Assembly (NCBI GenBank): GCA_963764715.1
Contig: CAVXTP010000022.1
Coordinates: 544,001-608,000 of the forward strand
Direction: 5' to 3'
From: an uncultured Acidobacteriota bacterium
Lineage (GTDB): Bacteria; Acidobacteriota; Thermoanaerobaculia; UBA5066; Gp7-AA6
DNA: 64,000 nt
Within the stretch, counting starts at the first letter, position 1; each line of letters starts with the position of its first letter. Below are positions 1 through 64,000 of the stretch, one piece after another. A model generated the notes under the pieces. It did not search any database, was not told where the DNA came from, and was given only the letters and a program-made list of their open reading frames with translations. Both the position numbers and the translations under genes were made by a program.

Positions 1-1
1 C

Positions 2-106
2 AAGGCCGACAAGCCGGGCGTCTTCCCCTACTACTGCACGAATTTCTGCTCCGCCCTCCACCAGGAGATGCAGGGCTACCTCATCGTCAGGCCCAAAAAG
101 GGCTGA
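2..106 (+). CDS. nosZ: Nitrous oxide reductase, clade II (C-terminal CuA end; 5'-truncated by window)
   Basis: Frame from base 2 reads KADKPGVFPYYCTNFCSALHQEMQGYLIVRPKKG*; CxxFCSALHxEM is the CuA motif in its clade II form; followed by nosB/D/F/L/Y. Confidence 0.93.
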   Translation, partial: KADKPGVFPYYCTNFCSALHQEMQGYLIVRPKKG

Positions 107-119
107 CCCGTCCCGAGAA

Positions 120-152
120 CCGGGCGGCGGAACTCCTCCCCCCGCCGCCCGG
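120..152 (+). other. GC-rich hairpin between nosZ and nosB (mRNA-stabilising/attenuating stem)
   Basis: CCGGGCGGCGG(120-130)...CCGCCGCCCGG(142-152) perfect 11-bp stem; no U-tract. Confidence 0.5.
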
Positions 153-170
153 AACTCACAGGAGATCCCC

Positions 171-821
171 ATGAAGGCCATCCTCGAACGGAGCAACCGG
201 GCGCTCGAACTGCCGCTGGACCTGCTCCCGCGACTGCTGCTTCTGGTGGCCGCGCTGCTTCTCGTCCCGACTTACCTGATGCCGCTCTGGAAGCTGACGA
301 TGTTCGCGCCGCAGTACCCGGACGGCCTGCGCCTGAACATCCACAGCTACAAACTCGAGGGCGGCAACGCCGGCCAGGACGTCAAGGAAATCAACATCCT
401 CAATCACTACATCGGGATGAGGGACCTGACGACGGCCGACTTCACCGAATTCAAGTGGATGCCGTTCGTCATCGGCATGCTGGGACTCCTCTTCCTTCGC
501 GCCCTCTTTCACGGGAGAATCGGTGATCTGATCGACGTCGTCGTGCTGTACCTGTACTTCGGCCTCTTCTCGCTGTGGTCCTTTGGCTACAAGCTCTACT
601 CGTACGGCCACAACCTCGCGCCGACCGCGTCGGTGAAGGTCCCGCCCTTCATGCCTCCGCTCTTCGGGTACAAGAAGCTCGCCAACTTCGAGGTCTACTC
701 GTACCCCGCCGCCGCGTCTTACGCCCTCGCCGCCGTCGGCGTGGTCCTTCTCGCCGCCCTCGTGCTGGCCCGGCGCGAGGCCCGCCTCGAGGAGCACGAG
801 GACGCCCGGACGGCCGGATGA
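171..821 (+). CDS. nosB: NosB-like 4-TM membrane protein of clade II nos clusters
   Basis: PLW..APQYPDGL, EINILNHYIGM, YSYGHNL..PFMPPLFGYKKLANF motifs; directly after clade II nosZ; AGGAG RBS. Confidence 0.85.
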   Translation: MKAILERSNRALELPLDLLPRLLLLVAALLLVPTYLMPLWKLTMFAPQYPDGLRLNIHSYKLEGGNAGQDVKEINILNHYIGMRDLTTADFTEFKWMPFVIGMLGLLFLRALFHGRIGDLIDVVVLYLYFGLFSLWSFGYKLYSYGHNLAPTASVKVPPFMPPLFGYKKLANFEVYSYPAAASYALAAVGVVLLAALVLARREARLEEHEDARTAG

Positions 822-2173
822 TCCTGCCCGCCGTCGCCCTCCTCCTCGCCCTGTCCGCAGAGGAAATGACTTCCGCGACGGCGGCCTCCGTCGAGGGACG
901 TCCCGCCGCCGGCGCCGTCTCGCCCCTCCAGGGGCGTGTCGACGCGGCCCCCGCGGGGTCCGTCCTCGAGATCGGGCCCGGCACCTACCGCGGCGACCTC
1001 TACATCGATCGTTCCATCACGCTCTCGGGACGCGGCCGCCCGAGGCTTCTGGGCTCGGGCACGGGAAGCGTCGTCCGCATCCGCGCCGCCGGCGTCGTCG
1101 TCCAGGGGTTCGACGTCGACGGGGGCGGAGGCGGGGATCTCGGGCGGGACGCCTCGGGAATCCACGTCGCGGCGAAGAACGTCACCGTGCGCGACTGCCG
1201 AATCACCAACGCCCTCTTCGGCGTGTACCTGCGCGAGGCCGACGGGTCGGCCGTCGAGCGCACCTCGATCCGGGGGATCCCGGGCAAGGACCCGGGCGAG
1301 AAAGGCTCCGGTATCCACGTCTGGAACACGAACGGCTTCCGCCTCGTCGGCAACACGATCGTCGACGTCCGCGACGGCTTCTACATCCAGTCCTCCGCGC
1401 ACGGCGTCATCCGCGGCAACACGGCGCGGGACCTGCGCTACGGGCTGCATTACATGTTCACGGACGACAACCTCTTCGAGGACAACACGTTCGAGAACGG
1501 CGCCGCCGGCACGGCGATCATGTACTCGAAGCGCATCGTCTTCCGGCGCAACCGCTTCCTGCACAACCGGGGGTTCGCGTCCGTGGGACTGCTGTTCAAG
1601 GCCTGCGAGGACGTCACGGCCGAGTCGAACCTCATCGCCGACAACGCGCGGGGGATCTTTCTCGAGGGGTCCTATCGCAATCTCTTCAAGGACAACGTCA
1701 TCGCCGAGTCCGACGTCGCGATCGTCCTCTACGACTCGTGCGCCGACAACCGCTTCGTCGGGAATCTCTTCCTCGGCAACATGACGCCGCTGACGCTCGT
1801 GGGCCGCCGGACCGACACCCGGTTCGACGGCAACTACTGGTCGGGCAACGGCGAGCCCGACCTCGACGGCGACGGCCGTAGCGACCGGCCCTATCGCCTC
1901 TCCTCGGTCTTCGACCACTTCCGCGGGAACCTGACGGCGGCCGACCTCTTCACGTCGAGCCTCGCCGCGTCCGCCCTCTCGGCCGCCGAGCGGGCGTTCC
2001 CCGTCCTCGAGCCCGTGACGGTGGAAGACCGGTCGCCGCTCGCCCGGCCGCCCGTCCTGCCATCCGTCCCGCGCCCGCCCCTTGCCCCTCGCGGCCGCAA
2101 CGCCGGCGCCCTCGCCGCCTGCGCCGCCGCCGTCGTTCTCGGGAGCGTCGCCGTCTGGGAAGGCCGCCGATGA
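818..2173 (+). CDS. nosD: Nitrous oxide reductase maturation protein NosD (periplasmic beta-helix)
   Basis: ATG at 818 overlaps the nosB stop (ATGA); signal peptide; GIHVWN, RDGFY, LRYGLHYM, GNYWS..DLDGDGRSDRPY motifs. Confidence 0.93.
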   Translation: MILPAVALLLALSAEEMTSATAASVEGRPAAGAVSPLQGRVDAAPAGSVLEIGPGTYRGDLYIDRSITLSGRGRPRLLGSGTGSVVRIRAAGVVVQGFDVDGGGGGDLGRDASGIHVAAKNVTVRDCRITNALFGVYLREADGSAVERTSIRGIPGKDPGEKGSGIHVWNTNGFRLVGNTIVDVRDGFYIQSSAHGVIRGNTARDLRYGLHYMFTDDNLFEDNTFENGAAGTAIMYSKRIVFRRNRFLHNRGFASVGLLFKACEDVTAESNLIADNARGIFLEGSYRNLFKDNVIAESDVAIVLYDSCADNRFVGNLFLGNMTPLTLVGRRTDTRFDGNYWSGNGEPDLDGDGRSDRPYRLSSVFDHFRGNLTAADLFTSSLAASALSAAERAFPVLEPVTVEDRSPLARPPVLPSVPRPPLAPRGRNAGALAACAAAVVLGSVAVWEGRR

Positions 2174-3069
2174 TCCGGTTCAAGGACTTCTCGAAGACGT
2201 TCGGCGGGAATCGCGCCGTGGACGGAGTGACGTTCTCGGTCGAGCGCGGCGAGGCCGTCGCGCTCCTCGGGCCCAACGGCTCGGGCAAGACGACCACGCT
2301 GAAGGCCGCCGCCGGCCTCATCCGGCCGACGTCCGGCGAGGTTCGCGTGGGCGAGCCGCCCCGCTCGCCGCAGGAGCCCGAGGCGCGAAACGCCATCTCG
2401 TACCTCCCCCAGAAGGTCACGTTTCCGGAAGCCGTCACGGGCCGCGAGATCGTCGACTTCTATCGCCGGCTCCGCAACGTCGATCCCGTCCGGGTCGACG
2501 AGGTCTTCCACTTCGCCTCGTTGAACGGCGCCTCCGCGCGTCCGGTCGGCACTTACTCGGGCGGCATGCTGCAGCGCCTGGGTCTCGCGATCGCGGTCCT
2601 TCCCCAGGCGCCGATCCTGCTGCTCGACGAGCCGACCGCGGCCCTCGATCCCGACGGCCTCTGCGCGTTCTACGGCCTCGTCGAGCGGCGCCGCCGGGAA
2701 GGGCACACGCTGCTCTTCACGTCGCACCAGCTCGGCGACGTCGAGCGGCTCGCCGACCGTTTCGTGCTCCTCGTGGAGGGCCGCCTCGCGGCGTCGCTGA
2801 CCCAGCGCGAGCTCGCGGACCGCCTGTCGCAGCGCGGCGTCCTGCGCCTGCGCCTCGAGCGCCGCGTCCCGGGCCTCGTCGAGCAGCTCCGCGCATTTTC
2901 ACCGGCCGCCGTCTGGGCGGCGGGCGAGCTCGTCATCGCCGGCCCCGCGGCCGACCGTCCCCGGATCCTCGACGTCGTGCGCGCGGCGGGCGGGCAGATC
3001 GTCGGCCTCGCGGCCGAGGAGGGCCGGCTCGACCTTCTCTATCGCGAGCTCGTGCGAGGCGAGGCGTGA
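2170..3069 (+). CDS. nosF: ABC transporter ATPase NosF
   Basis: Walker A GPNGSGKTT, signature YSGGM, Walker B LLLDEP; follows nosD. Confidence 0.9.
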   Translation: MIRFKDFSKTFGGNRAVDGVTFSVERGEAVALLGPNGSGKTTTLKAAAGLIRPTSGEVRVGEPPRSPQEPEARNAISYLPQKVTFPEAVTGREIVDFYRRLRNVDPVRVDEVFHFASLNGASARPVGTYSGGMLQRLGLAIAVLPQAPILLLDEPTAALDPDGLCAFYGLVERRRREGHTLLFTSHQLGDVERLADRFVLLVEGRLAASLTQRELADRLSQRGVLRLRLERRVPGLVEQLRAFSPAAVWAAGELVIAGPAADRPRILDVVRAAGGQIVGLAAEEGRLDLLYRELVRGEA

Positions 3070-3527
3070 GAGCCCGAGGGCTCCTCGCCGCCCTCGCCAT
3101 GGTCCCGATGATCGCCTGTGCCGGCGGCGACCCGGCGCCGGCCGCCCTCGACACCCGCCACGAAACCTGCCGCTCGTGCCGGATGCCGGTTTCGGACCCG
3201 CATCTGGCGGCCCAGCTCACGGCCCCCGGCGAGGAACCGGCCTTCTTCGACGACATCGGCTGCCTGCGCGACTACGTTCGCGAGCACACGCCCGAGGCGG
3301 GGGCCGTCGCCTGGGTCGCCGATCACCGGACCGCCGGCTGGGTTCGAGCGGCCGCCGCGACGTATGCGCTCTGTCCGACGATCGAGACGCCGATGGGGTC
3401 GCACCTGATCGCCTGGGCCGACGCACCCTCGCGGCAGTCGGACTCCGCGGTGAAGAACTGTGCCTCGCGGTCCGCACCGGAAATCTTCGGAGCGAGCCCT
3501 CCCGACGGCCACAAGAGAGGCGGTTGA
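3066..3527 (+). CDS. nosL: Copper chaperone lipoprotein NosL
   Basis: GTG 3066 overlaps the nosF stop; lipobox MIAC; CRSCRM, FFDDIGC, TPMGS motifs. Confidence 0.9.
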   Translation: MRARGLLAALAMVPMIACAGGDPAPAALDTRHETCRSCRMPVSDPHLAAQLTAPGEEPAFFDDIGCLRDYVREHTPEAGAVAWVADHRTAGWVRAAAATYALCPTIETPMGSHLIAWADAPSRQSDSAVKNCASRSAPEIFGASPPDGHKRGG

Positions 3528-3529
3528 GA

Positions 3530-3979
3530 ATGGAAACCAAGATCCCCCAGTCGATCCAGATGGAGCACGAGGAGCTCCACGAGCAGCTTGCCCGCGCGAT
3601 CAAGGCGGGCGGGAAGACGGGCGAAGCGGCCCGCGCCGTCATGAAGGTGCTCCAGCCGCACATGGCGCGGGAAGAGGAGATCGTCGCGCCCTGTCTCGCC
3701 CTGCTCCGGCCGGCCGCCGAGGGCACGCTGACCGCGGAGATGGCCGAGGCCCTGTCGCGTGTCGCGCCCCTGAAGGCCGAGATGCCGCGCATGCTGGAGG
3801 AGCACGGTCGGATCGTGGACGCGCTGCGCGAGCTCATCCGGGTGGCCACCGAGGAGAACCAGCCCGGGTTCGCGAAGCTCGCCCAGATGCTCGTGGCCCA
3901 CGCCCAGGAAGAAGAGGAGATCCTCTACCCCGCCGCCATTCTGCTGGCGGAGGTTCTCAAGGCGAGGTTCGGCGCATGA
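3530..3979 (+). CDS. Hemerythrin/HHE cation-binding domain protein (cytoplasmic)
   Basis: METKIP...EHEELH...PHMAREEE...EEHGRI...AHAQEEEEILYP: repeated H..HxxxE pattern; no signal peptide. Confidence 0.8.
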   Translation: METKIPQSIQMEHEELHEQLARAIKAGGKTGEAARAVMKVLQPHMAREEEIVAPCLALLRPAAEGTLTAEMAEALSRVAPLKAEMPRMLEEHGRIVDALRELIRVATEENQPGFAKLAQMLVAHAQEEEEILYPAAILLAEVLKARFGA

Positions 3980-4821
3980 CCGCTCCCGACGCGAGGTCGG
4001 TCGTCCTTCTCTGCGCGCACCAGGAGCTGGTCCTCGCGGTCCGGTCGCGCTGGACCCAGATCTTCGCGGCCGTCTTCGCCGCGCTGTCGCTGGCGGTGGC
4101 CGCGTCCGGCTACGTGCTGTCGGGCGGCGCCGGATTGCAGGACTTCGCGAGGACCGCGGCCTCGCTCGTCCAGCTCGTTCTCCTCCTGACTCCCCTGACC
4201 TCGCTCGTGATCGGCGTCCTCGCGCTCGCCCCCGAGCGCGGCGCCGCGGAAATGCTCTTCTCGCAGCCGGTCTCGCGGCGCGCGATCCTGCTCGGCCGCC
4301 TCCTCGGCCTCTTCGCCGCCCTCGCCGCGGCGCAGGCGATCGGCCTCGGGGGAGCCGGCCTTCTCGTCTTCTCCCGCGCCGGAGGCACCGGGGCGGCCGG
4401 CTACGGCATCCTGTTCCTCGGCGCCCTCGTGCTGACCGCCGTCTTCCTCGGAATCGCCGCGCTGCTCGTCTCCGGAGGGGTCGGCCGACGCGCGAAGTCC
4501 CTCGCCGTCGCCCTGATCGTCTGGTTCGGCGCCGTCGTCCTCTTCGACGTCGCGGCCCTCGGTGTCGCGTCCCTGCTCGGCTCGACCGCCGCTTCGCGGC
4601 TTCTCATCGCGGCCGTGCTGGTCAATCCCATCGACGCTTTCCGCACGGGCGCCCTCCTCGCAATCCAGGGCACGACGGCGTTCGGCGGCGCGTCCCTCGC
4701 CCTCCTGCGATTCACGCGGGGCCCCGGCGGAGCCGCGGCGCTGCTCGGGCTGTCCGCGGTCCTCTGGCTCGTGCTGCCGGCGGCCTTCGCCGCCCGACGG
4801 CTCGAACGCGCCGACCTCTGA
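3976..4821 (+). CDS. nosY: ABC transporter permease NosY
   Basis: ATG 3976 overlaps the previous stop; multiple TM segments; ERGAAEMLFSQPVSR and NPIDAFR motifs. Confidence 0.87.
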   Translation: MTAPDARSVVLLCAHQELVLAVRSRWTQIFAAVFAALSLAVAASGYVLSGGAGLQDFARTAASLVQLVLLLTPLTSLVIGVLALAPERGAAEMLFSQPVSRRAILLGRLLGLFAALAAAQAIGLGGAGLLVFSRAGGTGAAGYGILFLGALVLTAVFLGIAALLVSGGVGRRAKSLAVALIVWFGAVVLFDVAALGVASLLGSTAASRLLIAAVLVNPIDAFRTGALLAIQGTTAFGGASLALLRFTRGPGGAAALLGLSAVLWLVLPAAFAARRLERADL

Positions 4822-4825
4822 GGTC

Positions 4826-5281
4826 CTAGATCCGCTCTTCGCGCCGGGTCGCGTGGAGGACCTGGCCGACGAGGATCAGCAGTCCGACGTCCCGCAGGAT
4901 CGCGAGCTTCATGTCGTTGAGGCGCTCGGCGTCGGTCTTCTGGACCTTCGCGGTGCCGAAGCAGCCGCAGTCGACGGGCCTCCCGCGCGCGAGGTTGATC
5001 GACAGGGCGACGATGAACACGAGGAGGAGGATCCCGAGAACCCGGGCCGCGGAACGCCTCGCGATCCCGAGGAAGAGGGCGATTCCCGCCACGACCTCGA
5101 GCCAGGGCAGGATGAGCGCCAGCGCGTTGACCGCCGCGCCGGGCAGGAGCCCGTAGTTGTGGATCTCGTGGGCGAAGCCGGGCGGGTCCGAGATCTTGAA
5201 GAAGCCGGCGACGGCGAAGAACGCCGCCAGCACGAACTGGACGCGGACCGTGAGCCAGGGCGAGGAAAGCCCGCCGCTCAA
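4826..5281 (-). CDS. MauE/DoxX-family membrane protein
   Basis: TTG start overlapping the rhodanese stop; KISDP..FA..I.NY, LPWLE, ARGRPVDCGCFG, RDVGL motifs. Confidence 0.82.
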   Translation of the reverse strand: MSGGLSSPWLTVRVQFVLAAFFAVAGFFKISDPPGFAHEIHNYGLLPGAAVNALALILPWLEVVAGIALFLGIARRSAARVLGILLLVFIVALSINLARGRPVDCGCFGTAKVQKTDAERLNDMKLAILRDVGLLILVGQVLHATRREERI

Positions 5282-5865
5282 GGCTCGGACCCCTTCGTGA
5301 CCGGCAGCCCGCGCTTGACCCAGTCCGGGTAGCCGTCCTTGTACACGAGGACGTTGTCGAAGCCGACCATGTAGAGCTTCTCGGAGAGCATGTGCGAGTC
5401 TTCGCAGGCGCCCCCGCTGCAGTAGACGACGATCGGCGCGCTCTGGTCGGTGCCCTCGGCGAAGTAGGCCTTGACCTTGTCGTCGATGTCCGACTCCCAG
5501 ACCGAGAACGGCCGGGCGCCCGCGACGTGGCCGTCGCGATAAACGCTCGTGCGCCGGGCGTCCAGGAAGGGCACGGTCTTGCGCGCGTAGAGCTCGGCCG
5601 CTTCCTCGCCCGAGATCTCGAGCCAGGCCTTGTCGGGATGGGGCGAGAACCCCTTGCCGGCCGCGGGCGCCCCGAGCGCGGTCGACGGCGCCGCCGGAGC
5701 GGCAGGAGTCGGCCTCGCGGTGACGGCGGACCCGGGCCTCTCGTAGGCCCCGATCCACTTGAGGCGGCGTTCGGGCCCCGCGAGGGCGTTGGAGATCGAA
5801 GCCGCGACGATCGACACGAGGACGAACCCCGCGGCCTCGACCCAGAACGGCGCCCGGCTTCTCAC
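5278..5865 (-). CDS. Membrane-anchored rhodanese-domain protein
   Basis: N-terminal TM segment; FLDAR, GHVAGA, active loop YCSGGACEDS, GYPDWVKRGLPV. Confidence 0.85.
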   Translation of the reverse strand: MRSRAPFWVEAAGFVLVSIVAASISNALAGPERRLKWIGAYERPGSAVTARPTPAAPAAPSTALGAPAAGKGFSPHPDKAWLEISGEEAAELYARKTVPFLDARRTSVYRDGHVAGARPFSVWESDIDDKVKAYFAEGTDQSAPIVVYCSGGACEDSHMLSEKLYMVGFDNVLVYKDGYPDWVKRGLPVTKGSEP

Positions 5866-5899
5866 CCCGGCATCTTAGCCGAGGCGGCCTTCCGTTCGG

Positions 5900-6604
5900 C
5901 TAGGAACCGTACCGCTGGATGCGGCGCACCAGCTCGTCCGCGCCGTCGTGGCCGAGCAGGTCGTCGACCGACGGATACAGGACGTGCTCCTCCTTGGCGT
6001 TGTGCTCGCCGAGCACGGCGTGGAAGCTCGCGCGGAGCGGCGCGACCTGCGCGGCGGCGTCCCCGATCCCGAGCTCGATCGCCTCGAGAAGCCGGAGGAT
6101 CTCCCGATGCTCGGCCCGCATCACGGCCGTGGGCCCGGCGGTCGGCGGCATTCCCGCGCCGGACTCGAACGCCGGAAAGAGCAGGTCCTCCTCGAAGCCG
6201 ATGTGGCGGCGAAGCCCGAAGGCGAACTCGGAGTACAGATCGAATGCCGTGGCGAGGTCGCCCTCGGCCCGCGCGCGGAAAGCGGCCGCCTCGAGGGCCT
6301 CGAGACGATCGTGGTCCCACGCCAGCGCTTCGTTCACTCCGCGGGCCGCGGCCCGGGACGCGTCGCTGCGCGCGATCTCGATCCGCCACGCCGGCGGTCC
6401 CGCCTGCAGGGGCGACCATTCGAACGTCCCCGGGCGAGCGGCCTGGAGCCGCCGGAGCAGCTCGCCGCCGGAATCGCCGCAGGTCAGGACGAACCGTTCC
6501 GCGGGACCGAGCGTGTCGAACCACGTGAGCAGCTCCGCCGCCGCATCCTCGGCCGACCGGCCGCGGACGTCGAGCGCGCGCTCCGCCGTCACCAGATGAG
6601 TCAT
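5900..6604 (-). CDS. DUF2249-like N-terminal domain fused to hemerythrin (HHE) domain
   Basis: ATG 6604 with GGAGGG RBS; LDVRG..FDTLGPAERFVL..FEWSPLQAGPPAWRIEIAR then DHDRLE, HIGFEEDLLFP, GPTAVMRAEH, HNAKEEHVLYP. Confidence 0.78.
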   Translation of the reverse strand: MTHLVTAERALDVRGRSAEDAAAELLTWFDTLGPAERFVLTCGDSGGELLRRLQAARPGTFEWSPLQAGPPAWRIEIARSDASRAAARGVNEALAWDHDRLEALEAAAFRARAEGDLATAFDLYSEFAFGLRRHIGFEEDLLFPAFESGAGMPPTAGPTAVMRAEHREILRLLEAIELGIGDAAAQVAPLRASFHAVLGEHNAKEEHVLYPSVDDLLGHDGADELVRRIQRYGS

Positions 6605-6671
6605 GGGACCTCCCTCCGGAGCGGCCCTCCGCCCCGCCGGGACAGGATCGCAGGCCGGCCGCCGCGGGCCT

Positions 6672-6685
6672 ATGACCGGGATCAT
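6672..6685. promoter_or_regulatory. CRP/FNR-family-like palindrome ATGAC-N4-ATCAT
   Basis: ATGACCGGGATCAT resembles TTGAT-N4-ATCAA; lies between divergent genes; sister copy at 17355. Confidence 0.55.
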
Positions 6686-6696
6686 CCCGGCGGGCC

Positions 6697-6711
6697 TGAT
6701 GCGTTTGCATC
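6697..6711. promoter_or_regulatory. Second candidate operator TGATGCGTTTGCATC (GATGC-N4-GCATC palindrome)
   Basis: 13/15 identical to 17405-17419. Confidence 0.5.
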
Positions 6712-6747
6712 TATGCGGACGCCGAATCGCGCCCGAGGCTAGCCCCA

Positions 6748-8472
6748 GTGACCCCGACCGATCCCGACCAGTCCGGGGCGCGTCTCGACGCGCTCGAGGC
6801 GAGAATCCGGCGCCTCGAGGAGGCCGTGCTCGGCTCCCGCGAGGCGGCGCCCGCGGCCCCTCCAGAGCCGATCGCCTGGGCCGAGCAGACGGGCGAACCG
6901 CTCCGCATTCTGCCCGCCTCGGCGGCGCCCCTCTTCCTCGACGTCCTGGCGCAGGTCGGCTGGAGCGTCCTGACCCTCGCCGGGGCCTTCCTCATCCGCG
7001 CCCTCACGGACCGCGGCACCGTGGCCACCACTCCGGGCGTCGGCTTCGGCCTCGCCTACGCCTTCGCCATCATGGTCCTCGCCGACCGCGCCGCCGCGCG
7101 CGGCAACCGGCTGACCGCCGCATTCCTCGGCTCCACCGCCGCCTTCATCGCCGACGCCATCGTCGCCGAAACGACGACGCGCTTCGCGATCTTCACGCCG
7201 GCCGGAGGCCTCGTGATCCTCGCCGCCGCGACGGCGATCGTTCTCGTCGTGGGCCGCCGCCACGACCTGCCCGCCCTCGACTGGACCGCGACGATCGCGT
7301 GCTGTGCGACCGCCGTGTTTCTCGCCCTGATGGCCGGAGTCCCCGCGCTCTCCGGCCTGCTGCTCCTGGCGCTCGCGTCCGCGACGACCTGGCTCGGGAT
7401 GAGCCGCTGGAGCTGGCGGATGCTGGGCTGGCTGCCCACCTTCTGCGCGGCGGGCCTCTCGATCTGGGCGACCGCCGACGTCCTCGGGGCGGGCCCGGCG
7501 GCCCCGGCGGACCGGGCCTCTCTCGCCATGCTCCTGGCCCTCGCCCTCGCGATCCTCTGGCCGGGGAGCGTCCTCCTGCACGCTCTCGCGGGGCGGGCGC
7601 AGATCGGCGGACTCGCGATCGTCCAGACGCTCCTCGCCCTGTCGGTCGGCCTCGGCGGCGTGCTGCGGCTCGCGGCCGTGCGCGGCGGCGGAGCGGCCGC
7701 CGTGGCCGCGGCCGCGACGGCGAGCGGCGCCGCGAGCTATCTCTTCGCGTTCCTGCGCGAGCGCGCTCCCGAGGCTCGCGCGAGCCGCATCTACTTCGCC
7801 TGGCTCGGCCTCGCCCTGACGGTCATCGGGAGCGGGGTCCTCCTGGCGGCGCCGGCCCCCGCCCTCGCGTGGTCGATCCTCTGCGTGGCGGCGGTCGTCC
7901 TCGGCCGGACCTTCGAGCCCGCGATCCTCCAGCCCCAGGGCGCGGTCTTCGCCGCCGTCGCGGCCGTCGGTTCGGGGTTGCTCGGCGCTTCGGTACGGGC
8001 CTTCACGGGCGCGCCGGCGCGTCTCGCGCTGCCGTCCCCGGCCGCTCTCGTCACCCTGGCGGCCGTGACCGCCGCCGCCGTGCTTCTGCTCGCCGAGGAG
8101 CCCGCCGCCGGCTCCTTCCCCGCGCTCGTCGCAACGCTGCTGTGCGCCGTCGGGATCGGCGGCATCGGCGTGGTGCTTCTCGACCGGCCCGCCCACGCCG
8201 TCCTGGCCTCGCCCCTGGCGGCGCTTCGGACCGTGATCATCTCCCTTTCGGCGTACGTGCTGGCGCGCCGATGGCGCTCGACCCGGCGGCCGGAGCTCCG
8301 CACCCTGGCGTACTTCGCCCTCGTCGCGGGCGGGCTCAAGCTGCTGTTCGAGGACCTCCCGGGCGGGACGCCGATGACGCTCTTCGTCGCCTTCGTGTTC
8401 TACGGAGGGGCGCTGCTGCTGATTCCGCGGCTCATGCGGACGGGCGCGCGCCTGCCCGCCTCCGCGCCCTGA
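6748..8472 (+). CDS. Polytopic membrane protein of unknown function (DUF2339-like)
   Basis: N-terminal coiled coil RLDALEARIRRLEE, then many hydrophobic helices; ends GGLKLLFEDLP..YGGALLLIP. Confidence 0.7.
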   Translation: MTPTDPDQSGARLDALEARIRRLEEAVLGSREAAPAAPPEPIAWAEQTGEPLRILPASAAPLFLDVLAQVGWSVLTLAGAFLIRALTDRGTVATTPGVGFGLAYAFAIMVLADRAAARGNRLTAAFLGSTAAFIADAIVAETTTRFAIFTPAGGLVILAAATAIVLVVGRRHDLPALDWTATIACCATAVFLALMAGVPALSGLLLLALASATTWLGMSRWSWRMLGWLPTFCAAGLSIWATADVLGAGPAAPADRASLAMLLALALAILWPGSVLLHALAGRAQIGGLAIVQTLLALSVGLGGVLRLAAVRGGGAAAVAAAATASGAASYLFAFLRERAPEARASRIYFAWLGLALTVIGSGVLLAAPAPALAWSILCVAAVVLGRTFEPAILQPQGAVFAAVAAVGSGLLGASVRAFTGAPARLALPSPAALVTLAAVTAAAVLLLAEEPAAGSFPALVATLLCAVGIGGIGVVLLDRPAHAVLASPLAALRTVIISLSAYVLARRWRSTRRPELRTLAYFALVAGGLKLLFEDLPGGTPMTLFVAFVFYGGALLLIPRLMRTGARLPASAP

Positions 8473-8479
8473 ACGGGTC

Positions 8480-8947
8480 TCAGCCCGCGTCGGTCCCGAG
8501 GCGGCGTTCCAGGACGAACCGGGGCGCCGGCGCAAATCCCTGGGTGCCGAGGAAGCGGCCGAGCTCGTGCTCGTCCCAGGCGACCTCCGTGCGCAGCCGC
8601 TCGATCCCGAGCGCCCGGAGATTGCGCGTGAGGTCCTCGACGAGGGCCGTCCCGACGCCGCGCCGCGCGTAGCCCGGGTCCACGAGGATCGTGTCGAGAA
8701 TGGCGATCGGTTCGGGCTGCCCGAACTCTCCGTAGTGCAGAGACCCGAGCACGGCGCCGACGAGGAAGCCCTCCATCTCGCAGCCCAGCGAGATCCGGAC
8801 GTCGGATTCCGCGAGCGCCCGCCGGAGCTTCCCTTCGTACCAGGCCGTGCGGTTTCGCCCGGTGAGCGCGTGGTCCATGCGGACCAGCCGCGGCAGGTCT
8901 TCGAGCGTGAGCGTGCGGACCTTCAGATCGTCGCGTTCGCCGTCCAT
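8480..8947 (-). CDS. GNAT-family acetyltransferase (BadL-like position at end of bcr operon)
   Basis: [13 protein letters not shown]...ILVDPGYARRGVGTAL (acetyl-CoA motif A)...FLGTQGF; GGAGG RBS; overlaps the bcrD end. Confidence 0.8.
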   Translation of the reverse strand: MDGERDDLKVRTLTLEDLPRLVRMDHALTGRNRTAWYEGKLRRALAESDVRISLGCEMEGFLVGAVLGSLHYGEFGQPEPIAILDTILVDPGYARRGVGTALVEDLTRNLRALGIERLRTEVAWDEHELGRFLGTQGFAPAPRFVLERRLGTDAG

Positions 8948-9778
8948 GCGGCCCCCTCCATGCCGACCCTCTGCCGGCGGAATGCTCCCCAGATCGCGGC
9001 CCCGATCGCCCCGGCGTACGCCGACAGCGGGTCGCGCGCCAGCTCGAGCGGCGCCGCTCCCCGGGCCGCTCCCTGCGCGAGCGCGGCCGACAGCGCCACC
9101 GCGAGCCCGTCGTCGGCGGCGAGGCCCCCGCTCAGGAAGACGGTCCCCTCGACGCCGAGGGAATGGAGCAGCCGCGCGAAGCGTCCGGCCATGCTGTCGT
9201 GGATCCCCCGCAGGATGTTGGCGGCGCCGAGGCCCCGCGAAACCATGTTGATCACGTCCGTCTCGGCGAGCACGGCGCAGATCGAGCTGACGGCCTCGGG
9301 CTTCTCCGCGGTCTGCGACAGGGCCCCGATGTCGGCCTGGGCGACACCCAGGTAGCGGGCGATGTTCTCGAGGAACTGGCCGGACCCCGAGGCGCACTGA
9401 CTCGTCATCTTGTAGCCGAGCACCTTGCCCCGCGAGTCCATCGCCACGGCCCGCGCGTGGAGGGCGCCGATGTCGAGAACGGCCCTCGCCCACGGCGCCA
9501 GAAAGAGCGCCCCGCGCGCGTGCGTCGTCATTCCGTAGAAGTGGCCCGTGGCGATCGGGCGTCTCCTCCCCTTCGCCTGTCGACGCGACGTAGTCGAGCT
9601 CGCGGACGCCCGCGGCCTCGACCGCCGCGTCGAAGGCCTCGGCGACGACCTCGGCGACGTTGCGGCGGCGGACGCGCGCCACCGCGTGGCCGAGCACCCG
9701 GTCCTCGCCCTCCCCGACCCGCAGGATCGCCGCCTTGACGGCGCTCGAGCCGACGTCGATCCCGGCCGTGACGCTCAT
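8923..9778 (-). CDS. bcrD: Benzoyl-CoA reductase subunit D (ATPase); one apparent +1 frameshift near 9557-9559
   Basis: [15 protein letters not shown]...YVASTGEGE joins [15 protein letters not shown]...[22 protein letters not shown]...[18 protein letters not shown] if one base of GGG 9557-9559 is removed. Confidence 0.87.
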
Positions 9779-11059
9779 GCCGCCGCTCCCCGAAGCGCGA
9801 AGTGCGCCGCCCCCAGCGCTCCCGTGTAGATGCTGTCGGCCGAGATGTTGATCCGGCGCTCGCCGTAGTTCTCGGCAATCAATCCCGTCAGCGCCTGCAC
9901 CGCCGCGGGGTTGCGCGCCACGCCGCCGGTGAAGGTGAACTCGTTCTCGACGCCGCCCGACCGCGCCAGCAGGCTCAACGCCCGCAGGATCACGGCGCGG
10001 TGGAGCCCGGCCAGGATGTCCTCGCGCTTCTCGCCGAGCGAGAGCCGCTCCCGCAGCTCGGCCCCCGCGAAGACCGTGCAGGTCGAGCTGATCCGGACCG
10101 GCCGCCGGCTCTCGAGGGCCAGGGGCCCGAGCTCGTGGAGGCCCATGTTCATCTCGTCGGCGATGTACCCGAGGTAGCGCCCGCAGCCGGCGGCGCAGCG
10201 GTCGTTCATCTGGAAGCTCGTCACGATCCCGGCCCCGTCGACCTGGATCGCCTTGGTGTCCTGCCCGCCGATGTCGAGGACGGTCCGCGTGGCCGGGAAG
10301 AGCACGTGGGCGCCGAGTCCGTGGCAGAGGATCTCGGACCGGATCTGCTCCTTCGGGAACGGGAGCCGCGCGCGGCCGTATCCCGTGCCGACCGTCGCCG
10401 CGACCGCGATTTCCGCCGTCACCGCCGCCTCGACGGCAGCCCGCACCCCCGGCGTCTCGCCGACGCGCTCGACGGCCTGGCCGATGTGCTCCCGGAAGCC
10501 GAGCTCGAGCGGCTCGTTCTCGACGAGGACGATGCACTTGTCGTAGAGCCCGACCAGCGCGTCGAAGGTGACGCCCGAGCCGCCCTCCCGCGCGGCCTCC
10601 TCCGAGAGCCGGGCGTAAGCCGAGCCGGCCGCGTCGCGGAAGAAGTCCGAGCGCTCGGAGGGATTCGCTTCGGCGAAGCGGGCCTCCTCCTCGGGCGCGG
10701 AGGCGCTCGAAGATGCGGACGACGGCGGCCCGGAGTCGCCTCGCGCCGGCCGGCGGGATGCCCTTCTCGATCTCCTCCCCGATCTTCGCCTCGAGCGACG
10801 AGAGCTGCACGAGCATCTGTTCGAGACGGAACGCTCGCAGGAGGCGGTTGAGCGTCCCGAGCCCGGCCGCCTGCTCGACTTCCCGCTGCAGGAGCCGGAA
10901 GCGCGCGCTGACGAAGGCCTCGGTGCGGGCGAGCTCCGCCGCGAGGTCGTAGTTGGAGCGGGAGTTGGTGATCCCGCGACCGAGCACCTCGCCCCGCTCG
11001 TCCAGGACGACGGCCTTCGTCGTCGTCGAGCCGAGGTCGATCCCGACGAACGCTTTCAC
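9775..11059 (-). CDS. bcrA: Benzoyl-CoA reductase subunit A (ATPase); one apparent +1 frameshift near 10693-10695
   Basis: [22 protein letters not shown]; after a one-base correction continues SDFFRDAAG...[42 protein letters not shown] (428 codons). Confidence 0.88.
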
Positions 11060-12342
11060 GCGCCGACGCCCGCGGCCGCGCCCGCCCGGCGGGCGTCGAG
11101 CATCTGGAAGTAGCTCTCCATGCGGTTCTTGAGGTTGGCGGCCGAGAAGTACCGGGGGTCCACGAGGTCCGACTCGATGAACGCCCCGGGCAGGCCCGTG
11201 CGGCGCTCGACCTCGCGCAGCATCATGAGCTGGCCGGCCGAGAAGGAGTTGCAGGACTTGACCGAGTGGATCAGGAACCCGTCCGCGGCGTACTCCTCGG
11301 CGTACTGCGCGATCATGTCGACGCGCGACGGGAGGTTCCGGTTGGTGTAGCAGCCGCTGCAGTAGTCCGCGAGCGTGCCGAGAGGATCGGAGGGGTCGTG
11401 GCGGAAGCCGAGGTCGTACGTTCCGCCGACCTTCGAGTAGGTGGACGCCACGACGACGGCGCCCTCGTCGGCGAAGAGCTTCCAGAACTCGCGGAAATGG
11501 GTCCAGTTGGGCGGGCCCTCGACGACAAGCCGGTGCTTCTGGCGGTCGAGCCGGCCGGACGGCGTCGTCGGGCCTTCCCCGCGCGCCGCGCGCTCCTCGA
11601 CCTCCTGCCGGAGCGCCCGGTAGTACGCGCCCCCTTCCTCGGTCCCGCGGAAGGCCGAGAAGATGGGCCCGACGTAGTAGACGGCGCCGAAGTAGGCATC
11701 GATCGGGCTCGGCGTCTTCTTGGCGGACTCCAGGACCGCCACCAGGTCGTCCTCCGCGGCCGCGCTCCGGGTGAGGTTCTCGCGCAGCCGGTCCTCGTCG
11801 TATCGGCGGCCGGTGGCCTTCTCGAGGGCCGGCACGAGGGTTTCGCGGATCTGGCGCTCGACGTACGTCCGCATCGCCGGCGATTGCGTCCCGTCGCCCT
11901 GGTACGGGATCTGGAGGAACACCGTCGGGCACTGGTACGCCTCGCGCAGCAGCTCGAACCACTTCATGAACGTGTAGCAGCCGGTGTAGGAGAGAAGCAG
12001 CAGGTCCGGCTTCGGCAGCCGCGTCCCCGTCGGGCTGACGTTGCCGGCTTTCAGCATCCCGACGTCGCACTTCACGTACGAGCAGACGTCCTCGGAGTGG
12101 CCGGCCTTCTCGGCGGCGGCGATGTAGCCCCCGCTCTTGCCGCGCATGGCCGACTGGAGAGCGTTGATCTCGGGCAGCACCGGCAGCGCGTCGAAGGAGC
12201 GGATGAGCTCCGTGAGGTTACCCGGCACGAAGGTGTAGACGACCGGCTCGCCGGTCTCGGGCGCCGCCTCGAGACGGCGATAGTGCTCCGCCAGCATCTC
12301 CTTCTGGAGGAGCATCGAGCGGTCTTTTTCGGTCTCGGACAT
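11056..12342 (-). CDS. bcrB: Benzoyl-CoA reductase subunit B (Thauera type)
   Basis: TFVPGNL, GHSEDVCSYVK, SYTGCYTFMKWFELLR, SPIDAYFG, VVEGPPNWT, CYTNRNLP, KSCNSFSAGQL, DLVDPRYFS; closely matches recalled T. aromatica BcrB. Confidence 0.93.
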   Translation of the reverse strand: MSETEKDRSMLLQKEMLAEHYRRLEAAPETGEPVVYTFVPGNLTELIRSFDALPVLPEINALQSAMRGKSGGYIAAAEKAGHSEDVCSYVKCDVGMLKAGNVSPTGTRLPKPDLLLLSYTGCYTFMKWFELLREAYQCPTVFLQIPYQGDGTQSPAMRTYVERQIRETLVPALEKATGRRYDEDRLRENLTRSAAAEDDLVAVLESAKKTPSPIDAYFGAVYYVGPIFSAFRGTEEGGAYYRALRQEVEERAARGEGPTTPSGRLDRQKHRLVVEGPPNWTHFREFWKLFADEGAVVVASTYSKVGGTYDLGFRHDPSDPLGTLADYCSGCYTNRNLPSRVDMIAQYAEEYAADGFLIHSVKSCNSFSAGQLMMLREVERRTGLPGAFIESDLVDPRYFSAANLKNRMESYFQMLDARRAGAAAGVGA

Positions 12343-12473
12343 CTATTGTTCTCCCGGCAGGGTGCTGCCTGAGGCGACATGGCGTGCGACCGGCCGACCG
12401 GCTCCTGGCCCTCTGGTTTCGCAGTGCCGTTGCCGACCTGCCGAAGCGTTGACGCCGCCTCTATCGAAAAGCA

Positions 12474-13641
12474 CTAGGCGCCTCCCCAGAGCTTGATCGC
12501 GTCGGCGAACGTGCCGGCCTGCTCGCGAAACTGCTGGAACTGGCCGGTGTTCTCGGCGAACTGGAACGCGATGCACGGGATGCCCGCGGCTCTCGGCTCC
12601 CGCTCGCAGCATCGGCCGGTCGAGCAGCGCCGGGTCGCAGAAGCTCGCCGACGCGAAGATGACGCCGTCGGCCCTCGCCGCCGCCACGCGCTCGGCGAGG
12701 AGGCGCCGCTTTCCGTCCGGATCCGGCTCGTAGAGCGTGGAGTTGCGGACCGAGTGCCGCACGAAGGCCTCCGCGAGGTTGTGGAGCGGATCGCCCTCGA
12801 GCGGGACATCCCCGTCGATCATCCGGTTGCCGAGAAGGAAATCGTCGTCGACGATGAAGCAGCCCGCGCGCTCGATCGTCTTGACGAGCCCGAGCGGAGG
12901 CTGCTCGCAGAAGGCGCCCACGACGACGACCCGCGCCCGGTCGCGCACGCGGCCCGGCTCCGCCTCGACCGCGGCGAGGTACGCGCGCACGCGCTCGAGG
13001 AAGTCCTCGAGCGGCACGAGCTCCCCCGCGCGCATCAGGAGGTACAGCTCCTCGGTCGGCACGCTCCAGGGGGCGTCCCGGCGCGCCTGGTAGAGACGCC
13101 GGATGAGCGCGCGGGCGGTGTTGTACGCCCCGATCGCCTCGCGGAGGGACTCCTCGGTCGCCGGGGCGCCTCCCACCCGTCCGAGATCGCGCCGCAGCAC
13201 CTCGAGCTCGTCCCGCCAGAAGGCCGTCTGGATCGACGACTCCCCTCCCTGCGGCAGGTCGAGGTAGCGGACGTACAGGTCGGGATAGAGCAGCTTCCAT
13301 ACCCCCGACAGGTTGCGGATGACGTCGCAGGTCGCCGGGAAGAGGACCGCCGAGAGGAAGTCGAGCCGTCCCGACTGCGCGAGCTCGACGACCGAGCGGG
13401 GCAGGTGGCAGATGTAGGACTGGTAGAAGGCGTCCCCGCGGATGATCTCGAGGCGGTCACCGCCCCCGTGGATGCCGACCGGGAGAAGGCCCGAGGCCCG
13501 CAGGACCTCCCGGGGCGCGTAGACCGGAAGATATCCCGCCGCCTTCCGGCCGGGCCGCTCCGCGATCCAGGCGCGCGCCGCCGAGAACTCCAGGTCCTCG
13601 CAGACGTCTTCGGCCCAGTCGACGATCTCGGCTCGTTTCAC
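12474..13641 (-). CDS. bcrC: Benzoyl-CoA reductase subunit C; one apparent +1 frameshift near 12583-12585
   Basis: GDAFYQSYICHLPRS, CDVIRNLSGVWK, GAFCEQPPL, SFCDPALLDRPM; the C-terminus GIPCIAFQFAENTGQFQQFREQAGTFADAIKLW lies in the next frame. Confidence 0.88.
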
Positions 13642-14423
13642 GTGTGGGACCAGACCGGAGGCCGGCGCTCGAGAAAGGCGGTCAGGCCCTCGACGGGGTC
13701 GCGGTGGGACATGAGGTCGTTCAGGTACTGGGCCTCGAGGACGGGCAGGTCGTCGTCGAGCGACGCGGCGAGGAGCCTCCGCGACGCGCGCCAGGCCGCG
13801 CGCACGGCCACGGCCGACTTGTCGGCGAGGCGCTCTCCGTACCAGCGCTGCAGGGCCGCCTCCGCGTCGTGGTTGCAGCCGTCGATCAGTCCCCAGGCGG
13901 CCGCGCCCTGCGCGTCGAAGGTGTCGCCCGAGACGATCAGCTGCGTGGCTCTCGCCCCGGTCACGCGCCACGGCAGGACGATCGCGGCGACCGGGGGAAA
14001 GACGCCCAGGCGCGTCTCCGGGACGCCGAAGCGCGCCGACGCCTCGCCGAAGACCATCCCGCACCAGAGCGCGAGCTCGAAGGCGCCGCCGAGGCACTGG
14101 CCGCGCACCACCGCCGCCGTGGGCGTCCCGAGCGCCTCGAGGTCGCGGAACAGGCCGTGAAACGCGGGCAGCAGCTCGCCGACCCGGTCCGGCATGTGCT
14201 CCTGGACCGACGCTCCGAAGCTGAAGTGATCGCCCGCGCCCTCGAACACCAGGAGCTTGAGAGGACCGGGGTTCTTCGCGAGCTCGACCAGGCGCGCGCG
14301 GATCGCGCCGATCATCTCCCGGTCGAGGACGTTCGCCTTCGGCCGGTCGAGAACGATCCGCTGGATCTCCCCGCCGCGCTCCGCTCCGCAGCGGATCGGG
14401 GACGTCGCAACCGTTTCCGTCAT
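13638..14423 (-). CDS. dch: Cyclohexa-1,5-dienecarbonyl-CoA hydratase
   Basis: Crotonase fold: RPKANVLD, HFSFGASVQEH, GQCLGGAFEL, PETRLGVFPP, YLNDLMSHRDPVEGL; between had and bcrC. Confidence 0.9.
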   Translation of the reverse strand: MTETVATSPIRCGAERGGEIQRIVLDRPKANVLDREMIGAIRARLVELAKNPGPLKLLVFEGAGDHFSFGASVQEHMPDRVGELLPAFHGLFRDLEALGTPTAAVVRGQCLGGAFELALWCGMVFGEASARFGVPETRLGVFPPVAAIVLPWRVTGARATQLIVSGDTFDAQGAAAWGLIDGCNHDAEAALQRWYGERLADKSAVAVRAAWRASRRLLAASLDDDLPVLEAQYLNDLMSHRDPVEGLTAFLERRPPVWSHT

Positions 14424-15529
14424 GAAACCTCCTCGGCGTCGGGTACGAGGACGACGCGGCGTTCGACCCGATGCGCCCGAACGTCCTCGAGGACCTCGGC
14501 GATCCTCGAGAGCGGCCGCAGCTCGGCGTGCGAAGCGACCTCGATCCGTCCCGCGAGCACCTTTTCCAGGATCTCGGGATAGAGCCCGGGCGCGCAGCCC
14601 CAGTTCCCCAGCGCCCGCGCGTCGAAGGCCATGAGGTTCGAGAGCCGCACCGCGACGGTCTCGAGCGTGAAGCCGACGACCATGAGCGTCGCGCCGTGGA
14701 CGAGGAGGCCGAAGGCCGTCTGCTGGCCCGCGGGCGTGCCCGAGCATTCGAGGATCGTCCAGCCCGTCGCCGGCGCGCCCTTCTCGCGGGCGAAGGCAGC
14801 GAGCCGGCCCCGGAGCTCCTTCGCCGGCAATTCGCGGGGGTCGAGCGCGAGGCCCACGCCGATCTTCGAAGCCGCGTCCCTCCGGCGAGCGTCGACGTCG
14901 AGGCCGACCACCGCCGCGCCCCGCTCGGCCGCGACCTCCGCGGCGAAGGTCCCGACGCCGCCCAGCCCGACGACGACGGCGAGCTCCCCGAAGCGAACGC
15001 CGGACCGCTCGACCGCCTGGTAGGCCGTCGAGACCGCGTCGGCCACGACGGCGAGGTGCCGGAGCGTCAGTCCCGGCGCGTCACCCAGCGGAGCATCCGG
15101 ATCCTGCCCCGCGCCCGGCACCGGGCACAGGAAGCGTCCCGGCAGCACGACGCGGTCGGCGAAGCCCCCATCCCGGTCGTTGCCCGGCATGATCTGGGAC
15201 GCGCAGATGGTCGATCGTCCCGCGCGGCAGAGCGCGCACTCGCCGCAGGGCAGCACCGCCGGAACGACGACCGCGCGGCCGACGAGCTCCCGCTGGCGGC
15301 TTCCCGCGTCCTCGACGTAACCGCTGATCTCGTGGCCCAGGATCAGCGGCAGCGGATGGCGCGTGCGCACGCCGTCGTTCAGGAAGCCGAGGTCCGTGTG
15401 GCAGACGCCGCACCCGGCGACCCGGATCAGGACGTCTTCCGCGTCCAGCGTCCCGACCTCGCGGCGAGCGGGAGCGAGGGCTCCCGCCGTCCCGGCGAAC
15501 TCGTACCCCCGGATCGTCGTCACGCTCAC
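14420..15529 (-). CDS. had: 6-hydroxycyclohex-1-ene-1-carbonyl-CoA dehydrogenase (Zn-dependent)
   Basis: VAGCGVCHTDLG..DGVRTRHPLPLILGHEISG, CGECALC..C, SNLMAFDARALGNWGC. Confidence 0.92.
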   Translation of the reverse strand: MSVTTIRGYEFAGTAGALAPARREVGTLDAEDVLIRVAGCGVCHTDLGFLNDGVRTRHPLPLILGHEISGYVEDAGSRQRELVGRAVVVPAVLPCGECALCRAGRSTICASQIMPGNDRDGGFADRVVLPGRFLCPVPGAGQDPDAPLGDAPGLTLRHLAVVADAVSTAYQAVERSGVRFGELAVVVGLGGVGTFAAEVAAERGAAVVGLDVDARRRDAASKIGVGLALDPRELPAKELRGRLAAFAREKGAPATGWTILECSGTPAGQQTAFGLLVHGATLMVVGFTLETVAVRLSNLMAFDARALGNWGCAPGLYPEILEKVLAGRIEVASHAELRPLSRIAEVLEDVRAHRVERRVVLVPDAEEVS

Positions 15530-16272
15530 GCCCCCAGCGCCTGTCCGCCGTCGACGGCGAGGGCCTGGCCCGTGATGTGCGCGGCGCCGGGCCCGGCGAG
15601 AAACGCGACGGCCTCCGCGATCTCCTCCGGCCGCGCCGCGCGGCCGAGCAGCGTCTCGGCGAGGGCCTTGCGGCGGACCTCGTCGGAGAGCGCCGCGGTC
15701 ATCGGCGTGTCGGTGAAGCCCGGCTCCACCACGTTGACCGTGACGCCGCTCGCGGCGAGCTCCCGGGCCGCCGAGCGCGCGAGGCCCAGGAGGCCGGCCT
15801 TGGCTGCGGCGTAATTGGCCTGGCCGAATTTGCCGCGCCGCCCGTTGATCGAGGAGATGATGACGACGCGACCCGACGGGCTCCGGCGGAGCGCCGACGC
15901 CGCGGCGCGCAGGTAGTTCGCCGCGCCCGAGAGATCCACCGCGATGACCCGATCCCACGCCTCGTCGCTCATCTTCCAGAGGACGCCGTCACGGCAGATC
16001 CCGGCGGCGAGCACCAGGAGGTCCAGCGCCTTGCGACGCTCGAGGACGTCGCCGACCGTCCGGCGCGCGGCCTCCGCGTCCGCCACGTCCGCCGCGTAGA
16101 GGTTTGCCTTGCCGAACGCGCGGGCGAGACCGCCGAGGCGCCGCGCATCGGCGTCGACGATCGCGACGGCGGCTCCCGCGGCCTTCAGCCGCCGGGCGCA
16201 GGCGAGACCGATGCCGCTCGCGCCGCCGGTCACGAGCGCGACCCGACCGGCGAGCTCGCGACGGGGGCTCAC
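15526..16272 (-). CDS. SDR oxidoreductase (3-hydroxyacyl-CoA/3-oxoacyl reductase-like; candidate 3-hydroxypimeloyl-CoA dehydrogenase)
   Basis: VTGGASGIG, GKFGQANYAAAK, ITGQALAVDGG; start and stop overlap oah and had. Confidence 0.8.
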   Translation of the reverse strand: MSPRRELAGRVALVTGGASGIGLACARRLKAAGAAVAIVDADARRLGGLARAFGKANLYAADVADAEAARRTVGDVLERRKALDLLVLAAGICRDGVLWKMSDEAWDRVIAVDLSGAANYLRAAASALRRSPSGRVVIISSINGRRGKFGQANYAAAKAGLLGLARSAARELAASGVTVNVVEPGFTDTPMTAALSDEVRRKALAETLLGRAARPEEIAEAVAFLAGPGAAHITGQALAVDGGQALGA

Positions 16273-17318
16273 TCGAGCTTGCCTCCGCACGCACCGCAGT
16301 GGGCGAAGGTCGCCGGCAGCCCTTCCGCGCCGCAGCTCCGGCAGGCCCGCACGTGCGCTCCCCACGGCGTCTCGGGGGACCCGCCCGGCTCGACGGCGCG
16401 GCGCCGGACTGCGGCGAAGTCGACCGGCCGCTTGTGGGCGAACGCGCTCATGCCCTCGAAGGGCTCGTAGTCGGTGTAATGGAGGGCCAGCCAGTCCTGC
16501 GCGTGGCGCACCGTGAGAGCCCAGGAGAAGTCCTTCCAGAAGTTGACCTGCTGCTTGGTGTAGCGAACGCACTCGGGAAACGTCCGGAGGAGCTCCGCCG
16601 CCAGGCGGCCGACTTCCTCGTCGAGGGGCGCGAGGTCGATCGAGTACCCGTCCGCTCGCTTCTGCGCCTTTTCGATCTCCTCGGGCGAGGCGATGGCCAC
16701 GAGCTCCCCGCCCCGGCGCACCGACGGCGCGACCCGGTTGACGAGCCCCCATTCGAGCGCCAGGCGCGCGGGAATCGGGCGGTTGGTGAAGAGCATCTCG
16801 CGGGCGCGCTTGTCGCCGACCGTGATCGGCAGCCACTGCGTGGCGCCGCCGCAGGCGACCGATCCGACGCGGACGCCGACCTGGCCGACGTAGGCGTGCT
16901 CGGCGATCACCGCGAGGTCGCAGGCGAGGACCGTCTCGTTTCCGCCGCCGACCGCCACCCCGTTGATCCGCGCAATCACGGGCTTCCCGGTCGAGAGGAT
17001 CGCGTCGATGTAGGCGCGGAAGAGCGCCATGTACTTCCAGTAGTCCCGGGGCGCCCCGATGTAGGTCTCGGCGTACTCCTTGACGTCGCCGCCCGTGCAG
17101 AAGGCGCGGTCCCCCGCGCCCGTCAGGACGATGACGCCGACCGCGTCGTCGAAGGTGGCCTCGCGCAGCCCCGCTGCGAGCTCCTCGAGGCAGGAGGTCG
17201 AGTAGGCGTTGTACCGGCCGGGACGGTTGATGGTGATCCGGGCGACACCGTCCTTCTTCTCGTAGAGGATCTCCTTGAAGGACAGGGAGGAGACCTCGCG
17301 AGGCGGGAAGGCGCGCAT
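16269..17318 (-). CDS. oah: 6-oxocyclohex-1-ene-1-carbonyl-CoA hydrolase (ring opening)
   Basis: NRPGRYNAYST, GDRAFCTGGDVKEYAETY, NGVAVGGGNE, GSVACGGATQWLP, FPECVRYTK; C-terminal CRSC..CGAC; start chosen at ATG 17318. Confidence 0.87.
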   Translation of the reverse strand: MRAFPPREVSSLSFKEILYEKKDGVARITINRPGRYNAYSTSCLEELAAGLREATFDDAVGVIVLTGAGDRAFCTGGDVKEYAETYIGAPRDYWKYMALFRAYIDAILSTGKPVIARINGVAVGGGNETVLACDLAVIAEHAYVGQVGVRVGSVACGGATQWLPITVGDKRAREMLFTNRPIPARLALEWGLVNRVAPSVRRGGELVAIASPEEIEKAQKRADGYSIDLAPLDEEVGRLAAELLRTFPECVRYTKQQVNFWKDFSWALTVRHAQDWLALHYTDYEPFEGMSAFAHKRPVDFAAVRRRAVEPGGSPETPWGAHVRACRSCGAEGLPATFAHCGACGGKLE

Positions 17319-17354
17319 CAGTCTGCAGTCTCGTACGGGGTCCGGCGGGTGCGC

Positions 17355-17368
17355 ATGATCTGCGTCAT
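17355..17368. promoter_or_regulatory. CRP/FNR-family-like palindrome ATGAT-N4-GTCAT upstream of oah-bcr operon
   Basis: ATGATCTGCGTCAT, about 37 nt upstream of the oah start. Confidence 0.55.
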
Positions 17369-17404
17369 GGCACAAAGGATCCACTCGAGCGCCCACCCAC
17401 CGAA

Positions 17405-17419
17405 TGATTGGTTTGCATC
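17405..17419. promoter_or_regulatory. Second candidate operator TGATTGGTTTGCATC
   Basis: 13/15 identical to 6697-6711; AT-rich patch in GC-rich DNA. Confidence 0.5.
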
Positions 17420-17487
17420 AGATCGGGAGATTCCTGATCCCGGGCAAGCGCCGGTGTCGGCCCCTCGGCCGGGGGCCCGGAGGTGCT

Positions 17488-18243
17488 TCAGTCCTGGAGG
17501 CGCGCGGCGATGCCTTCGAGGAGGGACAGCGAGTCGTAGTGGGTCAGGTCGAGGTGGAGCGGCGTGACGGAGATGTAGTTCTCCTCGACCGCCGAGAGGT
17601 CCGTGCCTTGCTCGAGCTCCCCGGCCGGCGGCGTCGAGCCGATCCAGTAGTAGGGCCGGCCCCGGGGGTCGATCTTCTCGATCACGGCCTCACCGTACCG
17701 GCGCCTTCCCTGGCGACCGACCCGCACCCCGCGGGGCGCCTCGGCGGGGACGTTCACGTTGATCAGCGTTCCCGGCGTCAGCGGCTGCTCGAGAAGGAGC
17801 CGGGCGAGCCTCGCCGCGAATGCCGCGGCGGCGTCGAACGTGAAGCCCGTCTCGATCTCCTGCGAGATCGCGACCGACGGGATCCCGATGAGCGTCCCCT
17901 CGAAGGCCGCCGACACGGTGCCGGAGTAGGTGACGTCGTCCCCGAGATTCAGCCCCAGGTTGATCCCCGAAAAGAGAAGCTTCGGCCGCTCGTCGCGGAG
18001 CAGGTGCAGCACGCCCCAGTTGACGCAGTCGGTCGGCGTCCCGTCGACCGACCAACGCTGCGGCCCGATCAGCTTGGCCCGGAGCGGATGATGGAGCGTC
18101 AGGGAGTGCCCCGCGGCGCTGCGCTCCTGGTCCGGCGCCACCGTGAAGACGTCGCCGACCTCGGAGAGGGCCGCCGCCAGCCGCTCGATGCCCTCGGAGA
18201 AGACGCCGTCGTCGTTGGTGACGATGATCCGCGGCCGGCTCAT
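17488..18243 (-). CDS. surE: 5'/3'-nucleotidase SurE
   Basis: VTNDDG, APDQERSAAGHSLT, GTPTDCV, SGINLGLNLGDDVTYSGTVSAA. Confidence 0.95.
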   Translation of the reverse strand: MSRPRIIVTNDDGVFSEGIERLAAALSEVGDVFTVAPDQERSAAGHSLTLHHPLRAKLIGPQRWSVDGTPTDCVNWGVLHLLRDERPKLLFSGINLGLNLGDDVTYSGTVSAAFEGTLIGIPSVAISQEIETGFTFDAAAAFAARLARLLLEQPLTPGTLINVNVPAEAPRGVRVGRQGRRRYGEAVIEKIDPRGRPYYWIGSTPPAGELEQGTDLSAVEENYISVTPLHLDLTHYDSLSLLEGIAARLQD

Positions 18244-18461
18244 GCGGCCGGCGGGGGCGCCGCGTCCGGCGGCGGCATCACGAACATCAGGATGATGTAG
18301 GCGAGGATGCCGGGAAACGCGACAGACACGACCGAGATCAGGACGTAGGCCACGCGCACCACGGTCGGATCGAGGCCGAAGTACTCCGCGAGCCCCCCGC
18401 AGACCCCCGCGATCATCTTGTGCCGGCTCGACCGCGTCAGGCGCCGCTCGGGGTTCGTCAT
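18240..18461 (-). CDS. pspC: PspC domain-containing membrane protein
   Basis: LTRSSRHKMIAGVCGGLAEYFGLDPTVVRV..AYIILMFVMP. Confidence 0.88.
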   Translation of the reverse strand: MTNPERRLTRSSRHKMIAGVCGGLAEYFGLDPTVVRVAYVLISVVSVAFPGILAYIILMFVMPPPDAAPPPAA

Positions 18462-18874
18462 GGTTCTTCTCCTTCGTAGACCACGCGGTTGCGCTCCGTC
18501 TCCTGCAGCGTCACCCGCACCAGCCTCGCCGGCGCGACCTTCCCGGCGAGCTGCCGCCAGATCCCGACGGCGATGTTCTCGGCCGTAGGATTCACCCCTG
18601 CCAGGAAGTCGACGTCGTAGTTGAGGTGCCGCCGGTCGAGCCGCCGGATCACCGTCTCCTCGACGGCGTGCTTCAGGTGCCCGAAGTCCATCACGTAGCC
18701 CGTCTCCGGGTCGATCTCGCCCTCGACGGTGACCTCGAGCCCGTAGGTATGCCCGTGGCCGTTGGGGTTGTTGCACTTGTCGAAGACGCGCTGGTTGGTC
18801 GCCTCGTCCCAGTCGGAGCGATGAAGCCGGTGCGCGGCCGAGAAATGGGAGCTCGAGAGCAGCCGCACCTTCAT
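18458..18874 (-). CDS. queD: 6-carboxytetrahydropterin synthase / PTPS
   Basis: FSAAHRL, KCNNPNGHGHTY, PTAENIA, LQET. Confidence 0.88.
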   Translation of the reverse strand: MKVRLLSSSHFSAAHRLHRSDWDEATNQRVFDKCNNPNGHGHTYGLEVTVEGEIDPETGYVMDFGHLKHAVEETVIRRLDRRHLNYDVDFLAGVNPTAENIAVGIWRQLAGKVAPARLVRVTLQETERNRVVYEGEEP

Positions 18875-18902
18875 CGACGCGATTCTAGCGCGCCGCCCCG
18901 TG

Positions 18903-18931
18903 TTGACAGGCTGCGTGGACCCTGCTCAAAT
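18903..18931 (+). promoter_or_regulatory. Putative sigma70 promoter of tRNA-Pro
   Basis: TTGACA(18903)-17 nt-TCAAAT with extended TG, 12 nt before the tRNA. Confidence 0.5.
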
Positions 18932-18943
18932 GCGGCTCCCGGT

Positions 18944-19020
18944 CGGGATGTGGCGCAGTCTGGTAGCGTACCTGAATGGGGTTCAGGGGGTCCCGGGTTC
19001 GAATCCCGGCATCCCGACCA
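18944..19020 (+). tRNA. tRNA-Pro(GGG)
   Basis: CGGGATG acceptor stem pairs with CATCCCG-A-CCA; anticodon arm CCTGA-AT GGG GT-TCAGG; GGTTCGAATCC T arm. Confidence 0.96.
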
Positions 19021-19043
19021 AATAGAACCCTGCGACTCCGAAT

Positions 19044-19343
19044 CTACCTGCCGTCAGGCGTCTCGCTTCGGCTTCTCCGATCCTTCATCGTCGACTTGCA
19101 GCGCTCGCAGACGAAGAATTGATCCGTGGACCCCGCCGGACCCGGCACCGGTCCCTTCATGAAGATCTTGCGGCCTGGAGACTGGGTACAGTTCGGGCAG
19201 AGGGGGCTGCCCACATCCAGGAAGCGCGGCGAGCGGGGATTGTCGATGGAGCCGAAGCATATGGTGTCATCTGATTCCTCGGGCAAGAATTGCGGCTTCC
19301 ACGGAAGTCGGGGATGGATGATCAACTCGCCCCCGATTCGCAC
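19044..19343 (-). CDS. Hypothetical small protein with CPNC...CERC zinc-ribbon motif (possibly a remnant)
   Basis: 99-aa ORF with two CxxC pairs in visibly less GC-rich DNA next to the tRNA; start uncertain. Confidence 0.4.
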   Translation of the reverse strand: MRIGGELIIHPRLPWKPQFLPEESDDTICFGSIDNPRSPRFLDVGSPLCPNCTQSPGRKIFMKGPVPGPAGSTDQFFVCERCKSTMKDRRSRSETPDGR

Positions 19344-19483
19344 TCCGGTGCGTTAACCGACTGAAAGGCCTCGGGGGGGTGCCACTCTTCGAATCCCGGC
19401 ACGGAAGGCACCCCGAGAGGGCGTTCGATTCGGTCCGACGATCCCTCTGTAGTATCCGTAAGCAGGCCGGGGGGTGACTCGCC

Positions 19484-20116
19484 ATGCGCTACCCACGAGT
19501 CCTGGGTCTACTCTTGTTCCTGGGGTCGTCCGGGCTGGCGGTTGCGCAGAGTGCCGACAAGTCGTTCGAGGTTTCGCCCTTCGTCGGCTACCTCTTCGGC
19601 GGCGACGTCTGGGAGCGTGCCCCCGACCTGCCGAGCCTCTCGGTCGATGATCACGTCGACTACGGAATCCGTGTCGGCTTCCGCGCGACATCCCACTGGG
19701 TCCTCGAGATGCAATGGACCCGGGTTCCAACCGAATTGAGCCTCGGCTTTTCCTTGCCGCAGACCCATCCGGTCAACATGGATTACCTGATCGCCGGCGT
19801 CGCTTACGAGCTCACGGGAGGATCCCTGCGGCCGTACGTCCTGCTCGGCGTCGGAGCGGCGTTCTTCGACCCGAAAGAGGTGCCGAGCGAGACCCGCTTC
19901 ACGGGCAGCCTGGCTCTGGGACTCAAGGCATTCTTCACGCCCGCTTTGGGGCTGCGCGTCGAGGCGCGAGGCTATGCCTCGAGTCTGGACGATACGCCGC
20001 TTGGATTCCCGTGCACGACCTTCGACGGCAGCGGCGGCCCTGTCGTGCCTCGGTCCTGCGCAAAGTCATGGCTCTTCAACGGAGACCTGACCGGGGGCCT
20101 GATCGTCGCGTTCTAG
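19484..20116 (+). CDS. Outer-membrane beta-barrel protein (8-strand OMP family)
   Basis: Signal peptide; FEVSPFVGY, LRPYVLLGVG, GLRVEARGY; C-terminal GLIVAF. Confidence 0.8.
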   Translation: MRYPRVLGLLLFLGSSGLAVAQSADKSFEVSPFVGYLFGGDVWERAPDLPSLSVDDHVDYGIRVGFRATSHWVLEMQWTRVPTELSLGFSLPQTHPVNMDYLIAGVAYELTGGSLRPYVLLGVGAAFFDPKEVPSETRFTGSLALGLKAFFTPALGLRVEARGYASSLDDTPLGFPCTTFDGSGGPVVPRSCAKSWLFNGDLTGGLIVAF

Positions 20117-20243
20117 GCCGACGCAACCGAGCGCCCCGCCCGACCGCGTGGCCGGTCGGCGTTTCATGCCGCCGGGGCCGCGCCAATGTAGCGACTGCCG
20201 CCGGCCCCGGACCGTCTCTCACGGAATGTTTAGGAGTGGGCCG

Positions 20244-21302
20244 TCACCCGCTGGCTCGAGATCGTGAGGTGCGCGGGGCGCGCCGAACCGGAGCGCCCGG
20301 TCCCGCCGCCCGGGCTGCATCCCGGGGAGACCCGCCCCACTGTCGGCTCCAGGCACGTCGCAGTTGCAGGTCCGAGCCGAAGCCGGCCTCCGCGGCGGCG
20401 CGCGTGACCGTCGCTCCGTATTCCAGCGCCTGGCGGGCGCGCTCGAGCCGGATCAAGCGGAGGTAGTGCAGCGGCGAGATGCCGGCGTGATCGATGAAGA
20501 GCCGCAACAGATGGCGCTCCGCGGCGTGGCCGATCTGGGCCAGCGACGCCATGTCCCAGTCGCGCTGCGGGTCGGTGACGATCGCGTTCTGAACCCGGTG
20601 CACGGTGGGGTGCAGGTGGCGTCGGTGCATGTGGAAGGGCGACGACTCGGTGTCGCGCGGGGACCGCCGCAGGTAGACGACCATGTCCTCGGCGACGCTC
20701 GCCGCCAAAGCCTCGCCGCACTCCTCCGCGATGAGGTGGAGCGCGACGTCGATCCCCGCCGTGATGCCGGCGCTGGACGCGAGCGGACCGTCCACCACGA
20801 AGACGCGATTGTCGATGACCTCGGCCTGCGGCGCCAGGGCGCGCAGCATGGGCAGGAGCTCGTGGTGCGTGGTGCAGCGGCGCGTCGAGAGGACCCCCGC
20901 CCGCGCGGCCAGCAGGGTGCCCGAGCAGATCGTCAGCAGGCGGTGCGGCGTGTTCGCGTCGAGAAGCGCATCGCGCAGCCGATCGTTCAGCCACCGGGCG
21001 GTGACCGCGATGTCCGGCGTGACCTTGGTCATGTGAGGGGTCGGTTGACCGACCACCACGACCCAGGTCGGCGTGCGGAGCTGGTCCGGCAACGGGGCGA
21101 GGTCGCCGAGCGCCAGTCCCACCGACGTCGGCACGATGGCGGCCGGCCCCGCGAAGCGCTGACGAAAGCGCGGCGGGAGTCCGAGACGCTCGCGGTGCTG
21201 GTTGGCGAGACGAAACGCTTCCGCCGGACCGGCGATGTCGAGCAGCAACGAGTGCCGCACGATGACGAAGAGCACGTCGATGGGCTGGGCGCGCGTGATC
21301 AT
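20244..21302 (-). CDS. GlxA-family AraC regulator (DJ-1/PfpI + HTH)
   Basis: LLDIAGPAEAF, TICSG..CTTHH, SSAGITAGID, C-terminal ERHLLRLF..AGFGS HTH. Confidence 0.9.
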   Translation of the reverse strand: MITRAQPIDVLFVIVRHSLLLDIAGPAEAFRLANQHRERLGLPPRFRQRFAGPAAIVPTSVGLALGDLAPLPDQLRTPTWVVVVGQPTPHMTKVTPDIAVTARWLNDRLRDALLDANTPHRLLTICSGTLLAARAGVLSTRRCTTHHELLPMLRALAPQAEVIDNRVFVVDGPLASSAGITAGIDVALHLIAEECGEALAASVAEDMVVYLRRSPRDTESSPFHMHRRHLHPTVHRVQNAIVTDPQRDWDMASLAQIGHAAERHLLRLFIDHAGISPLHYLRLIRLERARQALEYGATVTRAAAEAGFGSDLQLRRAWSRQWGGSPRDAARAAGPGAPVRRAPRTSRSRASG

Positions 21303-21426
21303 GGCCGAGAGACGAGCGAATCACAGCATACATCGGACGGAACCGGCCGCCGGGTCCACCAGCCGATGTCCGAAAGTGATTCAAAGTTGTCGGCCTTGCG
21401 CCGCGACAGGACTTCGGCCCCCCGGT

Positions 21427-23508
21427 ATGTTCGCCGTCGTCATGGCCTACCTTCGCGCAGCCGCGCTGCCGACCCTGCTGACGCTCCTCGCGGCGCTCTC
21501 GGCCGGAGACCCGTCCCCGTCCGCCGCCCAGGCGGCGGATGGCCGGACACCGCCGTCGCTCGAGACCACGGTCGACGTGCGCATCATCCCCGGCGAGGAT
21601 TTCTTCGCCTACGCCAACGGCGCATGGCTCGAGGCGACCGCGATCCCGGCAGGCAAGGAGAAGTGGGGGGCCCGCGACGAGCTCGAGGAGGTTGCCCGCC
21701 GCCGCGTCGCCGCGCTGCTCGACGGCGCTGCCGCCGCGCCCGCCGGCTCGGCGGCGCGGAAGGTCGCCGACTTTTATGCCGCGTACGTGAACGAGGGCGG
21801 CCTGGAGGCCCGGGGGCTCACGTCGCTGAAGCCGCTGCTCGAGCGCATCGAGAAAGTGTCGGACAAGACGGAGCTGACACGCCTGCTGGGCCGCGACATG
21901 CGCGCCGACGTCGACCCCATGGGATTCGGAATCTACAAGTCAGCGAGCGTGCTGGGCCTCTCCGTGGAGCAGAGCATCCACGGAGAGAAGACCAACACCA
22001 CTTTCCTGGTGCAGGGAGGGCTGGGCCTGCCGGACCGCGAGGACTATCTCGGCGCCGACCCCGGGAAAGAGGCGCTTCGAGCACGGTATCGCGACTACAT
22101 CCGGACCATGCTCACGCTCGCCGGCTTCGGACATGCCGAGCAGCGCGCGAGAGCGGTGCTGGCGCTGGAAACGGCGATGGCGCAAAGCCAGGCCACGCGC
22201 GAGGCGTCGTCCAACGACCACAATGCCGACAACCTCTGGACCCGCTCCGACTTCGCGCAGCGGGCCCCCGGGATCGACTGGGCCGTCTTCTTCGACGAAG
22301 CCGGGCTGGCCGGTCAGGGCGAAATCGTCGTCTGGCAGCCGACCGCCGTGACCGGGCTGGCGGCGCAGGTCGCGTCGCAGCCGCTGGAGGCCTGGAAGGA
22401 CTACCTGCGCTTCCATTCCATGCACGATTTCGCGGACGTTCTGCCGCGCGCCTTTGCCGAGCAGGCGCTGGCGCTGCGGGCCGCCACGGGGGCCTCGCCG
22501 CAGCCCTCCCGGGCGGAGCGCGCCCTCGCGGCCACGCAGTCGGCCATGAGGAGCGCGCTCGGGAAGATGTACGTCGAGCGCTACTTCCCCGCCGAACAGA
22601 AGGCGCGCGTGGAGAGGATCTCCGACGACGTCCGCGCGGCCCTCACGAAGCGGGTCGAGGCCGCGGCCTGGATGTCCCCCGCCACCCGGGCGAGCGCCCT
22701 GTCGAAGCTGCAGACGCTGTACGTCGGCCTCGGGTATCCCGATCAGTGGGAAGACGACTCCTCGCTCGCCGTGGACCCGGCCGACCCGCTCAATAATCTC
22801 CGGCGCGTCTCGGACCGCGCCCGCCGCAACGCCCTCGCCCGGCTCGGCCAGCCCGTCAATCTGAAGTACTGGTACATCTCTCCGCAGACGGTCGGCGCGC
22901 TGCTCGTGTTCCAGCAGAACGCGTACGTGATGTCGGCCGCGTTGCTGGAGCCTCCCAAGTACGATCACATGTCCTCCGACGCCGCGGCCTACGGTTCCGT
23001 CGGGGCGCTCATCGGACACGACCTCACGCACTACATCGACGTGCTCGGCGCCGAGTACGACCCGGAGCACCGGCTGCGACGATGGTGGACGGCCCAGGAC
23101 CAGCAGCGCTTCCAGGCCCTTACGCAGCCGCTCGTGGATCAGTTCTCGGCGTACCAGCCGCTGCCGGGCCTCTCGATCAACGGCAAGCTGACGCTCACCG
23201 AGAACGTCGCCGACCTCGGCGGCCTCGCCGCCGCGTTCGACGCCTACCGCAAGTCGCTCGGCGGCCGGGTGACGGATCCCGACGCCGTGCGCCTGCAGGA
23301 CCGCGAGTTCTTCATCGCCTACGCGCAGACCCTTCGCCGCAAGATCAGCGAGGGCGCCCTGCGGACGCAGGTCGCCACCAACGACCACGCGCCGGAGAAC
23401 TACCGGGCCGACACGGTCCGCAATCTCGATGCGTGGTACGACGCGTTCGACGTGCGCCCGGGGCAGCCGCTGTACCTCGAGCCCTCGGCCCGCGTGCGCG
23501 TCTGGTAA
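21427..23508 (+). CDS. M13 (neprilysin/PepO)-family metallopeptidase homolog with variant active site
   Basis: PGEDFFAYANGAW, QGGLGLPDREDY, GHDLTH (HExxH position), ENVADLGG, HAP..RA..VRNLDAWYDAF; signal peptide; start 21427 or 21442. Confidence 0.88.
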   Translation: MFAVVMAYLRAAALPTLLTLLAALSAGDPSPSAAQAADGRTPPSLETTVDVRIIPGEDFFAYANGAWLEATAIPAGKEKWGARDELEEVARRRVAALLDGAAAAPAGSAARKVADFYAAYVNEGGLEARGLTSLKPLLERIEKVSDKTELTRLLGRDMRADVDPMGFGIYKSASVLGLSVEQSIHGEKTNTTFLVQGGLGLPDREDYLGADPGKEALRARYRDYIRTMLTLAGFGHAEQRARAVLALETAMAQSQATREASSNDHNADNLWTRSDFAQRAPGIDWAVFFDEAGLAGQGEIVVWQPTAVTGLAAQVASQPLEAWKDYLRFHSMHDFADVLPRAFAEQALALRAATGASPQPSRAERALAATQSAMRSALGKMYVERYFPAEQKARVERISDDVRAALTKRVEAAAWMSPATRASALSKLQTLYVGLGYPDQWEDDSSLAVDPADPLNNLRRVSDRARRNALARLGQPVNLKYWYISPQTVGALLVFQQNAYVMSAALLEPPKYDHMSSDAAAYGSVGALIGHDLTHYIDVLGAEYDPEHRLRRWWTAQDQQRFQALTQPLVDQFSAYQPLPGLSINGKLTLTENVADLGGLAAAFDAYRKSLGGRVTDPDAVRLQDREFFIAYAQTLRRKISEGALRTQVATNDHAPENYRADTVRNLDAWYDAFDVRPGQPLYLEPSARVRVW

Positions 23509-23536
23509 TCGGCGAGCCCCGGGCCTCGAGGCGATC

Positions 23537-24310
23537 TTGCGCGTCACCGTCTGCGAACTGCCGCACGAGCCCGTAGCCCTGGCCGCCGCGTGGGCCGCAC
23601 TGTGCGAGCACACAATGCGCCACGCGTCCGAGCTGGTCCTGCTGCCGGAGTTCGCGATGGTCGATGCGGTCTGGCAGGACGAGACTTTCGACGCCGCCCG
23701 CTGGACAGTCGCGCAGGCCGCGAGCGACGTCTGGCGCCAGCGCCTCCCCGAGTTGCGTGCCGCGCACGTGGTCGGGACCCGTCCCGTCACCATCGACGGC
23801 CGCCCCTTCAATCAGGGGTTCCTCTGGTCGGCTTCCGGCGGCCTGGTGCCGCTCCGCCGCAAGTTCTTCATGCCGGATGAACCGGGCGGCTGGGAAGCGC
23901 GCTGGTTCGACCGGGGCGATCCCGATTTCACCGAGTATTCCGCGGGCGGCTGGTCGTTTGGCCTCAACATCTGCAGCGAGCTGTGGGCCGTGGAAACCTA
24001 CGCCGCGTATGCCGAGCGCGGCGTGCAGCTCGTCCTGTCGCCCCGCGCGACGGCGGCCGCCACGATCGCCCGGTGGCTGGCCGTGGGCGTCGTGGCGGCG
24101 GTGCGCTCGGGCGCGTTCAGCCTGTCGTCCAACCGCGTGGATCCGACGGGTGCGTTCGGCGGCGTCGGATGGATCATCGATCCTTACGGGAACTTCCTGG
24201 CGCGGACGAGCCCCGACGCACCGTTCGCGACGGTCGACATCGACCTCTTCGCCTCGGCGGCCGCGCGGGACGACTATCCCGGCTACGTATTCCGCGGGCG
24301 ACGGCGGTGA
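23537..24310 (+). CDS. Carbon-nitrogen hydrolase (nitrilase superfamily)
   Basis: Catalytic E-K-C triad: LLPEF, RRKFF, NICSEL; TTG start after GAGG. Confidence 0.85.
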   Translation: MRVTVCELPHEPVALAAAWAALCEHTMRHASELVLLPEFAMVDAVWQDETFDAARWTVAQAASDVWRQRLPELRAAHVVGTRPVTIDGRPFNQGFLWSASGGLVPLRRKFFMPDEPGGWEARWFDRGDPDFTEYSAGGWSFGLNICSELWAVETYAAYAERGVQLVLSPRATAAATIARWLAVGVVAAVRSGAFSLSSNRVDPTGAFGGVGWIIDPYGNFLARTSPDAPFATVDIDLFASAAARDDYPGYVFRGRRR

Positions 24311-24375
24311 TCGCGGCCGATAGACTCGCTGACCCGGCCCGGCTCGATCGTCGCGTTTCGAGGCGCTGGCGGACG

Positions 24376-24999
24376 TCAGCCCTCGCGCCGCACGACCCAG
24401 GTCGTCATGCACCGCTGATCCTGGACGACCGTCGTCTTCAGGGGGTCGAGGAGAGAACCGCCGAGCTCTCGCGTCAGGGACATCAGGAGCTTCTCGTCGA
24501 CGAGAAACCGCTCGCTGCCGTCCGGCAGTCGAAACCGGCCTCCGCCGACCGGTCGCATCCGCGTCTCCATCCCGATGTTCGACGCGAGGCGGCAGAAGAA
24601 CAGTCCTCCCGGCTTCAGCAGGCGCCAGGACCCGCTGACCATCGCCCGGAAGTGCGCCTCGTCGCGAGCGAAGTGGAGGACGGCGCTGCTGACGACGACA
24701 TCGGCGCACCGGTCCTCGAAGGTCGAGGCCTCCGCGGACTCGACACGGAAGTTCGCCGGCGGCAGTCGGGGCGCGAGCCTCCCGGCCAGCTCCCGGACGG
24801 TCTCGATCGCCCCCGCGTCCGGGTCCAGCGCACGGACCTCGTAGCCCTGTCCCAGAAAGTAGGTCAGGTTCCGACCCCGGCCGCAGCCGGCCTCCAGCAC
24901 CGACCGGCCCGGGAGGATGCGCCCCCGCAGGAGCTGGTCGAAGAGGTAGATGTCGATCCCGCCGAAGATCGCCGTCAGGTCGAGCGGGTTGGCCGGCAT
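24376..24999 (-). CDS. Class I SAM-dependent methyltransferase
   Basis: IDIYLFDQLLRGR, VLEAGCGRGRN, SSAVLHFA, LLKPGG. Confidence 0.87.
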   Translation of the reverse strand: MPANPLDLTAIFGGIDIYLFDQLLRGRILPGRSVLEAGCGRGRNLTYFLGQGYEVRALDPDAGAIETVRELAGRLAPRLPPANFRVESAEASTFEDRCADVVVSSAVLHFARDEAHFRAMVSGSWRLLKPGGLFFCRLASNIGMETRMRPVGGGRFRLPDGSERFLVDEKLLMSLTRELGGSLLDPLKTTVVQDQRCMTTWVVRREG

Positions 25000-25068
25000 C
25001 GCCCGGCGAGTCTATCCGCGCGGGCGCGCGCCTTGCAGATGTAGCCTCCGCACTGAAGGAGGACACCG

Positions 25069-25431
25069 ATGCGCATCCTCGGCCCGCGGCTCCACGGTTA
25101 CATCGACGTCGCCACCATCCTCATCTTCCTCGTCGGCCCGCTTCTCTTCGGCCTCGGCGGCAGCCCGGCCCTGATCAGCTGGGTCCTCGCCGCTGCGCAC
25201 CTCGTCCTGACGCTCCTGACGCGCTTTCCGCTCGGCGTCGTCAAGAAGATCCCATTCTTCATCCACGGGCTGGTCGAGCTTCTCGTGGCCGTGTTCCTCG
25301 CCCTCCTCCCGCGCCTCGACGGGTACGCGCCCGGCTCCCCGGCGCGGCGCTTCTACTGGACGATGGCGATCGTGATCGGCCTCGTCTGGCTGCTGACCGA
25401 CTATCGCGGGCACGAAGCCGAGACGGCTTGA
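25069..25431 (+). CDS. Small 4-TM membrane protein (SPW-repeat-like)
   Basis: Internal repeat HGYID..LTRFPLG / HGLVE..LTDY; AGGAGG RBS. Confidence 0.75.
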   Translation: MRILGPRLHGYIDVATILIFLVGPLLFGLGGSPALISWVLAAAHLVLTLLTRFPLGVVKKIPFFIHGLVELLVAVFLALLPRLDGYAPGSPARRFYWTMAIVIGLVWLLTDYRGHEAETA

Positions 25432-26159
25432 GCGGTTCGTCGCTGCGGGCCTTCCTCCGGCGCCGGATCTCGCGCGAGGAAGCCGTCGGCCTGTCGTTCA
25501 CGCTGAGCTTCGTGCTGTGCGCCACCCTCGCGGCCGCCGTGGGATGGCTCGCCCACGAGGTCCTGCTCGCGGGCGGGAAGCCGGGCCCGTTCGACGTGCG
25601 GGTCTCCGAGTCCCTGGTCGGGCTCCGCTCGAAGCGGCTCACCGGGCTCATGGCGACCGCGAGCGCGTTCGGCGACCACCGGTTCCTGCTCGTCGCGACT
25701 CCCGCGGTCCTCCTCGCCCTCTGGAGCTCCCGCCGGCACGTTTCCGCGCTGCTCTTCGCCGGAAGCGTGGTCGGCGGATTCGGCCTGAGCACGGTGCTCA
25801 AGATCGCGATCGCCCGCGCGCGCCCCGAGGCCTGGAAGGCCCTCGTGACCGAGAAGAGCTACAGCTTCCCGAGCGGCCACGCGGTCATGGCGACCGTGTT
25901 CTTCGGGGGACTGGCGGCCGTCGTGTTTCACCTCTCGAAGAGCCCGTTGCGGCGCGGGCTCGCCGTTCTCCTCGCGAGCGGGATCGTCCTGACGATCGCC
26001 GCGAGCCGGGTCTACCTGGGAGCGCACTGGCCGACCGACACTCTGGCCGGGATGGCGGCTGGCCTCATCTGGGTCGTGATCTACGCGTCCGCGACGGAGA
26101 CCGTCACGCACATCCAGAGGCGCCGCAAGGGCCTCAGGGAATCGCGGTCACCCGATTGA
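25428..26159 (+). CDS. PAP2-family phosphatase
   Basis: K..IARARP, SFPSGHA, SRVYLGAHWPTD. Confidence 0.9.
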   Translation: MSGSSLRAFLRRRISREEAVGLSFTLSFVLCATLAAAVGWLAHEVLLAGGKPGPFDVRVSESLVGLRSKRLTGLMATASAFGDHRFLLVATPAVLLALWSSRRHVSALLFAGSVVGGFGLSTVLKIAIARARPEAWKALVTEKSYSFPSGHAVMATVFFGGLAAVVFHLSKSPLRRGLAVLLASGIVLTIAASRVYLGAHWPTDTLAGMAAGLIWVVIYASATETVTHIQRRRKGLRESRSPD

Positions 26160-27762
26160 TCTCGAGGGTCGGCGGCTTCTCGGGCGCAGCCTCCGCCGCG
26201 CCGGAACGGGCCGCGCGGATCCGGGCGCCGCGATTGCTCCACCATGCCGCGGCCTCCGCCGCTGACCACGCGGGAACGTCCGACGCCGCGGCGAGCGCCG
26301 CCTGGATGGCCTCGACGCTCTCGGGCCTGTCCTCCGGGTCTTTCGCGAGCGCCGCGAGAACGAGGGCCTCGATCGAGGGAGGCAGCGTCCGCCCGACCCG
26401 CGCCGAGGGCGGGACGGGTTCGTCCCGCAGGAGCTTCGTCATCACGTCGCCGAGGCTGCCGTCGAAAACGGTCGATCCGGTCAGCAGGAAATATGCGGTC
26501 GCCCCCAGCGCGTAGATGTCGCAGCGGACGTCGATGCGATTCGGTGAGCGGAGCGCCTCCGGGGCCATGTAGTGCGGTGTGCCCAGGGCCGTGTTCTCGA
26601 GGGTGAGGCGGGCGTCGACCGCGGAGGCGCTCTTCACGAGCCCGAAGTCCACGACCTTGGCGACGTCCGGCCTTCCGCCGCGCTCGCAGAGCAGGATGTT
26701 GGCCGGCTTAATGTCGCGGTGGATCAGCCCCACGCGATGCGCCTCGCCGAGAGCCTCGCAGACCTGCCGGAGCACGTGGACGACGCGGCCCGGAGGCATC
26801 GGCCCGTCGCGCCGGACGAGCTCGTCGAGGTCGATGCCGTCGAGGAACTCCATCGCGTAATAGAAGACCCCGTCGGGCGTGCGGCCGTAGTCGTACACCG
26901 AGACGGTGTGCGGCGAGGTCAGGAGCGAGGTCATCTGGACCTCGCGCTCGAAGCGGGCGAGGTCCATCTCCCCCGCCCGTTCCGGCGGCAGGATCTTGAT
27001 CGCGGTCGGCCGGCGCAGGAGCGCATGGCTCGCCCGGTAGACGGCGCCCATCCCGCCCTCCCCGATCTTCTCGACGAGCGTGTAGGGCCCCAGGCGGCGC
27101 GCCTCGCGGACCGTCTGGCGCAGGCCGTAGATGACGCTCGAGATCTTCGTCGAGAGCAGGACCGCGAGGCCGGCGAAAAGGCCGGCAAAGATCGCATAGG
27201 AGACCGGGGCGGGCAGGCTCGGCTGGGCGGCCCGCTCGTAGCCGATCAGCGTCAGCACCGGAAGCGGCGCGACCGACACCGCACCGATCCACGCCGTGCG
27301 CCGCGGGTCGCTCGGTACGATCGCGGCGCGGTAGAGGAGTATTCCGAAGAGGGCGAGCGCTGCGAGCAGGTCGGGCCGCAGGACGAGCGGAAGGGTGAAG
27401 CTCATGGCGAGGATGCCGACCGAGACGAGGAACATGCCGACGCCGTCGACCAGCGCGAGCGCCGACGAGGGCATCAGGGGCCCGCGGGCGGCGAGCCACA
27501 TCGCCAGAAGCACCACCATGTACGCGAGGTTGAAGAGATGCGGCGTCGCGAGCGGCAGCCCGTGAACGAGAGCGTCGGGCGTCCAGGCCAGAGCCACACC
27601 CCAGCCGGCGAGGAAGAAAAAGACGGTCAGGAGGAACACCAGCCGCGCGAACCGTCCGATCCGCTCCTGCAGGAAGGCGCGGCCCTCCTCGGAGCCCCAC
27701 GGGCTCCCCTCGCCGCTCGCCGCGCGGCGGCGATCCTGTCGATCCCCACCCGGCCGTTCCAA
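26134..27762 (-). CDS. Membrane-bound Hanks-type Ser/Thr kinase
   Basis: N-terminal TM region; IGEGGMGAVY, HRDIKPAN, DFGL, GTPHYMAPE. Confidence 0.92.
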   Translation of the reverse strand: MERPGGDRQDRRRAASGEGSPWGSEEGRAFLQERIGRFARLVFLLTVFFFLAGWGVALAWTPDALVHGLPLATPHLFNLAYMVVLLAMWLAARGPLMPSSALALVDGVGMFLVSVGILAMSFTLPLVLRPDLLAALALFGILLYRAAIVPSDPRRTAWIGAVSVAPLPVLTLIGYERAAQPSLPAPVSYAIFAGLFAGLAVLLSTKISSVIYGLRQTVREARRLGPYTLVEKIGEGGMGAVYRASHALLRRPTAIKILPPERAGEMDLARFEREVQMTSLLTSPHTVSVYDYGRTPDGVFYYAMEFLDGIDLDELVRRDGPMPPGRVVHVLRQVCEALGEAHRVGLIHRDIKPANILLCERGGRPDVAKVVDFGLVKSASAVDARLTLENTALGTPHYMAPEALRSPNRIDVRCDIYALGATAYFLLTGSTVFDGSLGDVMTKLLRDEPVPPSARVGRTLPPSIEALVLAALAKDPEDRPESVEAIQAALAAASDVPAWSAAEAAAWWSNRGARIRAARSGAAEAAPEKPPTLEINRVTAIP

Positions 27763-27820
27763 GTTCGTGGCGGAATTCTACAGGCGCCGGCCCGACTCTC
27801 CTGCCTCCTGCCTCCTGAGG

Positions 27821-30013
27821 CTACGGCCCGTACAGGTTCAGCTGAAATCCCTTCGTCAGGAACACGGCCATCTGCCCGCGCCGCGTCGCGGCATTGGGAC
27901 AGTAGAGGCCGCCGCCGCACCCTGCCGTCACGCCCTCGTCCTTGAGCGCTTCGACCCACGGCGCGAACGGATTGCCGACCGGAACGTCGGAGAAGTCCCC
28001 GCTCGCCGCCGGCGGCACCCAGGACGACCCGTGCTCCGTCTTGAGAAGAAACACCGCCATCTGGGCCCGCGTCACGGGATCGTTCGGGCAGAAGTTCGCC
28101 CCGGAGCCGCAGCCGGCGGTGACCCCCTCGGCCGCGAGCCGCTCGATCCAGGCCGCCGCGAAGGCGTTGACCGCCACGTCGTCGAAGACCGTACCGGTCG
28201 CGGCGGGCGGGACGTAGGCCGATCCGTGCTCGGCGCGCAGCAGGAACACCGCCATCTGGGCCCGCGTCAGGGTGCCGTCGGGGCAGAAGGAGACTCCTCC
28301 GCAGCCCGACGTGATGCCCTTGTGGAGCACCGTCTCCACGTAACGGTAGTCGCCCCGCGTCGCGGCCACGTCCTCGAAGCTCCGGCCGATGTGAAGAGGC
28401 CACGAGCGTATCGAGGCATCCGAGAGGGTCTCCTCGAACGTCGCGTCCCAGTGGAGCGCGGGCCGGGCGGCGGCGAAGGCCGTCACGCTGTAACAGTTGC
28501 CGGTCGCGTCAAAGCACGAGGCGAGCTGGCCGGCCGGGACGCTGCCGTAGTCGCCCGCGGCGTCGACGATCGCGTACGTCGCTCCCGGTCCGGGGCCGGT
28601 GAAGGACGTGGCGGTCCCGGTCATGGAGACCGGAGAGGCTCCCTCGTTGAGGTACGACGGCTCGACCGTCGCGGTCTCGCCGCTCTCGAGGACGCCGTTG
28701 GGGTACGGGTTCGCGCCCAGGGGATGGCGGTCGACGCCGAGCTCGGGGGAGGGGCCGAGCTCGATCTGCACGACGAGCGCCGAAGCGTCGGCCGAGAGCG
28801 GCGTGACGCGCAGGCCCGCCTCCGCGTCGAAGTAGCTCTGCCCCACGACCAGGGCCGCGTTGCCGAAGCCGGCGTCGGTCGGGGTCATGTCGAGCAGGCA
28901 CGTCGTGCAGCTGAACGCGGGATAGCCCGGAGCCAGGCGCATCATCGCGCCGCTGACGGGATTGCCCGACATGGTTCCGTCGAAGCCGATCGGCTGGCGG
29001 TACTCGATCCAGTACGTCCGCTGCGGATCGACCAGCGGGATCTGCACGGCGTAGAGGCTTCGGCCCGCCTGCTCGATCGGCGCGATCGTGTAGGTCGCCA
29101 TGCCGCCGCCGTGCGTCGCCTTCGTGCCGGCGGGCAGGTAGCCGAGCTGGCTCTTCATGTAGGCGGGAAAGTGGCGCGCCTGGGAGTTGCCCATGATCGA
29201 GAACGGGTCGCCGTACTCGCTGACCGTGCACGGGCTCTCCAGGACGGTCGCCCCGCAGTCGAGGGAGCTCGAGTGGCCGACGCCGAAGCAGTGGCCGAGC
29301 TCGTGCCCGACGACGAGATTGGACAGCGCCTGGTTGATCCACGCCTGGGATCCGCCGCCGAGGCCCGACCATCCGCACGGAATGTGCGGGAACACGTAGA
29401 CGCGCTTCTGGTACGCGTACGGGTTGTACCCTGCGTCCGTCGCGCGCGCGTCGGCCTGGGCGGAGACCGTGTAGGGGTCGCACGTCGTCGGCGTGTTGAT
29501 CGTTGCCGTCAGCCAGTTGGTCACGGTCCCCGAGAGCGTGTGGGTGCCGTACGAGACCTCCTTGTAGTAGTCGGAAACGTTCCCCGCGCCGAACATCCGG
29601 GTCTGGACCTGGGCCACGGTGTACGGCTCGGTCGTCGTGTCGAGGAACTTGATGAGGATGGCGATCACCGTCGAGTTGCCGCCGACGGCGGGCGCCTCGA
29701 CGGCATCCGGCGCCTCCAGCACCTCGAGGTGCTCGACCGCGAAACGGCCCGCTTGTGCCTTTCCCACGACGCGTACGCGGGTGCCCTCGGCGGGCGCTTC
29801 CGCGTCGGGGGGCAGGTCGAGAGAGATCCGGGCGCCCCCTTCGTCGGCGAGGGCCACGATCCGCTCCGAGCGGCCGTGCTCGAAGTCGTCGGCGGTGAGG
29901 ATCTCGATCGTCCCCGAACGCGTCTCGATCGCGGCCCGGGCGGACCCGCCGGCGAGCGCGGCAAGGAACACGAATGCGGCCGCCAGGCGGCCGGGCCGCT
30001 CCCCGAGTCTCAT
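27821..30013 (-). CDS. Secreted metzincin-like (M11/M6-like) metallopeptidase with C-terminal SLH repeats
   Basis: Signal peptide; HELGHCFGVGH, EYGDPFSIMG; three F.DV..W(I/V)E..GVTAGC..CP..TRAQMAVFL-like repeats. Confidence 0.83.
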   Translation of the reverse strand: MRLGERPGRLAAAFVFLAALAGGSARAAIETRSGTIEILTADDFEHGRSERIVALADEGGARISLDLPPDAEAPAEGTRVRVVGKAQAGRFAVEHLEVLEAPDAVEAPAVGGNSTVIAILIKFLDTTTEPYTVAQVQTRMFGAGNVSDYYKEVSYGTHTLSGTVTNWLTATINTPTTCDPYTVSAQADARATDAGYNPYAYQKRVYVFPHIPCGWSGLGGGSQAWINQALSNLVVGHELGHCFGVGHSSSLDCGATVLESPCTVSEYGDPFSIMGNSQARHFPAYMKSQLGYLPAGTKATHGGGMATYTIAPIEQAGRSLYAVQIPLVDPQRTYWIEYRQPIGFDGTMSGNPVSGAMMRLAPGYPAFSCTTCLLDMTPTDAGFGNAALVVGQSYFDAEAGLRVTPLSADASALVVQIELGPSPELGVDRHPLGANPYPNGVLESGETATVEPSYLNEGASPVSMTGTATSFTGPGPGATYAIVDAAGDYGSVPAGQLASCFDATGNCYSVTAFAAARPALHWDATFEETLSDASIRSWPLHIGRSFEDVAATRGDYRYVETVLHKGITSGCGGVSFCPDGTLTRAQMAVFLLRAEHGSAYVPPAATGTVFDDVAVNAFAAAWIERLAAEGVTAGCGSGANFCPNDPVTRAQMAVFLLKTEHGSSWVPPAASGDFSDVPVGNPFAPWVEALKDEGVTAGCGGGLYCPNAATRRGQMAVFLTKGFQLNLYGP

Positions 30014-30443
30014 GAATTCCTCCGGTTGTAGGAGAAATTATGAGGCTTCGGACGGGCCGATACACCGGCCATTCGGGCAGGGTGATACCCGCGGGCGCGC
30101 TCGAATTCGGGGATTCCCCCGGCCCCATCCTCGGGGTCGGGCTGAGATCAGTGCCAGCGTCCCTCGACTCGATGCCACCCGGGCGGAGTGTGCCGCCACG
30201 GGGGCGCGGTCCAGGTCGCGTGCCGGACTCGCGATCGCGGCTTCCACTCGCAGGGCAAGCGGAGCTTCTTCGCCGTAAAACGACGCCTTCGACGTAAACG
30301 ACGCCCGGCGGAGCCGAGGCGCAGCCGGGGAACCGACTTCGTTCCCGTCACCTCCCGGGTCAGGAAGCAACTCCCATGCCGGTCGACACTTCGGCGAACC
30401 GGTCGCACGCCGTGATAAACACGGGCCTATGGAGGGCGGCCTC

Positions 30444-32849
30444 ATGCGCCGACACCTGGCACGATTCGCGTTTTCTCTCCTTCTCGTATCCGGAGTCGCG
30501 GGCATCGCTCTGCGGGCGCAGGATCAGGACGCCGGGACCGACGAAGCCTCGGCGCGCGGCGACGGACTGCAGTGGCCCCGCGTCGTCGAAGCGGGCGACA
30601 CGACGTTCACGGTCTACCAGCCGCAGATCGACAAGTTCGAAGACGCAGTGCTCGAAGCTCGCGCCGCGGTGAAGGTCGACACGAAGGTCGGCGACAAGAC
30701 GCAGACGAGCTACGGCGTCGTCTGGATCACGGCGCACACCCAGATCGACAAGGAGAACGACCTCGTCGAGCTCTTCGACATCCAGCTCACGAAGGCGAAC
30801 TTCCCGACGGCCCCCGACAAGGCCGAGGAATATCTCGAAACCTTCCGAAAAAACACGGAGCCCACGCGCACGATCTCGCTCGAGCGCGTCGAGGCGAACC
30901 TCGGCGTGACGCAGGCCGATCGCAGGGGCAGCGCGGTGCCGCTCAAGAACGACCCCCCCGCGATCTACTACCGGAGCATTCCGGCCCTCCTCGTCCTGAT
31001 CGACGGCGATCCGGCCCTGCGGCCCGTGGAAGGCGCCGCCGGGCTTCAGCGCGTGGTCAACACGAAGACCCTCATCCTCGAGGCCGGCGGCACCTTTTAC
31101 ATGTCGCTCGCCGATCGCTGGCTCCAGGCGCCCGCGGCGACCGGGCCCTGGCAGCTCGCGGCGTCGGCCCCCGCCCCGGTCACGGCCGTGCGCGACGCCA
31201 TCGCGAAGGACGAGAACCAGACGCAGGTCGACCTCCTCCAAGACCCCGGCGAGGAGGTCAAGGCGGTCCTCGCCGAGGGCAAGATCCCCGAGATCATCGT
31301 CAGCACGGCGCCGGCCGAGCTCATCGTGACGAGCGGCAAGCCGCAGATGAAGCCGATCGCGGGGACGCAGCTTCTCTACGTCGAGAACACGACGGGCGAC
31401 ATCTTCATCGACCTGAAGGACCAGACCTATTACGTGACGCTGACGGGCCGCTGGTACCGCTCGAAGTCCCTCGAGAAGGGCCCCTGGCAGTTCGTCGAGG
31501 GCGACCACCTGCCCCCGGACTTCGCGAAGATCCCGGAGGGCGACCCGAAGGCGAGCGTCCTCGCCACCGTCCCCGGCACGCCCGCGGCCCAGGAGGCCGT
31601 GATCGCCAACAGCATTCCGCAGACGGCCGAGGTCAACCGCGAGGAGGCGAAGTACGAGGCGAAATACGACGGGGAGCCGAAGTTCGACGACGTGCCGGAC
31701 ACCCCGATCCAGTACGCCGTCAACTCCCCGACGCCGGTCGTGCGCGTCTCGCCGACGTCCTACTACTCGGTGCAGGGCGGCGTCTGGTTCACCGGCGGGT
31801 CGGCTTACGGGCCGTGGGAAGTGGCGACCGTCGTGCCGACGGTGATCTACACGATCCCGACCGCGAGCCCGATCCACTACGTCACCTACGTGCGCGTCTA
31901 CCGGTACACGCCGACGACCGTCTGGTTCGGTTACACGCCGGGCTACCTCGGCACCTGCTACGCGCCCTGGGGCACCGTCGTCTATGGCACGGGCTGGTAC
32001 TACCGGCCGTGGATCGGGAACTACTGGTACGGAGCGCCGTGGACCTGGGGCTTCGGCGTCGGAATCAGCTGGAGCCCGTGGACCGGCTGGAACGTCGGCT
32101 TCGGCTGGGGCGGGTATTACCCGATGTACCGCCCGTGGTGGGGACCGTACTACGGCTGGCGGCCGCGTCCGCCGCGGCCCGGAGCGTACCCGCCTTACTA
32201 TCGCCCGGGGTACGGACGCCCGACGCCCTACCGGGCGACGAGCATCAACATCACCAACGTCAACGTCTACAACCGGCCGGGCATCGCTCGGCCCGGGGTC
32301 CGCCCGGCCGCGCCTCCTTCGCGGCCCGTCACGCGCCCGGCGCCCGGGCAACCGGCGACGCGCCCGGGCACGCGCGCGGCCCCCTCGCAGCCGTCCACGC
32401 GGCCTGGCCAACCGGCGACTCGTCCCGCGCCGGGTCAGCCGGCGACGCGCCCGGCGACCCGACCAGCGCCCTCGCGCCCCGACAACGTCTACGCCGGCCC
32501 CGACGGGAACGTGTACCGTCCGCAGCCCGGCAAACCCGGAAACTGGGAGACGAACGATCGAGGGACCTGGAAGCCCGTCCAGTCCTCCCGGCCCGAGACG
32601 CGCCCGGGCCGGCCGGCGGAGCCCCCCCAGCCCTCGACGCGCCCCGCGCCCTCGCAGCCTTCGGCCCGCCCGAGCCGGCCGACCGTCGACTCCGGCACGC
32701 TCAACCAGCTTTCCCGGGACCAGCAGGGACGCCGCGCCGCCGACACCCGCATGAGCCCGCCGCCTTCGCGGCCGCCGACCTCGAGCGCGCGGCCGCCCTC
32801 GCGCGCGCCGGCACCCTCGTCGCGCGCGCCGCAGCCGAAGAAGCCGTAG
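30444..32849 (+). CDS. Large secreted protein with aromatic/Gly-rich region and Pro/Arg-rich tail
   Basis: GGAGG RBS, signal peptide; WPR..VYQPQ, LLYVENT, GYTPGYLG..VVYGTGW, NVYAGPDGNVYR. Confidence 0.78.
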   Translation: MRRHLARFAFSLLLVSGVAGIALRAQDQDAGTDEASARGDGLQWPRVVEAGDTTFTVYQPQIDKFEDAVLEARAAVKVDTKVGDKTQTSYGVVWITAHTQIDKENDLVELFDIQLTKANFPTAPDKAEEYLETFRKNTEPTRTISLERVEANLGVTQADRRGSAVPLKNDPPAIYYRSIPALLVLIDGDPALRPVEGAAGLQRVVNTKTLILEAGGTFYMSLADRWLQAPAATGPWQLAASAPAPVTAVRDAIAKDENQTQVDLLQDPGEEVKAVLAEGKIPEIIVSTAPAELIVTSGKPQMKPIAGTQLLYVENTTGDIFIDLKDQTYYVTLTGRWYRSKSLEKGPWQFVEGDHLPPDFAKIPEGDPKASVLATVPGTPAAQEAVIANSIPQTAEVNREEAKYEAKYDGEPKFDDVPDTPIQYAVNSPTPVVRVSPTSYYSVQGGVWFTGGSAYGPWEVATVVPTVIYTIPTASPIHYVTYVRVYRYTPTTVWFGYTPGYLGTCYAPWGTVVYGTGWYYRPWIGNYWYGAPWTWGFGVGISWSPWTGWNVGFGWGGYYPMYRPWWGPYYGWRPRPPRPGAYPPYYRPGYGRPTPYRATSINITNVNVYNRPGIARPGVRPAAPPSRPVTRPAPGQPATRPGTRAAPSQPSTRPGQPATRPAPGQPATRPATRPAPSRPDNVYAGPDGNVYRPQPGKPGNWETNDRGTWKPVQSSRPETRPGRPAEPPQPSTRPAPSQPSARPSRPTVDSGTLNQLSRDQQGRRAADTRMSPPPSRPPTSSARPPSRAPAPSSRAPQPKKP
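32300..32840 (+). repeat. Coding low-complexity repeat (PATRP/PGQP units)
   Basis: Repeated RPAPGQPATRP, APSQPSTRP-like units at the C-terminus of the 30444 ORF. Confidence 0.6.
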
Positions 32850-32859
32850 GAGAAACGCG

Positions 32860-33258
32860 ATGGGCCGCTTCTTCATACGTCTCGTCGCCGCGGTCGCGCT
32901 GCTGTTCGCGACGTACAACCCGGAGGGCCGTTCGTACTTTCACTGGCTGGCGCAGGGCAACTGGGAGTTCACTGCCCTGAAGGCCTTCGTCGGCGTCTGC
33001 CTCCTGGTTGGCTGGGTGTTTCTCCTGCGAGCGACCGTCCAGTCCCTCGGTGCGCTCGGCACCCTGCTCGCCTGCGCCTTCTTCGGGACGCTCATCTGGC
33101 TGATCGTCTCCTGGGCGCACCTCGAGCCGAAGACCTCCAAGGGCCTGACCTACCTGATCATGATCGGCCTCGCGGCCGTTCTCTCGACCGGGTCGATCTG
33201 GTCGATCTGGCGGCGCCGCATGACCGGCCAGGTCGACGTCGACGACACGCACGCGTAG
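32860..33258 (+). CDS. DUF6524-like 4-TM membrane protein
   Basis: LFATYNPEGRSYFHW...RAT..SLG...WS..RRRMTGQVDVDD. Confidence 0.72.
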   Translation: MGRFFIRLVAAVALLFATYNPEGRSYFHWLAQGNWEFTALKAFVGVCLLVGWVFLLRATVQSLGALGTLLACAFFGTLIWLIVSWAHLEPKTSKGLTYLIMIGLAAVLSTGSIWSIWRRRMTGQVDVDDTHA

Positions 33259-33292
33259 CCGAACGACTCGAAGTTCGATAAAGGAGACAGCG

Positions 33293-33664
33293 ATGCTCAA
33301 AGGCTTTCGAGAATTCATCGCCCGGGGAAACGTCCTGGATCTGGCCGTCGGCGTCATCATCGGCGTCGCGTTCGGCGGAATCATCGACTCGCTCGTCAAG
33401 GACATCATCACGCCCATCATCGGAATGATCGGGGGAACGCCGGACTTCTCGGGGCTGAAGGTCGGCTCCGTCGGGATCGGCAACTTCATCAATGCGGTGA
33501 TCGCGTTCCTCATCAAGGCCGCCGGCCTCTACTTCCTGATCGTCGTCCCCTTCAATCGCTTCGCGAAGAAGCTCGCGGCGGCGCCGCCGCCGCCCGCGCC
33601 GCCCACGCAATCCGAAGTCCTTCTCAAGGAGATCCGCGACCTGCTCGCCCGACGCCCGGCATGA
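33293..33664 (+). CDS. mscL: Large-conductance mechanosensitive channel
   Basis: MLKGFREFIARGNVLDLAVGVIIGVAFG...LLKEIRDLL. Confidence 0.95.
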   Translation: MLKGFREFIARGNVLDLAVGVIIGVAFGGIIDSLVKDIITPIIGMIGGTPDFSGLKVGSVGIGNFINAVIAFLIKAAGLYFLIVVPFNRFAKKLAAAPPPPAPPTQSEVLLKEIRDLLARRPA

Positions 33665-34158
33665 GAGCGCGGGGAGCGGCGGCGTTCCTGCTCGTGCTGG
33701 TTCTCGGGTCGTGCGCCGGCCCGAAACCGCCGTCTCCCCCGCCGCCCGCCTCTCCGGCCCCCGCGCCCACCGTTCCACCTCCGCCGGCGCTCCCGCCGGT
33801 CGCCCCGACCGAGACGCCGGTCGCGCGGCCGACGGCGTTCCTGACGGGCACGGTGGTTTACCCCCAGCGGATGGCGTTGACACCCGAGGCCGAGGTCCAG
33901 ATCGAGCTGCGCGACGTCTCGATCCCGGACGCGGACTCCACGCTCGTCGCCAAGCAGGTGATCTCGACGCCCGGCCAGGTGCCGATCCCCTTCTCTCTCG
34001 AGTACGACCCGACGCTCATCACGCCGGGGCACACGTATGCCGTCTCGGCGCGGATCACCGACCGCGGCCAGCTCCAGTTCGTCACCGACGCGCGGATCTC
34101 CGTGCTCACGGACGGTGCGCCGGGACCGGTCGAGATTCTCGTCGTGCCGGTGCGCTAG
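33661..34158 (+). CDS. ybaY: YbaY-family lipoprotein
   Basis: Lipobox LGSC; Pro-rich linker; GTVVYPQRMAL..L.DVS..D..QVPIPFSLEYD..YAVSARI. Confidence 0.85.
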   Translation: MRARGAAAFLLVLVLGSCAGPKPPSPPPPASPAPAPTVPPPPALPPVAPTETPVARPTAFLTGTVVYPQRMALTPEAEVQIELRDVSIPDADSTLVAKQVISTPGQVPIPFSLEYDPTLITPGHTYAVSARITDRGQLQFVTDARISVLTDGAPGPVEILVVPVR

Positions 34159-35549
34159 CTCGAGAAGCTGATCCCGAGCCGGTCGAGCGCCTTCAGGAGA
34201 AGTCCCGGCCGCCCGCCGGCGTCGACGCGCCGGAGCGCCCCGGTCACGAGTGCCACGGCCGCCCGGCGGAAAGGCTCGGGCGGGTAGGGGAACGGCTTCT
34301 TCTTCACGATCGCGAGGTCGAAGAGGGCGTGATCGAGCTCGAGCGCCCGGTGCGCGAGGATCCGCCCCGCGATGCGCGTCGACGCGATGCCGTGGCCCGT
34401 GTAGCCGAGCCCGTAGAAGAGCCGACCGGCCTCCGCGGTGCCGAAGAACGGCGTCAGCCGCGTCGTCGAGGCGATCGGCCCGCCCCAGCGGTACGGGAAC
34501 GCGAGCGTCGGCAGCTGCGGAAAGTGCCGCCGGAAGCTCGCCTCGAGCGCGGCGTAGTGGCGGGCGGAGTGATCGCACGCGGGGTCGACGCGATTGGAGG
34601 GGTAGTACGCCGCCTCGCTCGTGCCGAAGAGGATCCTCCCGTCCGCCGTCAGCCGGTAATAGTTGAAGAAGGTCCGGGCGTCCACGACGCCGCGCCCCGA
34701 ACGCCAGCCGATCGACTGCCGCTCCCCCGGAGTCAGGGGGTCGCTCACGAGGATGTAGTCGTAGAGCGGCAAGAACCTCCGCGCGAGCGACGGCCGGAGG
34801 CGATGCGAGTAGGCGTTGGCCGCGAGCACGACCTTCCGGCACTCGACGGTCCCTCCGCCCGCCGCGAGGAGGACCTTCCCCCGCCGGAACCGGATCGACG
34901 CGACGGGGCTGTTCTCGTGGATGCGAACGCCGATGCTCGCCGCGACGAGGCGGAGGCCCTCGGCGAGACGAACGGGGTCGACGAGACCGTTGCGCGGGGC
35001 GAGGAGCCCGCCGAGATACAACGGGCTGGCGAGCTCCGCCCGGGCCTCGGCGGCCGAAAGGACCTTCCACCCCGGCGAGCCGACCCGCTCGGCGGCCTCC
35101 CGCGCCTTCTCCAGCGCTTCGACGTGCGCGGGAGTGAGCGCGACGAGAAGCTGCCCCGGGCGCTCGAACCCCGCGTTGATCCCGCGCTCGCGCAGGAACG
35201 TCTCCATCGCGTCGAGGTTCTCGCGCCCGATGCGCGCCAGCCGCTTCGCCTCGTCGAGGCCGAAGTGCGCGATCGCGAGCTCGTGGGAATGGTCGATCGT
35301 CTCCCCCACGATCCCGGCGTTGCGGCCGCTCGCGCCGTGGCCCACGAGGCCCTGTTCGAGGATCGTCACGCGCCGGCGCGGCTCGAGCTCCTTGAGAAAG
35401 AGCGCCGTCCAGAGTCCCGTGTAGCCGCCGCCGATGATGGCGACGTCGGCCTCCTCGGCGCCCTGGAGGGGCTCGGGCGCCTTCCGGGCCCGCCGCTGCG
35501 CCATCCAGTAGCAGGACTGGTCGATCGGGAGGCTGGCGGCTTCGTTCAC
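34155..35549 (-). CDS. FAD-dependent amine oxidoreductase (PuuB/DadA family)
   Basis: IGGGYTGLW, GASGRNAG, YYRLTADGRILFG, WGGPI, GYTGHGI. Confidence 0.85.
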   Translation of the reverse strand: MNEAASLPIDQSCYWMAQRRARKAPEPLQGAEEADVAIIGGGYTGLWTALFLKELEPRRRVTILEQGLVGHGASGRNAGIVGETIDHSHELAIAHFGLDEAKRLARIGRENLDAMETFLRERGINAGFERPGQLLVALTPAHVEALEKAREAAERVGSPGWKVLSAAEARAELASPLYLGGLLAPRNGLVDPVRLAEGLRLVAASIGVRIHENSPVASIRFRRGKVLLAAGGGTVECRKVVLAANAYSHRLRPSLARRFLPLYDYILVSDPLTPGERQSIGWRSGRGVVDARTFFNYYRLTADGRILFGTSEAAYYPSNRVDPACDHSARHYAALEASFRRHFPQLPTLAFPYRWGGPIASTTRLTPFFGTAEAGRLFYGLGYTGHGIASTRIAGRILAHRALELDHALFDLAIVKKKPFPYPPEPFRRAAVALVTGALRRVDAGGRPGLLLKALDRLGISFSS

Positions 35550-35586
35550 GTTCCCGGCGCCGGGACGGGGCTCCCCCCGGCCCGTT

Positions 35587-36936
35587 CTACAGGCGGTGCG
35601 CCTTCTCGACCTCGACGAGCGAGGCTTCGAGGGCCGCGAGGAACTTGTCGATCTCGGGATAGCTGATCGTCAGCGGCGGCTCGACACGGAGCACCTGGGC
35701 GTTGATGTAGGTCCCGGAGATCAGGATTCCGCGGCCGAAGAGCGCCTTCGCGACGGCGTATCCGAGGTCGTGGCTCTGGAACTCCATCCCCAGCATGAGG
35801 CCGCGCCCGCGCGCGCCGGCCATGACCTTCGGGTGCTTCTGGGCGAGCGTGTTCATCCTCGGCAGGAGGTACTCCCCCTTCTCGCCGGCCTGCTTCGGGA
35901 GGTCCTCATCGAGCAGCACGTTGATCGTGGCGATCGCCGCCGCGCAGCACACGGGGTTGCCGCCGAAGGTCGTCGTGTGGAGAAACGGGTTCTCGATGTA
36001 CTTCTCCCAGGTCTTCGGCGTTCCGACGCACGCCCCGATCGGCATGACGCCGCCGCCGAACCCCTTCCCGAGGGCCATGAGGTCCGGCACGACGCCGTCG
36101 TGCTCGCAGCAGAACATCTTTCCGCTCCGGCCCATGCCGCTCTGGACTTCGTCGAAGACCAGCATCGCCCCGTACTTGTCGCAGATCTCGCGGGCCGCGG
36201 CGAGATACCCCGGGGGCGCGACGTTGATGCCGCCCTCGCCCTGGATCGGCTCGATGACGACGGCCGCGACCCGGTCGCCCGAGAAGTCTCCGCTCGCGAC
36301 GATCATCCGGAGGGCATCGACGTCGCCGAACGGAACGTGCGTCCAGCGCTTCAGGGGCAGGAACGGCTCGCGGAACACGGCCTTGGAGGTCCCGCCGAGC
36401 GAGCCGAGCGACTTCCCGTGGAACGCGCCGATCGTCCCGACGAAATGGTGCCGGCCGGTCGTGAGGATCGACATCTTGAGGCAGGCCTCGATCGACTCGG
36501 TTCCGGAGTTGGTGAAGAAGGCGTACTGGAGATCGCCCGGGGTGATCATCGCGACGAGGTGGGCGAGGTAGGTCCGGAGGGGGTCGATCAGCTCCTGGGA
36601 GTGGATCGCCTGGCGGTCGAGCTGCTCCCGGACCGCCTTCAGGACCCTGGGGTGCCGGTGGCCGGTGACGTAGATGCCGAAGCCGCCCAGGATGTCCAGG
36701 AACTCCTTGCCCTGGATGTCGTAGAAGACGGATCCCTCGTCCCGCCACTCGACCGCCGTGTAGTCGGTCGACACGGACTTCCGGTACTCGAGGAACGCCG
36801 GGTTGACGTTCTCGGTCCAGTAACGGACCGAGTCCTCGATCACCTTCTTCTGCTCGGGCGGCGTGAGGCTCTTCTTACCGATGAGATCCAGCACGTACGC
36901 GGACTCCGCGCGCGCGCCCTGAAGGTTCTGGCCCAT
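35587..36936 (-). CDS. patA: Putrescine aminotransferase paralog 1 (class III)
   Basis: VNPAFLEYRKSV, GGFGIY..GHRHP, SQELIDPLR, NSGTES, FHGKSLGSL, EPIQGEGG, NPFLHTTTFGGNP. Confidence 0.85.
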   Translation of the reverse strand: MGQNLQGARAESAYVLDLIGKKSLTPPEQKKVIEDSVRYWTENVNPAFLEYRKSVSTDYTAVEWRDEGSVFYDIQGKEFLDILGGFGIYVTGHRHPRVLKAVREQLDRQAIHSQELIDPLRTYLAHLVAMITPGDLQYAFFTNSGTESIEACLKMSILTTGRHHFVGTIGAFHGKSLGSLGGTSKAVFREPFLPLKRWTHVPFGDVDALRMIVASGDFSGDRVAAVVIEPIQGEGGINVAPPGYLAAAREICDKYGAMLVFDEVQSGMGRSGKMFCCEHDGVVPDLMALGKGFGGGVMPIGACVGTPKTWEKYIENPFLHTTTFGGNPVCCAAAIATINVLLDEDLPKQAGEKGEYLLPRMNTLAQKHPKVMAGARGRGLMLGMEFQSHDLGYAVAKALFGRGILISGTYINAQVLRVEPPLTISYPEIDKFLAALEASLVEVEKAHRL

Positions 36937-36988
36937 GGGATGCGTCTCCTGTTCGTGGTGGCGGCCGCCGTCGCGCGGCCGCCCGGAA

Positions 36989-38422
36989 TCATACCGAAGC
37001 CCGCGACCGGACCGCCTTCGGCATGAGGAAATACCCGGCGACGATCGTCACGAGCGTCAGGGCGCCGAGGATGATGGCCTCTTTCAAAGGATCCTGGCTC
37101 GTCGGCGACGGCACGAAGAAGAGAACGCACGCACCGAAGATGTAGAGCGTGCAGAGCCACGCCGCCGCGGCCGCCGCGACGCGTCCGCCCGGCACGCGGT
37201 AGGGGCGCGGCTGGTTGGGCCGGGTTCGGCGCAGGACGAGAAAGGCCGGGAAAACCAGGAGATAGCAGAGGAGCAGGCAGAGCGCCGTCACGCGGAACGT
37301 CATCCAGAATATGTTCGACTGGCTGTTCGAGAGGAGCGCACCCCCCACGAGAAGGCCGGTCGACACGACACCCATCGCGACGAACGCGAGATGCGGCGTC
37401 TTGAAGCGCGGGTGGAGCCGGCCGAGCACCGCCGGGAGCATCCCCTCCTCGGCCGCGACGGCGGCCACACGGTTGGCCCCCAGGCTCCACGTCACGACGT
37501 TGGCGACGCAGGCGTACAGGAACCCGATTCCGAGACAGAACACCGCCAGGTCGCCCGCGCGGCCCCACTGCTTCCCGAGGATGACGAGCGCGTCCCAGGT
37601 CCCGGTGACGATCGAGAGCTTTCCCGCCGGGACTGCGAAGAGGATTCCGCCGATCGCGAAGGAGTAGAGGATCGCGATCAGCGCTCCCGACCAGAGAATG
37701 ACGCTCGGCACGTCGCGTTTTGGGTGGCGCATCTCGCCCCCCGCGGAGCTCATGAGCTCGAAGCCGAAAGTCGAGTAAAGGAGGGCCGGAAGATACGCGA
37801 CGCTATCGTTCCACTTCGGCACCAGGCTCGACAGCGAGAATTCGTTGGCCGGCGGCTTGCCCCCGAAGAGCGCCGAGAGCCCCAGGACGCCGAGCCCGAG
37901 GAAGATGAGGGCCTTGACGACCGCGCCGAGGTTCGGCAGCCACTTCGAGACCTCGAGCCGGACGATCCCCACGAGGACCGTCAGCCAGGTCAGAACGATC
38001 GCGATTCCGGCCTCCTGCCAGGTCGAGTGGGTCTTCAGGAAGATCTGGCCGAACGTCCCGGCGAAGATCAGATAGACCGAGGGGGCCCAGGTCGCGTTGT
38101 TGATCCAGTACATCCAGGCGGCCATGGAGCCCCACTTCGGCCCGAACGCCTCGCGAACCCAGACGTAGACGCCGCCCTCCCCCGGCCAGGCCGAGCCCAG
38201 CTCGGCCGTGATCAGGCCGTACGGGATGAAGAAGACCGTCATCGTGATGACCCACCAGGAGAACCACGAGTAGCCCATCGCGGCCGAGGAGGCGAGGGTG
38301 TCGATCGTGAGGATCGCGCAGACGGTGAAGAGGACGAGGTCGGTCCGGCCCAGGACGCGCTCCAGGGCCGGCAGGGCCGTCCCCGGGATCGTCTCAGTAT
38401 GCCCGCCGGTCATATTGGTCAC
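36989..38422 (-). CDS. APC-family amino acid/polyamine permease
   Basis: Multiple TM segments; FFIPYGLITAELGSAWPGEGGVYVWV, GFEL, RPYRVPGG. Confidence 0.88.
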   Translation of the reverse strand: MTNMTGGHTETIPGTALPALERVLGRTDLVLFTVCAILTIDTLASSAAMGYSWFSWWVITMTVFFIPYGLITAELGSAWPGEGGVYVWVREAFGPKWGSMAAWMYWINNATWAPSVYLIFAGTFGQIFLKTHSTWQEAGIAIVLTWLTVLVGIVRLEVSKWLPNLGAVVKALIFLGLGVLGLSALFGGKPPANEFSLSSLVPKWNDSVAYLPALLYSTFGFELMSSAGGEMRHPKRDVPSVILWSGALIAILYSFAIGGILFAVPAGKLSIVTGTWDALVILGKQWGRAGDLAVFCLGIGFLYACVANVVTWSLGANRVAAVAAEEGMLPAVLGRLHPRFKTPHLAFVAMGVVSTGLLVGGALLSNSQSNIFWMTFRVTALCLLLCYLLVFPAFLVLRRTRPNQPRPYRVPGGRVAAAAAAWLCTLYIFGACVLFFVPSPTSQDPLKEAIILGALTLVTIVAGYFLMPKAVRSRASV

Positions 38423-38549
38423 GCAATCCTATCCTCGCAAAGCGCTCCGGCACAACAACTTCCGGGCGTTCCGCGCGAGTTCCCGGGCCCGGCGGAGGGG
38501 GTTCCGCGTGATAGGCTCGGCCCTCCTTTCAGCCGGCCAGGAACTTCAC

Positions 38550-39866
38550 ATGCCCGCTTCGATTCGCCTGAAAACCGCCGTCCCCGGTCCCCGTTCCCGG
38601 GCACTCGCCGCCCGGCGGGATGCCGCGGTCCCCCGGGGGATCGGCCACTCCACCCCGGTCTACGCCGAAAGCGCCCTGGGGGCCCTCCTGACCGACGTCG
38701 ACGGCAACGTCTTCATCGACTTCGCCGGGGGTATCGGGACCCTGAATGCCGGCCACGCCAACCCGGAGGTTGTCCGGGCCGCCTCGGAGCAGCTCTCGCG
38801 GATGACGCACACCTGCTTCTCGGTCGCCCCCTACGAGGGCTACGTCGCCCTGGCCGAGACCCTCAACCGGATCACGCCGGGCCGCCACGCCAAGAAGACC
38901 ATGCTCGCCAACAGCGGCGCCGAGGCCCTCGAGAACGCCGTGAAGATCGCCCGGCACGCGACCGGGCGAGATGCGGTCGTCGTCTTCGAGCACGCCTTCC
39001 ACGGACGCACGCTCCTGACGATGAGCATGACGTCGAAAGTCCGGCCCTACAAGTTCGGCTTCGGGCCCTTCGCCGCCGAGATCTACCGGCTGCCCTTCCC
39101 CTACGAATACCGCGGCCACTACGCCGGCCCGGCCGCCGCCGCGGCCGAGCTCGAGGAGTTCTTCAAGACCCAGGTCGCCGCCGAGAAAGTCGCCTGTATC
39201 GTCGTCGAGCTCGTGCTCGGCGAGGGCGGCTTCATCGTCGCGCCGCTCGACTGGGTGAATCTCCTCATCCGGTTCTGCCGCGACCACGGGATCCTGCTCG
39301 TCGTCGACGAGGTCCAGACCGGCTTCGGACGGACCGGGCGGATGTTCGCGTCCGAGCACTACGACCTCGAACCCGACATCATGACGATGGCCAAGTCGCT
39401 CGGGGGCGGGCTGCCGATCTCCGCGATCACCGGCCGCGCCGAGATCATGGACAGCGCGCAGGTCGGCGGCCTCGGCGGCACCTACACCGGCAACCCTGTC
39501 GCCTGCGCCGCGGCCCTGGCGGCCATCGGATCGATCGAGCGGCACCGCCTCCCCGAGCGGGCGAGCGCCATCGGGACCGAGGTCGAGAGGCGTTTCCGCG
39601 GTTTCCTCGACCGCTTTCCCTTCGTCGGCGACGAACGGGGTCTCGGCGCGATGCGCGCCCTCGAGCTCGTCAAGCACCGCGACACGAAGGAGCCCGACAA
39701 GGAGCGCACCGACCGCGTGATCCGGAAGGCGTACGAGACGGGACTCCTCCTCGTGGGGGCCGGGACCTACGGCAACGTCATCCGCACGCTCATGCCCCTC
39801 GTCATCACCGACGGCGAGCTCACGGAAGGCCTGGATGTTCTCGAGAATGCGCTCGCCGAAGCCTGA
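38550..39866 (+). CDS. gabT: 4-aminobutyrate aminotransferase
   Basis: DFAGGIG, NSGAEALENAVKIAR, FHGRT..MTSKVRPYKFGFGP, DEVQTGFGRTG, GGLGGTY.GNP. Confidence 0.92.
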   Translation: MPASIRLKTAVPGPRSRALAARRDAAVPRGIGHSTPVYAESALGALLTDVDGNVFIDFAGGIGTLNAGHANPEVVRAASEQLSRMTHTCFSVAPYEGYVALAETLNRITPGRHAKKTMLANSGAEALENAVKIARHATGRDAVVVFEHAFHGRTLLTMSMTSKVRPYKFGFGPFAAEIYRLPFPYEYRGHYAGPAAAAAELEEFFKTQVAAEKVACIVVELVLGEGGFIVAPLDWVNLLIRFCRDHGILLVVDEVQTGFGRTGRMFASEHYDLEPDIMTMAKSLGGGLPISAITGRAEIMDSAQVGGLGGTYTGNPVACAAALAAIGSIERHRLPERASAIGTEVERRFRGFLDRFPFVGDERGLGAMRALELVKHRDTKEPDKERTDRVIRKAYETGLLLVGAGTYGNVIRTLMPLVITDGELTEGLDVLENALAEA

Positions 39867-39885
39867 GGACTCTCGGGCCCTGGTA

Positions 39886-40001
39886 CGTAGGGGCGGGGCT
39901 CGTCCCCGCCCTCGCGCGGCCGCGGTCCGTCCACCAGAGTCCGGCCCCTGGCAGAAGGAGGCGCCGTCCGCAGGACGGCGACAACCCAGGGCCGCCCCGA
40001 C
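39886..40001. repeat. GTAG-type REP-like palindrome with degenerate inverted partner (REPIN-like)
   Basis: CGTAGGGGCGGGGCTCGTCCCCGCCCTC (39886-39913); degenerate reverse copy AGGACGGC..AGGGCCGCCCCGAC (39972-40001). Confidence 0.72.
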
Positions 40002-40107
40002 AACCGGGGGCCGGACTCGCAGGCACCTCTTCTGCGTCGGGGACTCTTAGCGGCCGTCCCCCAGCGGCTCACGGAATCTTGGATCCGCACCACGAACGGG
40101 GACGCAC

Positions 40108-41478
40108 ATGAATACGCAGGAGCTCATCCGGGAATCCCAGCGGTGGCTCGACATCATCTCGGCGCCCACCTTGACGGCCGAGCAGAAGGAAGCGATCCAG
40201 AAGGACACGGTCGACAACTTTCAGTTCTATTACAACCGCGGCTACCTCGAGTACCGCAAGTCCGTCGTCGAGATGCGCGAAGACCCCGCGCTCGAATGGG
40301 TCGGCGAGGGCTCGACGTTCGAGGACCTCTCGGGCCGCACCTACATCGACTGCCTCGGCGGTTACGGCATCTACAGCGCCGGCATCCGGCACCCCAAGGT
40401 CGTCCGGGCCGTCGCGGACCAGCTCCAGCGGATGCCGCTTTCGAGCCAGGAGTTGCTGGATCCCTTGCGCGGGGCGCTCGCGGAGCTTCTCGGCGAGATC
40501 ACGCCGGGAGACCTCCAGTACTCCTTCTTCATCAACAACGGGACCGACGCGGTCGAGGGGGCGATCAAGCTTGCCCGGGTCTATACCGGCAAGACGAACT
40601 TCATCAGCTCGCTCCGCGGCTTCCACGGCAAGAGCTGCGGTTCGCTGTCGCTGCTCGGTCGCTGGGAGTACCGCGAGCCGTTCCTGCCGCTCCTGCCCGG
40701 AATCCACTTCGTCGAGTTCGGCGACGCCGAGGCGGTCGAGGACGAGCTCTACAAGGCCGACCAGACCGGCAAGGGCATCGCGGCCGTCATCATGGAGCCC
40801 ATCCAGGGCGAGGCCGGCGCCATCGTCCCGCCCGACGACTTCTGGCCCCGCATCCGCAAGGCCTGCGACGAGTACGGGACGCTGCTGATTGCCGACGAGG
40901 TCCAGACGGGCCTCGGCCGGACCGGGAAGCTCTTCGGCGTCGACCACTGGAAGGTCGTGCCCGACATCATGTGCCTCGGCAAGGCGCTCGGCGGCGGGGT
41001 CATGCCGCTGTCGGCCTTCATCTCGACGCCCAAGATCTGGGGCGTCCTCGAGAAGAACCCGTTCATTCATTCGTCGACGTTCGGCGGCAACCCGCTCGCC
41101 TGCGCGGCCGGCATCGCCGCCATCAACGTGACCCTCGAGGAAGACCTGTCGGGCCAGGCGGCCCGCAAGGGGAAGTACCTCCTGGCGCAACTGATCCGCC
41201 TGAAGATGCGCTTTGACCGCCTGCTCCACCGCGTGGGCGGCCGGGGGCTTCTGCTCGGGCTCGAGTTCATGAACACCGAGATCGGCTACAAGGTCGTGGC
41301 CGGTCTCTTCCGGCGCGGCGTCCTCGTCGCCGGAACCCTGACGAACTCCAAGGTCGTCCGCATCGAGCCGGCCCTCAACATCCCGGACCGTTACATCAAG
41401 GACATCCTCGGCGCCCTCGAGGAAACGCTCAAGGAGGTCGACGCCGAGACGCCCGACATCAAGCCGGACGAGGAGTGA
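40108..41478 (+). CDS. patA: Putrescine aminotransferase paralog 2 (class III)
   Basis: GYLEYRKSV, DCLGGYGIY, SQELLDPLR, FHGKSCGSL, EPIQGEAG, NPFIHSSTFGGNP. Confidence 0.82.
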   Translation: MNTQELIRESQRWLDIISAPTLTAEQKEAIQKDTVDNFQFYYNRGYLEYRKSVVEMREDPALEWVGEGSTFEDLSGRTYIDCLGGYGIYSAGIRHPKVVRAVADQLQRMPLSSQELLDPLRGALAELLGEITPGDLQYSFFINNGTDAVEGAIKLARVYTGKTNFISSLRGFHGKSCGSLSLLGRWEYREPFLPLLPGIHFVEFGDAEAVEDELYKADQTGKGIAAVIMEPIQGEAGAIVPPDDFWPRIRKACDEYGTLLIADEVQTGLGRTGKLFGVDHWKVVPDIMCLGKALGGGVMPLSAFISTPKIWGVLEKNPFIHSSTFGGNPLACAAGIAAINVTLEEDLSGQAARKGKYLLAQLIRLKMRFDRLLHRVGGRGLLLGLEFMNTEIGYKVVAGLFRRGVLVAGTLTNSKVVRIEPALNIPDRYIKDILGALEETLKEVDAETPDIKPDEE

Positions 41479-42587
41479 TGCGGATCGCGGTCCTCGGCGC
41501 CGCCGGCGCCATGGCCCAGGTCGTCGTGCGCGACCTGCTCGAGTTCGTCTCCGCCGTGGAGATCACGGCCGCCGACCGGCGGGCCGTCACCCACGCCGAC
41601 CCGCGGGTCCGCCCCGCCGTGCTCGACGCCCGGGACGAGGCCGCCACGGCCCGTCTTCTCGAGGGGCACGACGCGGTTCTGAACTGCGTCACCTACTATT
41701 TCAACCTGCCGATCATGCGGGCCGCGCTCGCGGCGCGGGTGCCGTACAGCGACCTCGGCGGCCTGTACCACGGCTCGATCCAGCAGTTCGGCCTTCACGA
41801 CGCGTTCGTCGCGGCCGGCGTGCCGGCGCTCCTCGGGATGGGCTCGACGCCCGGGATCACGAACGTGATGGCCGGCGAGCTCGCGCGCGGGCTCGACTCG
41901 GTCGAGGCCATTCACGTCCGCGTGGGATGCATCGACCGGTCGGCCTCGGGGCCGCTTCCCGTCCCCTACGCCCTCGACACCGTGCTCGACGAGTTCTCCC
42001 TCGAGCCGATGGTTTTCCGGGACGGCCGCGCCGGAGCGGTTGTTCCCATGAGCGGCCGGGAGGCGATCGAATTTCCGGAGCCGGTGGGACGCGCCGAGGC
42101 CCTCTACACGCTGCACTCCGAGGTCGCCATGTTTCCGCGCTCCTTCCCTGGCCTGCGCGAGGCGAGCTTCAAGGTCGCCTTCGAGCCCGAGTTCACGAAG
42201 AAGGTCGCCTTTCTCGTGGAGCTCGGGTTCGCTTCCCGCGAGAAAATCGGAGGGATGTCGCCGCGCGAGATGCTCCTCGAGGTCGCCGCCCGCCAATCGA
42301 TGCCTGCCGGCGACCCGCAGGACTGCGACGCCCTGCGGGTCGAGCTGACGGGCTCGCAGGGAGGACGAACGGTTCACCGCCAGGCGGAGATGGTCGTCCT
42401 CCCCCACCCCGACTGGAAGGTTGCGGCCGGCTCGCTCGACACGGGTGTCCCGCTCTCGATCGCCGGACAGCTCCTCGCCGCGAAAACGATCCGCACGCCG
42501 GGCGTGCTCTGCCCCGAGACGGCCGTGCCGACCGAGCTCTTCTTCGAGATGCTCGCCCGGCGCCACATGCGCGCGCAGTTCCGCTAG
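41478..42587 (+). CDS. Saccharopine-dehydrogenase-like NAD(P)-dependent oxidoreductase
   Basis: IAVLGAAGAMA Rossmann motif; PYSDLGG, LGMGSTPGITNV, LDEF, LHSEV; overlaps the patA2 stop. Confidence 0.82.
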   Translation: MRIAVLGAAGAMAQVVVRDLLEFVSAVEITAADRRAVTHADPRVRPAVLDARDEAATARLLEGHDAVLNCVTYYFNLPIMRAALAARVPYSDLGGLYHGSIQQFGLHDAFVAAGVPALLGMGSTPGITNVMAGELARGLDSVEAIHVRVGCIDRSASGPLPVPYALDTVLDEFSLEPMVFRDGRAGAVVPMSGREAIEFPEPVGRAEALYTLHSEVAMFPRSFPGLREASFKVAFEPEFTKKVAFLVELGFASREKIGGMSPREMLLEVAARQSMPAGDPQDCDALRVELTGSQGGRTVHRQAEMVVLPHPDWKVAAGSLDTGVPLSIAGQLLAAKTIRTPGVLCPETAVPTELFFEMLARRHMRAQFR

Positions 42588-42607
42588 AGTCGAGAAAGGA
42601 AAGAGCC

Positions 42608-43972
42608 GTGGCCATCGCTTCCGTCAACCCCGCGACCGGAAAGACCCTCAAGGCGTTCGAGCCCCACTCCGAGGCCGAGATCGAGCGCCGGGTCGCGCTC
42701 GCGGCGGAGGAGTTCGTCCGCTGGCGGCGCCGTCCCTGGGCCGAGCGCGCCTCCCGGATGGCGAAGGCCGGGGACGTGCTCGACGCCCGGAAGGCCGAGT
42801 GGGGGCGCCGAATGACGCTCGAGATGGGCAAGCCGATCGCCGCCGGCGTGGCCGAGGCCGAGAAGTGCGCCTGGGTCTGCCGCTTTTACGCCGAGAACGC
42901 GGAGCGCTTCCTGGCCGACGAGCCGGTCGAAACCGACGCCCGCCGCAGCTTCGTCCGCTACGACTCTCTCGGGCCCGTCCTCGCCGTGATGCCCTGGAAT
43001 TTCCCGTTCTGGCAGGTCTTCCGTTTCGCCGCGCCGGCGCTGATGGCCGGCAACGTCGGCCTCCTCAAGCACGCGTCGAACGTCCCCGACTGCGCGCTCG
43101 GGATCGAGGAGATTTTCCGGGAGGCGGGGTTCCCCGAGGGCGCGTTCCAGACGCTCCTCGTCGGGCCGGACCGCGTGGCGCGGCTCATCGACGATCCCCG
43201 CATCGCGGCCGTGACGCTGACGGGAAGCGAGGGCGCGGGCGTGTCCGTCGGCCGGAGCGCGGGCGCCCAGATCAAGAAGGCCGTGCTGGAGCTCGGCGGG
43301 AGCGACCCCTTCATCGTCATGCCGAGCGCGGACCTCGAAGCCGCGGCCTCGACCGCCGTCAAGGCGCGGACGATCAACAACGGCCAGTCCTGCATCGCGG
43401 CCAAGCGCTTCATCGTCCACCGGGACGTGGCCGACGCCTTCGAGAAGCGCTTCGTCGAGAAGATGCGGGCGTTGAAGGTCGGCGACCCGATGGATCCCTC
43501 GGTCGAGGTCGGCCCGCTCGCCACGCCCGCGATCCGCGACGAGGTCGACGGCCTCGTCCGCCGCACGGTCGCCGCGGGCGCGCGTGTGCTCCTCGGCGGA
43601 AAGCCCGCGGAGGGGCCCGGGAACTTCTATCCGCCGACGGTCCTCGCCGACGTTCCGGCCGGCAGCCCCGCCGACGTCGAGGAGATCTTCGGCCCCGTCG
43701 CGAGCCTCTTCCGCGTCAAGGACATCGGCGAGGCCATCGCCGTCGCCAACCGCACCCGCTTCGGCCTCGGCTCTTCGGCCTGGACGAACGAGCCCGCCGA
43801 GCGCGACCGCTTCGAGCGCGATCTCGAGGCCGGCGCCGTCTTCATCAACGGCATGGTCAAGAGCGACCCGAGGCTGCCGTTCGGCGGAGTGAAGAAGTCC
43901 GGCTTTGGCCGCGAGCTCGCGGAGCACGGCATCCGCGAGTTCGTCAACGTCAAGACGATCTGGGAGGCATGA
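42608..43972 (+). CDS. NAD(P)-dependent succinate-semialdehyde dehydrogenase (Sad/GabD1 type)
   Basis: IASVNPATG, VMPWNFPFWQVFRF, LELGGSDP, NNGQSCIAAKR, EEIFGPV. Confidence 0.88.
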   Translation: MAIASVNPATGKTLKAFEPHSEAEIERRVALAAEEFVRWRRRPWAERASRMAKAGDVLDARKAEWGRRMTLEMGKPIAAGVAEAEKCAWVCRFYAENAERFLADEPVETDARRSFVRYDSLGPVLAVMPWNFPFWQVFRFAAPALMAGNVGLLKHASNVPDCALGIEEIFREAGFPEGAFQTLLVGPDRVARLIDDPRIAAVTLTGSEGAGVSVGRSAGAQIKKAVLELGGSDPFIVMPSADLEAAASTAVKARTINNGQSCIAAKRFIVHRDVADAFEKRFVEKMRALKVGDPMDPSVEVGPLATPAIRDEVDGLVRRTVAAGARVLLGGKPAEGPGNFYPPTVLADVPAGSPADVEEIFGPVASLFRVKDIGEAIAVANRTRFGLGSSAWTNEPAERDRFERDLEAGAVFINGMVKSDPRLPFGGVKKSGFGRELAEHGIREFVNVKTIWEA

Positions 43973-43973
43973 G

Positions 43974-44054
43974 GAGGGCGGGGACGAGCCCCGCCCCTAC
44001 GCCGGAGCGGCGAATCCGCTACGGCAGAGTAGGGGCGGCCCTCGCAGCCGCCCT
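43974..44054. repeat. REP-like doublet between convergent genes
   Basis: 43974-44001 is the exact reverse complement of 39886-39913; spacer hairpin; then GTAGGGGCGGCCCTCGCAGCCGCCCT (44029-44054). Confidence 0.8.
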
Positions 44055-44060
44055 CCCCCC

Positions 44061-45521
44061 CTAGCTCGGCAGGAAGCTCGCCCCCACGGTCTGCGCGATC
44101 CGCGCCATGACGTGCTTGACCTGCGTGTAGTCCTCGATCGCGTACATCGACATGTCCTTGCCGTAGCCCGACTGCTTGTAGCCGCCGTGCGGCATCTCGG
44201 AGACGAGCGGCAGGTGATCGTTGATCCAGACCGTCCCGAAGCGCAGCTTGCGCGCCGCGTTCAGGGCGCGGTTGACGTTCGTCGTCCAGACGGAGGCCGA
44301 GAGGCCGTAGTCGACGTCGTTGGCCCAGGCGATCGCCTCCTCGTCGTCCTTGAAGCGCGTCACGGTGATCACCGGACCGAACACTTCCTTCTTCACGATC
44401 TCGTCGGTCTGCTTCGCGTCGGCCACGACCGTCGGCTCGAACCAGAAACCCTTTCCCTTGCGTGCCTTTCCTCCGGTCAGGACCTTGACGTGGCCCTTCG
44501 ACGTGGCGCGGTCGAGGAACCCGGCAACGCGCTTGCGGTGCTCGGCCGAGATGACCGGCCCCATGTTCGTGTCTTCCTTCTGGATGTCGCCGACGACGAT
44601 CGACTCGACGGCGGGAACGAGCGCGGACAGCAGCTTGTCGTAGATGCGCCCGCTCGCGTAAAGCCGCGTCGCGGCGGTGCAGTCCTGGCCGCTGTTGGCG
44701 AAGCCCGCCATCTTGATCCCCGGGATGACGAGGTCCATGTCGGCGTCGTCGAAGATCAGGACGGGCGCCTTGCCGCCGAGCTCGAGGTGGACCTTCTTCA
44801 GCGTCGCGGCGGCGGCTTTCGCGACTTCCTTGCCCGTCGCGACGTCTCCCGTCAGTGACACCATGTTGACGCGCGGGTGCTTGACCAGGGGCGCGCCGAC
44901 GGGCTCTCCATGGCCGGTGATGACATTGAAGACGCCGGGCGGGAAGACGTCGCCGGCGAGCTCCGCCAGTCGCAGCGTCGTCAGCGGCGTCTGCTCCGAG
45001 GGCTTGAGGACGACCGTGTTCCCGGCCGCCAGCGCGGGTCCGATCTTCCAGATCGCCATCATGAGCGGGTAGTTCCAGGGCGCGATCGATCCCACGACGC
45101 CGACCGGCTCCCGCCGGATCATGCTCGTGTAGCCGGCGAGGTACTCCCCGGCCGCCTTGCCCTCGAGGCACCGGCAGGCGCCCGCGAAGAACCGGAGGTT
45201 GTCCACCATGAACGGGACCTCGCTCTTCGCGAGCCCGATCGGCTTGCCGACGTTGTCGGCCTCGAGCGCCGCGAGCTCGTCGGCGTTCTTCTCGATGACG
45301 TCGGCGAGCTTGAGGAGCATGAGGCTGCGTTCGCCCGGTGTGGAGTCCTGCCACTTCCCGAACGCCGCCGCGGCGGCGTCGACGGCGCGGTCCACGTCCT
45401 CGGCGTCGCACGTCGGGACTTTCGCGAGGGTCCGCTCGTCGACCGGACTGATGATCGCCTCCTCGCGCCCGCTGACGGACTTGACCATCTTCCCGTTGAC
45501 GAAGTTCTTGTAGCTCTTCAC
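44061..45521 (-). CDS. patD: Gamma-aminobutyraldehyde dehydrogenase
   Basis: RFFAGA..LEGKAAGEY..TSMIRREPVGVV..PWNYPLMMAIWK, NSGQDCTAATR, SEMPHGGYKQSGYGKDMS. Confidence 0.9.
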   Translation of the reverse strand: MKSYKNFVNGKMVKSVSGREEAIISPVDERTLAKVPTCDAEDVDRAVDAAAAAFGKWQDSTPGERSLMLLKLADVIEKNADELAALEADNVGKPIGLAKSEVPFMVDNLRFFAGACRCLEGKAAGEYLAGYTSMIRREPVGVVGSIAPWNYPLMMAIWKIGPALAAGNTVVLKPSEQTPLTTLRLAELAGDVFPPGVFNVITGHGEPVGAPLVKHPRVNMVSLTGDVATGKEVAKAAAATLKKVHLELGGKAPVLIFDDADMDLVIPGIKMAGFANSGQDCTAATRLYASGRIYDKLLSALVPAVESIVVGDIQKEDTNMGPVISAEHRKRVAGFLDRATSKGHVKVLTGGKARKGKGFWFEPTVVADAKQTDEIVKKEVFGPVITVTRFKDDEEAIAWANDVDYGLSASVWTTNVNRALNAARKLRFGTVWINDHLPLVSEMPHGGYKQSGYGKDMSMYAIEDYTQVKHVMARIAQTVGASFLPS

Positions 45522-45605
45522 CGGTTGCTCCTTTCGCGGGTTCCTATCCTAGCAACGACTTGCCGAGAACCGTTCTCCGCTCCCGTCGCGCGCGTCGAGC
45601 GCGCC

Positions 45606-46670
45606 TCAGAGCGACTTGATCTCCGTCCAGTACTCGTCCATCACTTCGGTGGCCTCGCCGATGTCCCGGACGAACTCGCAGCGCCCGAGGGCCGAGGCCG
45701 GCGGGTAAATGGCGGCGTCCTCGAGGATCTCCGGCCGGATGAAGCGGCGCGCCGGGACGTTGGCGCTCGCATAGCTGATGCCGTTGACGATGCGCGCCTC
45801 GACCTCGGGCTCCAGGATGTAGTCGAGGAAGGCGTAGATCGACTCGACGTTGCGGGCCCGGGCCGGGATGCAGACGCTGTCCATCCAGAGGGTGGCGCCC
45901 TCCCTCGGGAGAACGTAGGCGAACTTCGCCGGCTCCCGCGCGACGAGCTTGGCGAGCTGGCCGTTGTAGCCGTGGGCGAAGACGACGTCGCCGGCCGCCA
46001 GGATGTTCTCGTAGTCGCCGCTGTTGTAGGTCTTGACGAGGGGCTTCTGCTTCTTCAGGAGGTCCGCGGCCTGCCGGAGGACGGCCGGCTCGGTGCTGTT
46101 GAGCGAGTGGCCGAGGTGCTTGAGGGCCGCCGCGAAGCACTCCCGCATGTCGTCGAGCATAAGGATCTGGTCCCTGTTGGCCGCATCGAAGAGGGGCGCC
46201 CAGCTATCCTCGGATCGCCCGGCGCGTGGGATGTTGTACCCGTAGCCCGTCGTGCCCCAGACGTACGGCAGCGAGTAGCGGTTGCCGGGGTCGAACTCCT
46301 GGTCGAGAAAGCGCGGGTCGAGGTTGCCGAAGTTCCGAAGCCTCCCCTTCTCGAGAGGCCGCAGAAGCTTCGAGAGGACGAGGATCCGCACCATGTAGTC
46401 CGAGGGGACGACGAGGTCGTAGTCGGCCACGCCCGACTGGAGTTTCGCCAGGACCGGCTCGTTCGAGTCGTAGAGGTCGTAGCGGACCGCGATGCCGGTT
46501 CGCCGCGTGAACTCGTCGATGACCTCCTTCGGGAGGTACTCCGACCAGATGTACAGGTTGAGCTTCTTCTCGCCGGGCCCGGGATAGGGCAGCTCGTCGC
46601 CCCCCGGGCCGCAGGCGCCTCCGGCGAGCGCCAGCGCTCCGGTCGTCAGCCACCACCGGCGCGACTTCAA
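45606..46670 (-). CDS. potD: Spermidine/putrescine ABC substrate-binding lipoprotein
   Basis: TTG start, lipobox-like GGAC; LYIWSEY, YDSNE, YDLVVPSDY, PY.WGTTG, EGATLWMD. Confidence 0.88.
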   Translation of the reverse strand: MKSRRWWLTTGALALAGGACGPGGDELPYPGPGEKKLNLYIWSEYLPKEVIDEFTRRTGIAVRYDLYDSNEPVLAKLQSGVADYDLVVPSDYMVRILVLSKLLRPLEKGRLRNFGNLDPRFLDQEFDPGNRYSLPYVWGTTGYGYNIPRAGRSEDSWAPLFDAANRDQILMLDDMRECFAAALKHLGHSLNSTEPAVLRQAADLLKKQKPLVKTYNSGDYENILAAGDVVFAHGYNGQLAKLVAREPAKFAYVLPREGATLWMDSVCIPARARNVESIYAFLDYILEPEVEARIVNGISYASANVPARRFIRPEILEDAAIYPPASALGRCEFVRDIGEATEVMDEYWTEIKSL

Positions 46671-47452
46671 CTCTCGGCCCGCTCCGGCGGCGGCTGCTGG
46701 AGCCGCTGCGCGACGAGGATGAGGACGATGGTCACGGCGAGAAGGAGCGTCGATACCGCGTTGACCTCCGGCGTCACGCCGACCTTGAGCATCGAGTAGA
46801 TCTGGAGCGGCAGCGTCGTCGCGCCCACGCCCGCCACGAACGAGGTGATGACGTAGTCGTCGATCGACACGGTGAAGGCGAGAAGTGCCCCCGAGACGAC
46901 CCCCGGCAGGATCAGCGGCAGCGTGACCCGGACGAATGTCTGAAACGGCCGCGCCCCGAGGTCGAGCGCCGCCTCCTCCAGAGAGCGATCGAAGCCCGAA
47001 AGCCGCGCCCGGACGACGATGGCGACGTAGGAGATGCTGAAGACGACGTGAGCGATGACGACCGTCGTGAGCGAGAGTCGCAGCCGCGCCACCCCGAAGA
47101 AGGTCACCAGGGCCGCGCCGATGACGATCTCCGGGATGATGATCGGCAGGTACAGCAGGTTCTTCGTCGCCGCCTCCCCGCCAAACGCGTAGCGCCCGAG
47201 GGCGAGGGCGACCATGGTCCCGAGGACGGTGGCGATCGCGGTCGTCGCCGCCCCGACGATCAGGCTGTTGCGCACGGCGCCGAGGATGAGGTCGTCGTGC
47301 AGCAGGCTCCGGTACCAGTCCAGGGTGAAGCCCTGCCACACCGCCGTCTGGCTCGTCCGGTTGAAGGAAAAGAGCACCAGGATCGCGATCGGCGCGTAGA
47401 GGAAGACGTACACGAGGAAGGCGTGCGCGCGGAGCAGCGTTCCCGGCCTCAC
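46667..47452 (-). CDS. potC: Spermidine/putrescine ABC permease
   Basis: FLYAPI..SFN, GFTLDWY, PEIVIG, LEEAALDLGA, SIDDYVIT, TPEVNA. Confidence 0.9.
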   Translation of the reverse strand: MRPGTLLRAHAFLVYVFLYAPIAILVLFSFNRTSQTAVWQGFTLDWYRSLLHDDLILGAVRNSLIVGAATTAIATVLGTMVALALGRYAFGGEAATKNLLYLPIIIPEIVIGAALVTFFGVARLRLSLTTVVIAHVVFSISYVAIVVRARLSGFDRSLEEAALDLGARPFQTFVRVTLPLILPGVVSGALLAFTVSIDDYVITSFVAGVGATTLPLQIYSMLKVGVTPEVNAVSTLLLAVTIVLILVAQRLQQPPPERAES

Positions 47453-48345
47453 AGGAGGACGTCCTCGCCGCGACGCCGGGTGTAGCGGGCGTAAAGGAAG
47501 AGGAGCAGCAGGACCGCCGCCGTCAACTCGAAGGCGATGGCCGAGCCGAAGGGTTTGTTCCGGGCGACCGCGAACTGGTTCTGGATGAGGTTGCCGGCGA
47601 GGATCGTCTTGGCCCCGCCGAGGAGGTCCGAGACGATGAACTGGCCGAGGCTCGGCACGAAGACGAGGATGATGCCCGCCACGATCCCCGGCATCGTCTG
47701 CGGCACGGTGACCCGCCAGAACGCCGAACCCGCCGGAGCGCCGAGGTCCGCGGCCGCCTCGAGGAGCGAGAGGTCGAGCTTCTCGAGGGAGGCGTAGAGC
47801 GGCAGGATCATGAACGGGAGCTCGCCGTAGACCAGGCCGAGGAGGACCGAGAAGTCGTTGTACAGGAGCTCGATCGGTCCGGACGTCAGCCCCGAGCCCA
47901 CGAGGAGCCGGTTGATCAGGCCCTCCGTTCGCAGGATGAACATCCAGGCGTAGGTCCGGATGAGGAAGCTCGTCCAGAACGGCACGACGACGAGGCCGAG
48001 CAAGAGGTTGCGCCTTCGGGCCGGGGCGACGACCGCGACGTAGTACGCGACCGGGTAGCTGATCAGGAGGCACAGCCCGGTCGTGACGACGGCCATCCAG
48101 ATCGACCGCCAGAAGATCTGCAGGTAGATCGGGTGCAGCGAGCGCGCGTACTGCGCCAGGAACTTCCCCGAGGCGAGGTAGGCCCCGAGGTCCTCGATCG
48201 GCTTGAGCCCCCCGTAGATCGCGCGCTGCCCGAAGCTGATGAGGAAGAGAACGACGAGGGGCGCGAGGAAGAAAACGCCGAGGACGATCCAGGTCGGGAG
48301 CGCCAGGGCGTAAGCGGCCCGTCCGGACCCTTTCTCGTCGCTCAC
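47449..48345 (-). CDS. potB: Spermidine/putrescine ABC permease
   Basis: PFWTSFLIRTYAW, LPFMILPLYASLEKLD..EAAADLGA, DLLGG. Confidence 0.9.
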   Translation of the reverse strand: MSDEKGSGRAAYALALPTWIVLGVFFLAPLVVLFLISFGQRAIYGGLKPIEDLGAYLASGKFLAQYARSLHPIYLQIFWRSIWMAVVTTGLCLLISYPVAYYVAVVAPARRRNLLLGLVVVPFWTSFLIRTYAWMFILRTEGLINRLLVGSGLTSGPIELLYNDFSVLLGLVYGELPFMILPLYASLEKLDLSLLEAAADLGAPAGSAFWRVTVPQTMPGIVAGIILVFVPSLGQFIVSDLLGGAKTILAGNLIQNQFAVARNKPFGSAIAFELTAAVLLLLFLYARYTRRRGEDVLL

Positions 48346-49466
48346 GATCGGCCGGCCTCTTCCCGAATGAGGACGGCGTGGCGGGGGTCCCAGCAGGCGT
48401 CCAGGCCGCTCCCGACCGGGTGGCGCGACGACTCCTCGAACGGCTTCTCGTTCTGCTCGTAGACGGTCAGCCGCTCCCCCGCCGCGTCGCGGACGATCCA
48501 GACCGTCGAGACTCCCTGGTAGACCCGCTCCTCGACCGTGACCGCGACCGACGAGACTCCGCGGTCGGACGCCCCGCTCCGGGGGCGCAGCTCGAGCTTC
48601 TCGGGCCGCACGACGAAACGCACCGCGTCGCCGGCGCGGGGCCGGGCCTGGCCGGGCGCGAGCGGCACGCGCGTGTCGCCTCCGGCCGCGAGCTCCAGCG
48701 TCACCGCGTCCCCCGACGCCTCCCGAACGCGGGCGGCAAAGAAGTTCGACGCCCCCATGAAGTTCGCGACGAACTCGGTCGCCGGCCGCTCGAAGACGGT
48801 CGAGGCGTCGTCGGCCTGCTCGACCCGTCCCCGGTTCATGACGGCGATCCGGTCGCTCATCGTCAACGCCTCCTCCTGATCGTGCGTGACGAAGATGAAG
48901 GTGATGCCGAGCTCCCGCTGCAGGTGCTTGAGCTGGACCTGCACCTCCTTGCGGAGCTTCTGGTCGAGGGCGCCGAGGGGCTCGTCGAGGAGCAGGACCT
49001 CGGGCTCCAGGGCCAGCGCGCGGGCCAGCGCGATCCGCTGCCGCTGGCCGCCGGAGAGCTGGTGCGGCCGGCGCTTCTCGAAGCCCGTGAGCTGAACGAG
49101 GCCGAGGACGTCCGCGACGCGACGCGCCTGCGCCTCCCGGCCCAGGTCCCGGTAGCGCAGGCCGAACGCGACGTTCTCCTCGACCGAGAGGTGGGGAAAG
49201 AGGGCGTAGTGCTGGAAGACCATGTTGACCGGGCGCCGGTAGGGCGGCGTGTGCGTCACGTCCGCCCCCCCGATGCGCAGGGACCCGGCCGTCGGCCGCT
49301 CGAACCCGCCGATCATCCGGAGCAGCGTCGTCTTGCCGCAGCCCGACGGGCCGAGCAGGGAGAAGAACTCCCCGCGGCGGATGTCGAGGGAGACGTCGTC
49401 GACGGCCGCGGTTTCGCCGAAGCGCTTCGTCAGCCCGCGGATCTCGACGCTGATCTCGCTCGCCAT
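48342..49466 (-). CDS. potA: Spermidine/putrescine ABC ATPase
   Basis: GPSGCGKTT, VFQHYALFPH, LSGGQRQR, THDQEEALTMSDR, C-terminal TOBE domain. Confidence 0.92.
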   Translation of the reverse strand: MASEISVEIRGLTKRFGETAAVDDVSLDIRRGEFFSLLGPSGCGKTTLLRMIGGFERPTAGSLRIGGADVTHTPPYRRPVNMVFQHYALFPHLSVEENVAFGLRYRDLGREAQARRVADVLGLVQLTGFEKRRPHQLSGGQRQRIALARALALEPEVLLLDEPLGALDQKLRKEVQVQLKHLQRELGITFIFVTHDQEEALTMSDRIAVMNRGRVEQADDASTVFERPATEFVANFMGASNFFAARVREASGDAVTLELAAGGDTRVPLAPGQARPRAGDAVRFVVRPEKLELRPRSGASDRGVSSVAVTVEERVYQGVSTVWIVRDAAGERLTVYEQNEKPFEESSRHPVGSGLDACWDPRHAVLIREEAGRS

Positions 49467-49480
49467 GGACACCCGGGAGA

Positions 49481-49541
49481 GGGTCAGGTCTTCAAATTTC
49501 GGATCTCCCGGGTCGAGAACCGAAAAATGAAGACCTGACCC
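49481..49541. repeat. 61-nt inverted repeat between TonB receptor and potA
   Basis: Arms GGGTCAGGTCTTCA / TGAAGACCTGACCC plus inner TTTCGG/CCGAAA and TCTC/GAGA pairing. Confidence 0.8.
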
Positions 49542-49548
49542 CCGGGGC

Positions 49549-52311
49549 CTAGAAGCTCACCCGCAGTCCGAAACGGAGAGTCCGGGGCTGCTGCCACTGG
49601 GTGCCCTGACCGTATTGCTCGTTGGTCGGCGTCGGCGATTCGTTGTCGGCCTGGTCGAAGGCCCACACCTGGTCGACCTGCGTGGTCTGCTGCCGGTTGA
49701 GCACGTTGAAGAGGCTCGCGAGGAAGTGGACCGTGACCGGCCCGAGCCGCAAACCGTAGTCCGCCTGGAGGTCGAACTCGTAGGTGTCGGGCGTCCGGCC
49801 CTCGCTGCCCCGCGGCGTGATGAAGATCTCGGGACCCGCGTAGCCGTTCCACCAGCCGATACGGGAGAGCGGCGTGCCGCTCTGGTAATACCCCGAGGCC
49901 GACATCGTCAGGCCGAACGGGAACGCGTACGCCGTCTGGAGCTTCGCCTGGTTGGTCCGGTCGAGCCCGAGGCTGCCGTTGGCGTTGACCTGGAACTCCG
50001 GATAGTCGAAGTCGTCCGTGATGAAGGGATTCCGCGCGAAGAAGCCGCCGATCGTCCGGAAGGAGCCGTCGTAGTTGCCGCGCAGCGTCGAGTACATGTA
50101 GCTCGCGTAGATCATCCAGTTGTCCGACATCCGCTTCTGCGCCGTCAGCTCGATGCCGCGGAAGTAGCGCTTGCCGGGCGCGAACTCGGGCGCGAGGACG
50201 CTCGAGCCCGGGTTGAAGAACGCGTAGTTGTCGAGCTCCGGGATGTACGTGTCCTCGAGGACCCGGCCGAGGGCCCGGTAGATTCCCCGCAGGCCGACCA
50301 TCCAGGTGTTTCCGAACTGGAATTCCACGCCCGCGAGGATCTCCTCCGAGTACGGCGACTTGAGGTTCGGGTCGATGTCGTCGACCGCCGTGCCCCGGAT
50401 CTCGCAGGGCGTGTCGGGCGTGTCGGCCGCCGGGTCGCAGTTGATGTCGGTCGGCGAGAAATTGAACGTCGACCCGTCGCGCTCGCCGTTCAACGACCGG
50501 ACGTTCATGTCCATCGGGATCAGCGGCACGAACTGGCTGTAGGAGGCGTAGGCCTTGGACTTCCCGTTGTTCAGGAAGTCCCAGGTGACGCCGACGCGCG
50601 GGGAGAAATGGTTGATGTCGATGTAGGTGATGTCGTCGAGGCCCTTGATCTCCTGCTTCTCCCACCGCACGCCCGCGTTGATGGTCAGGTTCGGAAGGAC
50701 GCTCCAGCGGTCCTGCAGGAACACCGCGAACACGTTGTTCTGGGGCGTCGCGATGACGGGGGCGATCGTCGCGTTGTCGATCGTCGCGTCGGGCCCGGCG
50801 AAGAAGAGGTGGCTGTAGACCGGCCGCTGCAGGGGGTCGTCTTCGAAGGGCGCCAGGATCGAGACGAACTGTCCGCCGCTCGTGTCCCGCACGACGTCGG
50901 CGTCGATGCGCTGGTATCCGAACCCGGCCTTGAGGTCGTGATTCCCGAGGTAGTAGCTGACGTCGGCGAGGTAGTCGTAGCGGGTGAACGTCTTGGAGGC
51001 GAACTGACCGTCGCCGGCCGTTCCGCCGAAACCGCCGGACGCGGTCAGGACGTCGCCCGTGTTGTCGACGTAATAGATCTGGTTGCCGCCGGGTCCCGGC
51101 AGCGTGTCGACGTTCTCGCGGTGGTAGCCGAACTGGGCCGTCGCGAGCCACTTCGAGGAGAAGGTCCCCTGGTACCGGCCGCCGAAGTCCGTGCCGCCGA
51201 CCGTCACCGTTCCGTTGTAGGTCGTGGGCGGGCCGATGACCGGGCCGACCGCTCCCGTGTCGTCGGTCGGATCGCCGAAGACCGTCCCGATGAACGTGTT
51301 CGACGAGTTGATCGTCCAGGTCACCTTGCCGGAGTAAAGATTGCTCGACGTATCGAGGTCCGTGATCGTCCCGGCCTCGGGCCCCTGCGTGACCTGGCGC
51401 TGGTCGGTGTTCTTGACGTGGTCGTAGGCCGCGAAGAACCAGAGCCGGTCCTTCAGGACGAAGCCGCCGATGTCCACGCCGTAGTCGGACCGCGTGAACC
51501 CGGCCGGGACGCCCCCGGAGGTGATCTCGTCGAGGTGCTTGTTCTCCGCCTGGAGGGAATCGTCGTCGAAATACCCGAAGGCGTCGCCGTGAAACTCGTT
51601 GCCGCCGGACTTGGTGACGACGTTCAGGATGCCGCCCTGCGCGCCGGTGTACTCGGCCTCGTAGCCGCCGGCCTTCAGCTCGACCTCCTGGATGAACTCG
51701 AAATTGAGGACCTTGCCCTGGTTTCCGATCTCGACGCCCGTCGTGTTCGCGCCGTCGACGAGGTATGCGTTTTCGAGGCCGGTCGAGCCGTAGACGGTGA
51801 TCGAGGTGTTGCGCACGTCGGAGTCGTCGGTGTTGACCCCGCTCGCGAGCTGCGCGACCGAGGCGTAATTGCGCCCGGTCGGAAGGGCCTGGAACGCGGC
51901 CGCATCGAGGTTGCGCCCGATGTCGTTCGACTCGGTCTCGACGGTCGCCGCCTGCGCCGAGACCATGACCTCGGCGCTCGCCGCCGCGATCAGCTCGACC
52001 TTGAGCGCAGCCGCCTGGTCGAGCGCCAGCCGGATGGTCTGCGTGTTCGGCGCGAACCCGGCGAGCGTCGCGGTGACGGTGTACGTGCCCGGCGGCAGCA
52101 GCGTCAGGTTGAATCGGCCGTCGGCGTCGGTGACCGAGGAACGCACGCCCTGGAGGTTCGGGCTTCGGGCCTCGACGCTCACTCCCGGAAGGGGCGTGCC
52201 GCCGGTTTCGACCGTTCCGCGGATGGAGCCGGTCGTCTGCGCGGCGAGGGGCCGCCCGAACGCCGCCAGAAGACCAAGAACGCCGAGGACCCGCGTCGCG
52301 GTCGATTTCAT
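49549..52311 (-). CDS. Oar-like TonB-dependent outer-membrane receptor with carboxypeptidase-regulatory-like N-domain
   Basis: Signal peptide; TGSIRGTV..PLPGV, LPTGRNY, GGYEAEY..GGILNVVTKSGGNEFHG, QDRW, FSPRVG; ends RFGLRVSF. Confidence 0.9.
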   Translation of the reverse strand: MKSTATRVLGVLGLLAAFGRPLAAQTTGSIRGTVETGGTPLPGVSVEARSPNLQGVRSSVTDADGRFNLTLLPPGTYTVTATLAGFAPNTQTIRLALDQAAALKVELIAAASAEVMVSAQAATVETESNDIGRNLDAAAFQALPTGRNYASVAQLASGVNTDDSDVRNTSITVYGSTGLENAYLVDGANTTGVEIGNQGKVLNFEFIQEVELKAGGYEAEYTGAQGGILNVVTKSGGNEFHGDAFGYFDDDSLQAENKHLDEITSGGVPAGFTRSDYGVDIGGFVLKDRLWFFAAYDHVKNTDQRQVTQGPEAGTITDLDTSSNLYSGKVTWTINSSNTFIGTVFGDPTDDTGAVGPVIGPPTTYNGTVTVGGTDFGGRYQGTFSSKWLATAQFGYHRENVDTLPGPGGNQIYYVDNTGDVLTASGGFGGTAGDGQFASKTFTRYDYLADVSYYLGNHDLKAGFGYQRIDADVVRDTSGGQFVSILAPFEDDPLQRPVYSHLFFAGPDATIDNATIAPVIATPQNNVFAVFLQDRWSVLPNLTINAGVRWEKQEIKGLDDITYIDINHFSPRVGVTWDFLNNGKSKAYASYSQFVPLIPMDMNVRSLNGERDGSTFNFSPTDINCDPAADTPDTPCEIRGTAVDDIDPNLKSPYSEEILAGVEFQFGNTWMVGLRGIYRALGRVLEDTYIPELDNYAFFNPGSSVLAPEFAPGKRYFRGIELTAQKRMSDNWMIYASYMYSTLRGNYDGSFRTIGGFFARNPFITDDFDYPEFQVNANGSLGLDRTNQAKLQTAYAFPFGLTMSASGYYQSGTPLSRIGWWNGYAGPEIFITPRGSEGRTPDTYEFDLQADYGLRLGPVTVHFLASLFNVLNRQQTTQVDQVWAFDQADNESPTPTNEQYGQGTQWQQPRTLRFGLRVSF

Positions 52312-52345
52312 ATCGCGCTCCTTCGTTCGGGTTCGATTTCCCGTA

Positions 52346-52375
52346 ACGCTACGGCCGCCGCGATTGGACTGTCAA
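52346..52375 (-). promoter_or_regulatory. Putative sigma70 promoter of TonB receptor-potABCD operon
   Basis: Minus strand TTGACA-18 nt-TAGCGT, 35 nt before the ATG; AAGGAG RBS. Confidence 0.55.
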
Positions 52376-52398
52376 GGTGACCGACAGTCAGCGGCGGC

Positions 52399-52911
52399 TC
52401 ACTTCGCGCGGGTGCGGTCGAGCAGGCGCACGATCTCTTTGAGCTCGCGCACCACGGTCTTGCGATCGAAGCTGGAGGCCGCGGAGGCCGCAGGCGCGGC
52501 CGTCCGCGGGGCGGCGACGGGCGCCGGATCGGCGGACTGAAGCGCGGACCCACCCCGGGCGGGGGCGCGTTCGGGCTTCTCCGCTCTTCGGGGCGCGGCC
52601 GCCGGGCCCGCCCTGCGCTGCTCCGACACCGGCGGCGCCGGAGCGAGCCCGTCGTCGAAGCGGCCCTCGGTGATCTCCGCGTCGAGGCGCTTCTTGGCCC
52701 CCGCCACGGTGAACCCCTCGTCGTAGAGGAGCTCGCGGATGCGGGCGATGATCCGGACGTCCCGCGCGGTGTAGAGCTTGGAGGCGCCCTTGTCCTTGCC
52801 CTCGGAGAGCGCCGGGAACTCCGTCTCCCAGTAGCGCAGGACGTATGGCGCCACTTCCGCGATCCGGCACGCCTCGGCGGGCCTGTAGACCTCGGCTTCC
52901 CCCTTGCCCAC
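52399..52911 (-). CDS. MerR-family HTH regulator
   Basis: VLRYWETEFPAL..RELLYDEGFTVAGAKKRL. Confidence 0.85.
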   Translation of the reverse strand: MGKGEAEVYRPAEACRIAEVAPYVLRYWETEFPALSEGKDKGASKLYTARDVRIIARIRELLYDEGFTVAGAKKRLDAEITEGRFDDGLAPAPPVSEQRRAGPAAAPRRAEKPERAPARGGSALQSADPAPVAAPRTAAPAASAASSFDRKTVVRELKEIVRLLDRTRAK

Positions 52912-52920
52912 GAGGTTAAT

Positions 52921-54336
52921 CTACCCCGAACTCGCCCGGCGGCGGGAGGACTTTGCGCGGCTCGGCGCGTCTTCGTCCCGGGAGCGGGCCCGGACGAGGA
53001 TGCGGATCGGCGAGCCCTCGAAATCGGCCGAGCCGCGGATCAGGTTCTCGATGCGCCGCTCCTCCGAGAAGTGGAGCGGCTCGCGGTGATCGGCGACGAT
53101 CGTGAAGGTCGGCGGCGCCGCGCCGGTCTGCGCGACGTAGAAGACCTTGAGCATCCTCCCCTTCGTGGTCCGGGGCGCTTTGTCGCGCAGCGCCCGGCCG
53201 AGGATCCGGTTGAGCTCGCCGGTCGTGATCCGCCGCATCCGGTTGTCGGCCACCCGGGCCGCCGTCTCGAGCACGCGGGCGATGCCGCGGCCGGTCTTCG
53301 CCGAAACGAGGAGGATCGGGGCCTGCCGGGCGAAGGGGATCTGTGTGGCGAGGGCGGTCTGGAAGTCTTCCGCCGTGCCGATCTCGCGCTTGCCGGCGAG
53401 GTCCCACTTGTTGGCCACCAGGACGAGCCCCTTGCCTTCCTTGTCGGCCATGGAGGCCACGCTCGCGTCCTGTCCCGTCGGGCCCTCCTCGGCGTCGACG
53501 ACGAGGAGAGCGACGTCGCACTCCTCGATCCGCTTCCTCGCCTGGACGACCGAAAGCACCTCGGCGCCCTTCTCGGTCCGGCCCCGGCGGCGGATCCCGG
53601 CCGTATCGACGAGGCGGAAGCGCCGGCCTCCCGCTTCGATCGCCGTGTCGATCGAGTCCCGGGTCGTCCCGGCGGTTTCCGACACGATCGCCCGCTCTTC
53701 GCCGAGCAGCGCGTTCAGGAGCGACGACTTCCCCACGTTCGGCCGTCCCACGACCGCGAGCGCGATCTCGCGCGGGAGCGCCTCCGGTTCCGGCGCCTCG
53801 GGGTCGACTTCCGCGGCCTCCGGCATCCGCTGCGCGATCGCCGTCTGGATGTCGTCGACGCCGGTCCCGTGCTCCGCGGACACGCCGTACATCTCCGGGA
53901 ACCCGAGGGCCCAGGCCTCCTGCTCCCCTTCGCTTCCCTCGCGGCGGTCGATCTTGTTCGCGACGACGACGCACTCGCGGCCCGACTCGCGGATGACCCG
54001 CGCCGCCGCGCGGTCGCCCGGAAGCACTCCGGCCGAGGCGTCCACGACGAGGAGGACGAGATCGGCGTTCTTGATGGCGCCGACAGCTTTCTCGCGCACC
54101 GCGGCCGGGATCTTCTCCTTGCCGGAGGGGTCGTAGCCGCCGGTGTCCGAGACGAGGTACTTCCGGCCGTCCGGCAGCTCGGCCTCCATCTCGAGGACGT
54201 CGCGGGTCATGCCGGCCATGTCGTGGACGATCGACCGGCGGCGCCGGGTGAGGCGGTTGAAGAGAGCCGACTTACCGACGTTGGGCCGACCGGCAATGAC
54301 CACCCGGTAGGGCGATTTCGCCTGAGGGACGGTCAC
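52921..54336 (-). CDS. der: Ribosome biogenesis GTPase Der (EngA)
   Basis: Two GRPNVGKS G-domains, DTGG/DTAG, NKID/NKWD, C-terminal KH-like domain. Confidence 0.95.
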   Translation of the reverse strand: MTVPQAKSPYRVVIAGRPNVGKSALFNRLTRRRRSIVHDMAGMTRDVLEMEAELPDGRKYLVSDTGGYDPSGKEKIPAAVREKAVGAIKNADLVLLVVDASAGVLPGDRAAARVIRESGRECVVVANKIDRREGSEGEQEAWALGFPEMYGVSAEHGTGVDDIQTAIAQRMPEAAEVDPEAPEPEALPREIALAVVGRPNVGKSSLLNALLGEERAIVSETAGTTRDSIDTAIEAGGRRFRLVDTAGIRRRGRTEKGAEVLSVVQARKRIEECDVALLVVDAEEGPTGQDASVASMADKEGKGLVLVANKWDLAGKREIGTAEDFQTALATQIPFARQAPILLVSAKTGRGIARVLETAARVADNRMRRITTGELNRILGRALRDKAPRTTKGRMLKVFYVAQTGAAPPTFTIVADHREPLHFSEERRIENLIRGSADFEGSPIRILVRARSRDEDAPSRAKSSRRRASSG

Positions 54337-54861
54337 TTGGACGACCGCGGTACGCCCCCTTCGAGCAGCAGCTTGAAGCGCGGATGCGAGAAGGGATGGA
54401 CATCCGGAAAGCGCTTGAAGATCCAGCCGCCGAAGATCTCTTTCCCCGATTCGAGCACCGTGATGCGCGCGGCCTCGTTCTGCGGCTCGACGCCCTCCGA
54501 CGTGACGACGCCGCCCGCCATCGTGAAGGCCGGCAGGAAGGCGTCGGCCCGCACGACGAGCGACGCCTCCGGCAGCGGCGCGGTCGCGCCGATCGGCACC
54601 TCGATGACGCCCTCTTTGCCGTCTTTGGCGTCTTTCCAGGCGAGCCGGATGCCGCTGAAGGCCTGGGTGACCGCGGGCGGGACCTCGAGGCGTGTCGGGG
54701 CCGTCGGCGCCGCGCCGCGCCTCCTGTGGACGCGTTCTCGGCGGCCGCGGCTCGTGGGAGATGGCCATGCGGATGGCGGGATCGGGCCGTCCCTTCTCGC
54801 GGCACGCGGCGAGGAGGAAGCAGGCCGTCAAAGCGGCCGCCGCTGCCCGGCGGCGCGTCAC
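54333..54861 (-). CDS. Lipoprotein (DUF2155-like); net +1 frameshift between ~54700 and 54790
   Basis: Lipobox LAAC in one frame; C-terminal LEVPPAVTQAFSGIRL..FLPAF..N.AA..GWIFKRFPDVHPFSHP in another; ends overlap rnr and der. Confidence 0.6.
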
Positions 54862-57126
54862 CGCTTCCTCCGAACGCGCGGACGCCGGCCGAAGTCGGCG
54901 GCCGCCGGCTCGGGACGGGCCGCGCGGGCCGGCGCTTCGGAGCGCGGAGGGCGGGCTGTCGACTTCGCCGCCGCCGGCGTTCCCGCCAGCCGGAAGTTCA
55001 GGCGCCGGCGGACCTCGTCGATCTCGACGAGGCGCACCCGGATCGAGTCGCCGAGGCGAAACGTCGCGCCCGAGGACCGGCCCCGCAGGCGGTGCTGCTT
55101 CTCCTCGTACACGAAGAAATCGTTGCCGAGCGCGGTCATCGGGACGAGCCCCTCCACGAAAAAGTCCTTGAGCGTCACGAACACGCCGAACGATGCCACA
55201 CCCGTGACGTAGGCGTCGAACTCCCGCTCGATCTTGTCCTTCATGAAGACGATCTTTTTCCAGAGCAGGCTCTCCCGCTCGGCCTGCTCGGCGCGCCGCT
55301 CGCGCTCCGAGGAGAAGGCCCCGACCTCGCGCATCCGGTCGTTGACCGCGTCGAAGTCCTTCGCCGCCACGGGCCGGCCGGCCTCGAGCAGGCGCGAGAG
55401 CTGCCGGTGGACGATGAGGTCCGGGTACCGCCGGATGGGCGAGGTGAAGTGGCAGTAGTACGGCGCCGCCAGGGCGTAGTGCCCCCGGCACTCCTCGGCG
55501 TAGAGCGCCTTGCGCTGGGCGCGCAGCAGGAGGTCGTGGAGGAGGCGCTCCTCGGGCTTGCCCTCGATCTCCGTCAGCAGCTTCTGGAAGGCCTTCGGCG
55601 GGACCTCCGCGAGGTCGCCCTTGAGCTCGTAGCCGAAGGTCTCGAGGATCTCGCGCAGGTCGACGAGCCGGTCCGGATCCGGCCGGTCGTGGACGCGGTA
55701 GATCGCCGGCTGCCGGGCGAAGAGCAGCTTCTTCGCCACCGCCTCGTTGGCCGCCAGCATGAACTCCTCGATCAGCCGGTGGGCCACGTTGCGCGACTCG
55801 GGGACGATGCCCGACGACGAGGCCCGCGTCGTCGAGCACGATGTCGGCGTCCGGGAGGTCGAAGTCGATCGAACCGCGCGCCTCGCGTCGCCGGCGCAGG
55901 AGCGCCGCGACCTCGCCCATGAGCCGGAAGTCCCCGAGGTACGGTCCGTACTTGCGCTCGTCCTCCGGACCCGGGCCCTTTTCGAGCAGTCGGGCGACTT
56001 CCGTGTAGGTCATCCGGTGGCCGCTGCGGATCACGCCCTTCGTGAAGTCCGAGCCCACGACGCGGCCATGGTCGTCGAGCTCCAGGAGGGCCGACAGGAC
56101 CAGCCGGTCGACGCGTGGGTTCAGCGAGCAGAGCCCGTTCGAGAGCCGCTCGGGCAGCATCGGCAGCACGCGGCCGGGGAAATAGACCGACGTGCCGCGC
56201 GAGCGGGCCTCGTCGTCGAGGACGCTGCCCTCCGCGACATAGTGCGAGACGTCGGCGATGTGCACGCCGATCCGGTAGCCCGTCGGCGTCCGCTCCACCT
56301 CGATGGCGTCGTCGAAGTCCTTGGCCGTCTCCCCGTCGATCGTCACGATTCTCCGGTCGCGGAAGTCGCGCCGGCCGCGGGTGTCCTCCGCGCGAACTTC
56401 CTCCGGGAAGCGCTCCGACTCCGCGACGACGGGCTGGGGAAAACGCGGCGGGAGATTGTGCGAGCGCAGGACGATCTCGATGTCGACCCCTGGCTCTCCC
56501 AGGAAGCCGAGACGGTCTTCGACCTCGCCCCGGGCGACGCGGCGGGCGTCCGGAAACGCGGTCAGCCGCGCCTCGACGATCTCGTTCTCGCGCGCGCCGG
56601 CGGTCTTGCCGTCGACGATCCGGATCACCGCGTCGATCTTGGGGTCGTAGGGGAAGACGACCTTGGCGCCGTCCCGGGTCTCGAACCGCCCCACGACGCG
56701 CTCCCGGGCGCGCTCGAGGATTCGAACGACGGCGCCCGACCGCCGTTCCGGCCCGCCCCGCCGCCGTCCCGCTCCCGCCGCCCGCGAGCGTTCCTCGCGC
56801 GCGAGGACGGTGTCCCCGTCCAGGGCGCCGTGCATCCCCGTGCGCGGGACGTAGAGGTCCTCGCCGTCCTTGACGAGCACGAAGCCGAATCCCTCGGGCC
56901 GGACGGTCAGGCGGCCGGCGACGAGCTCGGAATACTCGATCGCCGAGTACTTCTCGCCGCGAACCCGCACGATCTCGCCGCGCCGCTCGAGGAGGTCGAG
57001 CTTCTCGCGCAGCGAGTCCTCCTCCGGCTCGAGGACTCCGAAGGCCTCGACGAGGTCGCGGAAGGACAGGACACGCGAGCCCTTCTTGCGGAGGCGCTCG
57101 AGGACTTCGGAATCGCGGGGCAGCAC
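54858..57126 (-). CDS. rnr: Ribonuclease R; one apparent +1 frameshift near 55810-55812
   Basis: GFGF, TIDGETAKDFDDA, HIADVSHYV, RGTSVYFP, SIDFD | AHRLIEEFMLAANE, HFTSPIRRYPDL, S1 domain (756 codons after correction). Confidence 0.92.
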
Positions 57127-57150
57127 GCCGGGGAGTCTATCCGGCCCGGA

Positions 57151-57345
57151 TCACCCCTTGGTGGGCTCGATCGGGGTGAAGAGCCCCGGCCAGTCGTCGA
57201 GGTTCTCGGGCTCGGGCGCGCGGATCTTGCGCTCCCAGCCGCAGGAATGGCACCGAATCACCCCGTTCACGGGCACGGAGGCCGGATTGTGCGGTTCCTC
57301 GCAGTAAGGGTTGGGACAGTTCCATGGAAGGACAGGAGTTGGCAT
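57151..57345 (-). CDS. Small Cys-rich protein (CPNPYC...CHSC), putative zinc finger
   Basis: 64-aa ORF filling the ppa-rnr gap in the same orientation; TAAAAT -10-like element upstream. Confidence 0.55.
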   Translation of the reverse strand: MPTPVLPWNCPNPYCEEPHNPASVPVNGVIRCHSCGWERKIRAPEPENLDDWPGLFTPIEPTKG

Positions 57346-57426
57346 CGAGTGCGAGGGCCCCCGACCAAATTTTACGCCTTCGGAACGCCCTGGGGGGGAC
57401 CGATCCGGGAACGGCTCGGACGCCCC

Positions 57427-57978
57427 TCAGGGAAGCCGGCCGGACCGAAGAGCCTCCCGGTGCTTCGCGTAGAGATCGAGCGCGTCCCGGACGACCTCGA
57501 CCGCCTGCGGCCGGTCGAGGAACTCGTCGACGGTCACGGTTTTCTGCTCGAGCGCCTTGTAGTCCTCGAAGAAGCGGCGCAGCTCGGCGATCCGATGGGG
57601 CGGCAGCTCCCGGATCGAGGTGTAGTGCACGTATTCCGGGTCGTCGGCGTGGACCGCGATGATCTTGTCGTCCTCCTCGCCCTGGTCGCTCATCTTCATG
57701 ACACCGATCGGCCGCGCGCGCAGGATCGACAGCGGGACGACCTCTTCCTGGCCGAGGACCAGGATGTCGAGCGGATCGTGGTCCTCGCAGTACGACTGCG
57801 GGATGAAGCCGTAGTTGGCCGGGTAGTGCACGGCCGAAAAGAGAATGCGGTCGACGCGGATCAACCCGCTCGCCTTGTCGAGCTCGTACTTGACCTTCGA
57901 GCCGCGCGGAATCTCGATGATCGCGTGGAGAAGGGCCGGCGCTTCGGCCCCGACGGCGACATCGTGCCACGGGTGCAT
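57427..57978 (-). CDS. ppa: Inorganic pyrophosphatase (family I)
   Basis: [48 protein letters not shown]. Confidence 0.96.
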
Positions 57979-58014
57979 CGCCCGCGATCATAGCCGCGTT
58001 ACACTGTCTTCCGG

Positions 58015-59352
58015 ATGACGTCGCGCGCAGCGATCCTGGCCCTGGCAGCGCTCGGAACCGCCGCCCTTCTTCCGGCCGAGACGGTCACGCTCCCGGCGGC
58101 GGCCTCGATCGTCGGCGGCGCGCCCTTCTACTCGGACGTCCGGGCGTTCAACACCTCGTATTCCGACCCGCTCGATGTCACCGCGACGTACCGGTGCTTC
58201 ATCGGCGATCCCTGCCCCGCCGCATCGCCGACGCTCTCGTTCCGGCTCGCGCCGCGCCAGTCGATCGGCTTCGACGACGTCGTCGCCGCGGCGTTCAACG
58301 CCCCCGACACGGCCGGCGGCATCGAGTTCGCCTTCGCCGGCGACGCGACCGCGCTCGTCGTCACGAGCCGCCTCTACTCGACGGCGCCCGTGCCGACCGT
58401 CGGGATGTACGTCCCCGGCCTCACCGCTTCCTCGGCCCGCGAGCGCACGGTCCTCACCTCGATCCGCAATGGAGGCTCCGGCCAGGGCTTCCGCACCAAC
58501 GTCGGACTGTTCAACCCGGGCGACGGGCCCGTCACGGCGACCTTCGAGATCCTGGACTCGGACGGGTCACCCCACGGGAATCCCGTCATCCGCTCGGTCG
58601 ATGGCCGCTCCGGGGTCCAAGTGTCCGGCATTTTCACCGTCGCGGGGGCTGCCGACTTCGAGACCGAGGATGCGGTGATCACGGTCGTCGCGACCGGGCC
58701 GGTCTTCTCCTACGCCGCGGTCATCGACAACGCGACGACCGACCCCATCTTCGTCGTGGGCGCCCCGGACGCGATCCCCGGAACGCCGACCATCACGAAC
58801 ACGCCGACGATCACCTTCACGCCGTCCGTGACCTTCACGCCCTCCCTGACCTTCACGCCGAGCCAGACCTTCACCCCGTCCCTCACGCCCACCATCACCC
58901 CGACGTTCACGATCACCCCGACCTTCACGATCTCGCAGACCCCGACGATCACGCTCAGTCCCACGATCACCCACACGCCCATCATCACGAACCTCGCCAC
59001 CCGGACCCCGACGGTCAATCCGAATCGGATCGTGCTCGTGGGGAGCAACGGGACGGCGTCCTTCTTCGACACGGTCGACCACGGGCCGAACACGACGATC
59101 CTGGTCGGTACGACGGTCCAGTGGGATTGGGCGCAGGGGGCGGGATTCCACTCGACGACCAGCGGGACCTGCACCAACACCCTTTGCTCGCCGGACGGCA
59201 ACTGGAGCTCGCTGGTCCAGAACTACCCCTACAGCTTCACCCACGCGTTCAACACGCCGGGGACGTTTCAGTACTACTGTCAGATCCATGGCGTGATGAT
59301 GCAGGGAGCCGTCAACGTCATTCAGCCCCCTCCCGGCCGGCCTCGGCGCTAG
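58015..59352 (+). CDS. Secreted protein: N-terminal beta domain, Thr/Pro-rich stalk, C-terminal plastocyanin-like cupredoxin
   Basis: Signal peptide; FRTNVGLFN, YAAVIDN..DP; HSTTSG...YYCQIHGVMMQG type-1 Cu ligand pattern. Confidence 0.8.
   Translation: MTSRAAILALAALGTAALLPAETVTLPAAASIVGGAPFYSDVRAFNTSYSDPLDVTATYRCFIGDPCPAASPTLSFRLAPRQSIGFDDVVAAAFNAPDTAGGIEFAFAGDATALVVTSRLYSTAPVPTVGMYVPGLTASSARERTVLTSIRNGGSGQGFRTNVGLFNPGDGPVTATFEILDSDGSPHGNPVIRSVDGRSGVQVSGIFTVAGAADFETEDAVITVVATGPVFSYAAVIDNATTDPIFVVGAPDAIPGTPTITNTPTITFTPSVTFTPSLTFTPSQTFTPSLTPTITPTFTITPTFTISQTPTITLSPTITHTPIITNLATRTPTVNPNRIVLVGSNGTASFFDTVDHGPNTTILVGTTVQWDWAQGAGFHSTTSGTCTNTLCSPDGNWSSLVQNYPYSFTHAFNTPGTFQYYCQIHGVMMQGAVNVIQPPPGRPRR
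58783..59013 (+). repeat. Coding ~18-bp tandem repeat (TxTP[ST]x hexapeptides)
   Basis: TITNTP TITFTP SVTFTP SLTFTP SQTFTP ... TITPTF TITPTF ... TITHTP. Confidence 0.8.
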
Positions 59353-59360
59353 CTGGCCCG

Positions 59361-59664
<304 letters not shown>

Positions 59665-59745
59665 GGGGAACGGGAGGATAGCGGGAGGCGGCACGGGGGT
59701 CAACCGCAGGGGGTTGGCAGGGTTCTGGCATCCCGGAGAGACGAA

Positions 59746-60150
59746 ATGCTCGGTCAGTGGAAAAAGCGGCTGCGGAATTTTCAGAAGGCCCCGGCCGGCG
59801 AGCGGTTCGTCCGGCGCTACCGGGCGCAGAAGGACTCGGGGCGTCCCTGGGCTCGAATCGCCTTCGTGGTCGTGGGGATTCTCCTCATCGTGGGCGGAGC
59901 CATCCTGCTGGTGATCCCGGGGCCGGGCCTCCTCGTCATCGCGTTCGGCGGGGCCCTGGTGGCGCAGGAGTTTCTCGTGGTCGCGAAGGCTCTCGACTGG
60001 CTCGAAGTCGAGCTGCGCAGGCTCTACCGCGCCGCGAAACGGCTCTGGAAGCACGCCTCGAGCCTCGCGCGGGCCGCCATCACCGCCGGAGCGGCCCTGT
60101 GCGCCGCCGGCGCCGGTTACCTGGCCTGGCTCTGGTTCTTCGAAAGGTAG
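59746..60150 (+). CDS. PGPGW-domain-like membrane protein
   Basis: LLVIPGPGLLVI..LVAQEF motif; GGAGA RBS. Confidence 0.78.
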   Translation: MLGQWKKRLRNFQKAPAGERFVRRYRAQKDSGRPWARIAFVVVGILLIVGGAILLVIPGPGLLVIAFGGALVAQEFLVVAKALDWLEVELRRLYRAAKRLWKHASSLARAAITAGAALCAAGAGYLAWLWFFER

Positions 60151-60152
60151 CG

Positions 60153-60863
60153 CTAGCCCGGGCGCCGAATCTCCCGCACGCCCGCGCCCCCCGCGACCAG
60201 GATTTCCGAGGCGATCCCGCAGAAGAGACCATGCTCGACGATGCCGGCCCGCGCGGCCAGGCGCGCCGCCAGCGCGACCGGATCGGGCGTCGGCCCCGTC
60301 GCGCAATCGAAGATCCAGTTGCCCTGGTCCGTCTCGTACGGCGTTCCGTCCGCGGTTTGCCGAAGGACCGGCTTGCCGCCGATCGACGCGAGGAAGCGCT
60401 GCTGCGACTGCCAGCCGAATCGGGACACCTCGACGGGAATCGGATGCCGCGTGCCGAGCGCCGGCGAGAGCTTCGTCTCGTCGACCACGATCACGACGCG
60501 GCGGCTCGCCTGCGCCACGATCTTTTCCCGGAAGAGCGCTCCCCCGCCGCCCTTGATCAGGTTCAGGGCCGGGTCGACTTCGTCCGCCCCGTCGATGGTC
60601 AGGTCGATCTCGCGCGGAATGTCCTCTCCGAGGAGCGGGATCCCGAGCCGACTCGCCTCCGTCTCCGTCGCGCGGGAGGTGGGGACGCCTACGACGCTCT
60701 GGAGGCGCCCCGACGACAGCAGCTCCCCGATCTTGCGCGTCGCGAAGATCGCGGTCGACCCCGTGCCGAGACCGACGACCATCCCGTCCTGCACGAGCGC
60801 GGCGGCCTTCTCGCCGGCTTCCCGCTTGAACGCGGCGATGCGATCGTCGGCTGGCGTCGTCAC
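60153..60863 (-). CDS. rpiA: Ribose-5-phosphate isomerase A
   Basis: [41 protein letters not shown]. Confidence 0.95.
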
Positions 60864-62488
60864 TTGGAGCCGGTCCGCGCCTTTCGGTAGCGGCGAATCA
60901 GGGCGTTCGTCGAGCCGTCGTGCTTCAACGGCGGCTCGGCGGCGCTCTGGAGCTCCGGAATGATGTTGACGGCGAGCTTCTTTCCGAGCTCGACGCCCCA
61001 CTGGTCGAAGGAGTCGATGCCCCAGATGACGCCCTGCGTGAAGACGCTGTGCTCGTACAGCGCCACGAGCTCGCCGAGCGTCTCGGGCGTCAGCGCGTCG
61101 GCGAGGATCGTCGACGTGGGGCGGTTGCCCTCGCAGACGCGGTGCGGCACGAGCCAGTCGGGCGTGCCGTCGGCCTTGACCTGCTCGGCCGTCTTGCCGA
61201 AGGCGAGGGCCTCGGTCTGGGCGAAGAGGTTCGCCATCAGCAGGTCGTGGTGCGGCCCGACCGGGTTCGCGGTGTGAAGGAAGCCCAGAAAGTCCGACGG
61301 GATGAGCTTCGTTCCCTGATGAATGAGCTGGTAGAAGGAGTGCTGGCCGTTCGTTCCCGGCTCGCCCCAGAAGATCGGGCCCGTCTCCCAGCCGACGGTC
61401 TCGGAGTCGAGCGTCACGTGTTTCCCGTTCGACTCCATCGTGAGCTGCTGCAGGTAGGCCGGGAAACGCTTCAAGTACTGGCTGTAGGGAAAGACGCCGA
61501 CCGTCTGCGCGCCGAAGAAGTTGTCGTACCAGACGGCGAGGAGCCCCATCAGCACCGGCAGGTTCCTCTCGAAGGGCGCCGTCCGGAAATGCTCGTCGAT
61601 CGCGTGGAACCCGGCGAGCATGGAGCGGAAGTTCGCCGGACCGATCGCCAGCATGGTCGAAAGGCCGATCGCGGAGTCCATGGAGTAACGCCCGCCGACC
61701 CAGTCCCAGAAGCCGAACATGTTGGCCGTGTCGATGCCGAACTTGCGGACCTCCTCGGCGTTGGTCGAGACCGCCACGAAGTGCTTCGCGACCGCCTTCT
61801 CGTCCTTCAACGACGCCAGGCACCAGTCGCGCGCGGTCTTCGCGTTGGTCATGGTCTCGAGCGTCACGAACGTCTTCGAGGAGATGACGAACAGGGTCTC
61901 GGCCGGGTCCATCCCCCACGTCGACTCGACGAAGTCGGTGCCGTCCACGTTCGAGACGAACTCGAAGCGCATGTTCCGGTCGCTGAAGTGGCGGAGCGCC
62001 TCGTGGGCCATGACCGGCCCGAGGTCCGAGCCCCCGATGCCGACGTTGACCACGTTCCGGATGCGCTTGCCGGTGTGACCGGTCCAGGCGCCGCCCCGGA
62101 CGCGATCGCAGAAGGCCGACATCCGGTCGAGCACCTCGTGGACCGCGGGCACGACGTTCTCCCCGTCGACGACGATCGAGGCCCCCTTCGGCGCGCGCAG
62201 CGCCACGTGGAGCACCGCGCGCTTTTCCGTGACGTTGATCTTGTCGCCGCGGAACATCGCGTCGATCCGCTCGCGCAGGCCGCACTCGCGCGCGAGCGCG
62301 AGAAGGAGCCGCAGCGTCTCGTCCGTGACGCGGTGCTTCGAATAGTCGAGAAACAGGCCCGCGCCCTCCACCGAGAGGCGCTCGGCGCGGCCGGGCTCGG
62401 CGGCGAAGAGATCGCGCAGGTGAAGGTCCCGGACGGCCGGGGCGTGGGCCTGGAGCGCCTTCCAGGCGGGCCGATCCGTCAGGCGCAA
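60860..62488 (-). CDS. pgi: Glucose-6-phosphate isomerase
   Basis: [60 protein letters not shown]. Confidence 0.97.
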
Positions 62489-62516
62489 GGGGACCTCCTT
62501 CTCGGGGCCCGGCCGC

Positions 62517-62795
62517 TCAGGCCGGGGGCAGTCCGAGCTCGACGTCGGATTTCGGCAGGACGATCGCCGTCTCGCGGAAGCCGCGATCGACGCACACGAA
62601 GCAGGCCTTGAACACGTTGTCGCTGCCCATCTTCAGCTCGCGGTCCGTGACGAAGACGTCGCGGGGCGGATACCGCTCGTCGACGCGCTGGAGTGTCAGC
62701 AGGACTCCGCCGGGCACCCGCGCCCGGCCGGCGATCGTGAACCGGTGGGGCGGCTCGTGCGTGCACTCGCAGGCCGCGGCGACCTCAGCGCTCAC
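62517..62795 (-). CDS. Hypothetical 92-aa protein (CECTH...CFVC)
   Basis: GTG start overlapping the STAS gene end; co-oriented with pgi. Confidence 0.55.
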
Positions 62796-63153
62796 GCGTC
62801 GACTCCTCGCCGGGGAGGTCCGCGGCCTTGACCGCCGCCTCGATCGTCGGGAAGGTCCGGAAGATCGAGTCGAGGTGCGTGATCCGGAAGACCGACGCCA
62901 CGCGTTCCCGCGGGCTCACGAGATAGAAGCGGCGCCCCTGGGCCTCGAAGCGCTTGAGCCCGCCGACCAGGACTCCGATCGCCGTCGAGTCGAGGTGCTC
63001 GAGGCCGGACATCTCGAGAATGAGCGCGCTCCCGCCGGCCTCCGAGATCTTCTCGAACCGTTCCTGAAGCGCCCGCGTGGCCTCGCCGAGCGCGAGGGTG
63101 CCGGAGATCCGCAGGATGGTGTGGGCGCCCTTCTGTTCTTCCTTGACGTTCAT
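62785..63153 (-). CDS. STAS-domain anti-sigma-factor antagonist
   Basis: ILRISG.L..ILEMSGLEHLDSTAIGVLV..VFRITHLDSIF. Confidence 0.88.
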   Translation of the reverse strand: MNVKEEQKGAHTILRISGTLALGEATRALQERFEKISEAGGSALILEMSGLEHLDSTAIGVLVGGLKRFEAQGRRFYLVSPRERVASVFRITHLDSIFRTFPTIEAAVKAADLPGEESTRER

Positions 63154-63569
63154 GGCTCCGCCACCTCCGCCTCGCCCTTGCGGACGAGAACGCTCCCCCG
63201 GGCGAGGACCCCGTCCTCTCCGTGCACCTCGCCGTCGAACCGGACGATCGATCCGAAACGCGCGTGGAGGCGAACGGCGACGTCGAGGGTCTCGCCGGCG
63301 CGCGGCGCGCGCTCGAGCGACATCTCCTGGATCCCGGCGAGGTAGCCGCGCCGTCCCGCCTCGGCGTCGCCGCCTTCGAGCAGGAGCGCGGCCTGGGCGA
63401 TGGCCTCGGCGAGCAGCAACGGACTCTGCCAGCTCTCCCCCATCGCCGCCCGCGCGTTGGCGGTCACGCGGATCCGGACCCGGCCGCCCCGGAACGCGGC
63501 ATCCGGCCGCTGCGCCACCGTGTCCACGAAACGGAACGGGTAGGCATGCGGGAATGCCGCCGTCGTCAT
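63150..63569 (-). CDS. FabZ/FabA-like hotdog-fold dehydratase
   Basis: FPHAYPFRFVD...LLAEAIAQ...GYLAGI. Confidence 0.78.
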   Translation of the reverse strand: MTTAAFPHAYPFRFVDTVAQRPDAAFRGGRVRIRVTANARAAMGESWQSPLLLAEAIAQAALLLEGGDAEAGRRGYLAGIQEMSLERAPRAGETLDVAVRLHARFGSIVRFDGEVHGEDGVLARGSVLVRKGEAEVAEP

Positions 63570-63830
63570 TCAGGCCGTCTTCTTCTGCTCGATGAAGTCG
63601 CAAAGGGCGTTGACGGAGGCGAAGGCCTTGACCCCCACCTCTTCGTCCTCGACCTTGATCTTGAATTCCTGCTCGAGCCCGAGAACGAGCTCGAGCGCGT
63701 CGATCGAATCGAGGCCGAGGCCCTCGCCGAAAAGCGGAGCCGCATCGTCGATCGACGTCGGATCGATCTCGAGCTTCAAACGCCGCACGATCAGGTCTTT
63801 GACCCGCGGCGCCAGTTCTTCCCGGGACAT
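63570..63830 (-). CDS. Acyl carrier protein
   Basis: PLFGEGLGLDSIDALELV phosphopantetheine-attachment motif. Confidence 0.9.
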   Translation of the reverse strand: MSREELAPRVKDLIVRRLKLEIDPTSIDDAAPLFGEGLGLDSIDALELVLGLEQEFKIKVEDEEVGVKAFASVNALCDFIEQKKTA

Positions 63831-63868
63831 GGGGGCTCCTTCCGGGCGGGATTATAGTCGGCCAGGGC

Positions 63869-64000
<132 letters not shown>

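Follow-up and report, generated by a model that had tools for sequence, protein, structure and literature searches.

Convergent clade II nos and Thauera-type bcr gene clusters at one locus of an acidobacterial genome

Gene clusters of the Thauera aromatica type carry bcrCBAD with a dedicated ferredoxin gene (fdx), plus dch, had and oah, and in clade II nos clusters a membrane protein, NosB, is encoded directly after nosZ. Clade II nosZ and class I benzoyl-CoA reductase (BCR) are each already known in Acidobacteriota. The nosZII gene is reported in 481 Acidobacteriota genomes, and N2O reduction has been shown for Luteitalea pratensis (PMC13122619). A mangrove-sediment genome, Acidobacteriota MAG003, is reported to have a class I BCR and nosZ, as well as napAB, narGH, nirS and norBC, and was proposed to be an anaerobic mineralizer of lignin-derived aromatics; the published section on MAG003 consulted here reports no gene adjacency (PMC11704145). 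An earlier note on the DNA studied here, which knew of no description in this lineage, is thus out of date on that point. As to nos and bcr being neighbors, no report was found in our literature searches.

The window (the whole 64,000-nt stretch of DNA that was analyzed) has both gene blocks in linked positions, as the earlier note had claimed, although nosZ lies mostly outside it and three bcr genes are frame-broken as assembled. Judged from the strands of the gene calls, the two clusters are convergent transcription units: the nosZ 3' end, the nosB-like gene, nosD, nosF, nosL, a hemerythrin gene and nosY are on the + strand, and the Thauera-type unit oah-SDR-had-dch-bcrCBAD-GNAT (8480-17396, - strand) faces them. 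Near-identical loci are acidobacterial, in agreement with the host first proposed. Our preferred explanation, held with moderate confidence, is that two accessory operons of ordinary type, each transcribed on its own, lie back to back at a single variable locus of the chromosome. The features are as follows.

-1909 to 106 (L001:13091-15106), + strand: nosZ, clade II, Sec-type (TIGR04246); the window holds the final 106 bases, with the TGA stop at 104-106
171..821, + strand: nosB-like membrane protein, 216 aa, about four TM-like segments (from hydropathy and its position after nosZ)
818..2173 (start approximate), + strand: nosD (TIGR04247, 384.4 bits, cut-off 300; PF05048)
2170..3069, + strand: nosF-like ABC ATPase (PF00005, 103.8 bits), assigned by position
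3057..3527 (start approximate), + strand: nosL, lipoprotein (PF05573, a borderline 24.8 bits against a cut-off of 24)
3530..3979, + strand: hemerythrin-domain protein between nosL and nosY (PF01814, 46 bits)
3976..4821, + strand: nosY-like ABC-2 permease (PF12679, 50.8 bits)
4826..5865, - strand: two backbone genes, for a MauE/DoxX membrane protein (PF07291, 96.9 bits) and a rhodanese (PF00581, 52.9 bits)
5900..6685, - strand: DUF2249 + hemerythrin protein (PF10006, PF01814), going with the bcr block
6697..6712, no strand: palindrome TGATGCGTTTGCATCT, one mismatch to TGATGC-N4-GCATCA, in a divergent promoter region
6748..8472, + strand: 574-aa polytopic membrane protein with many TM-like segments, part of the bcr block
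8480..8947, - strand: GNAT acetyltransferase (PF00583), downstream of bcrD
8923..9778, - strand: bcrD (TIGR02261), with one frame-breaking extra base near 9556
9775..11053, - strand: bcrA (TIGR02259), with one frame-breaking extra base near 10695
11056..12342, - strand: bcrB, intact (TIGR02260, 669.5 bits, cut-off 486.55)
12343..13560 (start approximate), - strand: bcrC (TIGR02263), with an extra base near 12589 that shifts the C-terminal end
13638..14390, - strand: dch-like dienoyl-CoA hydratase (best family TIGR03189, 207 bits, below the cut-off of 292.5)
14420..15508, - strand: had, 6-hydroxycyclohex-1-ene-1-carbonyl-CoA dehydrogenase (TIGR03201, 420.5 bits, cut-off 338.65)
15526..16257, - strand: SDR-family oxidoreductase inside the bcr cluster (PF13561, PF00106; FabG-like, below equivalog cut-offs)
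16269..17396, - strand: oah-like ring-cleaving hydrolase, first gene of the bcr unit (best family TIGR03200)
17405..17420, no strand: palindrome TGATTGGTTTGCATCA, two mismatches to TGATGC-N4-GCATCA, just upstream of oah

The nosZ product scores 910.1 bits on TIGR04246 (cut-off 625) against 440.4 bits on the TAT-type model TIGR04244 (cut-off 625), which confirms the clade II call. As in other clade II clusters, the Sec-type NosZ is followed by a membrane protein and by the maturation genes nosD, nosF, nosL and nosY, all present, and is preceded by cytochrome b and multihaem cytochrome c genes. NosF and NosY match generic ABC families only, NosF being without a specific equivalog match, and the NosL translation has a lipobox-like IACAG. 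The gene first called nosB is harder to annotate. A profile search gave it no Pfam or NCBIfam match, but a membrane protein in a conserved place is what remains of the call: a nosB-like protein with 64-80% identity lies directly after nosZ in all three nos-bearing relatives examined (G042, G106 and G068). The cluster differs from other clade II nos clusters in adjoining a bcr cluster, in a GltD-like Fe-S flavoprotein gene that goes along with the nos block, and in the placement of a hemerythrin gene between nosL and nosY, a feature of this genus that G106 and G068 do not show. The place of this gene relative to nosY varies between genera, and a bcr-only relative that lacks nos still has an orthologue with 82% identity.

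On the bcr side, the subunit gene order is C-B-A-D and the ring-processing genes are in the same unit, as in the Thauera aromatica cluster. Do the subunits belong to the bcr or the bzd branch? They score 280-670 bits on bcr models and 72-139 bits on bzd-type models (BcrB, 74 bits on the BzdO model), which rules out a bzd-branch identity and upholds the class I, Thauera-type reductase of the earlier note. MbdO (PDB 9g87) and BzdO (PDB 8s02), from class I reductases of the Azoarcus/Aromatoleum type, are of the same enzyme superfamily as the window BcrB, which matches them at 220 and 75.5 bits, respectively; the window subunits fall in the bcr branch and not in the bzd branch. BcrC has 424.5 bits on its model (cut-off 421.15; model positions 2-353 of 380), BcrA 444.5 and 110.2 bits in two frames (cut-off 578), and the 3' part of BcrD 280.4 bits (cut-off 312.85), its N-terminal part being in another frame. 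The intact subunits of a same-genus locus, L004, score 465.7 (BcrC), 574.2 (BcrA) and 336.7 bits (BcrD) against these same cut-offs. Thauera-type equivalog level is reached here by BcrB, BcrC and Had, and in the same-genus relative by BcrC and BcrD. In contrast to Thauera aromatica, there is no ferredoxin gene in or near the window cluster, an extra SDR gene stands between oah and had, and GNAT and DUF2249-hemerythrin genes come after bcrD, GNAT being found there in most Acidobacteriota loci. The dch and oah products also fall below cut-offs (Oah-like, 200.4 bits on TIGR03200, cut-off 464.45, and 172 on BadI), three subunit genes are frame-broken as assembled, and the host is an acidobacterium in which nar, nap, nirK and nor were not found and nirS was not convincing.

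The breaks in bcrC (~12589), bcrA (~10695) and bcrD (~9556) are one extra base each, missing from close relatives; bcrA has a further, compensated -1/+1 pair at about 10750/10736. In alignments, loci L002-L005 lack the extra bases. The extra G of bcrD is absent from L002-L005 and from two 95-99% similar soil contigs, and the extra base of bcrC is absent from L002-L004, its frame switch being detected in a frame-switch scan as well. That all three breaks fall inside bcr genes was counted against the two-operon explanation. The cluster might be a decaying pseudogene cluster in which the insertions are real mutations and benzoyl-CoA reduction has been lost, inasmuch as all five indels that are private to the window and not a multiple of three in length (4.8-19 kb, compared with L002-L004) are in bcrC, bcrA or bcrD, roughly ten other genes of that interval have no such private indel, and each of the 95-99% similar soil contigs that differs at the insertion sites is without the extra base. 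However, rpoB, an essential gene present in a single copy, switches frame three times in this assembly and is spread over four frames, while rpoC and secA are unbroken; one coxA copy is also split. Frame-switch candidates number 433 genome-wide and come in patches: three or more occur in 46 of 935 stretches of 4.6 kb (4.9%), against 1.2% under a Poisson model. Moreover, L002 has a private extra base of its own inside the same 60-nt bcrA stretch, which suggests that this stretch is hard to call, and other signs of decay are missing: the correct frames are free of stops, and bcrB is 97-98% identical to relatives. We consider decay improbable. Because rpoB has three frameshifts and the genome some 430 patchy candidates, the single-base insertions are probably consensus or assembly errors.

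Four redox or membrane genes were said to separate the blocks, and four do follow nosY: those for the MauE/DoxX protein, the rhodanese, the DUF2249-hemerythrin protein and the polytopic membrane protein. The first two are backbone genes, also present in G032, which carries neither nos nor bcr; the other two go with the bcr block. The DUF2249-hemerythrin gene is beside GNAT/bcr in L002-L004, L007, L010, L012, L044, L053, L066, L073 and L076, and was not found in G032 nor at the nos-only locus of G042. The 574-aa membrane protein matched no family at E<=0.1 in a profile search; it is 79-81% identical in L002-L004 and 33-38% identical beside bcr in L012, L015, L016, L018, L020, L029 and L064. Could the adjacency be an assembly chimera of two organisms, joined between 4.8 and 8.5 kb, as the earlier note allowed? 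The assembly does hold many small indel errors; evidence for a chimeric join was not found. The genes keep their order and orientation in G037, G046 and G048, where they are about 11 kb apart, as well as in three other genera, and L002 and L003 align across the junction at about 91% nucleotide identity. Since the arrangement recurs in 10 other assemblies and G+C is even (0.67-0.75 over 1-18 kb of the window), the chance of a chimera seems to us close to nil.

The palindrome TGATGC-N4-GCATCA is associated with one of the two units. Of 20 related loci, 19 have a site with at most two mismatches no more than about 130 nt upstream of oah, and G045, G042, G106 and G068 also have such a site; the copy at 6697..6712 is conserved in L002, L004 and G045. 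Upstream of nos, the palindrome was found in none of the four genomes examined. The genome has 10 perfect and 30 one-mismatch sites, compared with no perfect and about seven one-mismatch sites in single-base shuffles and about 0.1 perfect sites expected from our own base-frequency estimate. Sites are beside genes for PFOR, a 2-oxoacid oxidoreductase, a NiFe-hydrogenase small subunit and an MtrC-like cytochrome, and also beside genes for Usp proteins, a hibernation factor, PfkB and a LuxR-type regulator.

A search of the genome for nirS, nirK and nor, proposed in the earlier note, found no nirK or nor and only weak partial matches to the nirS family, none convincing; nar and nap were not found either. 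The genome is 96.8% complete, so the missing genes are not proven absent. None of the four Mo-bisPGD loci is NarG or NapA, and there is no NorB among the haem-copper oxidase matches. Other electron sinks are encoded, namely an MtrC/MtrF-like multihaem cytochrome, an unclassified Mo-bisPGD enzyme and aa3 oxidases, and there are four POR_N loci. The note also proposed to look for benzoate-CoA ligase and ferredoxin genes: no ligase reached the cut-off (best 226.8 and 223 bits against 375.25), and the roughly 30 kb around the cluster contain no ferredoxin gene, CxxCxxCxxxCP motifs between -30 and +31 kb being solely in the GltD-like flavoprotein. These two results, along with the sub-cut-off scores of dch and oah, were likewise counted against the two-operon explanation.

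In an order-wide survey, 175 genomes were scored for bcrB and nosZ, and 26 have both. In 11 of these the genes are 9-27 kb apart, in genera g1, g3, g6 and g9, and all 11 same-contig cases are convergent, so the nos-bcr synteny looked for across related MAGs does exist; in the remaining 15 the genes are on different contigs, mostly of fragmented assemblies. Within the family (105 genomes), bcr and nos occur together in 24 genomes, bcr alone in 9 and nos alone in 11, and 61 genomes have neither. Co-occurrence is thus above the expectation from independence, and the excess could reflect selection for retention together. The linkage kept over four genera and this excess were both counted against the two-operon explanation.

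These data raise the prospect of a selected 'anoxia island', the blocks being kept together in non-denitrifiers that oxidize aromatics with external N2O as main anaerobic acceptor, N2O respiration paying for the ATP-costly ring reduction. Besides the convergent linkage in 11 of 26 genomes, co-distribution inside genera favors such selection: the sole bcr genome of 15 in g8 is the sole nosZ genome, all three bcr genomes of g7 fall among its five nosZ genomes (of 15), and the 44 genomes of g1 comprise 8 with both, 6 with bcr only, 2 with nos only and 28 with neither. The blocks have just two small backbone genes between them, and no nar, nap, nirK, nor or convincing nirS was found in the genome. 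Yet related genomes are non-independent samples, and joint loss is likely because of physical linkage alone. At this locus, a single genus displays all four states (neither block in G032, nos in G042 with its bcr on a different contig, bcr alone in G045 and both blocks in G000), and family f3 has nosZ in 32 of 63 genomes but bcrB in 1 of 63. There is also no operator common to nos and bcr, and the genome encodes the other electron sinks listed above. We judge this selected arrangement unlikely. The single co-regulated module of the earlier note is not supported, since the units are convergent, either can be found alone at this locus in members of the genus, and the operator precedes oah and not nos. 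The four locus states and the palindrome before bcr but not nos therefore indicate two separable accessory operons.

With two separate operons, the following picture can be drawn from gene content. The host would be a facultatively anaerobic soil acidobacterium. Its bcr unit is predicted to encode an ATP-dependent Thauera-type enzyme reducing benzoyl-CoA to a cyclic dienoyl-CoA, after which Dch, Had and Oah would hydrate, oxidize and hydrolytically open the reduced ring; the probable source of low-potential electrons would be 2-oxoacid:ferredoxin oxidoreductases whose genes lie in other parts of the genome. The putative operator, common to stress and anaerobic-metabolism genes, would switch on this unit. 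The nos unit (cytochrome b, multihaem cytochrome c, Sec-type NosZ, NosB-like protein, NosDFY and NosL) would reduce N2O from the surroundings, because nar, nap, nirK, nor and a convincing nirS were not found in the genome. Any coupling of ring reduction to N2O would run through the common quinone and ferredoxin pools of the cell, without a dedicated joint module. Given the same missing genes, N2O as one of the acceptors used during aromatic oxidation is plausible but unproven.

It is possible, if somewhat doubtful, that in one soil Acidobacteriota family ring reduction and clade II N2O respiration lie side by side because they cooperate, with bcr under a hypoxia regulon marked by the newly seen operator. 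If so, non-denitrifiers would use the N2O of their neighbors while oxidizing lignin-derived aromatic acids in anoxic microsites, and would form an N2O sink fueled by aromatic carbon.

Two gene blocks, one of nos and one of bcr genes, lie side by side at this locus. The nos genes were scored by Pfam and NCBIfam scans of open frames.

Features of the nos and bcr blocks, with match scores against family cut-offs
nosZ, 671-aa frame ending at window base 106: Sec-type model TIGR04246, 910 bits against a cut-off of 625; TAT-type model, 440 bits
171-821: nosB-like frame, 216 residues, about four TM-like segments; matches no family
nosD, + strand: TIGR04247, 384 bits against a cut-off of 300
nosF (assigned), + strand: ABC ATPase
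nosL, + strand: lipoprotein, PF05573, 24.8 against 24 (just reaches the threshold)
3530-3979, + strand: hemerythrin-domain protein, between nosL and nosY in the host's genus
nosY (assigned), + strand: ABC-2 permease
6748-8472: polytopic membrane protein, 574-aa; matches no Pfam or NCBIfam family
GNAT, bcrD, bcrA, bcrB, bcrC, dch, had, SDR gene and oah, - strand: from Pfam and NCBIfam scans, as follows
BcrB: 669.5 bits against a cut-off of 486.55; passes
BcrC: 424.5 bits against a cut-off of 421.15; passes
Had: 420.5 bits against a cut-off of 338.65; passes
Dch: 207 bits against a cut-off of 292.5; below cut-off, yet best family
Oah: 200.4 bits against a cut-off of 464.45; below cut-off, yet best family

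The earlier note had placed a clade II nosZ in the block. The gene is indeed of the Sec type, but 17 kb of upstream DNA (L001) puts it almost wholly outside the window. A nosB-like frame directly follows nosZ in all three nos-bearing relatives examined, and the provisional label 'nosB' for 171-821 fits its position and topology. Upstream of nosZ are genes for cytochrome b, a multihaem cytochrome c and a GltD-like Fe-S flavoprotein. The last of these heads the nos block (L001:7998-10052; window -7002 to -4951) and encodes a 684-aa NAD(P)-binding protein whose C-terminal domain is of the 2x[4Fe-4S] kind. The related genomes G042 and G068 have it together with nos, G032 and G045 lack it, and it may serve as an electron-input protein for N2O reduction.

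The reductase was assigned to the Thauera/bcr branch because bzd-type models score low on the window subunits (only 72-139 bits) relative to bcr models. Among solved structures, the subunit MbdO of 3-methylbenzoyl-CoA reductase (PDB 9g87) comes closest, at 220 bits. The 574-aa membrane protein recurs beside bcr clusters, with 79-81% identity in close relatives and 33-38% in other genera. Contigs of three soil runs connect window base 12342/12344 straight to 12476 and so are without some 131-133 bases between the end of bcrC and the start of bcrB; the genome under study (G000) and its closest relatives have them.

That the host is an acidobacterium, as had been proposed, is borne out by the nearest matches of both BcrB and PGI. 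A BcrB scan gave 500 confirmed relatives, of which the best 80 were kept. Among these 80, the closest (97-98% identity, same gene order) are titled 'uncultured Acidobacteriota bacterium', the next are MAGs titled Thermoanaerobaculia, Vicinamibacteria, Gemmatimonadota, Planctomycetota, Myxococcota and Krumholzibacteriota, and BcrB proteins of Rhodospirillales and other Proteobacteria stand at 62-68%. The top two PGI matches (95% and 92% identity) are both titled Acidobacteriota; as a taxonomic marker PGI is informative for these two only. Going by record titles, the class is probably Thermoanaerobaculia.

Several bcr genes have disrupted frames. bcrA and bcrD start in one frame and go on in another, and the BcrC match ends 27 model positions before the model end. 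Single extra bases lie near 10695 (bcrA), 9556 (bcrD) and 12589 (bcrC), all absent from the four related loci aligned; bcrA has in addition a compensated -1/+1 pair. Could this be real gene decay? The assembly, in which the window is C22:544001-608000, comprises 4.36 Mb in 26 contigs (96.8% complete, 0.9% contamination; G+C about 0.70 for the genome and 0.67-0.75 over the region of interest). rpoC and secA are unbroken in it. The single-copy, essential rpoB (C6:63379-67593) is spread across four frames, and one coxA (C24:49733-51598) is split over two. A codon-usage Viterbi frame detector run over 3.93 Mb of coding sequence, which picked up each of the three bcr breaks and two of three in rpoB, gave 433 candidate frame switches genome-wide. 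They form marked clumps: in half of the cases neighbours are less than 1.5 kb apart, at least three candidates fall in 46 of 935 windows of 4.6 kb (a Poisson model expects 1.2%), and contigs differ in rate, with 0 to 5.6 candidates for every 10 kb of coding sequence. Within the same 60 nt of bcrA one related locus has an extra base of its own, and a relative in the genus has unbroken copies of the three genes (BcrA 574.2, BcrD 336.7, BcrC 465.7 bits). Because rpoB is broken too, the candidates are clumped, a relative has its own private base and the genes of another are whole, the bcr frame breaks are most likely consensus errors of the assembly. Soil contigs 95-99% similar, which come from relatives other than the source strain, are without the extra bases wherever a difference showed, and fit error and mutation alike; no sequencing run contained more than 0.20 of the sampled words, and no RNA run is among those listed. 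Three of the four bcr genes thus appear broken, most likely from patchy single-base assembly errors alone, and such errors have to be kept in mind wherever this genome shows a 'pseudogene' or 'split gene'. An RNB-domain gene at window ~55809 is a further site of probable single-base indel error. Two formate-dehydrogenase alpha-subunit genes (C11:66171-69590 and C18:37356-40565) have one in-frame TGA each, probably a selenocysteine codon in both.

Is the neighbourhood conserved? A synteny test with flanks of 10 kb on either side placed nosD/F/Y next to bcr at 3 of 80 loci and only nosY at a fourth. Flanks of this length are too short, so that the test understated the linkage, and whole-genome searches of 175 genomes of the order, G000 included, were used instead. 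bcrB occurs in 36 of them, Sec-type nosZ in 69 and both in 26. In 11 of these 26 genomes, from four genera (g1, g3, g6 and g9), the two genes share a contig, a positive outcome for the test of synteny in related MAGs that the earlier note had called for; they are always on opposite strands and convergent. Four g1 genomes have bcrB and nosZ 11 kb apart and two g3 genomes 9-10 kb apart; the distance is 14 kb in the one g6 case and 23-27 kb in the four g9 cases. In the other 15 genomes the genes are on different contigs; most such assemblies are fragmented (80-700 contigs), the less fragmented being G042 (6 contigs) and G030 and G063 (about 20 each). Within the family of 105 genomes, 24 have both genes, 9 bcr only, 11 nos only (10 without G058, which is unpublished) and 61 neither. 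In the sister family (f3) nosZ is found in 32 of 63 genomes and bcrB in one. These co-occurrence counts are descriptive, not a statistical test, since the genomes are related and overlap with the loci of the BcrB scan.

Comparison of the locus in five relatives shows how it is built. In G032 (2 contigs, 98% complete) neither block is present, and SurE adjoins rhodanese-MauE, radical-SAM and E1-like genes. G042 has the nos block at the locus and its bcr cluster on a different contig, G045 has the bcr block there without nos genes, and G000 has both. The backbone between the blocks is MauE/DoxX and rhodanese only. A DUF2249-hemerythrin gene and the 574-aa membrane protein travel with bcr, the GltD-like flavoprotein and cytochrome genes with nos. 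The bcr-only G045 keeps a hemerythrin 82% identical to the one between nosL and nosY in the window; elsewhere this gene follows nosY (G068) or lies 11 kb away (G106). Since all four states are seen at the locus, with genes travelling with their own block, nos and bcr are separable accessory units flanking a short backbone. The earlier note had read them as one anoxia module coupling ring reduction to N2O respiration. Their adjacency is real, but neither transcription nor inheritance supports a coupled module; coupling is reasonable as a testable physiological hypothesis.

The two units also differ in a candidate regulatory site. An FNR/CRP box (TTGAT-N4-ATCAA) was matched only with two mismatches, 8 times in the window (3.2 expected) and twice in L001 (about 1 expected), and the match upstream of oah is better explained as part of a palindrome, TGATGC-N4-GCATCA. 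G000 has 10 perfect and 30 one-mismatch copies of this palindrome, against 0 and about 7 in single-base shuffles; our own base-frequency estimate for perfect copies is about 0.1. At 19 of 20 related loci, and in four additional genomes, the ~130 nt ahead of oah include a copy with at most two mismatches (17405-17420 in the window); the divergent promoter has another (6697-6712). Copies elsewhere in G000 (C17:41431; C18:4988-40872, 15 sites; C23:66444 and 75906; C14:88847; and others) adjoin genes for PFOR, a 2-oxoacid oxidoreductase, a NiFe-hydrogenase small subunit, an MtrC-like multihaem cytochrome, two universal stress proteins, a ribosome hibernation factor, PfkB, FeoB and cytochrome c peroxidase; a LuxR-type regulator gene has two copies of its own. 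The gene set is reminiscent of mycobacterial DosR and other regulons of hypoxia or dormancy, and the palindrome resembles an operator that serves a hypoxia or stress regulon. It is absent from the nos promoter regions in all four genomes examined. Its place upstream of oah and absence from nos promoters suggest a conserved, putative low-oxygen-type control of bcr that is not common to nos. A different perfect palindrome, ATGATGCAAATCAT (L001:7767-7780; window ~-7233), sits in the divergent region between the radical-SAM and GltD-like genes; it has one half-site in common with TGATGC-N4-GCATCA and a different spacing.

What might the two units do in this organism? G000 lacks nirK and gives weak partial matches only to the nirS family. 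Of its four Mo-bisPGD loci, two encode formate dehydrogenases, one NuoG and one an unclassified enzyme, with neither NarG nor NapA among them, and its haem-copper matches are aa3-type oxidases, without NorB. N2O could plausibly accept the electrons of anaerobic aromatic oxidation, but is not the only candidate: the MtrC-like cytochrome and the unclassified molybdoenzyme are other possible electron sinks. No ferredoxin gene lies within ~30 kb. Judging from gene content, the four 2-oxoacid:ferredoxin oxidoreductase-type loci of G000 could supply low-potential electrons. In another genus such a gene set, broken into several frames, comes immediately after the bcr cluster (L073:16425-19192), an order that would fit an electron-donor role. 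No benzoate-CoA ligase reaches the cut-off in G000; a candidate on contig C10 is a general acyl-CoA synthetase, and the XDH-family enzyme beside it was rejected as 4-hydroxybenzoyl-CoA reductase (182 bits against 994.55).

Both clusters are of standard kinds, each already noted in Acidobacteriota. Passages of one study (PMC13122619) report nosZII in 481 of 491 nosZ-bearing Acidobacteriota genomes, N2O reduction by Luteitalea pratensis, and Acidobacteriota nosZII as a major part of soil nosZ pools. Passages of another (PMC11704145) describe class I BCR in MAGs of Acidobacteriota, of which one also has nap, nar, nirS, nor and nosZ, and bcr or benzoyl-CoA genes are mentioned in Acidobacteriota MAGs in parts of two preprints (10.64898/2026.05.27.727921 and 10.1101/2025.11.25.690425). 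A Gemmatimonadota paper mentions clade II, nosZ and benzoyl-CoA, with no claim of linkage in the passages concerned. Our literature search found no paper joining benzoyl-CoA with Thermoanaerobaculia and, supplements aside, no report of nos-bcr adjacency. What is new is the family-wide neighbourhood and the conserved putative operator on its bcr side, which provide handles for testing (primers, reporter targets, enrichment conditions). Acidobacteriota are among the most abundant soil bacteria. Should members of this family oxidize aromatic residues from plants with N2O as acceptor, class I benzoyl-CoA reductase would cease to be chiefly a feature of denitrifying or phototrophic Proteobacteria, and an overlooked carbon source would be driving N2O consumption in soil.
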